In this document: positions 1 through 64,000 of the stretch, piece by piece
How positions within the stretch are numbered: the first letter of the stretch is position 1
Layout: the number at the start of each line of letters is the position of its first letter
Virus record (IMG/VR): IMGVR_UViG_3300022555_000013
Source of the DNA: an uncultured virus (IMG/VR IMGVR_UViG_3300022555_000013)
Lineage: Duplodnaviria > Heunggongvirae > Uroviricota > Caudoviricetes
Direction: 5' to 3' (one strand)
Length of the DNA stretch: 64,000 nt
Translations under genes and position numbers: made by a program
The notes under the pieces: model-generated
Seen by the model: the letters and a program-made list of their open reading frames with translations, nothing else
Databases searched by the model: none
Told to the model about the DNA's origin: nothing

Positions 1-1
1 C

Positions 2-331
2 TTCGTTAAACCACTTATCTTCAACAGCTTTTGCACCACTCCAATACATATCATCAAACTGTTTATCATATGAACTTTGAACGATTTTATTGTCATTATC
101 ATATTTTACATCAAATGCTAAATCTGATGGTAATCCTTTATAGAATCTAACCAATTGATCTTCATATAAAGAATTTTTGCTTATTTGAAAATGCTTATAC
201 TTTTCATCACTAAGCTGCTTATTGGTGTCAAATGTTTCTAAGTATAATTTATAATCAGAACTAACAACTAATTTCAAATTAGTAGTTAATCTTGGGTTTG
301 TTTTGAGTAGCTGAAAACTTCTATTTATCAT
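2..331 (-). CDS. 5' part of a probable virion structural protein (runs off the window edge)
   Basis: ATG at 331 overlaps the TGA of the upstream gene (ATGA). Reads MINRSFQLLKTNPRLTTNLKLVV... and stays open to the window start. Not in the ORF track. Confidence 0.7.
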   Translation of the reverse strand, partial: MINRSFQLLKTNPRLTTNLKLVVSSDYKLYLETFDTNKQLSDEKYKHFQISKNSLYEDQLVRFYKGLPSDLAFDVKYDNDNKIVQSSYDKQFDDMYWSGAKAVEDKWFNE

Positions 332-3300
332 GCACCTAACGCCCCTCCTTGAGCAATTGTTCCACCACCAGTACGAACTATGTATGTGTAATTTCTATAA
401 ATTTTAAATACTAATTCGAATTCAAACGGACGTGATGAGTTTTCAATTTCCGCAAAAATTTTCAATCGCCTTGTAACAAATGATGAGGTGGTTGTATTTT
501 GTGGAATATAAACGGCTGGATACGCTGATGTGCTTCCAGTTGACATTTTAAAATATATGATAATTGGTAGAGTTATTATACCATTCGCATCAATATATTT
601 AACACCCCCCTTATCAGAATACACAAAATTGCTTATATCTACAATCTTTGGGTGAACAGAAGTCAAGAATGCTGTTGGGCCTCCAATCCCCCAGTTTTCT
701 GTTGTGGATGATATTCCAGTCCACGGTAACGACATAATGCTTATTGGGTCTGCATAACTTAGATTGGCATCAGGTGAAGTTCTTCCAGAAATACCAACAT
801 TATAATTATTTGATGATAATACTGAATTTTGCTCATTAATATAATTAGCCTGATTTGATGTAAACCCAGACCAGTATATTTGCTGTGTGCCAGTAGAATC
901 ATCAATCCAAATGAATTGATTGTCTGTCTGAGCATATAGAATATCATTTTCATCAACATATGTGGCTAATGATCCTTTTGCTACAACAGGATTATAAAAC
1001 CTATTATCTGTTGTGCTCGTTGGAACAAATTTTCTATAAGAAAGTAGACCCAACTGGCTGCTTTTTGCAACATTTTGAAATTGAATATAATAATCCTCAA
1101 TTCCTTGTACACTATTAATGTAATTACGTGTACCGCCACTTGATTGTGCACTTTCTTCACACCTGACTGTTATTGTTACTGATGCTCCATTGGCAATAGT
1201 AGTAGGAACAGTGTCTTTAAATAATGTGACTGTAAGTTCACCTTTTGAACGAAGAATTTGCTCTTCTAATGAGGCAATTCTTGTATTTAAATTTATCAAA
1301 TATTGATATAATGTAAGCATATTTCCCGTATCATCCTTAAACGATGTCCCAAGATTTATATCCATATGGGCAATATATTGATCATTATTGTAAAATGACT
1401 GTTGCAAGTGATTTGATAAACCTTTAGCATTCAATTTGTTTTCAAGTGCATTTGCAATTGTATCATCTTGAGCTTCTTGTAATATTATAGAATTTTCATC
1501 ACCAATTTGTGATAAATCCGTTGGAAATCCAATTGTTAACACATTACTCCAGTCAGATTCAATCGGAGCATCGGGCCAACCAACTTCAGATATTGATTTA
1601 ATTCTAATTTCAACAGTTTCACCATTCTGAATAGCAATATCCAATTGATTAATATTAGGGGTATCTGCGTTAGACACATCTTCAATTACCCACGTCCAAA
1701 CATCCAAAACACTATTATATAATCGTTTTCTGGCATCGGATAAAAATTGATTCCAGTTTGAAAAATATCCAGTTGTATTTACAATTTGGGTTGTAACACT
1801 TGGATTTGTAAATGCTCTTGTCTGATCAGAAATATCACCAGTTGTTGTGGTTGTGTTATACGTGGTTTGATTCATTGTTAAATTAAACCCTTCGGTAGGT
1901 GGCTCTGACCCACCAGTCTTACTATAGCGATACTGCACTTTAAATTGTACAACTTCTTGCTTTGTTTGATATCCTTCATACCCAGTCAAAACTGGCTCTG
2001 GAAAACTCCAAAACCCACGAATATGATATTTTGGGGCTATGGTAGGGGTTGATCCTTCATTATTAATTCTCGACACTAATGATGATAATAATTTTGTTTG
2101 ACTATCCTGTTCTGAAATTAGTGTGTTTAATTGGGTTTTAGCCGCAGATTTTTCAGAATTTGACTTAAACTGAGCCATGTTAACATTTCTGGTTTGCTGC
2201 GTTACAGCATCACCAAGTTGTTCAATTCTTGATTTAACTGCTGACTTTTGAGCATGTAATTCTCTGAGCTGTTGAGAATTTTTTGTGTCAGTTAAATGCG
2301 TATTAATCTGAACAACTTTAAAGTTCGTTTGATTTAAAACTGGGGCATTTGGAATTTTTCCAAATTTACTTGGAATATTCTTAACAATCATATCCTTTAA
2401 AATTGCGCCATAATCAAAAACAGTCTCAGTATAGTACTTTGTCATTGATATTTTATTATTCGTATCCAAAACCAAATCGTTTGTATAATAGCAAGTTCCA
2501 AAAGAGAATGTAGATGAAACAATATTGCTATCTGTATTTATAGGTTTAACAAAAATAATATTATATTCATCAAACCCAATAGATACCTTTATTGTTTTAT
2601 CAGTAATTGGTGGACTATATATTTTTAACCCCTGTGCCATAATCGGGACTGGTTCTAAACCTTCTGTTCTTTCTAAAATAATACGGAAATTGCTTTTAGC
2701 AGTACTGACTTCTTTTATTTTCCATTTGGTTGACGAGTTCTTTTTATTAATAATAAGCTCATCACCTATTGATAATGTTCTTGTGTTTCCAGAATAGTCA
2801 TAATAAGTAAGAGTTCCAAGAGTATACCACATTTTGTTGTTGATAGTATCATTATCCACCCCAATAACATCGAATACGCCATAATACTGAAGCTCACTAT
2901 AATCCAATGAAAACACTTGTTCATCATATGGCTCATTGGCTCTAAGAATACCATAATTATTTGGGTTATTATACCAAGTTGTGAAGTCATCGATAAATAT
3001 ACTATTCTTTGTCAGAAATTTATCTTCAAAATCTTTTTTAGATGCTTGTGCATCACTTGTATATACTCCATTATCATCTTTTTGAAATTTGATAATATAT
3101 CTTCGGGATAATATTTTTGTTACCTTATCTTCAATTTTTCCTGTCAAATCTATATTAACAGCCAATAATGGATTGGATAATGATTCAAAAAATGAATTAT
3201 TGATAGATGTAAATGATTTTACGGTATTTAATGCGTCTATTGGCTCAGGTTCACGATTTAAATCATCAACGTAAACTTTTCTCATAGTTGTACCATCACT

Positions 3301-3564
3301 AACATAAACATTATTATTATTTAAGCCAGCCAACTTTTGGATATTTCGATTTGCTTGGTCTAATTCACTTTTCAATTGACCAACACTTGGGAAATTGAAA
3401 GTTGTAGTGGTACCATCGGGATTCAGCATGTTGACATTTATAACCGATTTGTCACTTGAGCATACATCATTTAATCGGGATATTATTTCTACCGAATTTT
3501 TATTCATTTGAGCCATTTGTTCGGCTACTGCTACAAACGTGTTCTTTTGGTTTATATTTGCCAT
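328..3564 (-). CDS. large probable virion structural (baseplate/tail-type) protein
   Basis: 1078 aa, T/N/S-rich beta-type composition with coiled-coil segments; late-type TTATATATAA upstream. Function is inferred only. Confidence 0.5.
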   Translation of the reverse strand: MANINQKNTFVAVAEQMAQMNKNSVEIISRLNDVCSSDKSVINVNMLNPDGTTTTFNFPSVGQLKSELDQANRNIQKLAGLNNNNVYVSDGTTMRKVYVDDLNREPEPIDALNTVKSFTSINNSFFESLSNPLLAVNIDLTGKIEDKVTKILSRRYIIKFQKDDNGVYTSDAQASKKDFEDKFLTKNSIFIDDFTTWYNNPNNYGILRANEPYDEQVFSLDYSELQYYGVFDVIGVDNDTINNKMWYTLGTLTYYDYSGNTRTLSIGDELIINKKNSSTKWKIKEVSTAKSNFRIILERTEGLEPVPIMAQGLKIYSPPITDKTIKVSIGFDEYNIIFVKPINTDSNIVSSTFSFGTCYYTNDLVLDTNNKISMTKYYTETVFDYGAILKDMIVKNIPSKFGKIPNAPVLNQTNFKVVQINTHLTDTKNSQQLRELHAQKSAVKSRIEQLGDAVTQQTRNVNMAQFKSNSEKSAAKTQLNTLISEQDSQTKLLSSLVSRINNEGSTPTIAPKYHIRGFWSFPEPVLTGYEGYQTKQEVVQFKVQYRYSKTGGSEPPTEGFNLTMNQTTYNTTTTTGDISDQTRAFTNPSVTTQIVNTTGYFSNWNQFLSDARKRLYNSVLDVWTWVIEDVSNADTPNINQLDIAIQNGETVEIRIKSISEVGWPDAPIESDWSNVLTIGFPTDLSQIGDENSIILQEAQDDTIANALENKLNAKGLSNHLQQSFYNNDQYIAHMDINLGTSFKDDTGNMLTLYQYLINLNTRIASLEEQILRSKGELTVTLFKDTVPTTIANGASVTITVRCEESAQSSGGTRNYINSVQGIEDYYIQFQNVAKSSQLGLLSYRKFVPTSTTDNRFYNPVVAKGSLATYVDENDILYAQTDNQFIWIDDSTGTQQIYWSGFTSNQANYINEQNSVLSSNNYNVGISGRTSPDANLSYADPISIMSLPWTGISSTTENWGIGGPTAFLTSVHPKIVDISNFVYSDKGGVKYIDANGIITLPIIIYFKMSTGSTSAYPAVYIPQNTTTSSFVTRRLKIFAEIENSSRPFEFELVFKIYRNYTYIVRTGGGTIAQGGALGA

Positions 3565-3632
3565 ATGAAGTATTCTATTTTTTTAGTTATATATAAAAAA
3601 AAGTTCCCCAAAAGCAACAAAAAAATTAGGAT

Positions 3633-4020
3633 TTATAAATCGAATTGACGTGTTCTTGTAAATAAGTTAGATTCCTTGTCAGTTGCAAGTCTCATCACTC
3701 TGGATGGTGGTATCCAATCTTCATTTCTGGGTCCAGCGGGAAAGTTTGACCTTATCACATAATGATAGTTTAAAAAATTTATTATTTTACCAACCTTCTT
3801 ATCAGTTATCCATTCTTTATCATAGCAACTAAATATCCTTATAAACTACAATATCACCAGCCTTATATTTAAGATTGTCTGGTGGGGCAATAATCATAGA
3901 TTGGCTTAGATTTAATGCCCCCCATGGTAAATTAAGATTACTATTATTTGCACTCATAGCATGCAATGATCGTAATGGCTTGACTTTATATTTTTCTTCG
4001 AATAGCTTTAAATATTTCAT
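3633..4020 (-). pseudogene. frameshifted small protein with MKYLKLFEE leader and RQFDL C-terminus
   Basis: The track ORF stops at TAG 3829. The +1 frame from ~3845 continues IRIFSCYDKEWITDKKVGKII...RLATDKESNLFTRTRQFDL* to TAA 3633-3635. Confidence 0.7.
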
Positions 4021-4712
4021 TTGACTATTATTACAAATTGAAGTTGTTCTGACTCATCATTAACACTACATTCGACTTTAGGCCCCCACTTTTGCTTTTG
4101 ACTCCAGTCGTGAAGTGCCATAAATGGTCTATTGCTTTGGATATCTTGATCACTGTAAATACTTTTATCAAATGTTTTAATGACACGATTATCAACAATT
4201 TCTGTCTTTATTGGTTTGTGCTCAGGTATAAAATCTTTAATATCTTCTTTGATCTGCCTTAAAATATCGATGTTTCTTAAATTTATTGAATTAATCATTC
4301 CACCAATTGAACTAACAGCTTTATATTTAATAATTGATCTGAAATATCTTGGAGATGCAACAAATTCACCTGTGACATAACTCTTTTGCGAATTACTATC
4401 CAAAAATCCATATCTAAACGTTGATTTGTCCTTAACACCAAAAAAGAAAGCCAATTTATCATCTTTGCGATCCAGCAGTGTTTTATATGTACTTGCTAAT
4501 GAATGTTTATATTTGAAAACCTCAAGAAGCTCTCTAACATCAGATATTGTTTCGGTTGAGAAATAATACTGATATTTATAAAGTTTTGTGTAATGGTCAT
4601 TCAACATGAAATTATACCCATGATTACCTATTACCTGAAGAAGACTAAAAAATGAAAATTTTCCAGATAATTCATTAGAACTTTCATTTACAAATCCAAC
4701 GTATTTTTTCAT
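4017..4712 (-). CDS. hypothetical protein (MKKYVGFVNE leader)
   Basis: 231 aa, ATGA-coupled within the late operon. Confidence 0.75.
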   Translation of the reverse strand: MKKYVGFVNESSNELSGKFSFFSLLQVIGNHGYNFMLNDHYTKLYKYQYYFSTETISDVRELLEVFKYKHSLASTYKTLLDRKDDKLAFFFGVKDKSTFRYGFLDSNSQKSYVTGEFVASPRYFRSIIKYKAVSSIGGMINSINLRNIDILRQIKEDIKDFIPEHKPIKTEIVDNRVIKTFDKSIYSDQDIQSNRPFMALHDWSQKQKWGPKVECSVNDESEQLQFVIIVK

Positions 4713-5080
4713 TGAAATTTCTCATATGTTTTTAAGTATCTGAATACTTTTTCTTGCTGTAATTGATTAGGTACATCATTAATAGCGTCTTTATTAAACG
4801 CATTAGTTTTAACCCTTGTAGCATCAGTATCCAAAATTGATTTGGCTACAGTTTCTATATCATCACCTCTTTCACAAGCTTTTTTTATATCAGCAGCAAA
4901 ATCAGACATTCTTTGATCATCTTTTTCTGGAGAATCCCCCTGTGTAACCATTAAATCGTTAAACAATTGTGGGTCAATTCCTTTATATTTAGGGTCTTGC
5001 CCGATCAATTCTTTGATTTTATCCTGTACCATATCGAAATATTTTTTAACTTTTGTATCTACTGTTAATTCCATTACCAT
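4709..5080 (-). CDS. hypothetical protein with C-terminal RYLKTYEKF motif
   Basis: 123 aa in the late operon. Confidence 0.75.
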   Translation of the reverse strand: MVMELTVDTKVKKYFDMVQDKIKELIGQDPKYKGIDPQLFNDLMVTQGDSPEKDDQRMSDFAADIKKACERGDDIETVAKSILDTDATRVKTNAFNKDAINDVPNQLQQEKVFRYLKTYEKFQ

Positions 5081-5097
5081 TTTTTTATAATTATTTT

Positions 5098-5538
5098 TTA
5101 CATATCAAATCTATTTCCTATACTATTCGATTCATATTCCTTTTTAATTTTATCCATACTTTTAGTAAACTCATCAATATTAGCACTAAAATTTAATTCT
5201 CTAAAAAAATCTCCATGATCACCAGTATTTATTGTACCTATTGTAAATATACATATACCATTCAATCCTTTTTCAGACTGTGGGTTAAGATATATATTAA
5301 ACAACTTAATCCCATAATTATTCTCAAATTCAATTTTAAATCCTATGGTTTTATTTGGGGCTCTATAAAAATTACAAAAACCTCTTGCTGAATTAAATGG
5401 AAAATAGTTCATTTGAATTATTTTTAATTTTTTGATAAAATCTTCAATATATTCCATTGTCACATCATTGAATTTAATTTCACATACCAAGGATGTTCTT
5501 GTATTTTTCCAGCCTTCATTAAATCTTTCTATTTTCAT
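5098..5538 (-). CDS. hypothetical protein (MKIERFNE ... RFDM)
   Basis: 146 aa, both terminal motifs present. Confidence 0.75.
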   Translation of the reverse strand: MKIERFNEGWKNTRTSLVCEIKFNDVTMEYIEDFIKKLKIIQMNYFPFNSARGFCNFYRAPNKTIGFKIEFENNYGIKLFNIYLNPQSEKGLNGICIFTIGTINTGDHGDFFRELNFSANIDEFTKSMDKIKKEYESNSIGNRFDM

Positions 5539-6350
5539 AAATCAAATCTTTTCATTGCCATTTCTTTATTAAACAGTTCAATACTATCAGGTTTCATCAA
5601 ATCTGAAAATTCATTAAGAACTTTCAATAATTGATAGTGACTTAGCCCACAATTTTCCCGTTTCCTACTGAGGTCATTTATTTTGATATTTCTCCATTCA
5701 ATGTATCCCTTTGGTGTAAGCCCGTCACTTATTGAAAATGAAAATTGCGTATCATAATCATGCTCATACATATCAAAATTTATATTGTATGAAATTCGTT
5801 TTTCTGTACTTGGCTTACCAAGTATCATCTCTAATGTAATAGTATCTTCTTCACTAATACTAAATTCTTTATCTTTTTTATTTGATGTACAGAGAACTAA
5901 TTTTTCGATATCCATCCAATAATTATGGTCATAATCCCGTTTAAATTTTTCAATATTTCTAATCAAATTTCCAATTTTGTTGGTATATTCCCAACCTCTC
6001 AAAAAACTTTTTAATCTTGGATTCCGCTTAAATTGATCAGCTATTTTTTTTAATGAATATTCATAAATTAAATCTCGTATATCATTTATTGCATCTTTAT
6101 ATTTTATTCTAAGCTCTTCCTCATAATTTCCTTTTGTCTTCCGTTTATCATCCAATCTTTTAAGCCTTGTTCGTTCTTTTATTACGGCTGGATCAAAATC
6201 TTTATATTTATCTTTAGCATATTCTAACCCCTTATTTTTCATAAGTGATCTGAACCTATCTGTCATATCTGGATTTTCGGTCTTTACTTTATCCATAAAT
6301 TCAGTTTCTGATGAATTACCAACTATATGATATTCAAATATTGTATTCAT
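5535..6350 (-). CDS. hypothetical protein (MNTIFE ... RFDL)
   Basis: 271 aa, ATGA overlaps at both ends. Confidence 0.75.
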   Translation of the reverse strand: MNTIFEYHIVGNSSETEFMDKVKTENPDMTDRFRSLMKNKGLEYAKDKYKDFDPAVIKERTRLKRLDDKRKTKGNYEEELRIKYKDAINDIRDLIYEYSLKKIADQFKRNPRLKSFLRGWEYTNKIGNLIRNIEKFKRDYDHNYWMDIEKLVLCTSNKKDKEFSISEEDTITLEMILGKPSTEKRISYNINFDMYEHDYDTQFSFSISDGLTPKGYIEWRNIKINDLSRKRENCGLSHYQLLKVLNEFSDLMKPDSIELFNKEMAMKRFDL

Positions 6351-6694
6351 AAATCGAACCTCCCGATTGCTTTTTTTCTTTCATACTCTTTAACTTCATC
6401 GTCACTTGGGGATTTAAATCTATTAACCCAACCAATACTAACCCAACCATTATATAAACTACCCTCATATTTACCAGAAATTATTACACCATCAACAAAT
6501 ATTGATGAATCTCCGTCCTCATCAGTTATTTTACCTATCAAAGTAGAACTAATTTCAGTTGGCTCATCATACACCGACCATATCTCCTCTTTATCAGTTA
6601 TTGTTGCCTTAGTCATAAATATGTGCAACTTGATATAATTACCAATATCAAAACTTTCATTACATTTTAAATACAATTCAAATAGTGTTATCAT
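6347..6694 (-). CDS. hypothetical protein (MITLFE ... RFDL)
   Basis: 115 aa, first gene after TAATATATA at 6704-6712. Confidence 0.75.
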   Translation of the reverse strand: MITLFELYLKCNESFDIGNYIKLHIFMTKATITDKEEIWSVYDEPTEISSTLIGKITDEDGDSSIFVDGVIISGKYEGSLYNGWVSIGWVNRFKSPSDDEVKEYERKKAIGRFDL

Positions 6695-6703
6695 ATATTG
6701 TAT

Positions 6704-6712
6704 TATATATTA
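6704..6712 (-). promoter_or_regulatory. putative late promoter TAATATATA (representative copy)
   Basis: Exact 9-mer lies shortly upstream of start codons at 6704, 10382, 19810, 24228, 34474, 42755, 44983, 46895, 47896, 57542 (minus) and 20557, 34538, 37077, 42799, 49998, 50931, 51656 (plus). Confidence 0.7.
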
Positions 6713-6724
6713 AAAATAAAATCG

Positions 6725-6752
6725 AAACAATACCACCATATTTAACTATAAA
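6725..6752 (+). promoter_or_regulatory. putative middle promoter AAAC-N18-TATAAA
   Basis: Same 18-nt spacing upstream of several replication genes; this copy precedes the helicase. Confidence 0.65.
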
Positions 6753-6798
6753 AAGAAAAATAAATGAATCGATGCATTTAAGAAAATAATTAATAATA

Positions 6799-8436
6799 AT
6801 GATTCAAATAAATGATAAAACTGTATATTTTCCAATTAAATACATACCCAAAAAATATCAATTAGATGCTCTTGAATTTACCAAAAAATCAATTTTAAAT
6901 GGTAAAAAGAACATTTTATTAAATTTGCCCACTGGAAGTGGAAAATCATTCTTTGCAGTCGCCATGCTTGCTAACTGGTATAAGAATTTTATCAATAACG
7001 ATGCTAAATTTGATATCATCACAAATTCTAAGGTCCTTCAAGATCAGTATTTAAAAGACTTTCCATTCATCCGAAATCTAAAAGGGATGTCAAATTACTT
7101 TTGTGATCCGTATGACACAGACTGCTCTAATGGCAAAGAAATATGTAGGGTATTAAAAAATCATGAATGTGGAGAATGCCCATACGATTCAGCCAAATTT
7201 AGGTGGATTCACAGTGAAATAGGGCTAACGAATTTTCACATGTTTGACACATTATCATTATTTCAAAAAAGCATCATCAACCAAAGAAATTCGAATGTCT
7301 TAATTGTTGATGAATCTCAGGAATTTGAATTGATATTTAGTTCTTATCTTGGCACAGCTTTAAGTGCCAGAACTTTAAAAAAATGCGGATTCAATCAAAG
7401 TGATATTGAAAAGATGGATGAAAAAATTAAAAAAATAAAGACTTTAGATAAATATGTTGACTATATCGAAAATCATTTAATTGATAGCTTAGAAACAAAA
7501 AAAGAAGAATTTGAATTAACACTTGATAAGATCGGGGATTTAAAAAAGAAAAAAGAAGTTGGGTCTTATATTCAAAGTCTTCAAAGCAAAATACGTTCAT
7601 ATAAGTCATTATTCGTTGCGTATAGAAACGATCCAGATAATATTGTTCTGGAAATCGATATAAACAAGAAAGAAAAACATTATTCTGGGGTTGAATTGAC
7701 ATCGCAGTTTGTATGGGCCTACAATCAAATACATGAGCAAGTTTGGAAAAACTATGATCATATAATTTTCATGTCAGGAACAATTTTAAATAAGGAGATG
7801 TTTTGTTATTTAAATGGACTTGATGAAGAAGTTACAACATATTATGAAATAAATAGCCCATTTTCTTTGAAGAATAGACCGATTTATTATATAAAAGTTG
7901 GTAAAATGAGTTATAATAGCAAAGAAGAGACATTCAAAAAACAAGTAGATTTTGTTGAAAAGATACTTAAGAAATACCAAAGTAAAGGGATTATTCATAC
8001 TGTTAATTATGAATTGACAAAATTCATACAAGATAATATTTTAAATGAAAGATTTATTTTTCATGAAACTGAAAATAGAGATCAGATGCTTGAGAAGCAT
8101 TTAAAAAGCCCAGAAAATACTGTTCTCGTTAGTCCATCTATGATGAGTGGTATAGACTTGAAAGATCATCTGGCAAGATTTCAGATTTTAATGAAAATCC
8201 CATTTCCAAGCCTTGCTTCGAAGAAAATAGTTGCCAGAAAGAAATCAAACCCAGATTTTTATGTATATAAAACTGTGTGTGATTTAATACAAGCTATTGG
8301 CAGGGGCGTTAGATCAGAAACCGATTACTGTGATACATTTATATTAGATGCTAATTTATCCGATCTGCTAAGATATAACTCACGAATGATACCAAAATAT
8401 ATTCGTGACGCTATCAAAGAATTAAAAATTACCTAA
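6799..8436 (+). CDS. DinG/XPD-like SF2 DNA helicase
   Basis: Q motif KYQ, Walker A LPTGSGKS, Cys cluster (Fe-S), motif II variant VDESQ, MSGT, SGIDL, KIPFP, QAIGRGVRS. Confidence 0.9.
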   Translation: MIQINDKTVYFPIKYIPKKYQLDALEFTKKSILNGKKNILLNLPTGSGKSFFAVAMLANWYKNFINNDAKFDIITNSKVLQDQYLKDFPFIRNLKGMSNYFCDPYDTDCSNGKEICRVLKNHECGECPYDSAKFRWIHSEIGLTNFHMFDTLSLFQKSIINQRNSNVLIVDESQEFELIFSSYLGTALSARTLKKCGFNQSDIEKMDEKIKKIKTLDKYVDYIENHLIDSLETKKEEFELTLDKIGDLKKKKEVGSYIQSLQSKIRSYKSLFVAYRNDPDNIVLEIDINKKEKHYSGVELTSQFVWAYNQIHEQVWKNYDHIIFMSGTILNKEMFCYLNGLDEEVTTYYEINSPFSLKNRPIYYIKVGKMSYNSKEETFKKQVDFVEKILKKYQSKGIIHTVNYELTKFIQDNILNERFIFHETENRDQMLEKHLKSPENTVLVSPSMMSGIDLKDHLARFQILMKIPFPSLASKKIVARKKSNPDFYVYKTVCDLIQAIGRGVRSETDYCDTFILDANLSDLLRYNSRMIPKYIRDAIKELKIT

Positions 8437-8475
8437 ATTTTTACTTTTCAATTTTTTTTATACGAAACTATTTAC

Positions 8476-8483
8476 TACTTTTG
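8476..8483 (+). promoter_or_regulatory. Bacteroidota-type -7 promoter element TAnnTTTG (representative copy)
   Basis: TACTTTTG. Further intergenic copies at 14652 and 14717 (-), 39858 (-), 56694, 56996, 57604, 62335, 63636 (+), several preceded by a T-run plus AT(T/A)CG. Confidence 0.65.
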
Positions 8484-8549
8484 TACCGTAAAACCAAAAT
8501 GGCATTATGAAAGAAATAAATAAAATGTTTCATATAAAATCCAATTGTT

Positions 8550-9263
8550 ATGGAAAACGTAAAGAAGATTATCGAAAAACTAAATGAACTGATCGGCAAT
8601 GCCAACATCAACTTGGTTCTTTTAAATGATATACACAAAAAGCTGTATCGAGTCAACAAGGTTGGAGAACGGCCCAACAACAATGATCCAGTCGAGGTTT
8701 GTGAAAGTATCAAAGCCCAATTGAGTGAACTGAATAAACCAGATGTTGAAATTCTGCCGCCCGTAGAAAAAAAGATCGTTCAGATCAACAAGCGGGTAAG
8801 TAACACCATTAAACGTGCTGAGTTGGCTAATCTTACGCCAGAAGAAAAAACGAGACGAAAAAAGAAAATTGCTGAAGAATGGCTAAAAAACAACCCGACA
8901 TATTTTAAAAAATGGCGGGAAGGTAACCCAGAATATACAGCAGAGTGGTTGAAAAATAATCCAAATTATCACAGGGAGTGGTTGAACAAAGGTGAAAATA
9001 ACAATGATTATAAAACTCTTAGAAAGGTGTATGATAAAGACTACAACACTAAGAAAAAACTTGGTATCACTAAAGCACCACGAATTTTTCGAGCAGATAC
9101 AATTTTGGATGCCATCACGAATGGTTCCAATACCCAACGAGCAATCAGCGGTAAATTGGGTATTAATTTGCCAGCCGTCAATGTTTATATTAAAAAGTTG
9201 ATATCAAAAGGCAAAATAACCGCCAATTCGAATGGTGCTGTCATTATATATTCATTGGTTTAA
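8550..9263 (+). CDS. putative DNA-binding protein with ~11-aa W-x3-NP-x-Y repeats and a C-terminal winged HTH
   Basis: EWLKNNPTY/KWREGNPEY/EWLKNNPNY repeats; TQRAISGKLGINLPAVNVYIKKLISKGKI HTH. Confidence 0.65.
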   Translation: MENVKKIIEKLNELIGNANINLVLLNDIHKKLYRVNKVGERPNNNDPVEVCESIKAQLSELNKPDVEILPPVEKKIVQINKRVSNTIKRAELANLTPEEKTRRKKKIAEEWLKNNPTYFKKWREGNPEYTAEWLKNNPNYHREWLNKGENNNDYKTLRKVYDKDYNTKKKLGITKAPRIFRADTILDAITNGSNTQRAISGKLGINLPAVNVYIKKLISKGKITANSNGAVIIYSLV

Positions 9264-9274
9264 ATTCAATCGAT

Positions 9275-9796
9275 ATGGTCGAAATTCCCCAAGTAAACCC
9301 AAATACCATAAGAATGGCAAACCTTAAAAAGATTGCCATTTTTATGGGATATCGGTATGATCCACACAACGAGTGGTCAGGAACTTGGTTTCGTAATACT
9401 GGAAGTTCTTGGGTTGTTAAAGGCTCCATAGAGCATGAATCTAAAACCACATTGAATTATAATGCGGATTGGGGTATTCTGATGGAAGTTTGGGAAAGGA
9501 TCGCAGCAATGAGGAAGGCATCAACTCAAAAATCTGATTATTCAGAGCACAATCTTGTTCCTGAAATGTGTCCAACAATTGATGAAATGACAATTGGACC
9601 TGTCGGATGCCTTATCAGGGCACGAATTGGTAAGGAAAAATTTACGGCATTTAATGTTATTGGTGATAAATTAAGGGCACGTGATGGTATTTTTACCCTT
9701 ATTCAAGCAACTTATACCACTATATTAGAATTTGTCGATTGGTATAATGACGTTTTTCTTCCGATTAAAAACACTGAAAAAAGATTTGATCTATGA
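9275..9796 (+). CDS. hypothetical protein ending KRFDL
   Basis: 173 aa ORF. Confidence 0.75.
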   Translation: MVEIPQVNPNTIRMANLKKIAIFMGYRYDPHNEWSGTWFRNTGSSWVVKGSIEHESKTTLNYNADWGILMEVWERIAAMRKASTQKSDYSEHNLVPEMCPTIDEMTIGPVGCLIRARIGKEKFTAFNVIGDKLRARDGIFTLIQATYTTILEFVDWYNDVFLPIKNTEKRFDL

Positions 9797-10202
9797 ATAG
9801 CCGATGGGATTGGACAGCTAACGCCAGAACTGACAAGGAACTAAAGGAACTTGCTAAAGATTTGTATGATATGAAAATATTCACATCTTTTCAATGTGAT
9901 TCCCATGATATGCTTATGGTATTTATGCCATTGTTATTCATTAATGCTCCACCAAGCAAACGAATAAATTAAATTATATGTCCGATAAGCAACAATACGA
10001 ATCTGAAACTCCTGAGCGTGAAGCATATATTGCTGGGATTGGAATGATTTATGAATATTACGACAAGGCAGGACCCAGAGGAATAAACGGTAAGCCAATT
10101 TTCAGTAGCTGCCAACTAATGTCAAAAGGCGATGCCGATAAATTTGTTGAAATTTACAAAGAATATTGTAAAGCCAGAGAAGAATTCGAAAAGAACTTTT
10201 AA
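9793..10202 (+). pseudogene. conserved phage-type protein split by a frameshift near 9960
   Basis: 9793-9972 reads MNSRWDW...IFTSFQ...MVFMPLLF. Another frame is open through NKLNY into the 9978-10202 ORF (IGMIYEYYDKAGPRGINGKPIF). The two look like halves of one protein. Confidence 0.55.
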
Positions 10203-10355
10203 TTATTTCTCTTTTTTTATTAGCCCCGCCCATTTTTTTTCCACTTCCGATTCTCTTAATTCATATATTTCGTCATATTCACAAAGGCAAATATAAATCA
10301 TTATCCCATCCTTGATATATTTTCCCAATATCTCTGGGTATTTCCTCTTTTCCAT
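10203..10355 (-). CDS. small hypothetical protein (likely start MEKRKYPE)
   Basis: TAATATATA at 10382-10390 precedes this internal ATG of the track ORF 10203-10442. Confidence 0.5.
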   Translation of the reverse strand: MEKRKYPEILGKYIKDGIMIYICLCEYDEIYELRESEVEKKWAGLIKKEK

Positions 10356-10451
10356 ACATAGCCTCAGTGTTTTTGCTGGTCTATATATTAAAAACTTAAA
10401 CAAAAAAATCTTTTTGATATATATAACCCACACGAAAAACAAATATATCGT

Positions 10452-13400
10452 ATGGTACCAAGCAAAACAATAGAAGAAAGATTTAAAAAATTAACCCCCA
10501 AAGAACATATCCTGAAAAAACCAGGTATGTATATTGGAAACATTTACACTGAACCAACTAAATTGTTTGTTTTTGAAGATATTAATGACCTTAAAAGTAA
10601 CAAATTTGCTTATAAAGTAGTTGATTATAATGCTGGATTTTGCAAATTATACGATGAAGTTCTGACCAATGCATCTGACCATTATATTCGTACAGGTAAA
10701 GTAAAATATATTAAAATAGATGTTGAACGGGATCATATTGTTATTGAAAACGATGGACCAGGAATTCCAATCGAAATGCATAAAGAACACAATATATACG
10801 TTCCAGAATTGATTTTCGGAAATTTGCTTTCTGGTGAGAATTTTGACGAAAATGAGAAAAGAATGGTCGGTGGAACCCATGGATTGGGTGTAAAGCTCTC
10901 TAATATTTTTTCTACCAAATTCATTATTGAAACTGCGGATGGAAAAAACAAATACAAGCAGACGTTCATAAACAATATGGATAAGAAGACCAAACCAGAA
11001 ATTTCCAAATCCAATAGAAATTATACGAGAATTACATTTTATCCAGATTTTAAGAAATTTGATATGGTTGAAATATCAGACGATGTTCAATCAATATTAC
11101 TCAAACGAGCAATTGATATTGCAGCCTACAACCCAGACGTTAAAGTCTATTATAATAAAACACTCATTCCAATCAAAACGTTTAAAGATTATGTTAAAAT
11201 GTTTTTAACTGATGATGAAGAATTGTTTTACGAAAGATTGAATGATAACTGGGAAGTTTGTGTCGCCAAATCCCAAAATGATATGTTCCAACAAGTATCA
11301 ATGGTAAATGGGGTATCTACAATAGTTGGTGGAACTCACGTGAATTTCATTTCAAATCAAATTGTTAGACTACTTGGCGAAAAAATAGAAAAAACAAACA
11401 AAGGCGTTAATGTTAAACAAAACATGATCAAAAGTCATTTGTTTTTATTTTTAAACTGCCGCATAACAAACCCAGAATTTGAAACTCAAAGTAAAGAAAA
11501 TCTAACTTCCAAGCTTGGAAACGATATTATAAACAACCTTGAGTTATCTGAAGCCTTCATAAAAAAATTAGCAACATCAGAAATAAAAAACGATATTGTA
11601 AACTTTGCTACAATAAAGGAGTTTCAGGAAGCCAAAAAACAGACTTCCCAGAACGGTCAGAAGGCTAAGGTCAAAATAAACAAGCTGGATGACGCTAATA
11701 AGGCTGGTAAATCACCAGATAGTATGAGGTGCCAACTTTTCTTAACAGAAGGTGATTCAGCGGCATCGACCGCTAAAAGAGGTCGATCCATTATTGGGAA
11801 TGACTACTTTGGAATATTCCCATTAAAGGGTAAGCCAATGAATGTTCGAAACATATCACTTCAGAAAATGAGGGATGATGTTGAAATTGATAGTATCATC
11901 AAAGCCCTTGGACTTGAATTTGGTAAAAAATATAACACAACCAGAACTTTAAGATATGGTAAAGTTGTAATTATGAGTGATATGGATACTGATGGTAGCC
12001 ATATAAAGGGGTTAATTGTGAACTTATTTGACACATACTGGCCCGAACTTCTGGAACTTGATTTTGTATATGAATTCATTACCCCATTAATAAAAATTAA
12101 GAAGGGGTTTGGTGCCAGTGCCCGTATAAAGTATTTCTATCGAATGAAAGATTACAAAAAATGGAAAGATGATAATAAAGAAGGTGGCTGGTTCATAAAA
12201 TATTATAAAGGTTTAGGTACAATCGAACCGCATGAAGCTAAGCTATTCTTTAAGGATTTAGCAAAACATCTCATCCGTTTTAATCCATCAGCAAAATTTG
12301 CCGATGATAGAAATATGGTCGATTTAGCTTTTAATAGTAAACGTATTGAAGACCGTAAAAAATGGCTACTTGGATATAAACCTACTCAAGAACTGGACAA
12401 ATTTACAACCAAACAAACATATGAATCATTTTTCAATAATGAATTTATTGAGTTTAGTATGGCTGACAATGTTCGGTCTATCCCGAATGTAATGGACGGA
12501 CTCAAGCCATCACAAAGAAAGGTTCTTTACACCCAATTCAAAAGAAACTTCAAAGATGAAGTTAAAGTTGAGTTATTTATGGGTAGTGTGCTTGAAATAG
12601 CGGCATATCACCACGGGCCTGCTTCATTAGAGCAAACCATTATTGGGATGGCTCAAGATTTTGTTGGATCAAACAATATCAATTTATTAGACCCAGTTGG
12701 TGAATATGGTACCAGATCAAAGGGTGGTAAAGATGCATCTGCCAGCCGATATATTTTTACCAAATTAAACAGTGTCACAAGGGACATATTTAAAAGTGAC
12801 GATGATAGTATTTTAGAATATATGGTTGATGACGGATATATTGTTGAACCAAAATATTATGTTCCGATTATTCCAATGGTATTAATAAATGGCTCTGATG
12901 GTATTGGCACTGGTTGGTCAAGTTATGTTCCGCCATGCAACCCAAATGATGTCATTACTTATATTGAAAATAAGCTTAAAAACAAGAAGAATATCAAACT
13001 ACTGCCTTGGTTCAAAAATTTCAAAGGTGAAACTATATATGATAATGAAAAGCAAAGATATGTTACTAAAGGCATTATTGAAAAATTGGACAGGACGAAG
13101 GTTAAAATAACGGAATTGCCAATTTATACATGGAACGATAGTTATTATTTATTCTTGGATAAATTAATAAAGGATGGTGTTATTCGTGATTACGATAAAT
13201 ATTGCAATGACAGTGACGTTAATATCGTGGTGAGCATGGCTGAAGAAAATCTATCCATGATGGATCATAACACGCTTATAAAGCAGTTTAACTTGGAAAG
13301 CTATCTGAGCATGTCTAATATGAATTTGTTCGACACAAGCGGTAAAATACACCTCTACAGCGATCATTATGAGATTATAGATAGCTTCATTAAAATCAGA

Positions 13401-13757
13401 CTGGAAACCTATGATGCCAGAAAAAAATATTTACTTGATAAACTTGAGGAAAATAAGAAATTTCTGATCAATAAAATGAAATTTATAAACTTAGTACTGA
13501 AGAAAGAAGTCACCTTTGAAAATAAATCCAAGGATAACATCATCAAGCAAATTGAATCCCATGGAATTGAACAGCATAAGGGCGATTTTGAATATCTTTT
13601 GAACATTTCTCTTATTTCATTATCCAAAGAACGGCTGGAAGAACTAAAAGCATCATACAACAAAGTTAAGTTGGAGATCGAAAAGATTACATCCACCACA
13701 ATAACAGATATGTGGCTTACCGATCTTAATGAGCTGAAAAAAAGGTTAGAAAAATGA
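10452..13757 (+). CDS. type IIA DNA topoisomerase, single polypeptide (ATPase+TOPRIM+breakage-reunion)
   Basis: GHKL EVLTNASD and GGTHGLGVK; TOPRIM TEGDSA, PLKGK, DMDTDGSHIKGL; YYKGLGT; DGLKPSQRK; YHHG; catalytic SRY. Confidence 0.96.
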   Translation: MVPSKTIEERFKKLTPKEHILKKPGMYIGNIYTEPTKLFVFEDINDLKSNKFAYKVVDYNAGFCKLYDEVLTNASDHYIRTGKVKYIKIDVERDHIVIENDGPGIPIEMHKEHNIYVPELIFGNLLSGENFDENEKRMVGGTHGLGVKLSNIFSTKFIIETADGKNKYKQTFINNMDKKTKPEISKSNRNYTRITFYPDFKKFDMVEISDDVQSILLKRAIDIAAYNPDVKVYYNKTLIPIKTFKDYVKMFLTDDEELFYERLNDNWEVCVAKSQNDMFQQVSMVNGVSTIVGGTHVNFISNQIVRLLGEKIEKTNKGVNVKQNMIKSHLFLFLNCRITNPEFETQSKENLTSKLGNDIINNLELSEAFIKKLATSEIKNDIVNFATIKEFQEAKKQTSQNGQKAKVKINKLDDANKAGKSPDSMRCQLFLTEGDSAASTAKRGRSIIGNDYFGIFPLKGKPMNVRNISLQKMRDDVEIDSIIKALGLEFGKKYNTTRTLRYGKVVIMSDMDTDGSHIKGLIVNLFDTYWPELLELDFVYEFITPLIKIKKGFGASARIKYFYRMKDYKKWKDDNKEGGWFIKYYKGLGTIEPHEAKLFFKDLAKHLIRFNPSAKFADDRNMVDLAFNSKRIEDRKKWLLGYKPTQELDKFTTKQTYESFFNNEFIEFSMADNVRSIPNVMDGLKPSQRKVLYTQFKRNFKDEVKVELFMGSVLEIAAYHHGPASLEQTIIGMAQDFVGSNNINLLDPVGEYGTRSKGGKDASASRYIFTKLNSVTRDIFKSDDDSILEYMVDDGYIVEPKYYVPIIPMVLINGSDGIGTGWSSYVPPCNPNDVITYIENKLKNKKNIKLLPWFKNFKGETIYDNEKQRYVTKGIIEKLDRTKVKITELPIYTWNDSYYLFLDKLIKDGVIRDYDKYCNDSDVNIVVSMAEENLSMMDHNTLIKQFNLESYLSMSNMNLFDTSGKIHLYSDHYEIIDSFIKIRLETYDARKKYLLDKLEENKKFLINKMKFINLVLKKEVTFENKSKDNIIKQIESHGIEQHKGDFEYLLNISLISLSKERLEELKASYNKVKLEIEKITSTTITDMWLTDLNELKKRLEK

Positions 13758-13762
13758 ATATT

Positions 13763-14014
13763 TTACTTTATAAAAAGGTAATAAAACAAATAAATAACCC
13801 CAGAAAAAATTGCAAGATTGAAAATGAAGATAAATAATCCTTCAAATGCATAGGCAACCACATATCCTATCCTTAAAACAGCGAAAAGAATTAATGGTGC
13901 CCAGACTTGCCAGCTACTCCACCCCCAGCTAACAAAGTCAAAGGCTTTGGCTGCGACAAGTAAGATTTGAATAAGAACCAGTGTGCTGTAAAAAAATTTT
14001 GAAATTGTTTCCAT
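13763..14014 (-). CDS. small membrane protein (likely start METISK)
   Basis: About three hydrophobic segments; GGAGG upstream of the internal ATG. Confidence 0.65.
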   Translation of the reverse strand: METISKFFYSTLVLIQILLVAAKAFDFVSWGWSSWQVWAPLILFAVLRIGYVVAYAFEGLFIFIFNLAIFSGVIYLFYYLFIK

Positions 14015-14164
14015 TGGAACCTCCTTATATTTTGTGATAAGACTTTTTAAGTTTTTCGATCTGAGCTTCGAGAGCCTCAGGTCAAATTTTTTAGTTGTTA
14101 CATATTTACTTGTTGATGGTGCTTCTGGAAGCCCACTCCACATCTGGCGGTGGTTTAAGTCGTC

Positions 14165-14440
14165 TCATATCCATTTAAATGTTTGAACCATTTCATTTAC
14201 ATTTTTCTTTTTTCCGTTATATTCACCAGTGATAAGCATCCCCATGCGGGATACAAATTTATAGGTTCTACCCCTGAACTGGAATTCAAATGAACCTGTC
14301 ATTTCATCGGTTACAACTTCTGACGGCTCAGACTGTAGCAATTCTTTCAAATGATTCACTTCGAAATCATCTGTTTTGCGAAGTTGATTTTGTATACGTT
14401 TCGCAATTTTGGGGTCGAGATACTCATTTATTGGGGTCAT
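14165..14440 (-). CDS. hypothetical protein
   Basis: 91 aa in the TAnnTTTG-driven cluster. Confidence 0.65.
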   Translation of the reverse strand: MTPINEYLDPKIAKRIQNQLRKTDDFEVNHLKELLQSEPSEVVTDEMTGSFEFQFRGRTYKFVSRMGMLITGEYNGKKKNVNEMVQTFKWI

Positions 14441-14447
14441 AGTTCAA

Positions 14448-14630
14448 TTATTTAAATGGATATTCTGGGGTATCTTCCTGTTCCATCGCAGTTTGCCTAC
14501 GCAATTCGGCTTCTTCAGACTGAAGTGTTTGTTCTTGCTGATACACAAAATCAAGATAATCAGCTTCCAAATTTGCATCTGTATTGCGATTTTCTTCTTC
14601 CTGATTTACAATTTCGCTATCTTTTTCCAT
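14448..14630 (-). CDS. small acidic early protein (start MEKDSEIV)
   Basis: Very acidic; TATATTTG at 14652-14659 lies just upstream of this ATG. Confidence 0.6.
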   Translation of the reverse strand: MEKDSEIVNQEEENRNTDANLEADYLDFVYQQEQTLQSEEAELRRQTAMEQEDTPEYPFK

Positions 14631-14815
14631 GGTTATAAATGTTTTAGAGTGCAAATATACAAAACTATTTCGAATAAAAAAAATTTTGGTGCTAAATATA
14701 AATTTTAAATGCTCAACAAAGATATAAAACATATACGAGAAAAAAAAAATTTAGTCAAAATTTTATTTAAACTAAATATAAATAAGAGTATATAAAATAA
14801 AAAACAATCTCATAT

Positions 14816-16042
14816 ATGAAATTTAAAGTTCTCGTTTTATCTTCCGATAACGATGGTGTCGGATATTATCGTGTTTTAAACCCACACATCTGTCTAAGTG
14901 ATCCAGATATTCATGTAGATGTTAGGCTTTTGAGTGATAGCACACTTCCACTTGGTGATGAAAATTTTGTATCACAATACAAAATTATATTCTACAATAA
15001 ATCATTACCTTTTCAAAATCAAGATATGAAATTTCATTTTGATAGTATTATTAGAAAATACAACATCAAACTTGTCTATGATACTGATGACTATTGGATT
15101 TTAACCAATTCACATCCAAATTATAGAATGTGGAAAGATACAAATGCTGATAAAATAATTCAAAATGAAATTATGAGTGTAGATGCAATTACTACAACAA
15201 CTGAATTTCTTGCCAAAAAAATTAGAGAACTTAATCCAAACGTAACTATTATTCCGAATGCCGTAAATTTAAAGGAACAACAATGGGTATCCAACAAAAG
15301 ACCTTCTAATAAAATAAGATTTTTGTGGGGTGGCGGAATTACACACATGGTTGATTTAAGACTTTTACAAGAATCATTTGAAAAATTAGATAAAACATTT
15401 TTAGCAAACACCCAATCATACCTTTGTGGGTATGATCTTAGGATGAATACTCCAGTTGGAATGAAAATAGATGATTCACGCAGAAGCACATGGACATTTT
15501 TTGAATCTATCTTCACAAACAATAGGAAATGGTTAACATCCAAGAATAATCCAACATATTCGATGTGGTTGGATAAAGCAGAAGATAACGGTCGGGATAA
15601 CTATGGGTTTAAAGAAGAATATAAAGATGAATTTTATCAACGAAGATGGACAAAACCAATCTTATTGTACGGAACAATGTATAATGATGCTGATGTTGTA
15701 CTTTCACCATTAAAAAACAATACAGCATTCAATCAGGTTAAAAGCCAATTGAAAGTTATCGAAGCTGGTGCTCATCACTGCCCAATAATATGTAGTAACT
15801 ACGGGCCTTACACAATAGATGATATTGAAGGTAAAATTGACGGCAAACGTAAAGGATTTTTGGTTGATGAAGATAAAGACAGCAACCTTGCATGGTATGA
15901 GCATATGAAATATTATCTGGAGAATCCAGACAAAGTTAAAGAACATGGGGAAAATCTTCACGAATATATTCGATATAACTATGATATTGATGTTGTAAAT
16001 CAAAAAAGAATTGATTTATATAAAAAATTAGCAAATTCATAA
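14816..16042 (+). CDS. GT-B fold glycosyltransferase (GT4-like)
   Basis: GVGYYR, YDTDD, IIPNAV, FNQVKSQLKVIEAG; AAAC-N18-TATAAA at 14769-14796. Confidence 0.85.
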   Translation: MKFKVLVLSSDNDGVGYYRVLNPHICLSDPDIHVDVRLLSDSTLPLGDENFVSQYKIIFYNKSLPFQNQDMKFHFDSIIRKYNIKLVYDTDDYWILTNSHPNYRMWKDTNADKIIQNEIMSVDAITTTTEFLAKKIRELNPNVTIIPNAVNLKEQQWVSNKRPSNKIRFLWGGGITHMVDLRLLQESFEKLDKTFLANTQSYLCGYDLRMNTPVGMKIDDSRRSTWTFFESIFTNNRKWLTSKNNPTYSMWLDKAEDNGRDNYGFKEEYKDEFYQRRWTKPILLYGTMYNDADVVLSPLKNNTAFNQVKSQLKVIEAGAHHCPIICSNYGPYTIDDIEGKIDGKRKGFLVDEDKDSNLAWYEHMKYYLENPDKVKEHGENLHEYIRYNYDIDVVNQKRIDLYKKLANS

Positions 16043-16087
16043 TAAATTTCGTCTGGATATTCCAGATATTAAAAATTAAACTAATAA

Positions 16088-16471
16088 ATGGAAGATACAA
16101 ATGTTGTTATAAAAATTAATAAGCAATTGATAATAATGGTTTTTTATATAAATGTTCGTGGGTTAACAAGACAACGGGCTGAAGAACAAGTATATGAGTT
16201 AATGAAAAACCAGCATAGTCAGTTTGAAACACCAGAAATAATGGAGAATTACATAATTAGAACAATTTTCTTACCTGTCGAAGATAAAGAAAGTGATGTT
16301 AAGATAATCTATCCAGTATCAGGACAGAGTGAAAACGATGAAGTATTAGAATTTATAAAGGAATTAGAAGAAAAATTTTGTGATTCAATTGATAAAAATG
16401 CTAAAGAGATGGCTTCCTATTGGAAAAAAACTTATCGTGAAATGAAATTAAAAAAACTTAACGGTGCTTAA
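16088..16471 (+). CDS. hypothetical protein ending REMKLKKL
   Basis: 127 aa. Confidence 0.7.
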   Translation: MEDTNVVIKINKQLIIMVFYINVRGLTRQRAEEQVYELMKNQHSQFETPEIMENYIIRTIFLPVEDKESDVKIIYPVSGQSENDEVLEFIKELEEKFCDSIDKNAKEMASYWKKTYREMKLKKLNGA

Positions 16472-17190
16472 TGAAAAAATTAAAAATAGTTCAAATTGAA
16501 CTAACTAATCGATGCAATGCAACTTGCTCATATTGTCCACAACCAACTATGAAACGGAAAAAAATCGATATGACAAATGAAATATTCAATCGAACATTAG
16601 AAATTTTAGACAGAACTGATTATTGGCGAAATTTTGATAGGGATATTGTAGAATTGCACCATTTTGGGGAATCATTACTATTGGGTGATAGATTATTTTA
16701 TTTTCTCGATAGAATGGTAGAAGAAAACATACCTTGGAGCTTAAGTACAAACGGTATGCTGCTAAACAATACTGAATTTAATATAAAACTATTATCATAT
16801 AACGGTGTTTTGGAAATAAGTATTGAAAATATAAACAAAAAAGTCACATTAGAACAAAAATATGATATTGTAAATAACTTTTTAGCTCTTCACAAGAAAT
16901 TAAATTCCAAACTAACTATATTATTAATAACGTTTGGTAATGTAGATTTTTCTCAAATAACTGGCTGCGCTGGAATTTCAAACTATAAAATACACAGTTG
17001 GGGTGAAACTGGAAAGGATGGAGTTCCGTACTGTAAATTTCTATCGGATAATTATTTCTCAGTTCATAGTGATGGAACTATTGTAGGCTGTTGCTTTGAT
17101 GCTGAATATGAAACCAATTATGGTACTGTGTTTGAACCAACGTATGAGAAAAATAAAATTTGGAGAAAGTGCAATACATGCATAGGATAA
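16471..17190 (+). CDS. radical SAM protein with SPASM/twitch C-terminus
   Basis: CNATCSYC (CxxxCxxC), FGES, STNG, C...DGTIVGCC...CNTC. Confidence 0.88.
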   Translation: MKKLKIVQIELTNRCNATCSYCPQPTMKRKKIDMTNEIFNRTLEILDRTDYWRNFDRDIVELHHFGESLLLGDRLFYFLDRMVEENIPWSLSTNGMLLNNTEFNIKLLSYNGVLEISIENINKKVTLEQKYDIVNNFLALHKKLNSKLTILLITFGNVDFSQITGCAGISNYKIHSWGETGKDGVPYCKFLSDNYFSVHSDGTIVGCCFDAEYETNYGTVFEPTYEKNKIWRKCNTCIG

Positions 17191-17204
17191 AAATAACATA
17201 AAAA

Positions 17205-18194
17205 ATGAATAACTTAGATATACAACATAAACAATTAATTGAAAAAATCTTAAAAGATGGTGAAAACAAGCTGGATCGGACTGGTGTTGGAACAAGATCA
17301 ATTTTCGGGCACCAGATGCGATTTAAAATGACAGATGGATTTCCCCTGCTTACATTAAGAAAGATTCACACAAAGAGCCTAATACACGAAATTTTGTGGT
17401 TCTTATCAGCATATGATGATAAATATAAGAAGTTCCGCAACACAAATATTCGATACTTGGTTGATAATGGAGTGACATTTTGGACAGACTGGCCCTTAGC
17501 TAATTATAATAAATATAATTCACCATTGAGTCAAAAGGAATTTGAAAAAAGAATCATGGAAGATGATGATTTTGCGTTGCAATGGGGGGATTTAGGACCA
17601 GTTTACGGTAAGCAATGGCTTAATTTCAGTGGAGTAAATCAAATTGACGAAGTAATTAATCTTCTAAAAAACGATCCAGATAGCCGTAGAATTATTCTTA
17701 ATGCTTGGAACCCACCAGAAATTCCGCATATGATGCTTCCACCATGCCATATGTTTTTTCAATTATATTCATTTGATATGGGAGAAGATGAACGGTTCTA
17801 TTTCTTCACTAAAGATAGAGTAACTTATAAAAAGGCTCACAAAAGCATAAGTTCATGCTTTCCAAAAAGAAGGCTTGATATGCAATTATACATCAGAAGC
17901 CAAGATGTTTATTTAGGTCAACCATTTAATATTGCAGAATACGCATTATTACTTCATATGCTTGCACAAGTTACAAATATGGTGGCTGGGAATCTGATAT
18001 ATACAATCGGTGATGCTCACCTTTACACGAACTCAATTGATGCTGCCAAAACAATTTGTACTCGAACTGGATATGATCTATCCAAATTGGTTTTAAATAA
18101 GAAGATAAAAAATATTTACGATTTTAGGTTTGACGATATTCAAATAGAAGATTACAAAAGCCACAACAACATATATGTTAAAGTTGCGGTTTAG
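17205..18194 (+). CDS. thyA: thymidylate synthase
   Basis: DRTGVGT, FPLLT, EILWF, LGPVYGKQW, PDSRR, LPPCH, RSQD, PFNIA, GDAHLY, ends VAV. Confidence 0.97.
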   Translation: MNNLDIQHKQLIEKILKDGENKLDRTGVGTRSIFGHQMRFKMTDGFPLLTLRKIHTKSLIHEILWFLSAYDDKYKKFRNTNIRYLVDNGVTFWTDWPLANYNKYNSPLSQKEFEKRIMEDDDFALQWGDLGPVYGKQWLNFSGVNQIDEVINLLKNDPDSRRIILNAWNPPEIPHMMLPPCHMFFQLYSFDMGEDERFYFFTKDRVTYKKAHKSISSCFPKRRLDMQLYIRSQDVYLGQPFNIAEYALLLHMLAQVTNMVAGNLIYTIGDAHLYTNSIDAAKTICTRTGYDLSKLVLNKKIKNIYDFRFDDIQIEDYKSHNNIYVKVAV

Positions 18195-19804
18195 GCTGAT
18201 CTGGCAAGCTGACGTTTGATATCAGTCGAAATGTTTATATCCAACGTATTCAAATCAAGAATAATTTGCTTCAGTAGGCTTGCAGCAAGAATAATATCAG
18301 TGGTTGATGCAATATTATATCCATCAATCAAGCTTTTTATAGCTTTATATGAATCTTTCCTCATATTCAATACACCAGTGCTATTTATTTTTCTATCAAT
18401 TTTTTCAACTGATTTGGATATATTAATTTTATTATCCCTTACATAAATATCACTTTTTTCAGCAGTACTTAATAATGAGTCTGCACTATTGAAAGCACCA
18501 TTTATAACTGCAAGTCTGGTAATATAATTGGTATAGTTTGAATCGGCATTATCATACTCATTGTTTCTCAGTTTTTCGAATGCGGTATTAATATCATTGG
18601 TTAATCTAATTTTTTCGGCATTATAATCGATTTTAACCAACGAATTATCTTTCTTACCAATATTCATTTTAGTAAGCAAATTTCGCTTATTATTATAATT
18701 TTCATTTAACTTATCAAGTTCTGATATCTTAATACCAAAATTCTTATATTCACTTACAATTGAATTTATTTTGTATGTTTTATTCAAAAATGTTTTAAAT
18801 TTCTTATCAAAAATGGTTCGTGTCCCAATGAGATACTTTAGTCGTCTTTCTGTATATTCTTTACTGGTAAATTCAATTGTGTTGGTATCTGGAATTATGC
18901 CTTCTAAGTCGTTCATCAAATAATCACCGCAAAAATCATATTTATTTTTAAGAAAACTTTTAGCATTATTTATTGAAAAATGTACCCCACGAATTTCAGA
19001 TTTTGTAGTATTTATCAATTTCTTAACGTCAAGCATTCTATTATATAAATACTGAAGATGTGATTTATACTCTGGTAAATACGGTGATATCGATCTTAAA
19101 ACAAATAATTTATCATATCGATCCTGAATATTGCTTGTAAGTTCTACAGAATCATTAAATAGATCACTTTTTAATTGCTCAATGTTTGTTATAAGTATTT
19201 CTATCTCGATCCTTAAATCTTCAGCTTCTCTGCGTCTTTTTATTTCATGCTTTACAAAAAAATAAAATCCGATCAAAATAAATGCTACTATAAAAGAAAT
19301 TAAAATTCTACGCAGCCACATATTAATTATGGCTGAATCATATTTTTCTTTTATTTTTTTATATGCGATCATCATTTGATAATTGCCATGCCCAATCTTA
19401 TCTTGTATGGTAGTTAAAAATGTTACTGTACCATTAAACAAAACAGAATCATTAAAACTATTATTACCAATTTGCTTACATTCATCTTCTGTTATTAAAG
19501 AATTCAGACCAGAACCTGTAATGCATTGCCATTTTTTATCACCAGAAACAACCAGAAGAATACCAGTATTATGTGGATATCCAATATTCAAATTCCTAAA
19601 AGTATTCACATTTGAATTATTATCAATCTTCGAAACTACTAACACAAAAGTTTCAATGTGCGTATGTATCCAATAATTTAGCAATGACTGATTCAGCGTA
19701 TTTCTTTGATGATTGGTAAGCAATGAATCACAATCAATAACATAAGTTTGACTAAATAATACGGAAAATATAAATAAAAAAAATAATGTAAATAGTTTCC
19801 TCAT
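18191..19804 (-). CDS. signal-peptide/TPM-domain membrane protein with coiled-coil tail
   Basis: N-terminal signal; TPM-like NTGILLVVS...ITGSGLNSLITE; one TM helix; long helical tail. Confidence 0.65.
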   Translation of the reverse strand: MRKLFTLFFLFIFSVLFSQTYVIDCDSLLTNHQRNTLNQSLLNYWIHTHIETFVLVVSKIDNNSNVNTFRNLNIGYPHNTGILLVVSGDKKWQCITGSGLNSLITEDECKQIGNNSFNDSVLFNGTVTFLTTIQDKIGHGNYQMMIAYKKIKEKYDSAIINMWLRRILISFIVAFILIGFYFFVKHEIKRRREAEDLRIEIEILITNIEQLKSDLFNDSVELTSNIQDRYDKLFVLRSISPYLPEYKSHLQYLYNRMLDVKKLINTTKSEIRGVHFSINNAKSFLKNKYDFCGDYLMNDLEGIIPDTNTIEFTSKEYTERRLKYLIGTRTIFDKKFKTFLNKTYKINSIVSEYKNFGIKISELDKLNENYNNKRNLLTKMNIGKKDNSLVKIDYNAEKIRLTNDINTAFEKLRNNEYDNADSNYTNYITRLAVINGAFNSADSLLSTAEKSDIYVRDNKINISKSVEKIDRKINSTGVLNMRKDSYKAIKSLIDGYNIASTTDIILAASLLKQIILDLNTLDINISTDIKRQLARSA

Positions 19805-19822
19805 GAATCTATATATTATATT

Positions 19823-20464
19823 TTATTCTTGCTTGTCAAATTTCTTTATTGCATCGATAACATCATCATAATCTTTAAATTTTTCATACCACTCACTATA
19901 TGATAATGATCTGGTTTTAAAAAGTATATTCGCAGTTAATGCAATTTGCTGGGCAAGATTTTTTGCATATGGGTTTTCAGCCCAATTATGAAAAGATTCA
20001 TCAATTTTTTCTCTTAATTCATCCATTTCCAACTGAACCAACTTGTTTTTCCGCTGAGTGGTAATATCTGTACCAATAATTCCATCTAAGCTTTTTATAT
20101 CCTCCGAAAAAACGCTATTCCGTAGTGTGGTAATATATTTATTGATATTAGAATCAATGTATGATATAGTTTCCCATTCTATGATACACATCTTATTACA
20201 TCCAGAAACTATTGGATTAGATGAATCAAGATAAATACAGCCATTCCCTATCGTACCCATATAATTAGTTCTAAACTCAATTACAAAACTATCATTCTTA
20301 TAATTTGGGCTTTTATATTTAATTACCGAATTTGAACTTGAATATGTTACTGTCCACAGCTTAATATCTTGATCAACAGATTTTTTAAATAATTCAAGCA
20401 ATTTTATTTTTCTTACATTGTCGTCCAAAATGAAAATAGTGCTATCGTATGATGATTTTCTCAT
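19823..20464 (-). CDS. hypothetical protein
   Basis: 213 aa; AAAC-N18-TATAAT at 20483-20510; internal RKNKLVQL. Confidence 0.7.
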   Translation of the reverse strand: MRKSSYDSTIFILDDNVRKIKLLELFKKSVDQDIKLWTVTYSSSNSVIKYKSPNYKNDSFVIEFRTNYMGTIGNGCIYLDSSNPIVSGCNKMCIIEWETISYIDSNINKYITTLRNSVFSEDIKSLDGIIGTDITTQRKNKLVQLEMDELREKIDESFHNWAENPYAKNLAQQIALTANILFKTRSLSYSEWYEKFKDYDDVIDAIKKFDKQE

Positions 20465-20584
20465 AACATATTTTTTATTAAAATTATATCAAAAATAACA
20501 AACAAAGTTTGATAAAAAAAATTTGATTAAATGAACCTCACAACATTAATATATAAGATAAATTCAAAAAACAAAAGGATTCAA

Positions 20585-21904
20585 ATGACACAGATAGTAA
20601 AACTTAACGAGCAACCAGACAATTTAATTGATTTTCTAAAGAATAAGGACCTTCTAATTTATGAAGATATTCAAGGTGCCCAAATCTTCGCAAAATGGGA
20701 TGGTAATAAATTTATCATTAGACCAAAAAGTATTAATAATCCAGATTTAAACTTTGTTGATTTAACAGTACAAAAGTTCTATAATCAGGCTTTCGAGTAT
20801 CTTCATACACTACCAGATTATGTAACCGATCTACTTTCATCAACTTGGTGGTTTTGTTTTGAATATTTTCCAGATAATCAGCCAGCTCACATTGAATATA
20901 AAAAATTACCAAAAAATAATTTGATCCTGACATGCATTGTCAAAGGAACCAAATATAAATATAAATATGATGAGATTGTTGAATATGCAAGATTATTCAA
21001 TGTTGAACCATTGCCAGTTGTTTTTAAAGGTCAATTAAGTGAAAAACAACTTGAGGTAATTAGTATGTTTTTGCACACATCAGAAAGCGATCTGGATTTT
21101 GTATTTGGGGAAAATAACTTTGCATATTTCTTCTACAAGATTCTGAATCCAAAAGTTGATAACTCATTTTTAATGAATGATTTCAACGATAATATGGAAA
21201 AAATGATAATAAAAATAAATGGTAGTGATGAATATTCATTTGAGATTTTAAATCCAACATACCAAAAAATGAAATTATCCAATAAAACAGAATATTTGGA
21301 AACCTATTCATTGATACTATTAAATTTTTTGGAATATCTCCAGCTTGCAGATAAGAAAAATGTTAAATTAAAAAGTATAACAAAGGATGAATTATACATT
21401 GAACTTATTTGCCACCTTTTTAATGACTATGCTGAAAATATAAAAAAAGAATTAAAGGATTGGAATATAATGATTCCAGATTTTTTTACCGAAGATAAAT
21501 TCAGAATAAATATTGATTTAATTCGTAATGATCAAACAATTGAATATATTAAATCGGATGCTAAATTTGAATATATTTTCAAAATTATTTTGGGCACATT
21601 TAATAAGGTAAAAAAGAAACCTATTGGTATTTTTAATGAAAAAACGGTGGAATTATTCAACAAAGAAGTTGCAAAAATATCCAATTATTTAGATTCAATA
21701 TTACAAGTAAACAGGGAATTTTATCTTCGTAATAATGATTTACTGAACTTTAAAGATTATTTTAACGTCAAATATAATACAGACGGTTCTGGCGCAATAT
21801 ATCCAGATGTTGATAGTGTGATGGGTAAAATACAAGATGAGGTTGGAGAAGAAAAAAAGAAAAAAGTTCAGGGTGTTCCCGCTGCGCCAAAGAAGAAGAT
21901 TTGA
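20585..21904 (+). CDS. ligase/nucleotidyltransferase-like protein lacking the catalytic Lys
   Basis: IYEDIQGAQI where EKxDG is expected, FCFEYF, VEPLPVVFKG; likely start MTQIVKLNE after TAATATATA at 20557. Confidence 0.5.
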   Translation: MTQIVKLNEQPDNLIDFLKNKDLLIYEDIQGAQIFAKWDGNKFIIRPKSINNPDLNFVDLTVQKFYNQAFEYLHTLPDYVTDLLSSTWWFCFEYFPDNQPAHIEYKKLPKNNLILTCIVKGTKYKYKYDEIVEYARLFNVEPLPVVFKGQLSEKQLEVISMFLHTSESDLDFVFGENNFAYFFYKILNPKVDNSFLMNDFNDNMEKMIIKINGSDEYSFEILNPTYQKMKLSNKTEYLETYSLILLNFLEYLQLADKKNVKLKSITKDELYIELICHLFNDYAENIKKELKDWNIMIPDFFTEDKFRINIDLIRNDQTIEYIKSDAKFEYIFKIILGTFNKVKKKPIGIFNEKTVELFNKEVAKISNYLDSILQVNREFYLRNNDLLNFKDYFNVKYNTDGSGAIYPDVDSVMGKIQDEVGEEKKKKVQGVPAAPKKKI

Positions 21905-21927
21905 AAAAAGCCCTTTCGGGCTTTTTT
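21904..21927. terminator. bidirectional intrinsic terminator
   Basis: AAAAAAGCCC-TTTC-GGGCTTTTTT between convergent genes. Confidence 0.85.
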
Positions 21928-22301
21928 CAGTTATCAAGCTGGTTGCTTAATAGTATAAATGGCTCGGCTGAATCCTTATCACGTATCCTTAAATCGCTTG
22001 CAATCTCATTAATAATCATTAGTATATATTTCTGAGCTGTAAATAAATGTTCCGTTTCCGCTTCTTTATATATCATATGAAATTTATTAGCAGCATACTG
22101 ATAAAAATCCATTTCACCAACAATTTTTAAATACTTACTGTGATTTGATTCTTTTATATCAGATAATTCACAAATAAAATTCTTTATTTCATACAACCAC
22201 TCTACTGATACAATTTCTTGTTTTCTTTTTAATTTTTCTACAATCGTTTTGCTAAGCAAATCGAAAGATGAATAAATTTCTGGCAAATCGAAAGATGTCA
22301 T
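21927..22301 (-). CDS. hypothetical protein
   Basis: 124 aa, ATGA-coupled. Confidence 0.7.
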   Translation of the reverse strand: MTSFDLPEIYSSFDLLSKTIVEKLKRKQEIVSVEWLYEIKNFICELSDIKESNHSKYLKIVGEMDFYQYAANKFHMIYKEAETEHLFTAQKYILMIINEIASDLRIRDKDSAEPFILLSNQLDN

Positions 22302-23332
22302 TTTTTATGAATTGGGCAGTTTTTATCAAAGAATGGGTCTTCAGATGGATAATTTTCAATATTGTCAATTTTTGGACAAGTGCACATTGGGGTATTCCAG
22401 AATTTATGAAACTTAATATCCTCTGGTACGCCATACAATGTTTGAAGATTATATTCGATATCAGTAAGCTTCTTGTAATAAACTGCGAGATCATCCCCAG
22501 TATTTGAATTAGCTATTTTATCGTAAATTTTCAATTTTTCTCGAAGGCAATTTTTCAATTGCTCAATATCATTATTCATTAAAAGTTTTTCATTAACCCG
22601 TTCCCGTAATTTCTTATATTTAACCAAATAGATATCTTTAGATTCGATTTCTTTGATCATATCACGGAAATCTGTATAATCTTTACCAGATGAGTCTTTC
22701 GCAAAACTATCTTCTGCTTCTTCTAATTGACCTTCCAATTCTTTAAATTTTTCTTTTTTATCGTTAGGCCCACCATGAAAAGAAATTTCATACAAGACTG
22801 CGCCAAATAAATCGAACACTGTAAATCCCATATCTCCAAGATTTTTGCCGAACACTGGTTTTTTACCACCATATTTAAATAGTTCTAAAGATGTGTTTAA
22901 TCTGAGATTTAAATTCTGAAGATTATTTAAAGGCGCAAAATCAAGCGCATAAGCAATTTCTCCATTTTCACTTTTACCTATGCCATGAAAAATAGCGGAG
23001 ATTGATATATCGCCACTATAATCTTCATACGACCAAGCAACTTCTAAGTATTCACAGTCAGTTTTTTCGCTTGGAATGTTTTGAATTTCTTGAAGAAAAG
23101 CATCAATTTGATGACCACCCATAGATGAATAAAAAATCAAATTAAACACTTCGATATTTGCACTCATAATATCGAATATTCTTTTAAATTTTAGACTTTC
23201 ACCCAATTGAACCTCTTCCATAAGATGCATAAGTAAATCAGCATCCTCAATTGTTTCAATATTTTCATAGTTATCATAATCCTCAATGGAAAAATCACTT
23301 CTAAAAATGGAATTATTTGTTATAGTTATCAT
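22298..23332 (-). CDS. acidic hypothetical protein with C-terminal C-x-C-P...C-P-x-H metal-binding motif
   Basis: FHKFWNTPMCTCPKIDN...NCPIH. Confidence 0.7.
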   Translation of the reverse strand: MITITNNSIFRSDFSIEDYDNYENIETIEDADLLMHLMEEVQLGESLKFKRIFDIMSANIEVFNLIFYSSMGGHQIDAFLQEIQNIPSEKTDCEYLEVAWSYEDYSGDISISAIFHGIGKSENGEIAYALDFAPLNNLQNLNLRLNTSLELFKYGGKKPVFGKNLGDMGFTVFDLFGAVLYEISFHGGPNDKKEKFKELEGQLEEAEDSFAKDSSGKDYTDFRDMIKEIESKDIYLVKYKKLRERVNEKLLMNNDIEQLKNCLREKLKIYDKIANSNTGDDLAVYYKKLTDIEYNLQTLYGVPEDIKFHKFWNTPMCTCPKIDNIENYPSEDPFFDKNCPIHKK

Positions 23333-23364
23333 TTTTCTGACATTTATATTTGTGAATTAATTGA

Positions 23365-23676
23365 TTACCCTATTGTACCTGTGCCAGTTGATCCTGACGC
23401 ATCAAAATCAACATCAACATCAACATCAACATCAACATCAACATCAACATCAACATCAATTGCTGGAATGGCTGAATCTTCCATTCCGACTTCAATTTCT
23501 GGTGAAGAAACTTCCTCAGTCGAAGTATGCGTTTCTTGTTCGGAAAGTTTTTGCTGCTGCATTTTAATATATTCATCAATCATTTTCTTTTTGAGCACTT
23601 CCATTGTCTTCTGCTTGGTTTCTTTGTACTTCGCCAACCGTTTTTTATGATCCTTATTATTCTTACTTTTCGGCAT
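23365..23676 (-). CDS. basic-head/acidic-tail small protein with (DV)8 tract
   Basis: MPKSKNNKDHKKRL N-terminus; tail encoded by a hexamer repeat. Confidence 0.7.
   Translation of the reverse strand: MPKSKNNKDHKKRLAKYKETKQKTMEVLKKKMIDEYIKMQQQKLSEQETHTSTEEVSSPEIEVGMEDSAIPAIDVDVDVDVDVDVDVDVDFDASGSTGTGTIG
23407..23458. repeat. perfect hexamer tandem repeat (ACATCA)8 plus a partial unit
   Basis: Read directly from the sequence. Confidence 0.95.
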
Positions 23677-23755
23677 ATTAATAGATTATTTTTATCTATA
23701 TAGAAAAATAATAAAGGTTTGTTGACAAATATATTAAATATTTTTCAATAAAAAA

Positions 23756-24223
23756 TTAAGCCCATTCAATCTCTTTAATTACCCCAGTAATATTAAATGG
23801 TTCTACTGGCTCCCACTCTTTAATATTATTAGACATTGACGGTTTACCATGTGGGCTAATTGCTAATGTTATGTGAGGAAATGTTGGGCCTTCATCTTCA
23901 TATTTTGGGTTGCTTGGTCGATTAGATTTAGATATAACGAATAATCCTTCTACTTTGACCGCTGCGGCATCTTCAGTTGCACCAAATGCAACAATCCTTA
24001 GTGTGACCTCTTCATCTAAATAGTATCGTCTCAGATGAGCTGGTAAGCTTCCAAGGCATATCGTGCTGTGATGTGCAATTTTATGCCAACATTCAAATCT
24101 TGGGTCTGAATATATAAATGTTGATAATAATAATTCCTTTGACTCCTTATCAATAATAACACCAGAGTATGTAATTGGTTTACCATCTTTATAAAACCCA
24201 TAGTTTTCGAATTTAACAATCAT
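23756..24223 (-). CDS. 2H phosphoesterase-like protein
   Basis: Two HxT motifs (HHSTI, PHITLA), KPSMSN; MIVKFEN leader. Confidence 0.75.
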   Translation of the reverse strand: MIVKFENYGFYKDGKPITYSGVIIDKESKELLLSTFIYSDPRFECWHKIAHHSTICLGSLPAHLRRYYLDEEVTLRIVAFGATEDAAAVKVEGLFVISKSNRPSNPKYEDEGPTFPHITLAISPHGKPSMSNNIKEWEPVEPFNITGVIKEIEWA

Positions 24224-24281
24224 GTGTTATATATTAAACCGCAAAAATAAACTTTTTATTCATACAAATCTATAATAATTA

Positions 24282-24393
24282 AGGAAAACTTCTCACTCCA
24301 AGAAAGACAGTCCTAATCAGGTCGGATTGAGCCAATACTTCTAAGTTTAAGCTTTAAAATAAGGTGGGTTCCTGATAACCCACCTTATTTATT
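24282..24393 (+). ncRNA. candidate small RNA
   Basis: Exact AAAC-N18-TATAAT at 24249-24276, followed by ~75 nt with no ATG and then a 14-bp hairpin. Confidence 0.4.
24357..24390. terminator. long perfect hairpin, likely bidirectional terminator
   Basis: AAATAAGGTGGGTT-CCTGAT-AACCCACCTTATTT. Confidence 0.85.
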
Positions 24394-25080
24394 TTAAAGT
24401 TTCCCCAAATAAACGTCACTTAGCTTACTCAAGACCTTATATTTAAGCTCAGAATAATCAACATCAAAATTATATTCTGGTGTTTTTACATCAATTTCCT
24501 GAACACTCTCCATAATTTTATGGATTTCAAATGAAGTTAAGTTCTTTTTAAATTCCCCACTTTCAATATCATCCAAAATGTCTAAAAGAAGATCAAACGC
24601 TTGTTTTCTCAAATCTGGAGTTCTTGGAAATGTATTGTGAAGAATTTCATGTTCTGGGCTATGAAGCTCTTTAGCTGGCTGAATAACATTTATTTCAGTT
24701 CTTGGATTACTATAATCCATCTTAGAAACGTCAACCTTTTTAATTTGTTCGGCAAGTTGGTTTAAAATTGGTACATTAAAAAAATTGTTAGGATCAATAG
24801 CTTCAAGTTCCCTAAAAATTTGCATAAATAATATTTTTGAAATTTTACTACCATCACTTAACTGGTAATAAATATTATCCTGACTAACAACAGTCACTGT
24901 ATGATTTAGGTCAGATCGTAAGCAATAAATTTTATCTATATATCCAAACCCGTTGTCAACAACAAATTTTTTAATATGATCTTCAATAAAAGAACTTTTA
25001 TTAATGTTCTTCTGCGTTGTTAATTGATCGAAAACATTATATATGCTTTCATCAATTGAATAAGTTTTTGTTACTTTCAT
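24394..25080 (-). CDS. protein with N-terminal ribbon-helix-helix-like DNA-binding domain (start MKVTKTYSID)
   Basis: KTYSIDESIYNVFDQLTTQKNINKSSFIE pattern. Confidence 0.6.
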   Translation of the reverse strand: MKVTKTYSIDESIYNVFDQLTTQKNINKSSFIEDHIKKFVVDNGFGYIDKIYCLRSDLNHTVTVVSQDNIYYQLSDGSKISKILFMQIFRELEAIDPNNFFNVPILNQLAEQIKKVDVSKMDYSNPRTEINVIQPAKELHSPEHEILHNTFPRTPDLRKQAFDLLLDILDDIESGEFKKNLTSFEIHKIMESVQEIDVKTPEYNFDVDYSELKYKVLSKLSDVYLGKL

Positions 25081-25147
25081 AAACTTTTCTTTTTCTTCTA
25101 TATATAAAAATATTATTGTCAAAAATGTTATTTATAATAAAAATGTT

Positions 25148-25339
25148 ATGAAAATATTCAAAATCTCATTTAATGAGGTTATTCCAAAGGATAAAATGAT
25201 CAGAAATTGGTATGTAAACAGTTTTTATAGCCCACCAGATCAAGGGTGTTGGATTATATATTCAGATGAGCCAATGGATGAAAGTGAAATACTTAAAAAT
25301 TTGACTGACGAGAATATTGATAAGTATATGAATAATTAA
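25148..25339 (+). CDS. small hypothetical protein
   Basis: 63 aa. Confidence 0.55.
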   Translation: MKIFKISFNEVIPKDKMIRNWYVNSFYSPPDQGCWIIYSDEPMDESEILKNLTDENIDKYMNN

Positions 25340-25351
25340 TAAACGATATTT

Positions 25352-25672
25352 ATGCAATTTATGGTAATTTATAAGGTTGGTAAAAGAAATATTTGTAAAT
25401 TTAGATGTTTGCTGGATAATGAAAGAACACCGTATGAGCAGGGTATTAATGAGTGCCTTGTTTGGGTTAGGGTACAGAATGAAACTTCTATAAGGTGGCA
25501 TTGTATCAGAAATAGATACACAAATGGAAAGCCTATATTGAATAAAATAATAGATCAGTCCACAAGTGCATTTAATGCCTACTGGGACGGATATAAAATT
25601 TATATGGAATCTGAATTTATTAAAGAACTTCGTAAAGCTAAACTGAATAAAATTTCAAAAATTAAAATATAA
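25352..25672 (+). CDS. hypothetical protein ending RKAKLNKI
   Basis: 106 aa. Confidence 0.65.
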   Translation: MQFMVIYKVGKRNICKFRCLLDNERTPYEQGINECLVWVRVQNETSIRWHCIRNRYTNGKPILNKIIDQSTSAFNAYWDGYKIYMESEFIKELRKAKLNKISKIKI

Positions 25673-26362
25673 GTCCTTTTTTGATTGTTTATATAATTCC
25701 TTTGGAATTTTAACATCAGAATTAAGAACCCATTTACACTTCACATATTTAAGATACTCCAGAAGCTCATCATAATTGATATCCTGATAGTATGGTGGCT
25801 GGACATACATGAAATCATAACGACCACCTATAACGTCAGTAAATTTATCATTATTAAAAATAACATTTTTTTCGGATAATATCTCATACCAACCAAATAT
25901 TAAATCTTTCAAAATATTGGGTGGGCTTCCTTTTTTATTTGGTTGGTATTTTGCAATAAAATTACCGCTATCATCATATTCAAATATTCCACTGCTTGTC
26001 CTATTTAAAAATAATAATTCTGAAGGATCACGATATTTATTATAATCATTTAGCATATCAATCCAATATTCTTTCCGCTCCACAGAATTATCAATACTGT
26101 TCAGATTATCACGTAAGTTGATATAATCATAATATAGTCTATATGGATGATCTCTAAGCTCATTCCAAAAACTAATAATGTCTTCATTTGAATCAGAAAT
26201 AATATAATATTTAATATCGAGTCCAGAATTTATCATTGCAAATAGAACATCACAGCTATTTGCAAATGGCTCAACATATCTGCTTATTTTATTTGGCGCA
26301 TTTTTTATAATATTTTTATATTGAACGAAGCTATCAAACCAAAGTAGAATATCATTCACCAC
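25655..26362 (-). CDS. degenerate Dam-family DNA adenine methyltransferase-like protein
   Basis: YVEPFANS (G-loop altered), ISDSN, LFLNRTS, DFMYVQPPY (DPPY to QPPY). Confidence 0.75.
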   Translation of the reverse strand: MVNDILLWFDSFVQYKNIIKNAPNKISRYVEPFANSCDVLFAMINSGLDIKYYIISDSNEDIISFWNELRDHPYRLYYDYINLRDNLNSIDNSVERKEYWIDMLNDYNKYRDPSELLFLNRTSSGIFEYDDSGNFIAKYQPNKKGSPPNILKDLIFGWYEILSEKNVIFNNDKFTDVIGGRYDFMYVQPPYYQDINYDELLEYLKYVKCKWVLNSDVKIPKELYKQSKKDLYFNF

Positions 26363-26711
26363 TTTCTAATTTTTTTAATTTATCTTTTCTGACGTATATA
26401 TTATAATTGGTGATTTTTATTAAAGGCGGTTGATAAAATTCAATTTTAGATGTCCACCCATCTACTGGTTTCATTTCATGTAATCTGGATGTGTCAAAAA
26501 AATAATGACTATTTTCAACTTTTAATATTAGAAAATAGTCATAATTTTTCAATTTTTTTAAATCATCAAATATACTCAGCAACGAACATTCTACAACTTT
26601 TAATTTAGATATTGTCTCTCGAATATCGTCATTAAAAGGCAAGTTCACAGATTGTTCTGACCAAATCTGTGAACTTAAACCTTTTAAAATACGCCTTTCT
26701 TTATTAGTCAT
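26352..26711 (-). CDS. hypothetical protein ending RKDKLKKL
   Basis: 119 aa. Confidence 0.65.
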   Translation of the reverse strand: MTNKERRILKGLSSQIWSEQSVNLPFNDDIRETISKLKVVECSLLSIFDDLKKLKNYDYFLILKVENSHYFFDTSRLHEMKPVDGWTSKIEFYQPPLIKITNYNIYVRKDKLKKLESGE

Positions 26712-27541
26712 TAACCAGTAACCGTATCTGGCATTTCTGTTGCTATTTGAGAATCCCCAACGGAAAGAGGAAGTTCTTCAGCAATGTGTTCCTCATCGGT
26801 GATGTCCCTTTCGGTATTAAGACCGTCCATAGCATTTAATGCATTAACCCAATGCTTGTAACGGTTTTCTACCCGTACAACTAAAACTCCATATGCATTG
26901 AAAATTTTAGTCATTTTTGCAATTTCGAATAGCAATTTTTTGAAACTGTAAAAACTATCGGTTGATCCCTTTTCTTCGTGTTTGAAGAATAGGTGACTCA
27001 GTAAAACCAATTGCCTAACTGGGATTGATGGTGTAAATGATGGAACCTCCCTTGGAAGGGACTTGGCAACCCTACTTGTTGGGTCAATCCAGTTGGAGAA
27101 CACTTCCCAATATGTAAATACGGTGTTTCCGTCATAAGAAAGTTTTTTGGTCATAGTATGTTCCAGATATGCCCATTCTTTAGCTGTCATTTCAAAATTA
27201 AATTCCATCAATTCATATGACTTCTTCAGGGAATTAAAAAGTTCTTTACCATAACCAAATAATTTATCCCTATCGGATTTTGTCATGTTTTTTACCACAT
27301 CTGAATCAATTCTGTACTTCGAAAAGAAGGTATTAACATTCAGAAATGTATTTTCAAATTGCCCTAATGTGCTATTTTCCACATACTGAAGTCCGTCTTT
27401 TTTGATAACTTCTTCAGCATCCCGCAATTCCAACTCATTAGGGTTAAATTTAATGAGATCATCGCTGTCGAACATTTTTTTGTACTCAGCGTTCAAGTCA
27501 AACTCTTGTCCACTTGAAAAATCGAAAATTTCTTTGTCCAT
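26711..27541 (-). CDS. hypothetical protein
   Basis: 276 aa. Confidence 0.75.
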   Translation of the reverse strand: MDKEIFDFSSGQEFDLNAEYKKMFDSDDLIKFNPNELELRDAEEVIKKDGLQYVENSTLGQFENTFLNVNTFFSKYRIDSDVVKNMTKSDRDKLFGYGKELFNSLKKSYELMEFNFEMTAKEWAYLEHTMTKKLSYDGNTVFTYWEVFSNWIDPTSRVAKSLPREVPSFTPSIPVRQLVLLSHLFFKHEEKGSTDSFYSFKKLLFEIAKMTKIFNAYGVLVVRVENRYKHWVNALNAMDGLNTERDITDEEHIAEELPLSVGDSQIATEMPDTVTG

Positions 27542-27550
27542 CTTAATTTG

Positions 27551-27988
27551 TTATTTTTTAGTTGTTGTTACATTTTGCTGATCTAATTGCTGATCAGCAA
27601 ACAAGTCTTTAACTTGATTGGCCCGCTTCACAGCCTTCAGTCCATATTTCTCCACAAGAGCTGAAGATGTCATTAAGTCTGGCTTACGAATTTTAATAGT
27701 ACCTTTTTCAAGGTTGAAATCAATCAAATCTAATTCTTGATCGATTAAAATTTTCTTTGATTCATCATCGAAAGCATCAAAGTAATTTTCGTTAAAATAG
27801 ACGATCAAATCAGCATTAAGTAATACTGCAAATGAATCTGCTATTTTTTTAATTTTGATTAACGTTTTGAGCTTATCGTCTGCTTGATAAACATACTTTA
27901 AATCTACTGGTAAATTTAAATTTTTCTTTGCTGCCTGAAATGCATCTAAAACGTACTCTGCTAAATCATGAAATTGATCTTTTGCCAT
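27551..27988 (-). CDS. phage metallopeptidase-like fold protein, HExxH not retained
   Basis: ILIDQELDLI...IRKPDL...VEKYG resembles the LxDHELxH...xxPDx...xxKYG pattern; AAAC-N18-TATATT at 28007-28034. Confidence 0.45.
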   Translation of the reverse strand: MAKDQFHDLAEYVLDAFQAAKKNLNLPVDLKYVYQADDKLKTLIKIKKIADSFAVLLNADLIVYFNENYFDAFDDESKKILIDQELDLIDFNLEKGTIKIRKPDLMTSSALVEKYGLKAVKRANQVKDLFADQQLDQQNVTTTKK

Positions 27989-28045
27989 AATTCTATGTTT
28001 TTTCTAAATATATCGTGAAAAGTAAATAAAGTTTAAAATTTAAAA

Positions 28046-28462
28046 TTAAAAAATGATCAATGCTGCTATTCCCAGAAGCAATGCTATTGGAACAATGACG
28101 ATCAATGAGTTAACCAATTTTTTTAAATTCATAAATTTAAACCGAAGGACAATTCTAATATTAAATTGATCTAATTGCTCAATATTATCAGAATCAATTG
28201 TTACATATTCTAAAATACCAAGACTAAATAAATATTCATTTATTAATGAAATATGTGCCTTTACCATATTATCAATATAATAAATACCGTATTTATTAAT
28301 ATTTTCTTTATCCTCAAATGGAAGTACGAGAACCGTATATAATCGAAATATCCAATCATAATATATCCCCCAAACATTGTTATTAATTCTTGAATCGGCT
28401 AATGCTCGTTTATTTTTTTTCAACAGCTTAATATACCGATATAAATGAAGTAATTTCTTCAT
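28046..28462 (-). CDS. hypothetical protein with C-terminal TM anchor
   Basis: 138 aa, hydrophobic C-terminus. Confidence 0.7.
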   Translation of the reverse strand: MKKLLHLYRYIKLLKKNKRALADSRINNNVWGIYYDWIFRLYTVLVLPFEDKENINKYGIYYIDNMVKAHISLINEYLFSLGILEYVTIDSDNIEQLDQFNIRIVLRFKFMNLKKLVNSLIVIVPIALLLGIAALIIF

Positions 28463-28513
28463 AAAAAGTATTATTTTTAGGATATATATTGTAAAATAAC
28501 GGTCCCGATGAAA

Positions 28514-31336
28514 TTATTTTCTGAAATTATCATTATTTGAAGGCCCGTTCATATCATCCATCATCTGAGATAGCATACCTTTAATTGCGGAAATATCATT
28601 ATAGAATTTATTTCTCTTTTGATCATCATCTTGATCTTTCTTGGTACCAACAGATTTAACTTCTTTGGGTGATACTGCAACCGCAGACGCTTCACCGCCA
28701 CTTGGTTTGCTATAAAATATGCTGGTAATTTTACTTAAAAGATCAGAATCACTTCCATATATCTTCTTTAAAGTATCTTCATTGGCTTTTATTTTATCCA
28801 AAACAACTTGTAACTTAGCATCGTCAATGACACTTAATATCATAAGACCAGAAGAAATTTTGGATAAATTATCGAATGACTTGATATCCCTAAGAGAATC
28901 AGAAAGTTCTCTAAATGATGCTGCCAGCTTCCTAATTTCTTTACTCTTATCTGGAAGTTTATTCAATTGAAAAATAAAACTTTGGAAGTTTACAATAGCC
29001 AATTGTGATATAGGCTGCATTGATCCCAATGATGTTAAAGTTGGTAGTAATAAACGCATACTAACAACAAACGAGTTAACTTTTGAAACATCAAAATCAA
29101 CATCGTCTACAAGTTTTGCCATTTGGGATATAAAATTAACATAGCTATCAACATAAGCTTTAGTTGGAACTGTTGTAAATTTTCCAAGTGATAAAATTAA
29201 GCTTGATTGAACTATGGCATTTGATGCATCTTTTGAAAATTGCTCAAGAGAAACTTTCTTTGTTCCAACAAGAGCACCAATTAAATCAAAGAATCCCATG
29301 GAATTGAAAGTTTTATAGGCTTGAGCCATAGAAACCAAAAAACTACCAACTCCTTCAGAATATTCCTTTTTAGGATATTTTGCGCCAGCCCAATCACCAT
29401 TATTTAGTATACTCCTTGCCACAAGCATAGTATTCGAAGCTGATGCTACAAATTGGTCAAAGTCCTGAGATTTTGACCCAGTAAGGAACGATAAAACCTT
29501 ATTAACCCCTTGAATAGCTGTAATTATTGCATAAGACTTAGCTAATTCAAATAAGAACCCACCAACACCTTCTGCATAATCTTTGGTCGGATATTTTGCG
29601 CTCTTCCAGTCACCTACATTTAATAATGCCCTTGCTGTTATCATTGTTTGTGCGGCTGATACTACGAACTGATTAAAACTTTGGGATTTATCACCAGTTA
29701 CAAATGATAGTACACTATTGAAGCCTTGAATAGCAGTAATTACAGCATACGCACCAGCAAACATAAATAATGCAGTACCGACACCTAATGACCAATCATA
29801 TGACGGGTACCCACCAGCTTTCCAATTACCTTTCTGTAAAACATGTGAAACACTTACCATACTCTGGGCTATGGTTTCTAATGGGTCAGAGCCTGTGAGA
29901 AACTTCATAGCCATCATTGCCACAACTGCTGGTATTGCAAGCACTGATCCAGCAGCAAATGCAAGTAATGAGCCACCAACAGCCCAATCTGGTTTAGGAT
30001 ATCCACTATCAAATTTACCGAGCTGTAATATTTGAGATACCGCAACCATACTTAATGCAATAAGTGGCAATCCAATCAATCCTGTAGCTAAAATACCGAG
30101 CCCAACACCAGTCATACCAACAGCACCAACAACAAGCATTGTCGGTAAAAATAATAATGTTCCCAGACCAACTCCTAATGACCATGATAATGATGGATAC
30201 ACCATTTTATCTGGAAGTAATTGAAATATTTGTGCAACTGCTACAATTGATAATGCAATAAGCGGTAATCCTATTGATCCATAAAATATGTTTTTAAATC
30301 CTATTTTATTAATTGCCCACAATGCTGGGGTAAACATTGCAATTCCAACCCCCATTACAGCACTACCAATTAACACACCTAATGGGTCTTTAAGAGGGAC
30401 AAAGTACTGAAAAATAATGCTTGCTGCTACTATACCACCAGCAATTAATGGAATGGTTATTGGTAATGTTAGCATCTGCTTTGGTGTTATATTTTTTATT
30501 GCTCTAAATGCTAATCCAATACCAAATGCGGCAACACCAAGGGCTACCCCAACAAGTACAATGGACAATGCCTGTTTGAAACTTATTGGTTGAATATCTT
30601 GCAATATTTTAGACGATATTGTCAACCCAATAGAAATTAATGGTAAAACTGTTGGTAATAGTAATATTGAGCTCCAATTTTTTTTAAAATTAATTTTATC
30701 AATAGCTTTCATCATCAACCAAATTGAAACTCCCAACGCAGCAGCAACAAATATCATTGATAACCCCTGTAATAATCCAATTTGTGGAAAATTACTTAAA
30801 ATCAATCCAGACAGAAGTAACCCCGCTGATATAAACATCATAGTTAATGACACAGATGCCGCAACTCTCCAGTTTAAACCTTTAATATCAGATATTTTTT
30901 GAACAGCATAAGATACTGCAACCATTGCAGCAGACAACGCCATAACAGAAAGAAAATCAACTTTACCTACAATTTTAAATGCTAACCCAATTGCTAATAC
31001 TCCACCAGCAATTAACACGATTGTTGATACACCATCAACAATTTTTTTCTTATTACCTCCAATCTGACCAAACATACCAGATTCTTTAGCCTTTCGTATC
31101 TCTTTAATTTCCGTTAAAATATTAGATGTGTCTTGCTTTATTTCTTTGGTCCGTTTATTTACCTCTTTTAAATTCGTAACAATTAGTTGAAGCTCAGATG
31201 GCACATTCTTTAGCATCTCATTAACTGGATCAACTTGACCCTTCTTTTGTTGATCTTTTAACATTTCAACAATTTCTTCAAGTGCGCCTGTGAATGATTG
31301 AAGGCTTTCTATATATTTATCGTCAAGTTTTGACAT
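28514..31336 (-). CDS. large repetitive hydrophobic protein (tape-measure/ejection-like)
   Basis: 940 aa; many hydrophobic helices; repeats LPLIALS and W/F-x3-YP-x3-(W/Y)-x2-GVG. Confidence 0.5.
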   Translation of the reverse strand: MSKLDDKYIESLQSFTGALEEIVEMLKDQQKKGQVDPVNEMLKNVPSELQLIVTNLKEVNKRTKEIKQDTSNILTEIKEIRKAKESGMFGQIGGNKKKIVDGVSTIVLIAGGVLAIGLAFKIVGKVDFLSVMALSAAMVAVSYAVQKISDIKGLNWRVAASVSLTMMFISAGLLLSGLILSNFPQIGLLQGLSMIFVAAALGVSIWLMMKAIDKINFKKNWSSILLLPTVLPLISIGLTISSKILQDIQPISFKQALSIVLVGVALGVAAFGIGLAFRAIKNITPKQMLTLPITIPLIAGGIVAASIIFQYFVPLKDPLGVLIGSAVMGVGIAMFTPALWAINKIGFKNIFYGSIGLPLIALSIVAVAQIFQLLPDKMVYPSLSWSLGVGLGTLLFLPTMLVVGAVGMTGVGLGILATGLIGLPLIALSMVAVSQILQLGKFDSGYPKPDWAVGGSLLAFAAGSVLAIPAVVAMMAMKFLTGSDPLETIAQSMVSVSHVLQKGNWKAGGYPSYDWSLGVGTALFMFAGAYAVITAIQGFNSVLSFVTGDKSQSFNQFVVSAAQTMITARALLNVGDWKSAKYPTKDYAEGVGGFLFELAKSYAIITAIQGVNKVLSFLTGSKSQDFDQFVASASNTMLVARSILNNGDWAGAKYPKKEYSEGVGSFLVSMAQAYKTFNSMGFFDLIGALVGTKKVSLEQFSKDASNAIVQSSLILSLGKFTTVPTKAYVDSYVNFISQMAKLVDDVDFDVSKVNSFVVSMRLLLPTLTSLGSMQPISQLAIVNFQSFIFQLNKLPDKSKEIRKLAASFRELSDSLRDIKSFDNLSKISSGLMILSVIDDAKLQVVLDKIKANEDTLKKIYGSDSDLLSKITSIFYSKPSGGEASAVAVSPKEVKSVGTKKDQDDDQKRNKFYNDISAIKGMLSQMMDDMNGPSNNDNFRK

Positions 31337-31341
31337 CTAAA

Positions 31342-31782
31342 TTAAAGATATTTTTTTGTTCTGGCACCAGCAATATTTGATCTAAATTCTCTTTTAGCTG
31401 GCTGATTTTCTTTTTTTATGGTTTTTATAGACTTATCAAATGTATTAACCAAATTTGTTACCTCATCGGTCTTCTTTTTATATTGATCAATTTTATCAGC
31501 AACTTCTTTTTGATTATCAACCTCAAATCCATCAATTTGCATTTTTTCAATATCAGTTTTAGTTTGGGTTAAATCGGCTCTTTGCTGCTCAACTTCAGTC
31601 TTAATTGCTTCAATATCATCAGTTTGACTTGGTAACGGCTTTACTTGATTTATAATATTTGGTTTTTTAAGTGGCACTTTTTGAGTGGATTGCTTTGTTA
31701 AATAATCACGATACCCACTTGATGTGTTTGGATTATTTTGCACAATGGCACCTTCTAAAAATTGCTGAAAATTAGTTATCAT
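31342..31782 (-). CDS. coiled-coil protein (MITNFQQFLE leader)
   Basis: 146 aa. Confidence 0.75.
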   Translation of the reverse strand: MITNFQQFLEGAIVQNNPNTSSGYRDYLTKQSTQKVPLKKPNIINQVKPLPSQTDDIEAIKTEVEQQRADLTQTKTDIEKMQIDGFEVDNQKEVADKIDQYKKKTDEVTNLVNTFDKSIKTIKKENQPAKREFRSNIAGARTKKYL

Positions 31783-34109
31783 CCGCTATTGGTCATTTTT
31801 TTTATCTGTTCTATATTTTGCATCATTGCATCTTTATTAACCTGTGAATCATTGATATCTTTGGTAAATTTAAGATCAGTTTTATATTTATTTTTTATCT
31901 CTTCTTTTAAATTAGCAATTGTGAAAAAGTTAGTTCCAATAAGATATTTATCAGCAGCAGCTTTAGTTGAAAGTTCAGCCGACATAATAACATTATTTTT
32001 TTCACGATCATTATATATCCATATTGAATCGGCTTTTCCATTAATCATAGCTTCGTGGAATATTAAAAATCTAAGTTCTTTATATTTAGCATTAAGTTGT
32101 GGGGGATCATTTTTTGGAGCATAAAACACCAGCCAAGTTCTTACCCTATCACATCGTGACACCCCATTATTATTTTCAAATGGATTGATCGCTGGAACTA
32201 TACGATTATCTTTAATATCAAAAGTTTCTGTTATACAACAAATAGAAGCTTTTGATGAATCAATTAATCGTTCTATAGCAAAACTATAAAAAACATTATT
32301 ATACTTTAATTGAATAATCCCGAATTTCTTCAAATTTTCAGGTTTAACATTTTGATTCCCTTCAATTTGAATAGATGTTAATATTTGAGCAACTTTAACC
32401 CAATCATTTTCTTCAGATACAAGTTTATCAACTTTAGCATCAAGTTTAGTTGTATCCAAATCCCCAAAATTAGCTTGAAGAATATCAACACTTGGAACAT
32501 ACAATAAATCTTCAAAACTCGCATAAACCTTATTAACAGCCCTTGCCCATCTTAATTTAAATTGATTGTTTATTATCTTTCCTTCTTTATCTGTTAACAA
32601 TTTTTCAGCACTAATAGCTATCATTTTTAAATTATAAGGATTTACGAATTTTGATACTTCTTTTCTTTGATCAACTGGGGTTATGGATTCATATATAAAA
32701 TTTTCAGTTATAGGATTTCCATTAGCATCGTATTTTATATTCCACTCATGATCATTACTCGTATTCCCTGATGCTGGTGGAACTTGAGTTGTAGTATTTG
32801 TTGTTGTAGCTGACGCTGGAGCTGGGGGTGGTGACCATGATGGCTTTCCACCAAGCTTAACAATTTTATCATCTATATAATCTAAAATAGTTTTATTTCT
32901 AAGAATATTATTTTCAACTTCACGCAACTGCTTAGTCCAAGTATTAATATTGGCAATAGCTTTAATTTTATCATCACCTTTTAAATATTGTATATCACGT
33001 TTTGCTTTATTTATCCAACCGCTTAGTGAACGTTTATTTGGATAAAGTCCTTGAAGTGTAGTTGAATATGAATCCCTATTTTGTTCTAAATTAGTCAAAT
33101 TATTGCCAAGCTTATCTACTTCCTCCTTCTGAATTTCAGTCTGATTCCTTGATGTGGATGATGTTGTAGATGTAGTAATCCCAGTTGTTGGAGGTGTTCC
33201 AGTTGTAGTTGTTGTTCCAGTATTTGTTGGAGTAGGAGGAATAGTTGTTGGAGGTATACCTGTTGTTCCAGTTATAGTTGTTGTTCCAGTATTTGTTGGA
33301 TTAATCTGATTATCCTGATCACCACCGCCTTTGGTATTAATCGTCCCTCCTGAGTTGCTGGTACCTTCGGCACCACCAGACTCAACTGGCATATTTTTAA
33401 TAGTTTTCGATATTTCGGCTAAATTTAATTCCCTTAGTAATGTCTTAAATATATCTTCACGATCACCAATTTTCTTTTTATCACGATTTGTTAAAAGATC
33501 ACTAACATTTGCAGTCATTGATAATCCTGGGGTACTTATAGCTGCTGCTCTAACGACATTAACATCACCAGCCTGTGATCGTTCTGGTTTTTTTTGAAAT
33601 GTAGTTGTGCCAATTTCATTTAAAAAATTAAAATAGTTATTTGCGATAAACCTTTCATTTGTTCCGCCCGTTGGATACCAATAATCACGGTCAGGCTGAC
33701 CAGTAGTTGTTCCAGTTGGCACATTAACATCCACAGTACCAGATGTATCTCCAGATGAACTTGATTGTACTTGTGATGTATCATCACCAGCCTCAGCTAC
33801 CGTTGACCCAGATGCTGAGGCTATTTTACCAGTTTTTAAATCTATATTGTGTTCAACACAAAATAAAACAACCCCACGAAGAAGCTCAAGATTCAATTTT
33901 GAAATCAATCTTGCAAAAATATATTCTCTTCTACCCCTTTTAAACAAATCGATTGGGATATTGAACAAACCTTTTGCCAGTTTACCAAGAATAGTATCAC
34001 TTGCTTTTGTTGTTGTTGCAAATCCTTGACCACCACTGGGTCCCCCAACATTTCCACCAATAAACTCATTAAGTTTCTTGAATTCGTTTCTATCGTGAAT
34101 GTTTTGCAT
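31779..34109 (-). CDS. large late protein with T/G/P-rich low-complexity linkers
   Basis: 776 aa; duplicated PTNTGTTT; N-terminal EFKKLNE; internal ITENFIYES. Confidence 0.75.
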   Translation of the reverse strand: MQNIHDRNEFKKLNEFIGGNVGGPSGGQGFATTTKASDTILGKLAKGLFNIPIDLFKRGRREYIFARLISKLNLELLRGVVLFCVEHNIDLKTGKIASASGSTVAEAGDDTSQVQSSSSGDTSGTVDVNVPTGTTTGQPDRDYWYPTGGTNERFIANNYFNFLNEIGTTTFQKKPERSQAGDVNVVRAAAISTPGLSMTANVSDLLTNRDKKKIGDREDIFKTLLRELNLAEISKTIKNMPVESGGAEGTSNSGGTINTKGGGDQDNQINPTNTGTTTITGTTGIPPTTIPPTPTNTGTTTTTGTPPTTGITTSTTSSTSRNQTEIQKEEVDKLGNNLTNLEQNRDSYSTTLQGLYPNKRSLSGWINKAKRDIQYLKGDDKIKAIANINTWTKQLREVENNILRNKTILDYIDDKIVKLGGKPSWSPPPAPASATTTNTTTQVPPASGNTSNDHEWNIKYDANGNPITENFIYESITPVDQRKEVSKFVNPYNLKMIAISAEKLLTDKEGKIINNQFKLRWARAVNKVYASFEDLLYVPSVDILQANFGDLDTTKLDAKVDKLVSEENDWVKVAQILTSIQIEGNQNVKPENLKKFGIIQLKYNNVFYSFAIERLIDSSKASICCITETFDIKDNRIVPAINPFENNNGVSRCDRVRTWLVFYAPKNDPPQLNAKYKELRFLIFHEAMINGKADSIWIYNDREKNNVIMSAELSTKAAADKYLIGTNFFTIANLKEEIKNKYKTDLKFTKDINDSQVNKDAMMQNIEQIKKMTNSG

Positions 34110-34454
34110 TTATCTTATATTTAATTTTTGTATCCTTAACCCGTTATAGGAATACTTTTTTCCATAAAGAACAAAATAATCATCTTCAAATGATAATGGG
34201 CTATATTTACTCTTATCAATGCTTGAATCATAAATAACCTCACCATTTAACGTTAAAGAAAACTTTTTCAATTCCTTAATGTATGATTCGTATAATTCTT
34301 TATTGGACTTAATTATTGGCTTAGAGTCAGGTACTATATCATGTACTATATGAACTAATTCTTCTTCATTACCCTCAACAAAGTCTTCATTAAAGTCTTC
34401 ATTTTTCTTTACTTTCTTCTTTTGGGTATCAGTTTCTTTTTTTAATTCTGACAT
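34110..34454 (-). CDS. hypothetical protein
   Basis: 114 aa after TAATATATA at 34474. Confidence 0.7.
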   Translation of the reverse strand: MSELKKETDTQKKKVKKNEDFNEDFVEGNEEELVHIVHDIVPDSKPIIKSNKELYESYIKELKKFSLTLNGEVIYDSSIDKSKYSPLSFEDDYFVLYGKKYSYNGLRIQKLNIR

Positions 34455-34552
34455 AACTAAAGTTTTTTTGTTTTATATATTAAAAAGAATCAATTCCACG
34501 TGATTTTTACATATATATAAAAAACAAAAACTATTTTTAATATATAGTGCAT

Positions 34553-35311
34553 ATGAAAATACAGAGATTTAATAGGCATAAATTTATGAACGAGCATTTA
34601 AATGAAGGCTCAGAGTTCATGCAATACCAATTTGGTATTGAACCATACGGAACCGCTGGTGGTGGTGGAGCATATCAATTTGCTCAGGACCCACGTGCTT
34701 CATATTTTAATTATCAAGATTCTCCATACACTGATTTTTATGTTAGACAATCTGGATTAGTTGCCAATTTAAATCAGTTAATGAAGAATTTCAGAACTGA
34801 TAGTGATATTATAACAAGAGATGCCGATCCATTCATGGAAGATATCAAAGAGTATACAAATCTTAAAATACTCAGGATATTCGAAAACAATAACTTAAAA
34901 TTAAATGTTTTTATATCATTTGATTTTGACGGAACCGAATATTATGGTGTTTATAAAAACTTCAATGGAATAAGTAGACCTAAACTTGAAAGTGAAATTT
35001 ATTACAATCCAAATCTTCAAGAAAGATTTAGTAACGAATATGCCTTAAAATTAAGCAATTTCTTCTATAAAAAGCTTGAAAGATGGTTTATTCCGAAAAA
35101 AGGATTTTACAAAAACCTGAAAGAAAATAATAGATTAAAAGATAGTATGGGGCAGCTTTACGAAATGAGACGTGATCAAATAGTAGAAGTCCTTGGTTAT
35201 AACTTTACAACTGATAAAAGACCATATGTTAATGTAAAAATTAAAGGTAAAACATATAAAGTGTCAGATAATGACTATTATTTCTTCAAGTGGAGATTTG
35301 AAGAGTGCTAA
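34553..35311 (+). CDS. hypothetical late protein (MKIQRFN...LNE leader)
   Basis: TAATATATA at 34538; ATG at 34553. Confidence 0.75.
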   Translation: MKIQRFNRHKFMNEHLNEGSEFMQYQFGIEPYGTAGGGGAYQFAQDPRASYFNYQDSPYTDFYVRQSGLVANLNQLMKNFRTDSDIITRDADPFMEDIKEYTNLKILRIFENNNLKLNVFISFDFDGTEYYGVYKNFNGISRPKLESEIYYNPNLQERFSNEYALKLSNFFYKKLERWFIPKKGFYKNLKENNRLKDSMGQLYEMRRDQIVEVLGYNFTTDKRPYVNVKIKGKTYKVSDNDYYFFKWRFEEC

Positions 35312-35342
35312 ACTTTTTACTAATATATTCATATAATTCAAT

Positions 35343-37079
35343 ATGATTATTGAATCTATAACTCTCAGAAATTTTAAATCATTTGGTAATAATAAGCAAA
35401 CTGTCAAATTTAGAACAGATAAAGGCGAATTAATATTATTATCTGGTGATAATGGTGCGGGTAAATCATCACTACAGCAATCTTTCGATTTTTCATTCTT
35501 TGGCGTGGTAAGAGGTAAGGACGGTAAAAAAGTACCAGCCAAAATTCTTCCAAATTGGATAAATAATGATCTTGAAACTGAAATTCGTTTCAAAAATATG
35601 TCAATGGATAATATTTATATCCACCGTGAAATGAACTTGAGTAAAGCTTCGGTTGAAGTATTTATAAATGACGATAATAGGTCAAAAACATTTAAGCAAG
35701 AAAAAGAAAAAATAATAGGATACGATTTTGATACTTACAAAAGCTTTATTTCAATGACCGTATCAGATTTTGCTAATTTTATTGATTTGAGCCCAGATGA
35801 AAAAAGAAAAGTTATCAATAAACTTTTTAATTTACAAGACCTCGATAATTATCTTTCGATAACAAACACAATGATAAAGCAAACATCCGAAGAAATTTTA
35901 AAAATTTCCATTCAGGTTGATTCTAACAATAAAGCTATTAATTCGTATAAAGAAAATATCGCCACTATAATCAAAAGTGGAGCAATAGACAAAGAAAAAG
36001 AAGTATTAAAGTTGAGGTCTCAAATTGCAGAAAAAGCTGAAGAATTTAAGCAACTGGCTTCTAATGGGACAAAAATAGAATCCCAGATATTCAAATTAGA
36101 AAAAGAGCGTCAGGACCTCGATAACCAAAAAAACGTATTATCAGAAGCTATAACTGAAAAACGAATTGAACTCAGGCACTTAGACGAAAAACTGGAAATA
36201 TACAGGTCTGGGGTTTGCCCATTGTGCAGCACCGATCTAAAAGATGAAAAGCATCAACATGACTTATCAGATATATTAAATAGTAAAAAAACTATAGAAG
36301 AATCGTTGATAACATCTGAGCATTCAAGATCAGAGCTAATACTAAAAATAACTCAAATATTAAATCAAAAAGATACAGCATCAAAATTAAGAAATAACAT
36401 TGTATTAAAAAGGCAAACACTAAAAACGGAAGCCAATTCTTGTAATGCTAAAATAAAAGAACTTGAAAGTAACGGGTACAGTATCAGTGTTGATGAATTA
36501 AATAAAAATATTAATGAGCTCAAAGAAAAAAATACTGAAAATAATATCAGAATAGATCAATTGACAGCTCAAAATAAACTTCATCAAGATTTACGTGATG
36601 TTTTCTCAAATAAAGGTGTAAGACGCAATATTATTAAAAACATAACCAAACCCATCAATGTGTATTTAAAAGACATTCTGGATGCTCTAAATTCGAAATA
36701 TAACGTAAAAATAGATGAAGAGTTTGAAGTGGAATTATTTGCAAGAATGATAAATAAAATTCATTCCGAAAGTGTATCAATGGGTGAAGCTAAGAAAATA
36801 AACCTTGCAATTGCATTATCATACATTAAGTTAATATTGAAATTTAAAAAATTGAACATTTTATTTTTAGATGAAGTTTTTTCATCATTACAGCCCGAAA
36901 ACGTAGAATTGGCACTAAAAATACTGAAAAGTTTTACAGAAGAATTTAATATAAATATTATTATAGTTGATCCAAAAGTGTACTTCAGGGATGATAAAGA
37001 CTTTGGATATGAACTATTTGATAGAATAATAAAAATAGTCCCAAAATTAACATTCTCAAATATTGAAGAAGAACTTTAA
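35343..37079 (+). CDS. SbcC/Rad50/T4 gp46-like recombination ATPase
   Basis: RNFKSFGN, Walker A GDNGAGKS, zinc hook CPLC, signature SMGE, Walker B LFLDE; AAAC-N18-TATAAT at 35310-35337. Confidence 0.93.
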   Translation: MIIESITLRNFKSFGNNKQTVKFRTDKGELILLSGDNGAGKSSLQQSFDFSFFGVVRGKDGKKVPAKILPNWINNDLETEIRFKNMSMDNIYIHREMNLSKASVEVFINDDNRSKTFKQEKEKIIGYDFDTYKSFISMTVSDFANFIDLSPDEKRKVINKLFNLQDLDNYLSITNTMIKQTSEEILKISIQVDSNNKAINSYKENIATIIKSGAIDKEKEVLKLRSQIAEKAEEFKQLASNGTKIESQIFKLEKERQDLDNQKNVLSEAITEKRIELRHLDEKLEIYRSGVCPLCSTDLKDEKHQHDLSDILNSKKTIEESLITSEHSRSELILKITQILNQKDTASKLRNNIVLKRQTLKTEANSCNAKIKELESNGYSISVDELNKNINELKEKNTENNIRIDQLTAQNKLHQDLRDVFSNKGVRRNIIKNITKPINVYLKDILDALNSKYNVKIDEEFEVELFARMINKIHSESVSMGEAKKINLAIALSYIKLILKFKKLNILFLDEVFSSLQPENVELALKILKSFTEEFNINIIIVDPKVYFRDDKDFGYELFDRIIKIVPKLTFSNIEEEL

Positions 37080-37102
37080 TATATAATGAAAAATGATAAT
37101 TT

Positions 37103-37711
37103 ATGGCTACCAAGAAAACCGATGATAAAACAGAGCCAAGAAGATTCAAATTAATTTCAAGCAGTAGAAGATTAACACTAACCTATGTCGTATTCTTTGT
37201 GTGGGTTGGGCTTGCAATTCTTGGTATGATTCTCAAAACTAACTTAACAGAATTAGCAGTATATTTCACATCTGGATTACCTGTAATATTAGGATACTTA
37301 TGGGCAGAAACAAGCCGACCAAGTAATGAAACTGGAGGCGGGTTAGCACCAAGTGGGCAAGACATTGCTGCCATAATAACCAGCATTAAAAGTGGTCAAC
37401 AATCACAGCAAACACAACAAGCACAGGCTCCACAATATCAGGCTCCACAATATCAGGCTCCACAAACACAAAAACCCAACCAAACATACAACCAACCAGC
37501 GGCTGCTGTAACTAATACGCAAACGGATATGGTTATTTATACTGACGATTTATTGACTCAATTGAAAATATCAAGCATACAATTAACAGCACTTCAAACA
37601 AACGGGTATGTAAATTTTTCAAATGGTAGATATGTGTTTCCAAAAGCAAATCTTGACAGTATCAAATCATTGCTTGGAATTGATGTAAGTTCTCAGGAGC
37701 CGACAATTTAA
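37103..37711 (+). CDS. two-TM membrane protein with Q-rich linker (QAPQY repeats)
   Basis: Two N-terminal hydrophobic helices; late promoter at 37077. Confidence 0.7.
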   Translation: MATKKTDDKTEPRRFKLISSSRRLTLTYVVFFVWVGLAILGMILKTNLTELAVYFTSGLPVILGYLWAETSRPSNETGGGLAPSGQDIAAIITSIKSGQQSQQTQQAQAPQYQAPQYQAPQTQKPNQTYNQPAAAVTNTQTDMVIYTDDLLTQLKISSIQLTALQTNGYVNFSNGRYVFPKANLDSIKSLLGIDVSSQEPTI

Positions 37712-37980
37712 GATTGTTTTTTTATCCATTTAAGATAATTTCGTACTTTTTGGGAAGATAATAATTTAGCTTTGTCATTATAATTCCTTCCCAATTCTTT
37801 TTCTGTAAAAAAATGGTGGATGTTTTTATGACAATCATCGCATAAATCTATTCCGTGAGACCTCATAAAAGCTAAAGTATACAGTTTTCTGAAATATTTA
37901 TTTGTATGTAATGTACGGGGTATAAAATGATGAAAAGTTAATTTTTTTAACCGATCACACAAACCACAATTATCTATCAT
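37708..37980 (-). CDS. small HNH-like zinc-binding protein
   Basis: CGLC...HHFIP...LCDDCHKNIH. Confidence 0.75.
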   Translation of the reverse strand: MIDNCGLCDRLKKLTFHHFIPRTLHTNKYFRKLYTLAFMRSHGIDLCDDCHKNIHHFFTEKELGRNYNDKAKLLSSQKVRNYLKWIKKQS

Positions 37981-38680
37981 TTTTATTTTTGTTTAATTTT
38001 TCCAATTTCATTTTTCTTGAATGGGATTTATTCATAACTTCCACCATTGACTTACGCTTATATGAAAACAGATAAATCAATTCAGCATCATAGTTATACT
38101 CAAATTCTAACCATTCATATCCTACGGGGGTCTTTGAATTAAAATTCATATTGTAAGACATGGCATTCACATAAAAAACATCATCACAATCAATAACATT
38201 AAAAAATCCATCATTAGGATATATAGTGGACGAAATAATTATCCACTTACATTTATTTATAGAGTTCATTTTTGTTTTTACAATATTTAAATTTTTAACC
38301 TCTATTTTAGTTGATTTGAAAATAATATCAAAAAATACTAATGATGGTTGGATTTTAAAAATTGAATTAATATCAGATTGAAGCAATGAATGGAATTCAA
38401 CTACATTGTTGTTTATAAATTCTATTTTTTTATCTGTTTTTCGTACTTTAACTATTTTTGTTGGAATATCCATTTTCAATCTTTCGATTGTAATAATTGA
38501 ATATCGTATCGAAAATACAAAAAATATTATTTTTTTATTTGAATTTTTGGAAACAAAATTGGAAATTATTTCAGATATAACTTGAGTTTTACCAGATTGT
38601 CTGTACCATAAAAGAAGAATCTTATCGTGCTCTTTAAATTTTTTTATTGCATATTTCTGGTACTCTCTTAATTCCACCAA
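37970..38680 (-). CDS. degenerate terminase/SF2-like ATPase N-terminal domain
   Basis: LREYQK, RQSGKT; Walker B FFDI lacks the Glu; ends RKMKLEKL. Confidence 0.55.
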   Translation of the reverse strand: MVELREYQKYAIKKFKEHDKILLLWYRQSGKTQVISEIISNFVSKNSNKKIIFFVFSIRYSIITIERLKMDIPTKIVKVRKTDKKIEFINNNVVEFHSLLQSDINSIFKIQPSLVFFDIIFKSTKIEVKNLNIVKTKMNSINKCKWIIISSTIYPNDGFFNVIDCDDVFYVNAMSYNMNFNSKTPVGYEWLEFEYNYDAELIYLFSYKRKSMVEVMNKSHSRKMKLEKLNKNKNDR

Positions 38681-38722
38681 TGAGTTTTTCTTTTATGTAT
38701 AAGAAAAACACATTTTTGTTTA

Positions 38723-39013
38723 TTATAAATCAAACTTTATGGAATCTGTTTGGATTTTTCTCAAAAATCGTGTTATTTCTTTTTTAGAAGCAATAATTAT
38801 TTCAAGATTAGATATTTTCGTTGGTACTCCACAGCAACCTTCAAGATAAACGAGTGTCGTATCACCTAATAATCTAACAGAGTTATAATGAAGATCACAA
38901 ATAAAACGAATTTTATTAAATCCATCATTTTTTAGAATGACTGGAATATGTAAAGATTTTCCAGATGGATTATGCTTTGGAAGATCAGTTATATTTAACG
39001 AGCGTGTTTTCAT
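38723..39013 (-). CDS. hypothetical protein ending KFDL
   Basis: 96 aa. Confidence 0.65.
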   Translation of the reverse strand: MKTRSLNITDLPKHNPSGKSLHIPVILKNDGFNKIRFICDLHYNSVRLLGDTTLVYLEGCCGVPTKISNLEIIIASKKEITRFLRKIQTDSIKFDL

Positions 39014-39345
39014 TTAGGCTCGTCAATATAATATTCCTCGTAAGTGTTTCCTTTCGGGGCTGTACCTTTTCTCATTTTAACGTTTGGTAATGAAATAAAC
39101 GCCTTAAAATCTTTTTGAGAAATTTCACCACCACTGCGAAAAATATTCCACTTCGAATAGTTAGGGTCAGTTTTACCATTTAAACAACTATCAAGGAATA
39201 TCCGTGGGCGTTTACAAATATCTGGAGTAAATTTTCGAACAAAGTCCTTGCTTATTATAGGAACAGTTGAGTATCCAATAACTTTTACGTGCATAAGGAT
39301 ATCATGTTCACAAACAGTCTTTGCGTCAGGATTAAATTCTTTCAT
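39010..39345 (-). CDS. hypothetical protein
   Basis: 111 aa. Confidence 0.65.
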   Translation of the reverse strand: MKEFNPDAKTVCEHDILMHVKVIGYSTVPIISKDFVRKFTPDICKRPRIFLDSCLNGKTDPNYSKWNIFRSGGEISQKDFKAFISLPNVKMRKGTAPKGNTYEEYYIDEPK

Positions 39346-39838
39346 GTGTTTTATTTTTTAATTTGCTATATTTTTCAATTTTCTTTTCACGAACTTCCCT
39401 GATAGAATTTGCAACAAGCCCATTACATTCAGGGCCTAAACCATTTTCAATGCTTTCTGGAACAGTTAATGTGCGACCACACCGACCACACTTACCTGAA
39501 TGATAAATAAGCATGTTGGTACAAACATGATTATTTTCCATCAATTCGTTAAAGAAAACATCAAACATTTTAAATGATTCTGCGGTATTACCAATCGTTG
39601 ACCCCTTAGTAAGTCTAAAATTTCTGGTATCAAAAATTGTTCCTAAATAAGTATATGAATTTTCGTTATCATTGCCAGTCAGTAGTTTTACGAAAAATCG
39701 AGTATCATTGGCATCGTGAGGTTCTGTAATCCTATAGGTGAATCTAACCTCAGAATCAGAATACTTCAGGGTTATAATTGATTTACCAGCAAATAAAAAA
39801 CGCTTAATATCACGGATGGCTGCTATTGGATGTTCCAT
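39332..39838 (-). CDS. DUF6011-like zinc-finger protein
   Basis: FVKLLTGNDNE...YLG; CGRCGRTLTVPESIENGLGPEC. Confidence 0.8.
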   Translation of the reverse strand: MEHPIAAIRDIKRFLFAGKSIITLKYSDSEVRFTYRITEPHDANDTRFFVKLLTGNDNENSYTYLGTIFDTRNFRLTKGSTIGNTAESFKMFDVFFNELMENNHVCTNMLIYHSGKCGRCGRTLTVPESIENGLGPECNGLVANSIREVREKKIEKYSKLKNKTHERI

Positions 39839-39890
39839 ATATTTATGATTTAGACCACAAAGATATAAAACATTTACGAATAAAAAAAAT

Positions 39891-40076
39891 TTATGATGAT
39901 ATTTCTACTTGAAGAATTCCAACTTTTACAGAATGATTCTTGGCTGGCTCAAGTTTAATCTTTGGATCATCAACAAATTTATTATTGACTTGAATTTGCC
40001 TATTAAAAACGAGTTCTTGATACTCTTTTTCATTGATAACCAAGTCTCTACGTTTAAGGTGATTGTATAGTTCCAT
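39891..40076 (-). CDS. small S4-like RNA-binding domain protein
   Basis: ELVFNRQIQVNNKFVDDPKIKL...VKVG resembles the TyrRS C-terminal S4 fold. Confidence 0.5.
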   Translation of the reverse strand: MELYNHLKRRDLVINEKEYQELVFNRQIQVNNKFVDDPKIKLEPAKNHSVKVGILQVEISS

Positions 40077-40138
40077 GAATTTTTTTTTTAGATAGGCAAA
40101 TACCCATCCAAAATCATAGTGTAAAACATTAAAAAAGT

Positions 40139-40774
40139 TTAGACCAATCTCTTTATATCTTTCAATATACGGAGGACTTGTTCTTTATCGTATTCTGGCA
40201 TAATATGATTTTCATCGGTATAGGATATTATCACGTATCCATATCCTATAGAAGTATCATCATCTTTATAAACATTTTGGTAATACATTGTATTTATTCC
40301 ACGATACATATCAAGCCCTTCCAGCGATTTAGGTGAAAAATCGCTTATCCCTATTCGATACAAATCTTTACTATCAGAATGTAAAAAGTTCAGCAACAAT
40401 ATATTTGAAGTTACTGGAAGATTTGGATTATTTGATTCGTGTGTTATTTCACCTTTTTCTGATATTGAAAACATAAAATGCGAAACAATAAACCGTTTAC
40501 TGTAATCATACCTGAAAAAACTCACATAATTTGATTTTGATATTTTAAGAATCATTTGAAACTTAGAATAAAGTTCTATCATATTTTTAAAATCTTCAGA
40601 TTTAATCTTTCTACTATACTCCTTAATAACATCAATTTGGCGATCCAGTAATCCTAATAGATTATGTGTAGACTTTTTAAGTCTTTCTTGCCTATGCTGA
40701 TAACAAAGAAATGCTATAGCAAAAAAAATCATGAAACTAATTTCAATTAAATCTAATATAAATCCTTCCATCAT
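40139..40774 (-). CDS. N-terminal TM plus GAF-like domain protein
   Basis: One TM helix, then YVSFFRY...IGYGYVIISY; paralog of 40771-41475. Confidence 0.6.
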   Translation of the reverse strand: MMEGFILDLIEISFMIFFAIAFLCYQHRQERLKKSTHNLLGLLDRQIDVIKEYSRKIKSEDFKNMIELYSKFQMILKISKSNYVSFFRYDYSKRFIVSHFMFSISEKGEITHESNNPNLPVTSNILLLNFLHSDSKDLYRIGISDFSPKSLEGLDMYRGINTMYYQNVYKDDDTSIGYGYVIISYTDENHIMPEYDKEQVLRILKDIKRLV

Positions 40775-41475
40775 TTCAAATTAATTAATGTCGATATTTT
40801 TATCGATGTTTCTTCCATCTCCTTTGTTTCAGTAGTATTCAATTCACGTTCTGTTTTATAGTATTCAAGTGTTATAAATCCAATTGGGCTATTATCATAA
40901 TCAACTAATAAATATGAATAATATGATTTTATCGATTGAGCTTGTAAATAAACACTTAAAAATGTATCTTGCAAAGTTATCACAGATGGAATTGTAATAT
41001 TTTTCCTTGTGCCGAGTAGTTTAGACCAAAGTGGATTCATACTTAATGGTAAATTTTGCATTTCTTTTATAATCGGCTTGATCTCCAACTCTACGGCTTC
41101 AAAAGTATTACTACATTTTTTAAATTCTATACCCTGAAGATTTTTACCACCATTATGGAATTCATAAATAGAAATTCTATCGGCATTAAACGACCTTAAT
41201 AAATGATACATTAAAATTTGTATTTTGTTGGCATTTTCAGCATAATCCAGAAATTTGCCTGTTAGCTCTTTATTTTCATCATCATTTGTAAGTTTAACCA
41301 TTAATTCATCAATTCTACTATATAAAGAATCGATTTTTTCTTCTTGCTCACGAACCCTTTTGGCTGAGTTACGAATTAGTAATACAGCAATGGCAGAAAA
41401 TAAAATTAATACACCTACGACTATACCATAAGTTTCGAAAATTTTTGGGACATCAAATAGAAGAATTGATAGCAT
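40771..41475 (-). CDS. N-terminal TM plus GAF-like domain protein (T4 holin T-like architecture)
   Basis: TM helix, ADRISIYEFHNGG, PIGFITLEY; late-type promoter upstream. Confidence 0.6.
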   Translation of the reverse strand: MLSILLFDVPKIFETYGIVVGVLILFSAIAVLLIRNSAKRVREQEEKIDSLYSRIDELMVKLTNDDENKELTGKFLDYAENANKIQILMYHLLRSFNADRISIYEFHNGGKNLQGIEFKKCSNTFEAVELEIKPIIKEMQNLPLSMNPLWSKLLGTRKNITIPSVITLQDTFLSVYLQAQSIKSYYSYLLVDYDNSPIGFITLEYYKTERELNTTETKEMEETSIKISTLINLK

Positions 41476-41647
41476 GTTACGAATTTTTTTTCATCTATAT
41501 ATATAAAAAAAAAAAATGAAAATATACTACAGTAAAGGAATTCCACAAATAAATTTTACGTTAATCCACTATATAAATTTTACCAAAATTGTCATATGCT
41601 TAATAATAAGATACTATTGTGGCGTGTAAAATGCCGTCAAAAAAAAA

Positions 41648-42292
41648 TTAATATTTTCGTGTTTTTACACTATAGATATGTGTATCATTATATGTTGGAA
41701 TAATACCAAAAGATTTAGCTGATATAAAAACGTCCTTAAGACACTCATTTGCGGCCCCGCCAACAATAATTACATTCTTACCCTTTAAAGTTGCGAATAA
41801 TTCACACAATTTAGCATTAACAAAAAACCATTTATGATTGTTTCCAATGTATACTAAATATCCACCATCTTTCATCTTAAAAGAATTTCCTTCAACCAAA
41901 GCATTTTTAGCTGAAATATCATTTATTTGCTTTGCGACATCTGGTTCAAAAACGACATTAATCCAATCAAAAAATCCATTAGCAAATTTGGGTGTTCCAT
42001 CCGAATTTTTTATGGAATAGTACTTTTTAATACCAAATTTTTTCTCGTATGCACCTTTTTGATTTGGAAACGTATATGAAGGTTTAGTAGCCCTATTTGA
42101 ATCCCAAATTTGGTACACATCAAACGCCCCGCCATTATTGCCTGTCTGACAATAATTAAAAAGGTTCTGAATATAGTTATTTGGCATAAATTTATTGAAT
42201 GCTGTCTGCACATCAACAATTATTAAAATTCCATCTGACACAGATACGGCTTCATTTAATTCATCAACACGTAGTATTTTCATATCGTTCAT
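41648..42292 (-). CDS. isochorismatase/cysteine hydrolase family protein
   Basis: LIIVDVQ, EKKFG, IVGGAANECL. Confidence 0.75.
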   Translation of the reverse strand: MNDMKILRVDELNEAVSVSDGILIIVDVQTAFNKFMPNNYIQNLFNYCQTGNNGGAFDVYQIWDSNRATKPSYTFPNQKGAYEKKFGIKKYYSIKNSDGTPKFANGFFDWINVVFEPDVAKQINDISAKNALVEGNSFKMKDGGYLVYIGNNHKWFFVNAKLCELFATLKGKNVIIVGGAANECLKDVFISAKSFGIIPTYNDTHIYSVKTRKY

Positions 42293-42304
42293 TTTAGTCT
42301 TTTT

Positions 42305-42730
42305 TTAACTTATTGTAAGCCAGCAATCATAAGCGTCAAATTGCTCATCTCTACTCGATGCGGTTATAGTACCATTCAACTCAGTAATATTTCCACGATC
42401 ATTAATAAAAAGTATCTTTAAAGTCCACTCTTTGCGTGGGCCGTCCCTATCATCTTTTTTTGGTGGAAAATTATAATATCTATTATCAATACTTTCCCAC
42501 TCAATCCCAATTTCATCCAATTTTTTAAAAAATACACTAATTGGTAACCAAGACTCATCAGCATGTCTACCCTTTAAAACTGCTTCAGTTTGATTGTAAA
42601 TAAAAGAGCATGCTCTACTTCTATCCAGACCATTTAAGGGGTTTTTCATTTTAACGCCATTTAAAGGTTTTTTAAGTGCAACAATCCTTGAGTTAGCTGC
42701 AATTTCAAATAGTTTAAAATGTGTAACCAT
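42305..42730 (-). CDS. hypothetical protein (MVTHFKLFE leader)
   Basis: 141 aa after TAATATATA at 42755. Confidence 0.75.
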   Translation of the reverse strand: MVTHFKLFEIAANSRIVALKKPLNGVKMKNPLNGLDRSRACSFIYNQTEAVLKGRHADESWLPISVFFKKLDEIGIEWESIDNRYYNFPPKKDDRDGPRKEWTLKILFINDRGNITELNGTITASSRDEQFDAYDCWLTIS

Positions 42731-42826
42731 ACAAATAAAATTTTAGTTTTTTTCTATATATTAAAATAAAAGAGTAAAAATTTTGTGGAAGTATAAATTA
42801 ATATATACCAAAAAACATTCATAATT

Positions 42827-43579
42827 ATGGCAATGACCATTGACCAATTAGTTGATATAGTGCAAGCAGATTTAACTATTTCAGGATTGATGCCTAAAAT
42901 TTTACCTGATCTGGAAATTATTAGATTGGTAAAGGAAGAAGCACTTGAATGGTTTTATAAAAATTACCAATATGCTCAAATAAAAACATTCTATTTCTTA
43001 GAAAAGGTTTTCTTGGAAACTGAGCAATATCATAGAAATCAATATCTGATTTTACCTCAAGAGGTAGAAAATATCATTAGAATTGTAAAGGTTGATAACC
43101 CAACTATGTTTAGAATGGGTATACAGGCTCCACACCTTTCGATAAATCTTGGGGTAACCAATCAACCATTTCTTACCTCATTCGCCACCACAGCGGGTGA
43201 TTTGGGGGTATATCGATCAGTTATAAGCAACTTCTCTGACCAAATAAACAAAATGACGGCAAACACGTTGAGATTCCAATTTAATCATATAAACAAGCGT
43301 CTAATGTTTATGACATCTGTTGATACTGATATGATGCTTGAGTGCTCTATAAGAATAGAAGAAGAAGAAATTTTTGATCATGTATACTTTAAACAATACA
43401 TGGTTGGGTTATCACAAATGAGATTGGGCCAGGCTGTTGGAAGGTTTAATTTCAATATGCCAGGTAATTTTCAATATAATGCATCTGATATGATTACACA
43501 AGGTAAGGAAAAGATGGATGCTGTAATTGAAAAAGTTAAAGGTGAATCTCAGGTGGCTTGGTTCTTCATGGATAGATAA
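42827..43579 (+). CDS. neck/head-completion protein (T4 gp13-like)
   Basis: 250 aa; EALEWFY, FKQYMVG...LG...GRF...MPG...YNASDMITQG; late promoter at 42799. Confidence 0.65.
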   Translation: MAMTIDQLVDIVQADLTISGLMPKILPDLEIIRLVKEEALEWFYKNYQYAQIKTFYFLEKVFLETEQYHRNQYLILPQEVENIIRIVKVDNPTMFRMGIQAPHLSINLGVTNQPFLTSFATTAGDLGVYRSVISNFSDQINKMTANTLRFQFNHINKRLMFMTSVDTDMMLECSIRIEEEEIFDHVYFKQYMVGLSQMRLGQAVGRFNFNMPGNFQYNASDMITQGKEKMDAVIEKVKGESQVAWFFMDR

Positions 43580-43581
43580 AA

Positions 43582-44976
<1,395 letters not shown>

Positions 44977-44993
44977 ATAAAGTATATATTATT

Positions 44994-45467
44994 TTATCCA
45001 AGTTCATTGGCACTTTCGCCCCAAACAAATCTTGTCTTTTTGGTGTTTTTGATATTTTTGAAAATGATATACTCACCATCAATATTGACATCAAAATTAA
45101 CCAGCTTATAATTACTATCAAGCATTTGTTGGATTCTTTCAACTTGGATGTTAGATTTACTTTCAAAATCTTCAATTTTAAACTTTAGACCATCATTATC
45201 ATTAATATGATCCTTATACTCTGGTAGTCTAAGAAACATCATAATATCAATAACTAACTGACCATATTTACCAGAACCTTTTCTATATTCTCCAAATGGT
45301 TTAATCTTAGCTGCGGCTGAATAATTAACTGAATTGTGATTGCCACCATAATTGGTACCAGCCAATGGGATATATTCTGGGCCGCCACCAGATGGTAAAT
45401 AAAACCCAGTATCTTTAATTTTATTTGCTATTTCTGTGATGAAGTTGCTAAATTTACTAATTACCAT
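44994..45467 (-). CDS. hypothetical protein (MVISKFSNFITE leader)
   Basis: 157 aa. Confidence 0.75.
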   Translation of the reverse strand: MVISKFSNFITEIANKIKDTGFYLPSGGGPEYIPLAGTNYGGNHNSVNYSAAAKIKPFGEYRKGSGKYGQLVIDIMMFLRLPEYKDHINDNDGLKFKIEDFESKSNIQVERIQQMLDSNYKLVNFDVNIDGEYIIFKNIKNTKKTRFVWGESANELG

Positions 45468-46867
45468 TTCTTACCTTTAGTTTTCGGAATTTTAATATCC
45501 GTGGCTGGCATATTATCTAATCCGCCACCTTTCTTATTAGCTGATGAAGATGTATTGAAGTAATTGTTTGTGTCAGTTACAATTCTGACTGTATCATCAA
45601 CTACAGCATTTGCACCCAATTTGCACATTCTTAACACAGAAACTCCAGTAATATTTCCATCAATAAAGCATTGATATAAATAAGAATCGTGTATTTCAGA
45701 ATTTTGATCTATCTTAGTAGCTTGAATTTTTGAACCAATTATGTTTGAATCGATTATTTCACCACCGTGAATAGCACCATTTACAACCTCAGAAGATATG
45801 AAATTACAATCTGTATATCTACCGTTATTAGCTTTACACTCTATAAGATCAATATTTGAGATATCAAATATAACTTTAAGTGTGGCATCGACAAGCTCCA
45901 ACCTATTAGTTAATGTATCAAGATTTATGATACAATCCTTTAAATTATATACATTATGGATCAAATCATAAATTTGTTCATAAACTGTTTCATAATATGC
46001 TTTTAGAACGCCAAATTCATTCACTTTATCAACCTGAATATCGATAGTTGGGAATTGTGCAATAAAATCTTCCAAATTGGTGAACGATTTGAAATTGTTT
46101 ATATTTTCAAATAAATATTCTTTAAGTTTTTCTAAATCATCTTCATCTAACGGGGCTGAAATACAATCCCAGCTTGTTGAAATAAAGTAATCCATAAGCG
46201 TTAATATTTCTGATGTTTTAGTATGATAATCCTTCCCGCCAATATATCTCCACTCCAGCCTACCTTTTTCAATTGTTTTAATATTGATTCCATAATATTT
46301 TGTATCTGGCAATTCCAAATTATTAATCAAAATTCCAATGGCACTTGTATAGTAATCAAACCCCTTAAATGGAATAATAGTCTTTACGCTTTTGGCATAA
46401 ATATTATTTTTTCTTTCTGGAAAATAGTCATAAATGTATTCTTCATCGACTTCCAATATGACTTTCAATTGATTTAATTTATCAATCGTCTTTGTTGTTT
46501 TTTCTTTATCGAATGAAATATTAACGTGTAATGAGCATTTTTCATCTGTTCTGCCATGGACTTGTAAAAACTTAAGTATTTTAAGTAGAATAATCTTAGA
46601 GTTAACATACGGCATCGGCCCCGTAATAAGTTCTACCATATCATACCCACCAGATAAGTCTGGTTCAATTTTGAAATTGCTTTCATCAGGTTTAAATGCC
46701 GAGTGATATTTTCTATATCCAGATACAGTAATAGGAGCCAATTCATTATTCAAAAGTTCGAGCAATTTATAGTATGATTTATCTGTATAAAATTCAAACT
46801 CGAACCCAACAATGGCATTCTTTAGTTTCTCAAAATCATTAATGTACTTGGTTGAAAATACCTTCAT
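45461..46867 (-). CDS. putative amidoligase (COOH-NH2 ligase type) with C-terminal beta-helix
   Basis: GFEFEF, IEPDLS, ELITG, CSLHVNIS, KYYGIN, RLEWR; repetitive I/S/N-rich tail. Confidence 0.75.
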   Translation of the reverse strand: MKVFSTKYINDFEKLKNAIVGFEFEFYTDKSYYKLLELLNNELAPITVSGYRKYHSAFKPDESNFKIEPDLSGGYDMVELITGPMPYVNSKIILLKILKFLQVHGRTDEKCSLHVNISFDKEKTTKTIDKLNQLKVILEVDEEYIYDYFPERKNNIYAKSVKTIIPFKGFDYYTSAIGILINNLELPDTKYYGINIKTIEKGRLEWRYIGGKDYHTKTSEILTLMDYFISTSWDCISAPLDEDDLEKLKEYLFENINNFKSFTNLEDFIAQFPTIDIQVDKVNEFGVLKAYYETVYEQIYDLIHNVYNLKDCIINLDTLTNRLELVDATLKVIFDISNIDLIECKANNGRYTDCNFISSEVVNGAIHGGEIIDSNIIGSKIQATKIDQNSEIHDSYLYQCFIDGNITGVSVLRMCKLGANAVVDDTVRIVTDTNNYFNTSSSANKKGGGLDNMPATDIKIPKTKGKKW

Positions 46868-46918
46868 AGGTAAATATATTTTTTTATAACACTATATATA
46901 TTAAATTTGAAAGTAGAA

Positions 46919-47392
46919 TTATAAATCGAAACGTTTAGTGGTTTTAAGTTGAGCACATTTTTCACAGCCGCACACCCCTGCAATATCATTCATTAATCTA
47001 TCACATCTAAATCCGTCCTTTGCATACTGAATAGCAGTATCATATGTTAAATGACTTGTATTAACATCTGTTGGGATTGAATAATCATCGAGAATAAAAA
47101 AAACCTCAGAGCGGTCAATTTCTCCCCTTTGCCAAAATTCAGCAGTAAACCAGTTTAATGTCTGATCACTGTCAATATCATAATCTGTCATTCCAGTTTC
47201 TAATATTTCATCATTTGGGGTGTTTCCTCGTTTATCAATATAAATTGTATGATATCCATCTGTAACTTGTGCTACAATATCGCCATCCTTATACCAGTAG
47301 GCTTCTTGCCTATCTTCTGATAATTTGGGGGTGTTTATTTTAACCTCAATCTTACTTGATAATACTGCTTCCCATGTTTTTAAATGCTTCAT
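46919..47392 (-). CDS. hypothetical protein (MKHLKTWE ... KRFDL), paralog of 47389-47877
   Basis: Shares PK..E.RQ...WY, .DG.HT, YD.AI..AK..F and CxxC with its neighbour. Confidence 0.8.
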   Translation of the reverse strand: MKHLKTWEAVLSSKIEVKINTPKLSEDRQEAYWYKDGDIVAQVTDGYHTIYIDKRGNTPNDEILETGMTDYDIDSDQTLNWFTAEFWQRGEIDRSEVFFILDDYSIPTDVNTSHLTYDTAIQYAKDGFRCDRLMNDIAGVCGCEKCAQLKTTKRFDL

Positions 47393-47877
47393 AAGTCAAA
47401 TCTTTGTTCTGTCCTAATTTTTTTACACTTTCTACAATCACCCTGATTCATAATATAATCTTCGTCAAAAGATTCCTTTGCGGTTTCAATGGCATCGTCA
47501 TACATTACTGGGACAATACTGACTTCTACGTCTTCATTTGACTCCTCATGATAATATTCAACTAAAAACCAATTATTACGATTAAATCTATCATTACGCC
47601 CAAGTTCGTCAAGATCATTATCAGTCAATTTTAATTCCATCGCTTTCTTAACAGCATCTTCGTTGCCATAACTTTCTCCATCTTCAGTAAAACTAACATC
47701 AATTTCACCTTGGGCACGTATCACAAATGTATGAAAACCATCACTTACAGTTGCAATAGTTTTATCATAATACCAGAATGAACTTTGCCTATTTTCTGCT
47801 ATTTTTGGATATTCGATTTCAACTTTAAACTGTACTGGAATTTCAAATGATTCTTTCCAAAATTTAAGATACTTCAT
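47389..47877 (-). CDS. hypothetical protein (MKYLKFWKE ... QRFDL)
   Basis: 162 aa after TAATATATA at 47896. Confidence 0.8.
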   Translation of the reverse strand: MKYLKFWKESFEIPVQFKVEIEYPKIAENRQSSFWYYDKTIATVSDGFHTFVIRAQGEIDVSFTEDGESYGNEDAVKKAMELKLTDNDLDELGRNDRFNRNNWFLVEYYHEESNEDVEVSIVPVMYDDAIETAKESFDEDYIMNQGDCRKCKKIRTEQRFDL

Positions 47878-47907
47878 AATTGGATATATTTTAGGTATAT
47901 ATTATTT

Positions 47908-48900
47908 TCAAAACCTAAAAATACCTTCAAGTGCGGTTAAGCGTTTATTAATCTTTGGAAGACCAATCGGTTCAAGGAAACGATTTATAATGTTGAGAAA
48001 GCAAACATCGAACTGAGTATCATAATCGATTTTAAGCCCTTCTTTTTCGGTAATTTCTAATGGGTGGAACCCCCTCATATAAGCCAGAATGTTATTCTTT
48101 GGGTGAGTACAATAATAATATTTTACTTTACCACCTTTGATAGTATCATACTTTATTTTATATTCTGAATTCTTATTCAGTAAATAGTTGTGTAATGCAG
48201 CAGCTTTCACTGCAAAGTGGGCACCTTTGACTGTAACAACATCTGTGACATCATCAAGAACTTTTGTATTATAATTACTACAGGATACAGACATTGATAT
48301 GTCTTCTATATCAGCCAGCATAAACCGCTTCTTTAACTCCCTAACTTGTTTAAGAACATTTCGAATAAATGTCGGATCATTATTGGCGGCTTCTTCGGGA
48401 TGAGAAAATAAATATCGTAAAAAGTCATAGATGTTCTCCCTGACAAATAATGGAGTTGATGTTTTAACAATCTCCACCCCCTTAGGATAAAAATATGATA
48501 AATTTTCGTAGAAAATTCCATCTTCCCATGCAACATTATTGATGTAGTGTTTTTTCTGAATGTGAAGAGCCGATCTGTTAATAGTTTCAAGCTCAAAGTC
48601 GTGAATATTCTTTACTCCAAATTTTGCAGCATACTCTTCCAAATATTTAGTAAAAATTCGTTTTACTACAACACGGTCCAAATGCAAAATAAAATCTAAT
48701 TCATCACCAGAATAATTACACGATTCGATCACTGGTGCAAATGAGACATAAAGAGAATTATGCACTAAAATATCATTACCAATAAACGTATGATTATTAT
48801 CATCTACTTCTATATCGTAAACATACTCATCTTCAAATTCACCGATTTGTTCACAAGTTTCAACATCGTCAAAAATATATTCAATATCATTCATATTCAT
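47908..48900 (-). CDS. split-intein C-fragment fused to family B DNA polymerase C-terminal part
   Basis: MNMNDIE...VYDIEV...HTFIGNDILVHN|SLYV (blocks F/G, His-Asn, +1 Ser at 48754-48756); then KKHY, KGVE...TSTP. Confidence 0.92.
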   Translation of the reverse strand: MNMNDIEYIFDDVETCEQIGEFEDEYVYDIEVDDNNHTFIGNDILVHNSLYVSFAPVIESCNYSGDELDFILHLDRVVVKRIFTKYLEEYAAKFGVKNIHDFELETINRSALHIQKKHYINNVAWEDGIFYENLSYFYPKGVEIVKTSTPLFVRENIYDFLRYLFSHPEEAANNDPTFIRNVLKQVRELKKRFMLADIEDISMSVSCSNYNTKVLDDVTDVVTVKGAHFAVKAAALHNYLLNKNSEYKIKYDTIKGGKVKYYYCTHPKNNILAYMRGFHPLEITEKEGLKIDYDTQFDVCFLNIINRFLEPIGLPKINKRLTALEGIFRF

Positions 48901-49039
48901 AAGATTTAATTTTTTCAAGTAATTCATCAACTATGTTATCAATACCCCTATCTTTCAAGTCTTTTTCCCAAACTATAATTATATCTCTAACTTTTGTTCT
49001 TAAAAAATTTAATCGCTCAGCGTCATATTAAAATATCAT
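48887..49039 (-). pseudogene. remnant of a Vsr/DUF559-like homing endonuclease
   Basis: Reads MIF*YDAERLNFLRTKVRDIIIVWEKDLKDRGIDNIVDELLEKIKSYEYE*; overlaps both intein-half genes. Confidence 0.65.
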
Positions 49040-49926
49040 TTATCTTTAATTATAAGAATTTTATCTGTTATTAAAATTTCAGACGGCTTAATTTCTAATT
49101 TTTTTCCATCTCTAAACACAATCATGGAGTGATCGTTAGTAACTATTATTTCCTTCCCAGATTTTGTTTTTAATTTCCATTTGGGTTTAGAAACCTTATG
49201 CCTTATAATTCTTTTCACTGTAGCATAATAAATACCTTTATTTTCGTCCCAATTCAAAATTTTTTCTTTACAATTTACCGATTCATGTCCATTTAATGTA
49301 ATACCAGCGGAACCTTCATGGGTATTTTTATTATATAAATCCTCAATTGTATAATCTCCATCATTCGTGCAAATATTTGATTTACAAAAAATTGAGTCGG
49401 TGTCACCATAAATAATGATTGGTTTATCCTTTGGGATTTGCTGGACATTGCTGAAGTCAGCAACATCCCGCCTAAATTGTATATTATATTCACCTATTGT
49501 TTTATTCTCAGCCGTAAGATCACTTCTAAATATATTTAATTTAGTCAGCATCGCATCGAGCGATTTATGTGGGTAATGAATGTTTGATCCCTCACGATCC
49601 AATAAATAGAATTTACCGTCTTTTTCTGCAATATATTCAACCCCCAGTTTTTGATGTGAAGCGATATCTAAATGCCATTCTTTATAAAAATATGTTTCAA
49701 TTTTCTTAAGCATATAATTGATAACATCCCGACCCATAGCGGTTATAGCATTAGCTATGTGAGAATTTGATAATACAAACTTTGGATGTGCAAAGGCACC
49801 ATAGGTTCCATTAATAACCAATTTTAATGCAAGCTGCATAGCCTTAGCTCTATCATACTCCGCCTGTACTTCGTCTATCTTCTTTTTTAATATAGCTATT
49901 TGTTCTCTTTTCTCTTCACTTATCAT
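49036..49926 (-). CDS. family B DNA polymerase central part fused to split-intein N-fragment
   Basis: Motif B QLALKLVINGTYG, ITAMGR, motif C YGDTD|S; 119-aa IntN from Ser 49393-49395 with block B VTNDH; AAAC-N18-TATAAT at 49950-49977. Confidence 0.93.
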   Translation of the reverse strand: MISEEKREQIAILKKKIDEVQAEYDRAKAMQLALKLVINGTYGAFAHPKFVLSNSHIANAITAMGRDVINYMLKKIETYFYKEWHLDIASHQKLGVEYIAEKDGKFYLLDREGSNIHYPHKSLDAMLTKLNIFRSDLTAENKTIGEYNIQFRRDVADFSNVQQIPKDKPIIIYGDTDSIFCKSNICTNDGDYTIEDLYNKNTHEGSAGITLNGHESVNCKEKILNWDENKGIYYATVKRIIRHKVSKPKWKLKTKSGKEIIVTNDHSMIVFRDGKKLEIKPSEILITDKILIIKDK

Positions 49927-50013
49927 TAATATCCTCTTTCTTTTTCTTAATTATATCACTTTAACACCAAATTGTTTCTTTTTTTGCTCGTAAAAAATAA
50001 TATATACATCAAT

Positions 50014-50400
50014 ATGGATGAAAATATTCTAAAACAGGCAAAGGGTGATATTTATAAGGCGGTATACGATGTTATCGAATTTGATATTAAAAAAGGAATA
50101 TCAGCCGAAGCATTAAATCGTTATTATAAAAAACCAAAAAATATCTTAACTCTTATAGGTCGAATTCATAATAAAGGTTCAAATTTATTTAGTAATGAAG
50201 ATGAATATAATGAAACTGTGATGAAGGCTATAAATGAAATAGTTAGGGATAGAATAAACAGCATTAAAGATAAGAAGGAACGAAATAAACACATAAAAGA
50301 ATGGGTCGAATTTAACGAAGATTATTACGGCTCATTCGATAGACCATCAATTGACGACAGTAAAAAAAAAAATTTGATTTATGATAACACACTGGGATAA
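50014..50400 (+). CDS. hypothetical late protein (start MDENILK); -1 frame at the A11 run gives KFDL*
   Basis: TAATATATA at 49998; internal KHIKEWVEFNE; A11 at 50362-50372. Confidence 0.7.
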   Translation: MDENILKQAKGDIYKAVYDVIEFDIKKGISAEALNRYYKKPKNILTLIGRIHNKGSNLFSNEDEYNETVMKAINEIVRDRINSIKDKKERNKHIKEWVEFNEDYYGSFDRPSIDDSKKKNLIYDNTLG

Positions 50401-50926
50401 ATTCAATGAAAAAATTGATTTATTAAAATTATTTCCTGATGTAGAACGGATTGTGTATAAAAAATCGTCCAGACACACCGATTTCGTACTCAACCCAACA
50501 GCACAAAGATTAAAAAAGATTGAAGAAAGAATTGAAAGACTTTTATCAACCGAAGAAATAAATATATTCATAGGTAAATTGCAAAATTCGTTAATGTGGT
50601 TTCATAAAAATGATATCGTAAGTTTTGTTGCGAACGTTCAAGGCAAACTCAGGGATGCTATGACAAATAAAGTTTTTGAAATTTTTAAGGAAGTCGAAAT
50701 TAAAGGTAGGAAATTTGAAATTGGTGATATAGTTTACATTGAAGATAGGTTTCCATCTAATTCTGGTGATTCTTTCACACTAACACTTTTAAACAAACGT
50801 ACACGATCTGGGAAAAGAATTGATAGTTATTGTGATTGTGATGTACTTGAAGATAATATTAAAAGGTCTGATGAAGCTAAAAAATTATCAGATATTAAAA
50901 TTCGGACTGATAGATTTGATATTTAA
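50381..50926 (+). CDS. hypothetical protein (MITHWDKFNE ... RFDI)
   Basis: 181 aa. Confidence 0.75.
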   Translation: MITHWDKFNEKIDLLKLFPDVERIVYKKSSRHTDFVLNPTAQRLKKIEERIERLLSTEEINIFIGKLQNSLMWFHKNDIVSFVANVQGKLRDAMTNKVFEIFKEVEIKGRKFEIGDIVYIEDRFPSNSGDSFTLTLLNKRTRSGKRIDSYCDCDVLEDNIKRSDEAKKLSDIKIRTDRFDI

Positions 50927-50959
50927 AAAATAATATATACTAAAAATAAAATATTCAAA

Positions 50960-51115
50960 ATGAAAATTAAAAAAGTTAACGAATTCGGACCACGTCACGG
51001 TATGGGGTTTGGTGGTGGCATGGGATTTGGCGGAGGATTTGGTCAGAAGACACAAAAACTTGGGATAATTACCATTATATCAAAAAATTTAACTCATTAT
51101 GAAAGAAACTTATGA
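50960..51115 (+). CDS. unannotated Gly-rich mini-protein (MKIKKVNEFGPRHGMGFGGGMGFGGGFG...), possibly frameshifted
   Basis: 51-codon ORF directly after TAATATATA at 50931; below the track cutoff. Confidence 0.55.
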   Translation: MKIKKVNEFGPRHGMGFGGGMGFGGGFGQKTQKLGIITIISKNLTHYERNL

Positions 51116-51653
51116 TATCATAAATTTTACAAAATGGAATAATATCAGGGAATTTAAAATTCCAAATGTAAGATTGGAAGATTTTCTTTACAACACCAAA
51201 AACGCAGGGCCAAAATCCACAAAGATTATAGCTCAATATTACAAAGATCATGAGGATTATGTTGATCTTGTCGATAAAAAAAAGCATTTATATAATGTAA
51301 GTGACTTAACTGGTGACATTTTAGGTAACGAGCGGGTTAAGTTTAAATGTATGATATTTGATAAGGAAGATATTGAAAAAATACAGGAAAATTTTGTTGA
51401 TTATGCATATAGTGATTTTTGGAAGGAAATACCAGAAATGTTAAATATTTTCGGAATTTCGATTAGCCCAAGATCATACTTTAAAAAAGATGATGTTAAA
51501 TTTACTTTCAAAGAAACAATAACATTTGATACTGTGCTTAATGTTGTCGGTGAACTCTCTGAAATGATATTCGAAGGTGAAGTACAAGGTTTTTATATTT
51601 GGAGCACAAAATCTTCACAACGTCAAAATAAAAATATTCCAGCCGTTCAATAA
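51099..51653 (+). CDS. hypothetical protein
   Basis: 184 aa. Confidence 0.75.
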   Translation: MKETYDIINFTKWNNIREFKIPNVRLEDFLYNTKNAGPKSTKIIAQYYKDHEDYVDLVDKKKHLYNVSDLTGDILGNERVKFKCMIFDKEDIEKIQENFVDYAYSDFWKEIPEMLNIFGISISPRSYFKKDDVKFTFKETITFDTVLNVVGELSEMIFEGEVQGFYIWSTKSSQRQNKNIPAVQ

Positions 51654-51669
51654 ATTAATATATAGATTA

Positions 51670-51927
51670 ATGTTAGATAAAGACCTTCACATAAAAGAAT
51701 TATATGATCTCAAGCATATAAATGATAATGAAATTCACAAGGGATTTGATTATGAAGAAAATTTGATGAATAGAACATTATCTACTGTAATGTTTAAAAA
51801 TCCAACAACATCGGATTTTATAACAAAACTGAAGGATTTACTTGTTCTTACAATTGAATCAAATCTAATTATGAGGAACTTCTTCAATTACACCGTTCCT
51901 AAATACTACAACAGGCACAACAATTAA
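51670..51927 (+). CDS. small late protein (start MLDKDLH)
   Basis: TAATATATA at 51656 immediately upstream of ATG 51670. Confidence 0.65.
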   Translation: MLDKDLHIKELYDLKHINDNEIHKGFDYEENLMNRTLSTVMFKNPTTSDFITKLKDLLVLTIESNLIMRNFFNYTVPKYYNRHNN

Positions 51928-51928
51928 A

Positions 51929-52450
51929 TTACTTTGTTTTTGGTTTTATAATCATTGTCATTCTTTTACCCTCAATCTTTGGTAAATATTCAGGAATAGC
52001 AATATCTTTCAACTCATCTGCAAATCTAAGCAATATCAATTCACCTTTCTCCTTAAATTTTATTTCTCGCCCTTTAAAGAATACCGATAATAATATTTTA
52101 TTCTTATCGGCAATGAAATTCTTAGCATGTGCCAGCTTAAAATTAAAGTCGTGGTCATCCGTATTCGGAGTCATCCTAATTTCTTTAACCTGAATCTGAG
52201 ATGCTTTTTGTTTTTTTTTATTTTCTTTATCCTTCTTTCTTTTTTCGTACATATATTTCTGATACTCTACAATTCGGGCAACAGGTATGTCTCCACCAGA
52301 AATTTCAACTAAATCTAATCCTTGCTGTTCAGCTAAATTAATAGCAAATTTTGTGTCGTAAACACCTGGCTCAACATTTTCACCAACCAATCTAACAGAT
52401 GGAACCCTGATCTGATAGTTAGTTCTAAGTTCTTCTTTTTTTTCTCTCAT
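51929..52450 (-). CDS. infC: translation initiation factor IF-3
   Basis: NYQIRVPSVRLVG, LDLVEIS, PVARI..Y.KY.YE, VKEIR, DDHDFNFKL, FKGRE, EGKRM. Confidence 0.95.
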   Translation of the reverse strand: MREKKEELRTNYQIRVPSVRLVGENVEPGVYDTKFAINLAEQQGLDLVEISGGDIPVARIVEYQKYMYEKRKKDKENKKKQKASQIQVKEIRMTPNTDDHDFNFKLAHAKNFIADKNKILLSVFFKGREIKFKEKGELILLRFADELKDIAIPEYLPKIEGKRMTMIIKPKTK

Positions 52451-52665
52451 TTATTGTTTATTTATTAATTTTTCCCAAAGATAATAATCTAATCCATACC
52501 AGTGGTTTTTAAGTGTTGCAACTTTAGTATATCCCAAAGATATCAATAATGATATTGATTGAACATTATCAACTTTCGTATCACACCACACCTTATGGCA
52601 ATCTCTTTGATGCACACTCGACTCCAAAAATAACATCATTTTTTTAGCGATGCCAGTTTTTCTAA
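52451..52665 (-). pseudogene. 3' half of GNAT acetyltransferase interrupted by IS
   Basis: RKTGIAKKMM (motif A R-x-x-G-I-A), N..S..L...LGY. Confidence 0.8.
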
Positions 52666-53989
52666 TGAACCTCCCCGCCCCAGAGGAGCGGGGTATCTCT
52701 GAAATTTCAGGGACTTAACGCTTCATCGGCAAGGTGCTTCTTAGGTCTTAACGACATGTTAAGACGGTCGTCCACAGAGCTTGCCTCCACGTCCATAGAC
52801 TGGCGTTCCGCCAGCACTTTTTTAAGCGCAATCAATTTGATGTTCATAGATGCATTGAAATCACTGTCATGATTTTCACCACAATCATGGCATATCCAAT
52901 AACGATCAGAAAGTATTAAGTCTTTCTTGATGTAACCGCATTTATGACATGTTTTAGATGACGCTTCAAACATTCCAATTTTAAGTAAGTTCTTTCCTTT
53001 CCACTGGCATTTGTAATCCAGCATTGAAATGAATTTACTCCAAGAAACGTCTGATATTGATTTAGCAAGTTTATGGTTTTTAATCATACCTTTTACATTC
53101 AATGTTTCCACACAAATGGTATCATACTGATTGGTTATCTCAGTTGATAGTTTATGTAGAAAATCGTTTCTACGGTTGGAAATTTTTTCGTGATAGAGAG
53201 CCAAACGAAGTTTGGCTCGTTTATATCTATTTGATCTTTTAGTTTTTCGAGATAAATTTCTTTGAAGATGCTTAAGTTTTGGTTCTGAAGTTTGAAGATA
53301 ATGAGGGTTTGAAACCACAACACCATCAGACATGATACCAAAATCTTTAATTCCAAGGTCTATACCTATTGCATTATCAAAACTTATTTTAGATTTTTCA
53401 GGTATTGTCTCGCCAGTTTCACACAGTACAGATACGAAGTATTTATTGGTTACAGTTTTTGATATGGTTGCTGAACGGATTGCACCTTTAGTTGGTCTGT
53501 CAATTATAATTTCAATTCCTTCTTTAAATTTAGGTATGTAAAGTTTTCCGTTTTCGATTTGAACACTTTGAGGACATCCGAAGGAATTTCTCGATGATTT
53601 CGACTTGAACTTTGGAAATCCACCATCTCCTGTAAAAAATCTCTTATAGGCATTATCTAAATTAAGTAATGATACCTGAAGACTTTGAGAGTTAATTTCT
53701 TTCAACCACTGAAATTCTGATTTTAAGTCTAAAAGTTGTTTTTGAAGTTCAAATCTTGATGGTGATTTCTTTGTTGACTGGTATGCATATATTTTACATT
53801 CTAAAGCCAGATTATAAATCAACCTTGCACAGCCAAAAGTTTTTTCTAACATCAACTTTTGATCATTCGATGGGTATAATCTATATTTAAAGGCTTTAAG
53901 CACATATTATATATAAATTTTCAATGGTCAGAAATTTTATTTATATTGCACCAACGCTCGCCCCAGAGGGACGAGGAATTCTTTACCAT
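52666..53989 (-). mobile_element. IS200/IS605-family tnpB-only element (IS1341-like)
   Basis: Subterminal hairpins at both ends share CCTCTGGGGCG; right end ...GGAGGTTCA; removal restores the GNAT frame; no tnpA inside. Boundaries are uncertain by 1-2 nt. Confidence 0.85.
52707..53903 (-). CDS. tnpB: RNA-guided endonuclease TnpB
   Basis: KAFKYRLYP HTH, FPKFKSK, RuvC GIDLG / VETL / HDSDFNA, zinc finger CHKC...CHDC. Confidence 0.95.
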   Translation of the reverse strand: MLKAFKYRLYPSNDQKLMLEKTFGCARLIYNLALECKIYAYQSTKKSPSRFELQKQLLDLKSEFQWLKEINSQSLQVSLLNLDNAYKRFFTGDGGFPKFKSKSSRNSFGCPQSVQIENGKLYIPKFKEGIEIIIDRPTKGAIRSATISKTVTNKYFVSVLCETGETIPEKSKISFDNAIGIDLGIKDFGIMSDGVVVSNPHYLQTSEPKLKHLQRNLSRKTKRSNRYKRAKLRLALYHEKISNRRNDFLHKLSTEITNQYDTICVETLNVKGMIKNHKLAKSISDVSWSKFISMLDYKCQWKGKNLLKIGMFEASSKTCHKCGYIKKDLILSDRYWICHDCGENHDSDFNASMNIKLIALKKVLAERQSMDVEASSVDDRLNMSLRPKKHLADEALSP

Positions 53990-54251
53990 TAAATTCTGAA
54001 ACACCAACCCACGAAGCATAAATTGTAAAATAATTAAATAGGCTTATACAAAATCCGACAAGTTTGTTATCTTCTTCGGCAACAATAACTGAATATTTAT
54101 CATCAATTATTTGATCAGATAGCCCACTGTTTGTATGAATCTTTACTTCATATTCTTTTGCACTGTTTGTATAATAGGGGCAATTTAAAATGACATCACT
54201 TATTAATTTAGATAACTCATCAACATCATTTAATGTGGCAAATCTTATCAT
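53990..54251 (-). pseudogene. 5' half of GNAT acetyltransferase interrupted by IS
   Basis: MIRFATLNDVDEL...VIVAEEDNKLVGF...WVGVSEF. Confidence 0.8.
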
Positions 54252-55450
54252 TTATGTTGTTTTTGTTTATTTTTTGCAAAATTCTTTCTATTATCTGGAT
54301 ATAGTGTATAGTCCAAATATTGTTTATCATAAGAATCAACAGAGAAATACTTTTCAAGATTTAACTTAGTGACAGCATCTGGATTTTTCATTTCCTGAAC
54401 CAGCTTATTTAAATCTTTAATTTTGCAAAAATATTTCTGAGCCTCCGCCTTATCTGGCTTCTTACGTATTACATCTTGCATCAATTTTTGCCACAAAAAA
54501 ACATCATTCCCACGTTCTAACATGGTTAATGATTTTCTAACACCAATATTATCCTGATCAAAAAAGAATCTAAATTTTATATTTTCATCCCCATCTAAAA
54601 GAAAGTTCATATCATCAATACTATTCAATCCAATTGCTCCAATAGAATTTGGAAAAAATAAGCTATCAAGATAACCTTCGAATATTGTTACTGGGCGTTC
54701 CCAATTTATATTAAGCAAATTGTAAAAATTAGAATATTTGTTATAAGATTTTGCTTCAAGTTCATCCAATAAATTGTTGGGATGCATCATATTATAAAGT
54801 TTTTCAAAATTGAAGATTTTGAAAAGCCTTTTATCACCCGATTTCAAATTACGTATTTGTATACCCAATACCTTATTACCTGATTTATTTAAATTAACCA
54901 AAACCTTCTCACGCCATTTAGACGTAATCGCATATTCAGCCTCATATATATTATCAAAATTTTCTATTAATCTGTCAAATTTTAAATATTGATAAACAGC
55001 CGAATGATATTTGATTGGTGAAAATTTAGAAAATTGAGTTTCAGGAGTATTATTTAAAAAATCGGTCAACTCATCAAGATTAATCAATTTATCCAACCTT
55101 TGAAGTACAAAAGTGGCATCAGAACTTGTATATTTAATATTTGAATCTACATAATCATAAATATCCAATTTACGCTGGGAATCGAGTGCAATATTAAATG
55201 TGCTTAATAATTTTGTAAATGACATATTACACCCCATTTCATTGAAACATATATGCATAAGATTCTTGAAATATAGGGTTCCACGCAATTTTGATCCTGG
55301 GGATTTTACAGAGTCGCCACAAATTGGGCAGCTATATTGAAATCTATCCTGATGCACTTTAACTTTCCATTTACGTGGGTCAGTATGAGCAACCTTTAAC
55401 ATATCTTCCAACTTACTCTTTATAAAATCAACATCTAATTCTTTCGACAT
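54248..55450 (-). CDS. DNA primase (T4 gp61-like)
   Basis: Zn finger CPICGDS...HICFNEMGC, GIQIR, TOPRIM FEGYLDS and FFDQD, KDLN; AAAC-N18-TATAAT at 55455-55482. Confidence 0.88.
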   Translation of the reverse strand: MSKELDVDFIKSKLEDMLKVAHTDPRKWKVKVHQDRFQYSCPICGDSVKSPGSKLRGTLYFKNLMHICFNEMGCNMSFTKLLSTFNIALDSQRKLDIYDYVDSNIKYTSSDATFVLQRLDKLINLDELTDFLNNTPETQFSKFSPIKYHSAVYQYLKFDRLIENFDNIYEAEYAITSKWREKVLVNLNKSGNKVLGIQIRNLKSGDKRLFKIFNFEKLYNMMHPNNLLDELEAKSYNKYSNFYNLLNINWERPVTIFEGYLDSLFFPNSIGAIGLNSIDDMNFLLDGDENIKFRFFFDQDNIGVRKSLTMLERGNDVFLWQKLMQDVIRKKPDKAEAQKYFCKIKDLNKLVQEMKNPDAVTKLNLEKYFSVDSYDKQYLDYTLYPDNRKNFAKNKQKQHK

Positions 55451-55516
55451 ATCAATTATAATAAAAAAATGAAAAGAAGTTTCTAAAAATTTATATATAA
55501 GAATAAACTATTTTTT

Positions 55517-56584
55517 ATGGCAGTATCCGTTGGCGGGCCAGATTTTATAAGAATTGAGCCAAGTGCTCCATACACAAAATTTAATAAAGGAAGACTAAAT
55601 GCATATCCAAATATAACGTCTACTTCAAATATTATGCCAGCGGGTATAGCTGACGATTTTCGACATAATGCATACCCAGGTGCCTGGAAGTGGGCGTTTG
55701 ACACTAATATGAATGGATATATTTTTAGTGGTAAAACTACAACTATATCAAGCTGGTTCAATCTGCGTCAATTTCAAACAAAGATAGTTCCTTCTGGATA
55801 TCCTGTTATGAAAAAAAAATCTTCTATACTTCGTATTCAAATGAGCAATGACTCATATATTGAATTTGGTGCAATGGCACCATTTTATATGAATATGTCA
55901 ACAGGGACAAAACCATATAAAGGAGTATTTTCACCTTATTCAATGGGGTGCGGAATAAAAATGGGTAGTGAAGGGGGCGGGGCAATATTGGCTGTGAACG
56001 GGGGTGGAAATGCTCGTATGTCATGCTCACTTAATACAGATTATAAATTTAACTTAGACACATGGTATCTTTTATCCTTTGAAATATCTAATTTTTTAAC
56101 TGGAATTTTAACATTTAAAATTTTTGTTAATGATAATTTAGAATTAACAACATTCGTCCCATGGGTTTCACCTTGGGGTAGAAATAGGGTAAGTGGACAG
56201 TGGGGAAATGACCTGGGTAACCCATCGGACCAACATAGGAAATTTTATAAAAGACGATGGAACTGTATTGCCATGCCAGGATTCAAAACATCAACCCAAT
56301 CCGTCTTACCAACATCGGAATCTTGGACACAGATGTTTTCCCATAAAAATAATTTCCCAGATAGTCTGGAAGAATATTTTTTACCACCTAACAATATACA
56401 ATCTATATCAACAGCACCATATCTTTGGGGGAACTACGGGATTAACGGGGCTAATACTGTAAAAACCGAATTTTCGGAGATTAATTCTAACAGCTTTATT
56501 GAGTATGGAACAATTTATATATACAAAACACCATATAATATAGCGCATTTTAATAATACAAAATTAAAATATTTATCATTATAG
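55517..56584 (+). CDS. late protein with LamG/ConA-like beta-sandwich
   Basis: TTISSWF...LDTWYLL...KIFVND...IYIY pattern. Confidence 0.5.
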   Translation: MAVSVGGPDFIRIEPSAPYTKFNKGRLNAYPNITSTSNIMPAGIADDFRHNAYPGAWKWAFDTNMNGYIFSGKTTTISSWFNLRQFQTKIVPSGYPVMKKKSSILRIQMSNDSYIEFGAMAPFYMNMSTGTKPYKGVFSPYSMGCGIKMGSEGGGAILAVNGGGNARMSCSLNTDYKFNLDTWYLLSFEISNFLTGILTFKIFVNDNLELTTFVPWVSPWGRNRVSGQWGNDLGNPSDQHRKFYKRRWNCIAMPGFKTSTQSVLPTSESWTQMFSHKNNFPDSLEEYFLPPNNIQSISTAPYLWGNYGINGANTVKTEFSEINSNSFIEYGTIYIYKTPYNIAHFNNTKLKYLSL

Positions 56585-56631
56585 GCTATGAGATTTATCG
56601 CTTAGCCGTGGTCGCTAACACAGTTAGCAGG

Positions 56632-56661
56632 GAGTGAGGGTAACACCTCACTCTTTTTTTT
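56632..56661 (+). terminator. intrinsic terminator
   Basis: GAGTGAGG-GTAACA-CCTCACTC followed by T8. Confidence 0.85.
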
Positions 56662-56720
56662 GTATATAATTTTTTTTTCTCAAACATTCTTTATATCTTT
56701 GTTGTCTAAAGTATATTATT

Positions 56721-56993
56721 ATGATGAACGAAGAAGCATATAAAGCATTCACAAAATTACGGGTAATTATTTTCGCAGTACTCGTGTATATCCCAGCAAT
56801 CTTTATCTTATCATGGTTCGCTTGGTACATTATCCAGCAATTAGGTATTACATCCCCGCTATTCTGGCAATGGAAATGGTGGCAGATGCTGTTATTCTTT
56901 ATTACACAATATGTTTACTTCACAGTTATGTATGGTATGGTAAAGGGCGTTGTAGCGGTCATTGTTAGAAATAAGGATTTTTTCTTAAAATAA
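56721..56993 (+). CDS. small membrane protein
   Basis: Two TM helices; TATCTTTG at 56694. Confidence 0.7.
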   Translation: MMNEEAYKAFTKLRVIIFAVLVYIPAIFILSWFAWYIIQQLGITSPLFWQWKWWQMLLFFITQYVYFTVMYGMVKGVVAVIVRNKDFFLK

Positions 56994-57030
56994 TGTATAT
57001 TTGCCTGTCCCCATGTGAAAAACAATATTT

Positions 57031-57510
57031 TTAAAGACACCAAACCTTGGATGTAAATGATTTTGATACCGTAACTGTTTTAATATCACCTTTAAATTCC
57101 CTATGCAAATCCATATCAACAAATTTCAATTTAGGTATAAATATTTGTTTATTATCTTCTGATATTGATGTCCCCTGTGGTAACTGGAATGATTGCTTAC
57201 CATGTTTATTCTTAAATTTGGGGAATCCAAATCCACGAAAAAAGTTTGTGTATGCATTATCTAAATTTCTTACTGACATTTGTAGAGCCTGTGACGGGGA
57301 TTCTTTAAGCCAAGGACATTCAGAATCTTTAAGTTCTTTGATTTGATTTGATAAGTCTATACTGGTTATGTTTTTTCTGTTACCATTATAATTGGATATT
57401 TTAGTTTCCAAGCCAAGATTATACACAAATCTAACCTGACCGAAAATTCTTTGCATCATTTCTTTTTGATCCTGTGTTGGATAGATTCTATATTTATACG
57501 CTTTTAACAT
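57031..57510 (-). pseudogene. tnpB: truncated TnpB (N-terminal ~150 aa only)
   Basis: MLKAYKYRIYP...RFVYN...FPKFK...IKTVTVSK, then unrelated sequence; no RuvC. Confidence 0.85.
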
Positions 57511-57615
57511 AGACTTATGAAAACTTTTCTTTTTTCATAAATATATATTAAATCGTAAAAGTCATTTTTTTCTAAAAAAGTTTTTTTTTACTTAAACTTT
57601 TTCTATCTTTGCTAC

Positions 57616-58416
57616 ATGAAACATTATTCAAAAGACAATTATTCCGATGGTGAACGGCTGGAGTTAACAAATGCTTATAGCAAATCCACCATCATCAAAG
57701 ACCACCAGCTTATAGAAGGCACAGTGGTAAATCTATCTAACCGTGAGGTACTTCTGAATATCGGATACAAGTCCGATGCTATTGTTTTACGTAGTGAATT
57801 TCGTTACAACCCCGATCTGAAAATTGGTGACAAAGTAGATTTATTTGTCGAATCAAAAGAAGATACCAATGGGTCGCTGGTTCTTTCGCACAAAAAAGCC
57901 CGCTTTATGAAAAGCTGGCAGTTAATAACCGATGCCCACAAGACACAGGGAATTGTTAATGGTCTAATTAAGTCACAAACCAATCGTGGGTATATTGTTG
58001 ATTTATTTGGAATTGAAGCCTTTTTACCTGGTTCTCAGGTCAGTTCAACTCCAATCTATGATGAAAGTTTTGTTGGTAAAACAATAGAGCTCAAAGTTAT
58101 AAAAATCAATGAGGAAATAAAAAATGTGATCGTTTCTCACAAATTGGTGATCGAAAATGACATCAAAGCAAAAAAATCAGCATTTATAGCCAAGCTTAAA
58201 AAAGGTCAAATTGTTGAGGGTACCGTTAAAAACATCACCAATTATGGTGTATTTGTTGACCTTGGGGGTGTTGACGGACTGATATATATCACCGATTTAT
58301 GCTACAAACGTATCAAACACCCAAGCGAAATTGTTGAATTGAATCAAAAAATAAATGTCGTTATTCTCAGTACAGAAAATGATAAAGTCTCACTCAGTTT
58401 TAAACTCATAAAGTAA
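57616..58416 (+). CDS. rpsA: short ribosomal protein S1-like protein (three S1 domains)
   Basis: LLNIGYKSDA...LVLSHKKA; GYIVDLFGIEAFLPGSQ...NVIVSH; GTVKNITNYGVFVDLGGVDGL...HPSE. Confidence 0.9.
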   Translation: MKHYSKDNYSDGERLELTNAYSKSTIIKDHQLIEGTVVNLSNREVLLNIGYKSDAIVLRSEFRYNPDLKIGDKVDLFVESKEDTNGSLVLSHKKARFMKSWQLITDAHKTQGIVNGLIKSQTNRGYIVDLFGIEAFLPGSQVSSTPIYDESFVGKTIELKVIKINEEIKNVIVSHKLVIENDIKAKKSAFIAKLKKGQIVEGTVKNITNYGVFVDLGGVDGLIYITDLCYKRIKHPSEIVELNQKINVVILSTENDKVSLSFKLIK

Positions 58417-58940
58417 TGGGATGCCACACATGGTTCTACAAAAGGGTAGACAGGACAATTGAAGAAGCCAGAGCTAAATATATCGCCAATTTGGAAGAAT
58501 CCATTGTGGATTTTACAAAAATCCTAAATGACCCAAATGATGAGTGTCGGCTTGCGTATGAATGGGATAATGAACTTATTCAGCATAGTATTGATATTTG
58601 GAACCGTCAACTTCGAATGGTTAAATCCAACTTATGCAACGTTGCAGTTTTTAATAAACAGCCAAATGATGATGGTCGGCTGTATCAATATGAAAACGGC
58701 AATCTATATTGTTATAATGATGATTTACCACACGACATTTTTAGAATAGGTGAATACCCAGAAGATAAGCTTTTTTCATTGGATGAAACTTTGAAGTATC
58801 TTGAAGATCATAGTGACAAGATTCATTATGCATCAACCATATTTGAGAAAAAAAGTGAAGTGGTTCTCAAAAGAAAAGCAATTGAAGAATTAAAAAAATT
58901 CTGGGAAGAGTACCCAGATGGAATGATTGAATTTGGTTAA
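58416..58940 (+). CDS. hypothetical phage protein (MGCHTWFY ... YPDGMIEFG)
   Basis: 174 aa, TAATG-coupled to the S1 gene. Confidence 0.75.
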   Translation: MGCHTWFYKRVDRTIEEARAKYIANLEESIVDFTKILNDPNDECRLAYEWDNELIQHSIDIWNRQLRMVKSNLCNVAVFNKQPNDDGRLYQYENGNLYCYNDDLPHDIFRIGEYPEDKLFSLDETLKYLEDHSDKIHYASTIFEKKSEVVLKRKAIEELKKFWEEYPDGMIEFG

Positions 58941-58957
58941 ACTAAAAATTTAATATC

Positions 58958-60121
58958 ATGGCATTGTCATTTGTACCAGAAAAAATTATTGTCGGTGTTG
59001 AAAAATCATACAGACAGGCTGAAGCTAAAGAAAATAAAACAAAACTCCCGTTAGCGTATGTCATATACAAAGACGAAAAAGGTAAATTAAGAAAAGAAAA
59101 ATCTTGGAATGATTGGCGGGATCAAAATGTTGCGCCAAAAGAATTTGATAACATTCCAATGGAAGGATTCAAATTTTTAAGAACAGTTCAGCGTTCAACA
59201 GAATGGTTCGGAAGTGGAAGAAATATGTGGAGGGTACTTCACCCAAACGGATTTCAATTTGAAATAACTTCCAATAACTTGGAAGCAATTTTTCATGAAA
59301 TAGGTATTAATAAAGGCGGAATCATTCAGGCAAAATGCGTTATTGGGTGGCAGGGGGTGGCTCTTCTACTTATACCAGAAGGTACAGAGCTTTATCAGGA
59401 ATTCGTTGACTCTTCAAAAAGAATTACGGCAGTTAAAATTAAAAAAGCTGCAATAAAATGCGGTAATAAAGTGACATTAAAAGATGGTCGAAAAGTCACC
59501 TTCTTAGGTAAATTTTGCCATTTAATAACAACCCAGCAGTCAGTCGATGATCATGGTGAATTAGCTTGGGCTTGGCGAAAGCGTGTTCAGCCCACTTATA
59601 CATATAAATATAAATGGACGGATAAAGAAGTGATCATTGATGAAAAAAATGGCATTGAAATTAAAAGTAGTTTTGAAGTTATTTCAATTGATGAAACAAG
59701 TGAAATTCCAAAAGAAGTTGCATTAAAAACTATCAATAACTGGCTGGATAACAATGATAATGCTTATATAATATTTGCAATTAAACCAAGTCAATTTCAA
59801 ATTACAAAAGTTGATATTGATAAATCTGAAGTTACAAAAATGATTAATAAAACAAATTACTACTCACAGATATTTTTTGCTGACTATGAAAATAAAACAA
59901 CCAGATTTCAATATTACAGCGGGACATCGCCAAATGAAAGAAGATTTTATATTACAGATGGGGTAAAAATAATTGACGATACAACATACACTAAGCAAAA
60001 TCTTAATGGTGGGAGTGGGTCTCAAAAAATAACAACCGAAAATGATATAATGATTCTTAATCCATTTTGGTATAAGATTGAAATACCAGAATATAATATT
60101 AGCCTTAAACTTGATATGTAA
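58958..60121 (+). CDS. conserved phage hypothetical protein
   Basis: LAYVIYKDEKGKLRKEKSW..WRD...FDNIPMEGF...HPNGFQFEIT. Confidence 0.75.
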   Translation: MALSFVPEKIIVGVEKSYRQAEAKENKTKLPLAYVIYKDEKGKLRKEKSWNDWRDQNVAPKEFDNIPMEGFKFLRTVQRSTEWFGSGRNMWRVLHPNGFQFEITSNNLEAIFHEIGINKGGIIQAKCVIGWQGVALLLIPEGTELYQEFVDSSKRITAVKIKKAAIKCGNKVTLKDGRKVTFLGKFCHLITTQQSVDDHGELAWAWRKRVQPTYTYKYKWTDKEVIIDEKNGIEIKSSFEVISIDETSEIPKEVALKTINNWLDNNDNAYIIFAIKPSQFQITKVDIDKSEVTKMINKTNYYSQIFFADYENKTTRFQYYSGTSPNERRFYITDGVKIIDDTTYTKQNLNGGSGSQKITTENDIMILNPFWYKIEIPEYNISLKLDM

Positions 60122-60149
60122 AAAAAAGCCCCGATGTCGGGGCTTTTTT
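60121..60149. terminator. bidirectional intrinsic terminator
   Basis: AAAAAAAGCCCCGA-TG-TCGGGGCTTTTTT between convergent genes. Confidence 0.85.
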
Positions 60150-60151
60150 AT

Positions 60152-61288
60152 TTACTTTCCAAAATCTTCGAATCGAAGCATGTGACTTTCCTTCTTAACA
60201 GCTTCACCTTCTTGATATCCAGTTTTTACACCACTTACAAACGAACCAGGAATTTTTCCTAATTCTGATCCAATACCCTTAACCTCTGACCAAATTTCTG
60301 GGACTTCAGTTTTAACGTGAGTAATAAAGTTTTGAACCATATCAGCAAAACTTTCTCCAAAATTAACTAATTTTCTGTGTACCCATCCAGCTACCCAGAA
60401 GCCACCAAGGATCAAGCCAAGAATAAACACTCCAACATTTTCTGCACCTCTTTCAAGTGTGTCTAATAATTTCTGACCAAAAGCTTTTGCATCACCTTGC
60501 CCTTTACTTACAAGCTCATTAGCAACTGCTAAAAGTGTACCTTTAAACTTAGCATATTTACCAAAGAATTCGGCTGGGCGTTTTCTTGCAATTGCATAAT
60601 CTCCCATTTGCATATCACCAGTCAATTCCCTAAGTTTTCTACATAATTTTTTATTTAAATCTTCAAGTATTAGCCCAGCTTCAAGCTGAAATTTATCTCC
60701 AGCACGTTCTTTCATTTCAGCTAATTTGTCAACTACGACATCCCATCCTTGTTGCATTTTAGCCCAGAATTCACCAGGAGCCGCCAAAACTTTCTGCCAT
60801 GCACTTGCAAAATAATCTGCGATCTTTCCGCAAACATCTTTAATTACCTGAAGAGCTTGCTGACCATATTCAGCACCTTTGTTATATGTATCCTTTGCCC
60901 AAGCTTTAGCTTTTCCAAATTTGTCTCTTGCCCAACCAGCAGCCTTATTGTAAGTATCAGTAGCATCACTCTTAGCTTGTCTGAAATCACTTGCGATTCC
61001 ACCACCAATAGCACTTCCTACTTGTCTTGCAGTATTTGCAGCCTGTCCAACAGATTGCCCAGCTTGTCCAGCTTTTTGACCCCACCCAGCAACTTTATCT
61101 TTTAATCCACTTAGCCAGCCAGCTTCAAACAATTCGGCTTCTTCTTCACCATAACTTTCAGTGATCAATAGGTACGATTCGTTAACTTTTTGCATGATAA
61201 TATCAAGTTGTTCAAAAGCGAATCTAATATCTTGGATTTCTTTTGCTTCGTGTAAAGCGAATTTTTGGATGTCTTGGACGTGTCTCAT
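60152..61288 (-). CDS. amphipathic helical late protein with a TM segment (candidate ejection/pilot protein)
   Basis: A/G/K/W-rich repeats (DTYNKAAGWA / DTYNKGAEYG); LHE/VNE/ITE/LFE sites at the N-terminus; HMLRFEDF at the C-terminus. Confidence 0.55.
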   Translation of the reverse strand: MRHVQDIQKFALHEAKEIQDIRFAFEQLDIIMQKVNESYLLITESYGEEEAELFEAGWLSGLKDKVAGWGQKAGQAGQSVGQAANTARQVGSAIGGGIASDFRQAKSDATDTYNKAAGWARDKFGKAKAWAKDTYNKGAEYGQQALQVIKDVCGKIADYFASAWQKVLAAPGEFWAKMQQGWDVVVDKLAEMKERAGDKFQLEAGLILEDLNKKLCRKLRELTGDMQMGDYAIARKRPAEFFGKYAKFKGTLLAVANELVSKGQGDAKAFGQKLLDTLERGAENVGVFILGLILGGFWVAGWVHRKLVNFGESFADMVQNFITHVKTEVPEIWSEVKGIGSELGKIPGSFVSGVKTGYQEGEAVKKESHMLRFEDFGK

Positions 61289-61375
61289 ATTATAACAATT
61301 ATTTTCTTTATATATTTAATTTAAAAACTCATTTTTTTACGTCAACTTTTCTATATATTTTTGATAAATGAAATT

Positions 61376-62323
61376 ATGGAAGATATAAAAATTGTGCTTG
61401 GTTGTCAAGGAATGGGTGATATTTTATGCTCAATTCCAGCAATTAAGTATATGAGCCGAATTTACAATCAAAAAATAAAAGTTTTTACCTACAATGCGGA
61501 AATACTCAAAAACTTTCCATTTATAGAATTAATTGATTATATACCAAATGATGCATATCACACATTTGATATTCAAAAATATCTACACCATAAAACTGAT
61601 ATCAGACAACTTCACGCAATTAGCTTAGGGTTTCAATTATCTCCGAATGAAATGCAAATTGAATTTTATCCAGATAAATACACAGAAATTGAATATTTAC
61701 CAAAAGAATATATTGTAATTCACCCAGTAAAAACATGGGCATCCAGAACATGGGAACGTGAAAGATGGCAGGACCTTGCGGATAAATTATCAGATATAAT
61801 TCCAGTTATTGCAATTGGAAAAGATTCAAGTGAGATTGGAAATTATAATACAGAAAAACCATCATATAAAATCAACATTAAAAATGGAATAGATTTAACC
61901 AATAAAACGAATATCCATCAAACTTGGCATATTCTAAATAACGCTATTTTAACCGTTACAATGGACTCTGGAATATTACATTTAGCTGGTACCACTGACA
62001 CATATATCGTTCAGCCAGCGTCATCTATTGATCATTTTTACAGGGCTCCATACCGTTATGGTTCACAGAATTATAAGTATTCTTATGTTTACGGTGAATG
62101 CAAACTATTTTGCGCCAGTGATTTGAAATATAATATAATACATCATGGTACACACAAAATACTTCCACCGATTCCTTTCTGTCTGGAGAGATTAGAAACA
62201 ATAGGAACAAAAGATGAACCAAACCAGAACATATATAAATGCCACCCAACCGTTGATTCTGTGTACAATGAAATTATTTCACATATACCAAGAAAAAAAG
62301 ATAATGGATATTTTTTTATTTGA
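61376..62323 (+). CDS. GT9 (heptosyltransferase-like) glycosyltransferase
   Basis: GMGDILC, IVIHP...RTW, DLTNKT, MDSGILHLAG. Confidence 0.85.
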   Translation: MEDIKIVLGCQGMGDILCSIPAIKYMSRIYNQKIKVFTYNAEILKNFPFIELIDYIPNDAYHTFDIQKYLHHKTDIRQLHAISLGFQLSPNEMQIEFYPDKYTEIEYLPKEYIVIHPVKTWASRTWERERWQDLADKLSDIIPVIAIGKDSSEIGNYNTEKPSYKINIKNGIDLTNKTNIHQTWHILNNAILTVTMDSGILHLAGTTDTYIVQPASSIDHFYRAPYRYGSQNYKYSYVYGECKLFCASDLKYNIIHHGTHKILPPIPFCLERLETIGTKDEPNQNIYKCHPTVDSVYNEIISHIPRKKDNGYFFI

Positions 62324-62361
62324 ATCTTTATTTATATCTTTGCTTTAAATAATAGCCAAAT

Positions 62362-62556
62362 ATGCCAAAACTAAAATCTAAATTAAAAGCGGAACCGTTT
62401 AACAGCCACTGTTTAGGAAGAGGGTGTAGTGATGATGGAATGGAAGCGTTAAGGTTAGTTAATGAGCTAACAAAACAATATGACGATCTTGTTAAAAAGC
62501 ATAACGCTGTTGTTGATGAACTACTTAGTATCAAAACTAATTACTGCCGAAAATAG
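62362..62556 (+). CDS. small coiled-coil protein
   Basis: 64 aa after TATCTTTG at 62335. Confidence 0.55.
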   Translation: MPKLKSKLKAEPFNSHCLGRGCSDDGMEALRLVNELTKQYDDLVKKHNAVVDELLSIKTNYCRK

Positions 62557-62591
62557 GTTAAAATTCAATAAATCACTTAAAATAAAATATT

Positions 62592-63638
62592 ATGAAACTT
62601 TCATTTGACGAGCTCCAGATTGGACAGAAACTTCGCACCCAATATAAAGAAAAGGAAAACAATTCTCTGATGGGATATGGCGACCATTGCCTTACAATTA
62701 ATTGGGAATGGAACGTCCCAGCAGATATAATCCTAACCGTTGTTGCAAAAAGTAAATCTGGAAAAATCGTAACTGTTGAATATCCTGAAATTCCTGAAAT
62801 CATTAGCAACAGGGACCCAAACAAAAAAACACGAATTAAAGCTGGGTTAAAGGTTAGAATGTACATCAGTGAATTGAGAATGTTCACAACTGAAGAAGGT
62901 GATATCATTCCAATGGATCACGAACAAAAGCAGTATAAAATTTTCTTCAACGGCATGCCATACAAACCAAAATACTTTGCCGATATGGGTAAAATTAAGT
63001 CTTCACTACTTGTTGCCTTTGGTTATTTCGATCACCAATATGAAGAATATCAGAAATATTGGCAACGCAATCCAGAATTGGAAAGTTCTATGGCACCTGA
63101 ATGGGTGGGCAGTTCCAATCTGCTCTCAAGGAAAGACTGCAAAAACGTTCAGATAATGGAATTTATCAACAAAGACAGGAAAAATCCAAAGGTTGTAGAT
63201 TTTGATGTTCAGAAATACTACGACAGCTCCATGCGCCTGATCAATGTAACTGTTCAGTTCGGTGCCGCTGCAAGGGAGTTATACAAAAAAACCATGGAAA
63301 CTAAGGAGTATTCATATATGCTTGTCTATATCCCTGAAGAATATCGGATTGTCATTCCGCAGCGTTATCACTACAGTATTGATTATGAAAAACTTAAGGA
63401 GTCCGACAGAATCAAAGAAATCATGAAAGATTCTGGCGTAAAAGACCTTAAAAAATGTACCAAGCATGGCAAAACTGCGATTGTTTTCAAAACATTAGAG
63501 GATATGAAAAAGGTAATGTTAAGGCTTGAACCAAAAGAATACTTCATCATGGACTGTGATGGTGATCAGTTAATGGAAAAGAATACCCGTTTCATTAAGC
63601 TGATTATGATTCAGGAAGCTGCTGATAAAGAAAATTAA
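62592..63638 (+). CDS. hypothetical protein
   Basis: 348 aa. Confidence 0.75.
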   Translation: MKLSFDELQIGQKLRTQYKEKENNSLMGYGDHCLTINWEWNVPADIILTVVAKSKSGKIVTVEYPEIPEIISNRDPNKKTRIKAGLKVRMYISELRMFTTEEGDIIPMDHEQKQYKIFFNGMPYKPKYFADMGKIKSSLLVAFGYFDHQYEEYQKYWQRNPELESSMAPEWVGSSNLLSRKDCKNVQIMEFINKDRKNPKVVDFDVQKYYDSSMRLINVTVQFGAAARELYKKTMETKEYSYMLVYIPEEYRIVIPQRYHYSIDYEKLKESDRIKEIMKDSGVKDLKKCTKHGKTAIVFKTLEDMKKVMLRLEPKEYFIMDCDGDQLMEKNTRFIKLIMIQEAADKEN

Positions 63639-63673
63639 CTTTGCGTAATTTAATACCACCGCAATATGAATAT

Positions 63674-64000
63674 ATGAAAACAAGGTTCCAATACCCTCAA
63701 TTTGTGTCCGAAAAACCAAAAAATTTCTCAAGAAAAGGATTCATTTGTACTTGTATGGTACCCGTTTTCAGATGGGACGATACCAGAAAGGTCTTGGAGT
63801 TTGTTAAATGCACATATAAAATAAAACCTACGTTTGGATCAAAATATAAAGAACGTGGAAAAATAACTTCGGTTTGGGGTGAATATGAATCATTGATATC
63901 TGTGCCAGAATATATCCCAGATGATTGCGAAATAAGTACTGGTCATTTTTTAAGGGATGGTGGTAAAATGCCACTCGTAACATGCATCACAATCAAAGAT
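63674..64000 (+). CDS. 5' part of a hypothetical protein (runs off the window)
   Basis: MKTRFQYPQFVSEKPKNFSRKGF... open to the window end; TAACTTTG at 63636. Confidence 0.65.
   Translation, partial: MKTRFQYPQFVSEKPKNFSRKGFICTCMVPVFRWDDTRKVLEFVKCTYKIKPTFGSKYKERGKITSVWGEYESLISVPEYIPDDCEISTGHFLRDGGKMPLVTCITIKD

Follow-up and report, generated by a model that had tools for sequence, protein, structure and literature searches.

Unrelated small proteins of a huge-phage clade share a lineage-specific C-terminal tag, probably an address label for one partner

About one gene in eight of an uncultured tailed phage bears the ending R/K-F-D-L. The short, lysine-rich and exposed tail of which this ending is one form, ..K/T-x-x-[KR]-[FY]-[DGN]-[LIVM]-COOH, is probably an address label for a single co-evolving partner, and its carriers are best taken, on balance, as fast-changing small accessory proteins of a huge freshwater phage clade that is related to the 'Mahaphage'/Lak group. 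In each lineage a single version would have become fixed across the whole tagged set at once: FD here; FG, FN, YN and YN+L in relatives.

The window (the whole stretch of 64,000 nucleotides that was analysed) yields 84 ORFs of at least 40 amino acids in a greedy call made with no trained gene finder; eight of these end in [RK]FD[LMI]-stop, where 0.009 would be expected (Table 1). All eight intact ORFs that the first-pass annotation had listed do carry the tag exactly at the stop, and the comparison with shuffled sequences that it had proposed as a check bears out the C-terminal enrichment: in 20,000 composition-preserving shuffles, [RKQ]FD[LMI] stands at an ORF end 0.0087 times on average and twice at most, with no shuffle at 8. 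Internally, the motif turns up just 3 times in the 20,266 window residues, and among 206 window ORFs in other frames the strict motif occurs in the 3633 fragment alone. As DNA, the pattern for R-F-D-L followed by TAA or TGA has 5 sites (0.17 expected), 5 of 5 at real gene ends. The tagged proteins span 96-271 amino acids and differ in PHROG family, the 5098 protein having neither a Pfam nor a PHROG match. Their bodies had been called unrelated apart from one pair of paralogues, and all-against-all BLASTP agrees: the sole match is 46919/47389 (E 5e-20), the next-best pair, 5098/6347, reaching only E 0.19. The protein of the possible weak variant at 58958 matches phrog_2475, a family of unknown function.

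Table 1. Tagged genes of the window, pieces of broken genes, and neighbouring replication genes
Coordinates	Strand	Length (aa)	Start	C-terminal end and stop	Remarks
3633..3758	-			TRTRQFDL-TAA	C-terminal piece of frameshifted gene
3829..4020	-	63	MKYLKLFEE		N-terminal piece, same gene as 3633
5098..5538	-	146	MKIERFNEGW	GNRFDM-TAA	
5535..6350	-	271		MKRFDL-TGA	ATGA overlap with next gene
6347..6694	-	115	MITLFELY	IGRFDL-TGA	
6799..8436					Helicase
9275..9796	+	173		EKRFDL-TGA	Tag codons 9782-9796; 9275 is the gene start
10452..13757					Topoisomerase II
38723..39013	-	96		SIKFDL-TAA	
46919..47392	-	157	MKHLKTWEA	TKRFDL-TAA	Paralogue of 47389
47389..47877	-	162	MKYLKFWKE	EQRFDL-TGA	Directly downstream of split PolB gene
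47908..49926					Split PolB
47908..48930				..ALEGIFRF	PolB, C-terminal part
49972..50400	+				ORF with 11-A run at 50362-50372
50381..50926	+	181	MITHWDKFNE	TDRFDI-TAA	Tag 50912-50926
58958..60121	+	387		SLKLDM	Possible weak variant, outside the count of eight

Two frameshifted genes had been said to add RQFDL (3633) and KKFDL to this set, and on inspection of the frames both are real. The two pieces of the first lie in different frames and one shift would join them; the frame of the 3633 piece is open for ~70 codons up to the tag. One more A (12 in all), or a slip by -1, would make the ORF at 49972 read KKKKFDL-TGA (50373-50384), and the TGA of that -1 frame overlaps the ATG at 50381. The run of 11 A is found without an indel also in contigs from two other runs (X2 and X3, from different studies).

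The claim that selection acts on the peptide and not on a DNA repeat is sustained by the synonymous codons of the tag, which match genome-wide usage: the ten window tags have TTT 7 times and TTC 3 times (genome-wide shares 0.76/0.24) and GAT 9 times and GAC once (0.83/0.17), with R encoded by AGA, AGG and CGT; the tags of the relative G001 have TAT/TAC 24/2 (0.91/0.09), AAT/AAC 23/3 (0.89/0.11) and ATT/ATA 16/16 (0.51/0.42). Nothing is conserved in the DNA past the stop codons of tagged genes, and the next start lies anywhere between -4 and more than +150 from the tag stop.

By sequence comparison, the tag is a modular, appended tail. Among homologues of the 9275 protein, five distant ones (P0005-P0009) stop at a conserved ..EFxxWYN helix plus 1-4 residues, relative to which the 9275 protein has an extra 14-residue tail, DVFLPIKNTEKRFDL, tag included; the AF2 model of the 9275 protein has pLDDT <50 for the last 6 residues. 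The 70%-identical orthologue of the 47389 protein (P0002) ends in FKQFDL and the 78%-identical orthologue of the 46919 protein (P0011) in RTRQFDL, so that at these distances FDL is kept and the 8-15 residues before it are changed; a homologue of the 47389 protein in LR756501, 39% identical, has no tag. Homologues without the motif had been named beforehand as grounds for giving up the tag. They exist among distant homologues, whereas close orthologues keep the ending, a distribution that fits modular gain and does not refute the tag.

The tag had been described from this phage by itself; it is not unique to it, being one variant of a clade-wide family, [KR]-[FY]-[DGN]-[LIVM]. Phages with a helicase 46-62% identical, their loci located via that neighbouring gene, carry, at the corresponding position, small unrelated genes in arrays whose ending is genome-specific: KKYN[ILV], KYNIL, KFGL or [KEND]FN[LI], one version per genome. 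The FGL ending is on 8 ORFs of L094, FN[LI] on 5 ORFs of L095 and L096, YN[ILV] on 9 ORFs of L080, L083 and L102, and in G001 26 of 448 ORFs end in KYN[IV][LI], KYNISL or KKYNI. The variable position is D in all 10 window copies, G in all 8 of L094 and N in all 26 of G001, and BLAST sorts the 36 tagged proteins into 24 groups. The window's 5535 protein (..MKRFDL) aligns end to end with its orthologue at L094:4949-5716 (..ANKFGL), 88 of 254 residues being identical; a second orthologue pair has ..KKFGL in L094 and ..NDFNL in L096. A change made in concert across whole genomes speaks for a single reader that co-evolves with the tag, although it is directly seen in these two cross-lineage orthologue pairs only, and lineage-specific duplications within genomes may partly explain the tagged sets, in which case the apparent concerted change is inflated. 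The proposal of one shared partner is supported in part, concerted change being what a single reader predicts; the search for a reader of the tag found no partner protein. Hydrophobic-x-hydrophobic, a pattern expected of PDZ class II ligands or C-terminal degrons, stands at the free carboxyl end in four lineages and G001 adds one or two residues (KYNIL, KYNISL), so a fixed free carboxylate would not be required. PDZ_2 (PF13180) is absent from 5 relatives.

Many tagged proteins of relatives also share a beginning, MITxFKIFE or MKYLKTFE. A MITxFKIFE-like start is found in 11 of 24 tagged and 8 of 308 untagged ORFs of relatives (Fisher 1e-9); in G001 the N-terminal motif is on 16 of 26 tagged and 10 of 422 untagged ORFs (2e-16). 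It is weaker in the window, where two patterns match 1 and 0 of 9 tagged-row ORFs; in LR756502 it is frequent (79 of 930 ORFs) without any common C-terminus, and may therefore mean something else. In many relatives I-F-E follows the motif. The AF2 model of one tagged G001 member has pLDDT <50 for residues 1-12, and its tail is a helix (97-112) with four residues without assigned secondary structure after it. That no recognisable enzyme is tagged holds within the window but fails in G001, where the tagged gene at 47249-48112 encodes an ART-PolyVal ADP-ribosyltransferase (PF18760, E 2.5e-20). Domains of the ART-PolyVal type are predicted to be injected with DNA, according to an excerpt of PMC5512222.

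Where the label would take its carriers is suggested by analogy with the capsid-targeting sequence (CTS) of T4. Loading into the head and travel in the virion is the favoured, if tentative, destination: the label and the shared N-terminal peptide would load or hold proteins in the assembling head, and the loaded proteins would reach the next host together with the DNA, like the CTS cargo of T4 (internal proteins and Alt). More doubtful, as the more specific proposition, is a private two-ended system in which a CTS-like N-terminal peptide and the C-terminal [KR]-[FY]-x-[LI] would mark dozens of unrelated effectors that are exchanged rapidly, ADP-ribosyltransferases included, for head loading and co-injection, label and reader drifting together, each lineage reading its own cargo only. 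No capsid, scaffold or portal gene is recognised in the window or in 142 scanned G001 proteins, and Peptidase_S77 gives weak matches only, in LR756501 and LR756502. The tagged genes sit among replication and nucleotide-metabolism genes, and some appear co-transcribed with these, e.g., 47389 and 46919 right after PolB, an arrangement more in keeping with early proteins than with head proteins. The head would have to take in the products of 6-12% of all genes, a very large cargo.

The main rival, unlikely in our judgement, makes the tag a degron or tethering signal for an AAA+ protease of phage or host, through which early accessory proteins would be cleared at a set time or handed to the machine. 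The tag would then still be an address label with one reader, only with another destination. In keeping with a degron, the peptide is C-terminal and exposed, its carriers look like short-lived accessory proteins, and replication regions harbour tagged genes; G001, with its 26 tagged ORFs, has a soluble FtsH-like protein (AAA + Peptidase_M41, HELGH, 632 aa), and its family (PF01434) is absent from five more distant, tag-less huge phages. However, the FtsH-like gene is absent from the window and from every other fetched locus, so tag and FtsH are seen together in one genome only; known C-terminal signals of FtsH and ClpX are non-polar, unlike this basic and polar tail; and the shared N-terminal peptide is left unexplained.

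That the tag has no reader at all, and is a structural cap (helix, then G/N/D, then a hydrophobic residue) on a common C-terminal helix, made uniform by recent expansion from a few founders, is improbable. The variable position is limited to D, G or N, which are the commonest residues at helix C-caps; in the AF2 model of the G001 member the tag directly follows a helix that is confidently predicted; and tagged genes form tandem arrays with some detectable paralogues. A cap should nevertheless drift independently in each protein, yet all copies in a genome are alike (D, G or N), and orthologues predating the split bear their own genome's version. The 9275 tail, moreover, extends a domain whose five homologues fold without such an addition, and the tagged bodies vary in size (96-271 aa) and PHROG family.

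Quite improbable is a docking tail for a replication or transcription hub (sliding clamp, SSB, polymerase or RNA polymerase). Tagged genes do flank the helicase, topoisomerase II and split PolB genes; the C-terminal tail has alternating hydrophobic residues, and G001 has a gp32-like SSB. The C-terminal part of PolB itself lacks the tag, however, and the recognisable replication enzymes are all untagged; one gene in eight or so far exceeds the needs of a replisome; the beta-clamp family PF00712 is absent from five related genomes (by that family's profile only); and one tagged member is an ADP-ribosyltransferase. Very improbable, and largely refuted for the RFDL tag, is a constraint on the nucleotides, by which the end of a tagged gene would also serve its neighbour in a packed array as a site of translation coupling or recombination. 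Tagged genes do stop unusually often at a TGA within an ATGA overlap (5 of 10 in the window; 15 of 26 tagged G001 ORFs versus 88 of 448 overall), and the different tag of LR756502 (..LGI) is biased to GGA/GGG and ATA codons, but TAA without an overlapping start closes half of the window tags, the spacing to the next gene is variable, codon choice in the tag is that of the genome, TTC variants break any TTTG motif, and bases vary, as in the three R codons, where amino-acid classes stay.

Huge phages have hundreds of small genes of unknown function; an address label over 6-12% of the genes would gather these into one functional class and provide a handle on its reader. If head loading is true, the label defines the injected arsenal of not-yet-cultured phages and would offer a small tag with which foreign proteins could be packaged; if the degron is true, it would be the first protein-turnover code private to phages. 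Between lineages, the D, G and N versions constitute a natural experiment: the reader should show matching changes.

Several known systems use a terminal peptide in comparable ways. AAA+ C-terminal degrons and adaptor tails (the ssrA tag, the MuA end, the XB tail of SspB) likewise give unrelated proteins one machine by way of a terminal peptide; the known signals of this type are either non-polar or part of the host's own system, and a literature search turned up no degron that is private to a phage, specific to its lineage and carried by dozens of proteins. The clamp-binding tails of T4/RB69 gp43, gp33 and gp55 are C-terminal hydrophobic peptides on unrelated phage proteins, near replication genes, and are read by one ring protein, the sliding clamp; here, in contrast, the polymerase is untagged, the carriers are far more numerous, and five relatives have no PF00712 clamp. 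The cargo-loading peptide of encapsulins is short and C-terminal on unrelated cargo, docking on the inside of an HK97-fold shell whose protein is encoded close by; its consensus, built around G-S-L, is different, and no capsid protein was recognised here in the window or the scanned part of G001.

The closest precedent is the T4 CTS, overlooked when the first-pass annotation held that no characterised phage tag is like this one. The T4 signal is, unlike the C-terminal tetrapeptide described here, an N-terminal propeptide (10-19 residues) that the prohead protease cleaves off at (L/I)-x-E, its cargo being present in the virion; the tagged set is also far larger here, at 6-12% of genes. Excerpts of two papers (PMC9026906, PMC5694885) give the CTS as 10 residues, with positions 4 and 7 serving targeting and 8 and 10 cleavage, and have Alt processed at both ends. 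In both systems, as far as the excerpted T4 accounts go, a short terminal peptide is the sole common element of diverse, fast-changing accessory or anti-defence proteins: the internal proteins of T4 (IPI-III, beside Alt) share the CTS and nothing else (PMC3012670, in excerpt), and the 8 window proteins include a single pair of paralogues. In each, one cargo is an ADP-ribosyltransferase, and the N-terminal peptide of the relatives resembles MKTYQEFIAE, as given in those excerpts, in length, in the spacing of its aromatic residues, and in a possible I-x-E site.

Eight intact ORFs of the window close with the C-terminal tag, [R/K]-F-D-[L/M/I]-stop, in just the forms that the first-pass annotation had assigned to them. 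In a greedy ORF set of the window, [RKQ]FD[LMI] ends 8 of 84 ORFs; shuffles of the same composition give a mean of 0.0087 and a maximum of 2 in 20,000 trials, so that the motif is enriched at C-termini, and inside proteins it is found just 3 times in 20,266 residues. At the level of DNA, the pattern encoding R-F-D-L-stop occurs 5 times against 0.17 expected. The bodies that carry the tag are indeed unrelated: all-against-all BLASTP yields 46919/47389 as the sole paralogue pair. Searches of Pfam and PHROGs return no match for any of the eight, their neighbours are also uninformative, and the ESM Atlas holds no usable match to the 5535 protein.

It had also been proposed that selection acts on the peptide and not on a DNA repeat, and the codons bear this out. 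Phenylalanine is TTT in seven window tags and TTC in three (genome-wide 0.76/0.24), aspartate is GAT in nine and GAC in one (0.83/0.17), and the R residue is written AGA, AGG or CGT; TTA is the preferred leucine codon, a preference that the ATGA overlap forces in five of these copies. Five of the ten tags end in TAA with no overlapping start, and no conservation was seen 3' of the tag stops. Since tag codons track genome-wide usage and nothing is conserved past the stops, we conclude, on this comparative evidence, that selection acts on the tag peptide. A DNA repeat is rejected as its origin, as is a promoter or ribosome-binding signal: TATAAT (from K-Y-N) and TTTG (from F-D) are both broken by synonymous variants.

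The window (~30% G+C) reads well in table 11, and an alternative genetic code was rejected. It encodes a helicase, topoisomerase II, thymidylate synthase, an SbcC-like protein, IF3, an S1-domain protein, transposases and a family-B DNA polymerase with a split intein. Its conserved 1078-aa protein, without a match in a sequence search of the PDB, is 41%, 38% and 37% identical to counterparts in the uncultured huge-phage genomes LR756501 (735 kb), LR756502 (642 kb) and LR745206 (635 kb), and ~27% identical to Lak phage proteins; matches of this kind assign the window, by protein similarity, to a huge phage of this group. Freshwater and lake metagenomes from several studies contain nearly identical DNA, with no RNA dataset among the listed sources; an exact 42-base stretch searched among viral contigs found no match. 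The polymerase lies in two ORFs, the first closing with the N-part of an intein and the second opening with the C-part (PF14890 matches), in what looks like a split, trans-splicing arrangement. The two related transposase ORFs (phrog_506) lie within phage DNA.

With the window's helicase, a neighbour of the tagged genes, as query, contigs of metagenomes and viruses yielded one identical contig (L079) and 24 relatives at 43-66% identity. Several of the relatives carry arrays of small genes with related tetrapeptide ends, mostly upstream of the helicase and opposite to it in strand, an arrangement that the window shares. One 308-kb viral contig, G001 (which contains locus L101), was examined whole: 26 of its 448 ORFs are tagged, with KYNIL (12), KYNII (6), KYNVI (3), KYNISL (3) and KKYNI (2), each expected fewer than 0.003 times. 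The consensus of the family is [KR]-[FY]-[DGN]-[LIVM], occasionally with one or two residues more. Every genome has one version of the tag, the versions track lineages on the helicase tree, and BLAST sorts the 36 tagged proteins into 24 groups. Orthologues across lineages are few, and the tag is precisely where they differ: window 5535 (..AMKRFDL) and L094 4949 (..DANKFGL) align from first to last residue with 88 of 254 identical, and L094 3519 (..KKFGL) and L096 3885 (..NDFNL) are orthologues that part company there. Genes of the window and G001 at equal array positions show no homology; the arrays therefore swap their contents and retain the ends. That unrelated proteins change their tag in concert is the main argument for a single, shared and co-evolving reader, although recent duplications within lineages could account for part of the uniformity in each genome. 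In each lineage the tagged array terminates at a conserved untagged gene with an ending of its own, ..QF[VI]I[IL]VK: one ORF of ~364 aa in relatives, two ORFs (123 and 231 aa, with an ATGA overlap) in the window.

Homologues of individual tagged proteins point to the tag as an added module, which, on these alignments, it is. For the 9275 protein, exhaustive searching without a profile recovered five distant homologues (105-148 aa), and each terminates within four residues of a conserved ..EFxxWYN helix; the 9275 protein runs 14 residues further, the tag lies on that extension, and pLDDT is below 50 over the last six residues of its AF2 model. Among the big reference phages, 47389 has a single homologue (LR756501, 39% identity), which lacks the tag; viral contigs gave the 47389 protein two weak partial matches only. 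Close orthologues keep the tag, with the preceding linker altered: ..KKFKQFDL in P0002 (70% identical to 47389) and ..KRTRQFDL in P0011 (78% identical to 46919). Five complete huge-phage genomes contain no homologue of the 9275, 50381 or 5535 protein, and their 3.19 Mb hold one match, at chance level, to the R-F-D-L-stop DNA pattern.

Tagged proteins also tend to share a start. MITxFKIFE[NS] or MK[YH]LKTFE opens 11 of 24 tagged and 8 of 308 untagged proteins of relatives; for G001 the N-terminal motif is found in 16 of 26 and 10 of 422. Few window copies match the strict patterns, and the window N-termini (MKYLKFWKE, MKHLKTWEA, MITHWDKFNE, MKIERFNEGW) look like shifted relatives of these starts; four of the eight have W within the first 12 residues, compared with none of 48 from other lineages. 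LR756502 has 79 of 930 ORFs beginning MK[HY]LK.[YF][NK]E without a common C-terminus, and the N-terminal motif, which is widespread in the clade, is therefore wider and older than the tag. A G001 member modelled with AF2 (mean pLDDT 74) shows low confidence over residues 1-12; its tail is a confidently predicted helix (97-112), after which four residues have no assigned secondary structure. Foldseek comparison of both AF2 models with the PDB gave nothing at E <= 0.001 (best, a PII-like fold, E 0.06).

Our literature search found no published account of C-terminal tags of this kind. In other huge phages, unrelated small proteins bear different endings that are also over-represented. LR756502 ends 44 of 930 ORFs with [LIM]-G-[ILV], mostly as R[DN]xKLxx[LI]G[IL]; BLAST leaves all 44 as singletons, and these endings show some nucleotide-level bias. 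They go with a second ending class, R[ND]xKLKK[LI][NG].., that marks many small proteins, also in the window and at loci L082, L085, L103 and L091; in L082 it ends a tandem row of 16 genes, each of 79-109 aa. DPYGEE[DEN]W ends 38 LR756501 ORFs with unrelated bodies and is internal or near the start in 55; one carrier has a weak match to the family of the T4 prohead protease, and the G-E-E would suit a G-x-E protease site.

The two frameshifted tagged genes are real. The 3633 fragment ends in RQFDL, and its N-terminal piece sits upstream in a different frame. The second contains a run of 11 A; 12 A, or a -1 slip, would yield ..KKKKFDL-TGA overlapping the next start. Contigs from two further runs, of separate studies, have the identical 11 A, which is therefore no one-off assembly error. 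A variant strain in run X7 has ~430 additional letters precisely at this run, and a shorter, dissimilar stretch in place of the 46919/47389 paralogue region.

Coordinates of tag versions, other shared motifs and associated genes
Feature	Genome or locus	Position (strand)	Detail
Tag KKYN[ILV]	L080, L083, L102		9 ORFs
Tag [KEN]KFGL	L094		8 ORFs
Tag [KEND]FN[LI]	L095, L096		5 ORFs
N-terminal piece of 3633 gene	window	3829-4020
Second frameshifted gene	window	49972-50400	11-A run 50362-50372
Array-closing gene	window	4017-4712(-), 4709-5080(-)
Array-closing gene	G001	45811-46905
Array-closing gene	L080	7181-8272
MK[HY]LK.[YF][NK]E starts	LR756502, L009-L041	e.g. 10332-32285, 419029-425895
Second ending class	window	16088-16471(+)	..EMKLKKLNGA
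Second ending class	window	26352-26711(-)	..DKLKKLESGE
Second ending class	window	34110-34454(-)	..GLRIQKLNIR
Second ending class	L082	66-4235
Second ending class	L085, L103, L091
DPYGEE[DEN]W carriers	LR756501, L042-L078	e.g. 145582-146127, 499642-503452
Carrier weakly matching T4 prohead protease family	LR756501	11314-11850
Conserved 1078-aa protein	window	328-3564
Family-B DNA polymerase	window	47908-48930(-), 49036-49926(-)
Transposases	window	52707-53903(-), 57031-57510(-)	one full-length, one truncated
FtsH-like protein	G001 (L107)	17326-19224	GxxGxGKT ATPase motif; HELGH Peptidase_M41 domain

By the evidence of sequence, then, the observation is confirmed and extended: the tag is genuine, a modular label, set at the level of the peptide, that changes jointly from one lineage to the next. 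Its recognition by one partner is the best-supported account and a reasonably probable one. The first-pass annotation held that no recognisable enzyme is tagged; this stands for the window, but in G001 one tagged protein is an ART-PolyVal ADP-ribosyltransferase and three more match different PHROGs, all function-unknown families. A signal to an AAA+ protease, as degron or docking site, is unlikely but kept alive by the soluble FtsH-like AAA+/M41 protein (no obvious membrane anchor) that G001 encodes together with its 26 tagged ORFs. Five huge phages at greater distance lack this protein's family (PF01434), and no member of it was seen in the window or at any other locus. A sliding clamp or PDZ reader is without support: PF00712 and PF13180 were not found in five huge-phage relatives.

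Over the protease signal we prefer, tentatively, a possible loading of tagged proteins into the head. Tagged genes are situated among replication genes in the window and G001, and no capsid module was recognised among the genes scanned in either, which counts against a head role. The T-even internal proteins are a diverse anti-restriction set whose sole common element is the 10-residue capsid-targeting sequence (CTS), and the Alt ADP-ribosyltransferase is packaged, with propeptides at both ends (PMC3012670, PMC9026906, PMC5694885); ART domains of polyvalent proteins are predicted to be injected together with DNA (PMC5512222). As far as these accounts go, the closest precedent for the tag is that of T4 CTS and Alt: diverse cargo, an ADP-ribosyltransferase included, with one short peptide in common.
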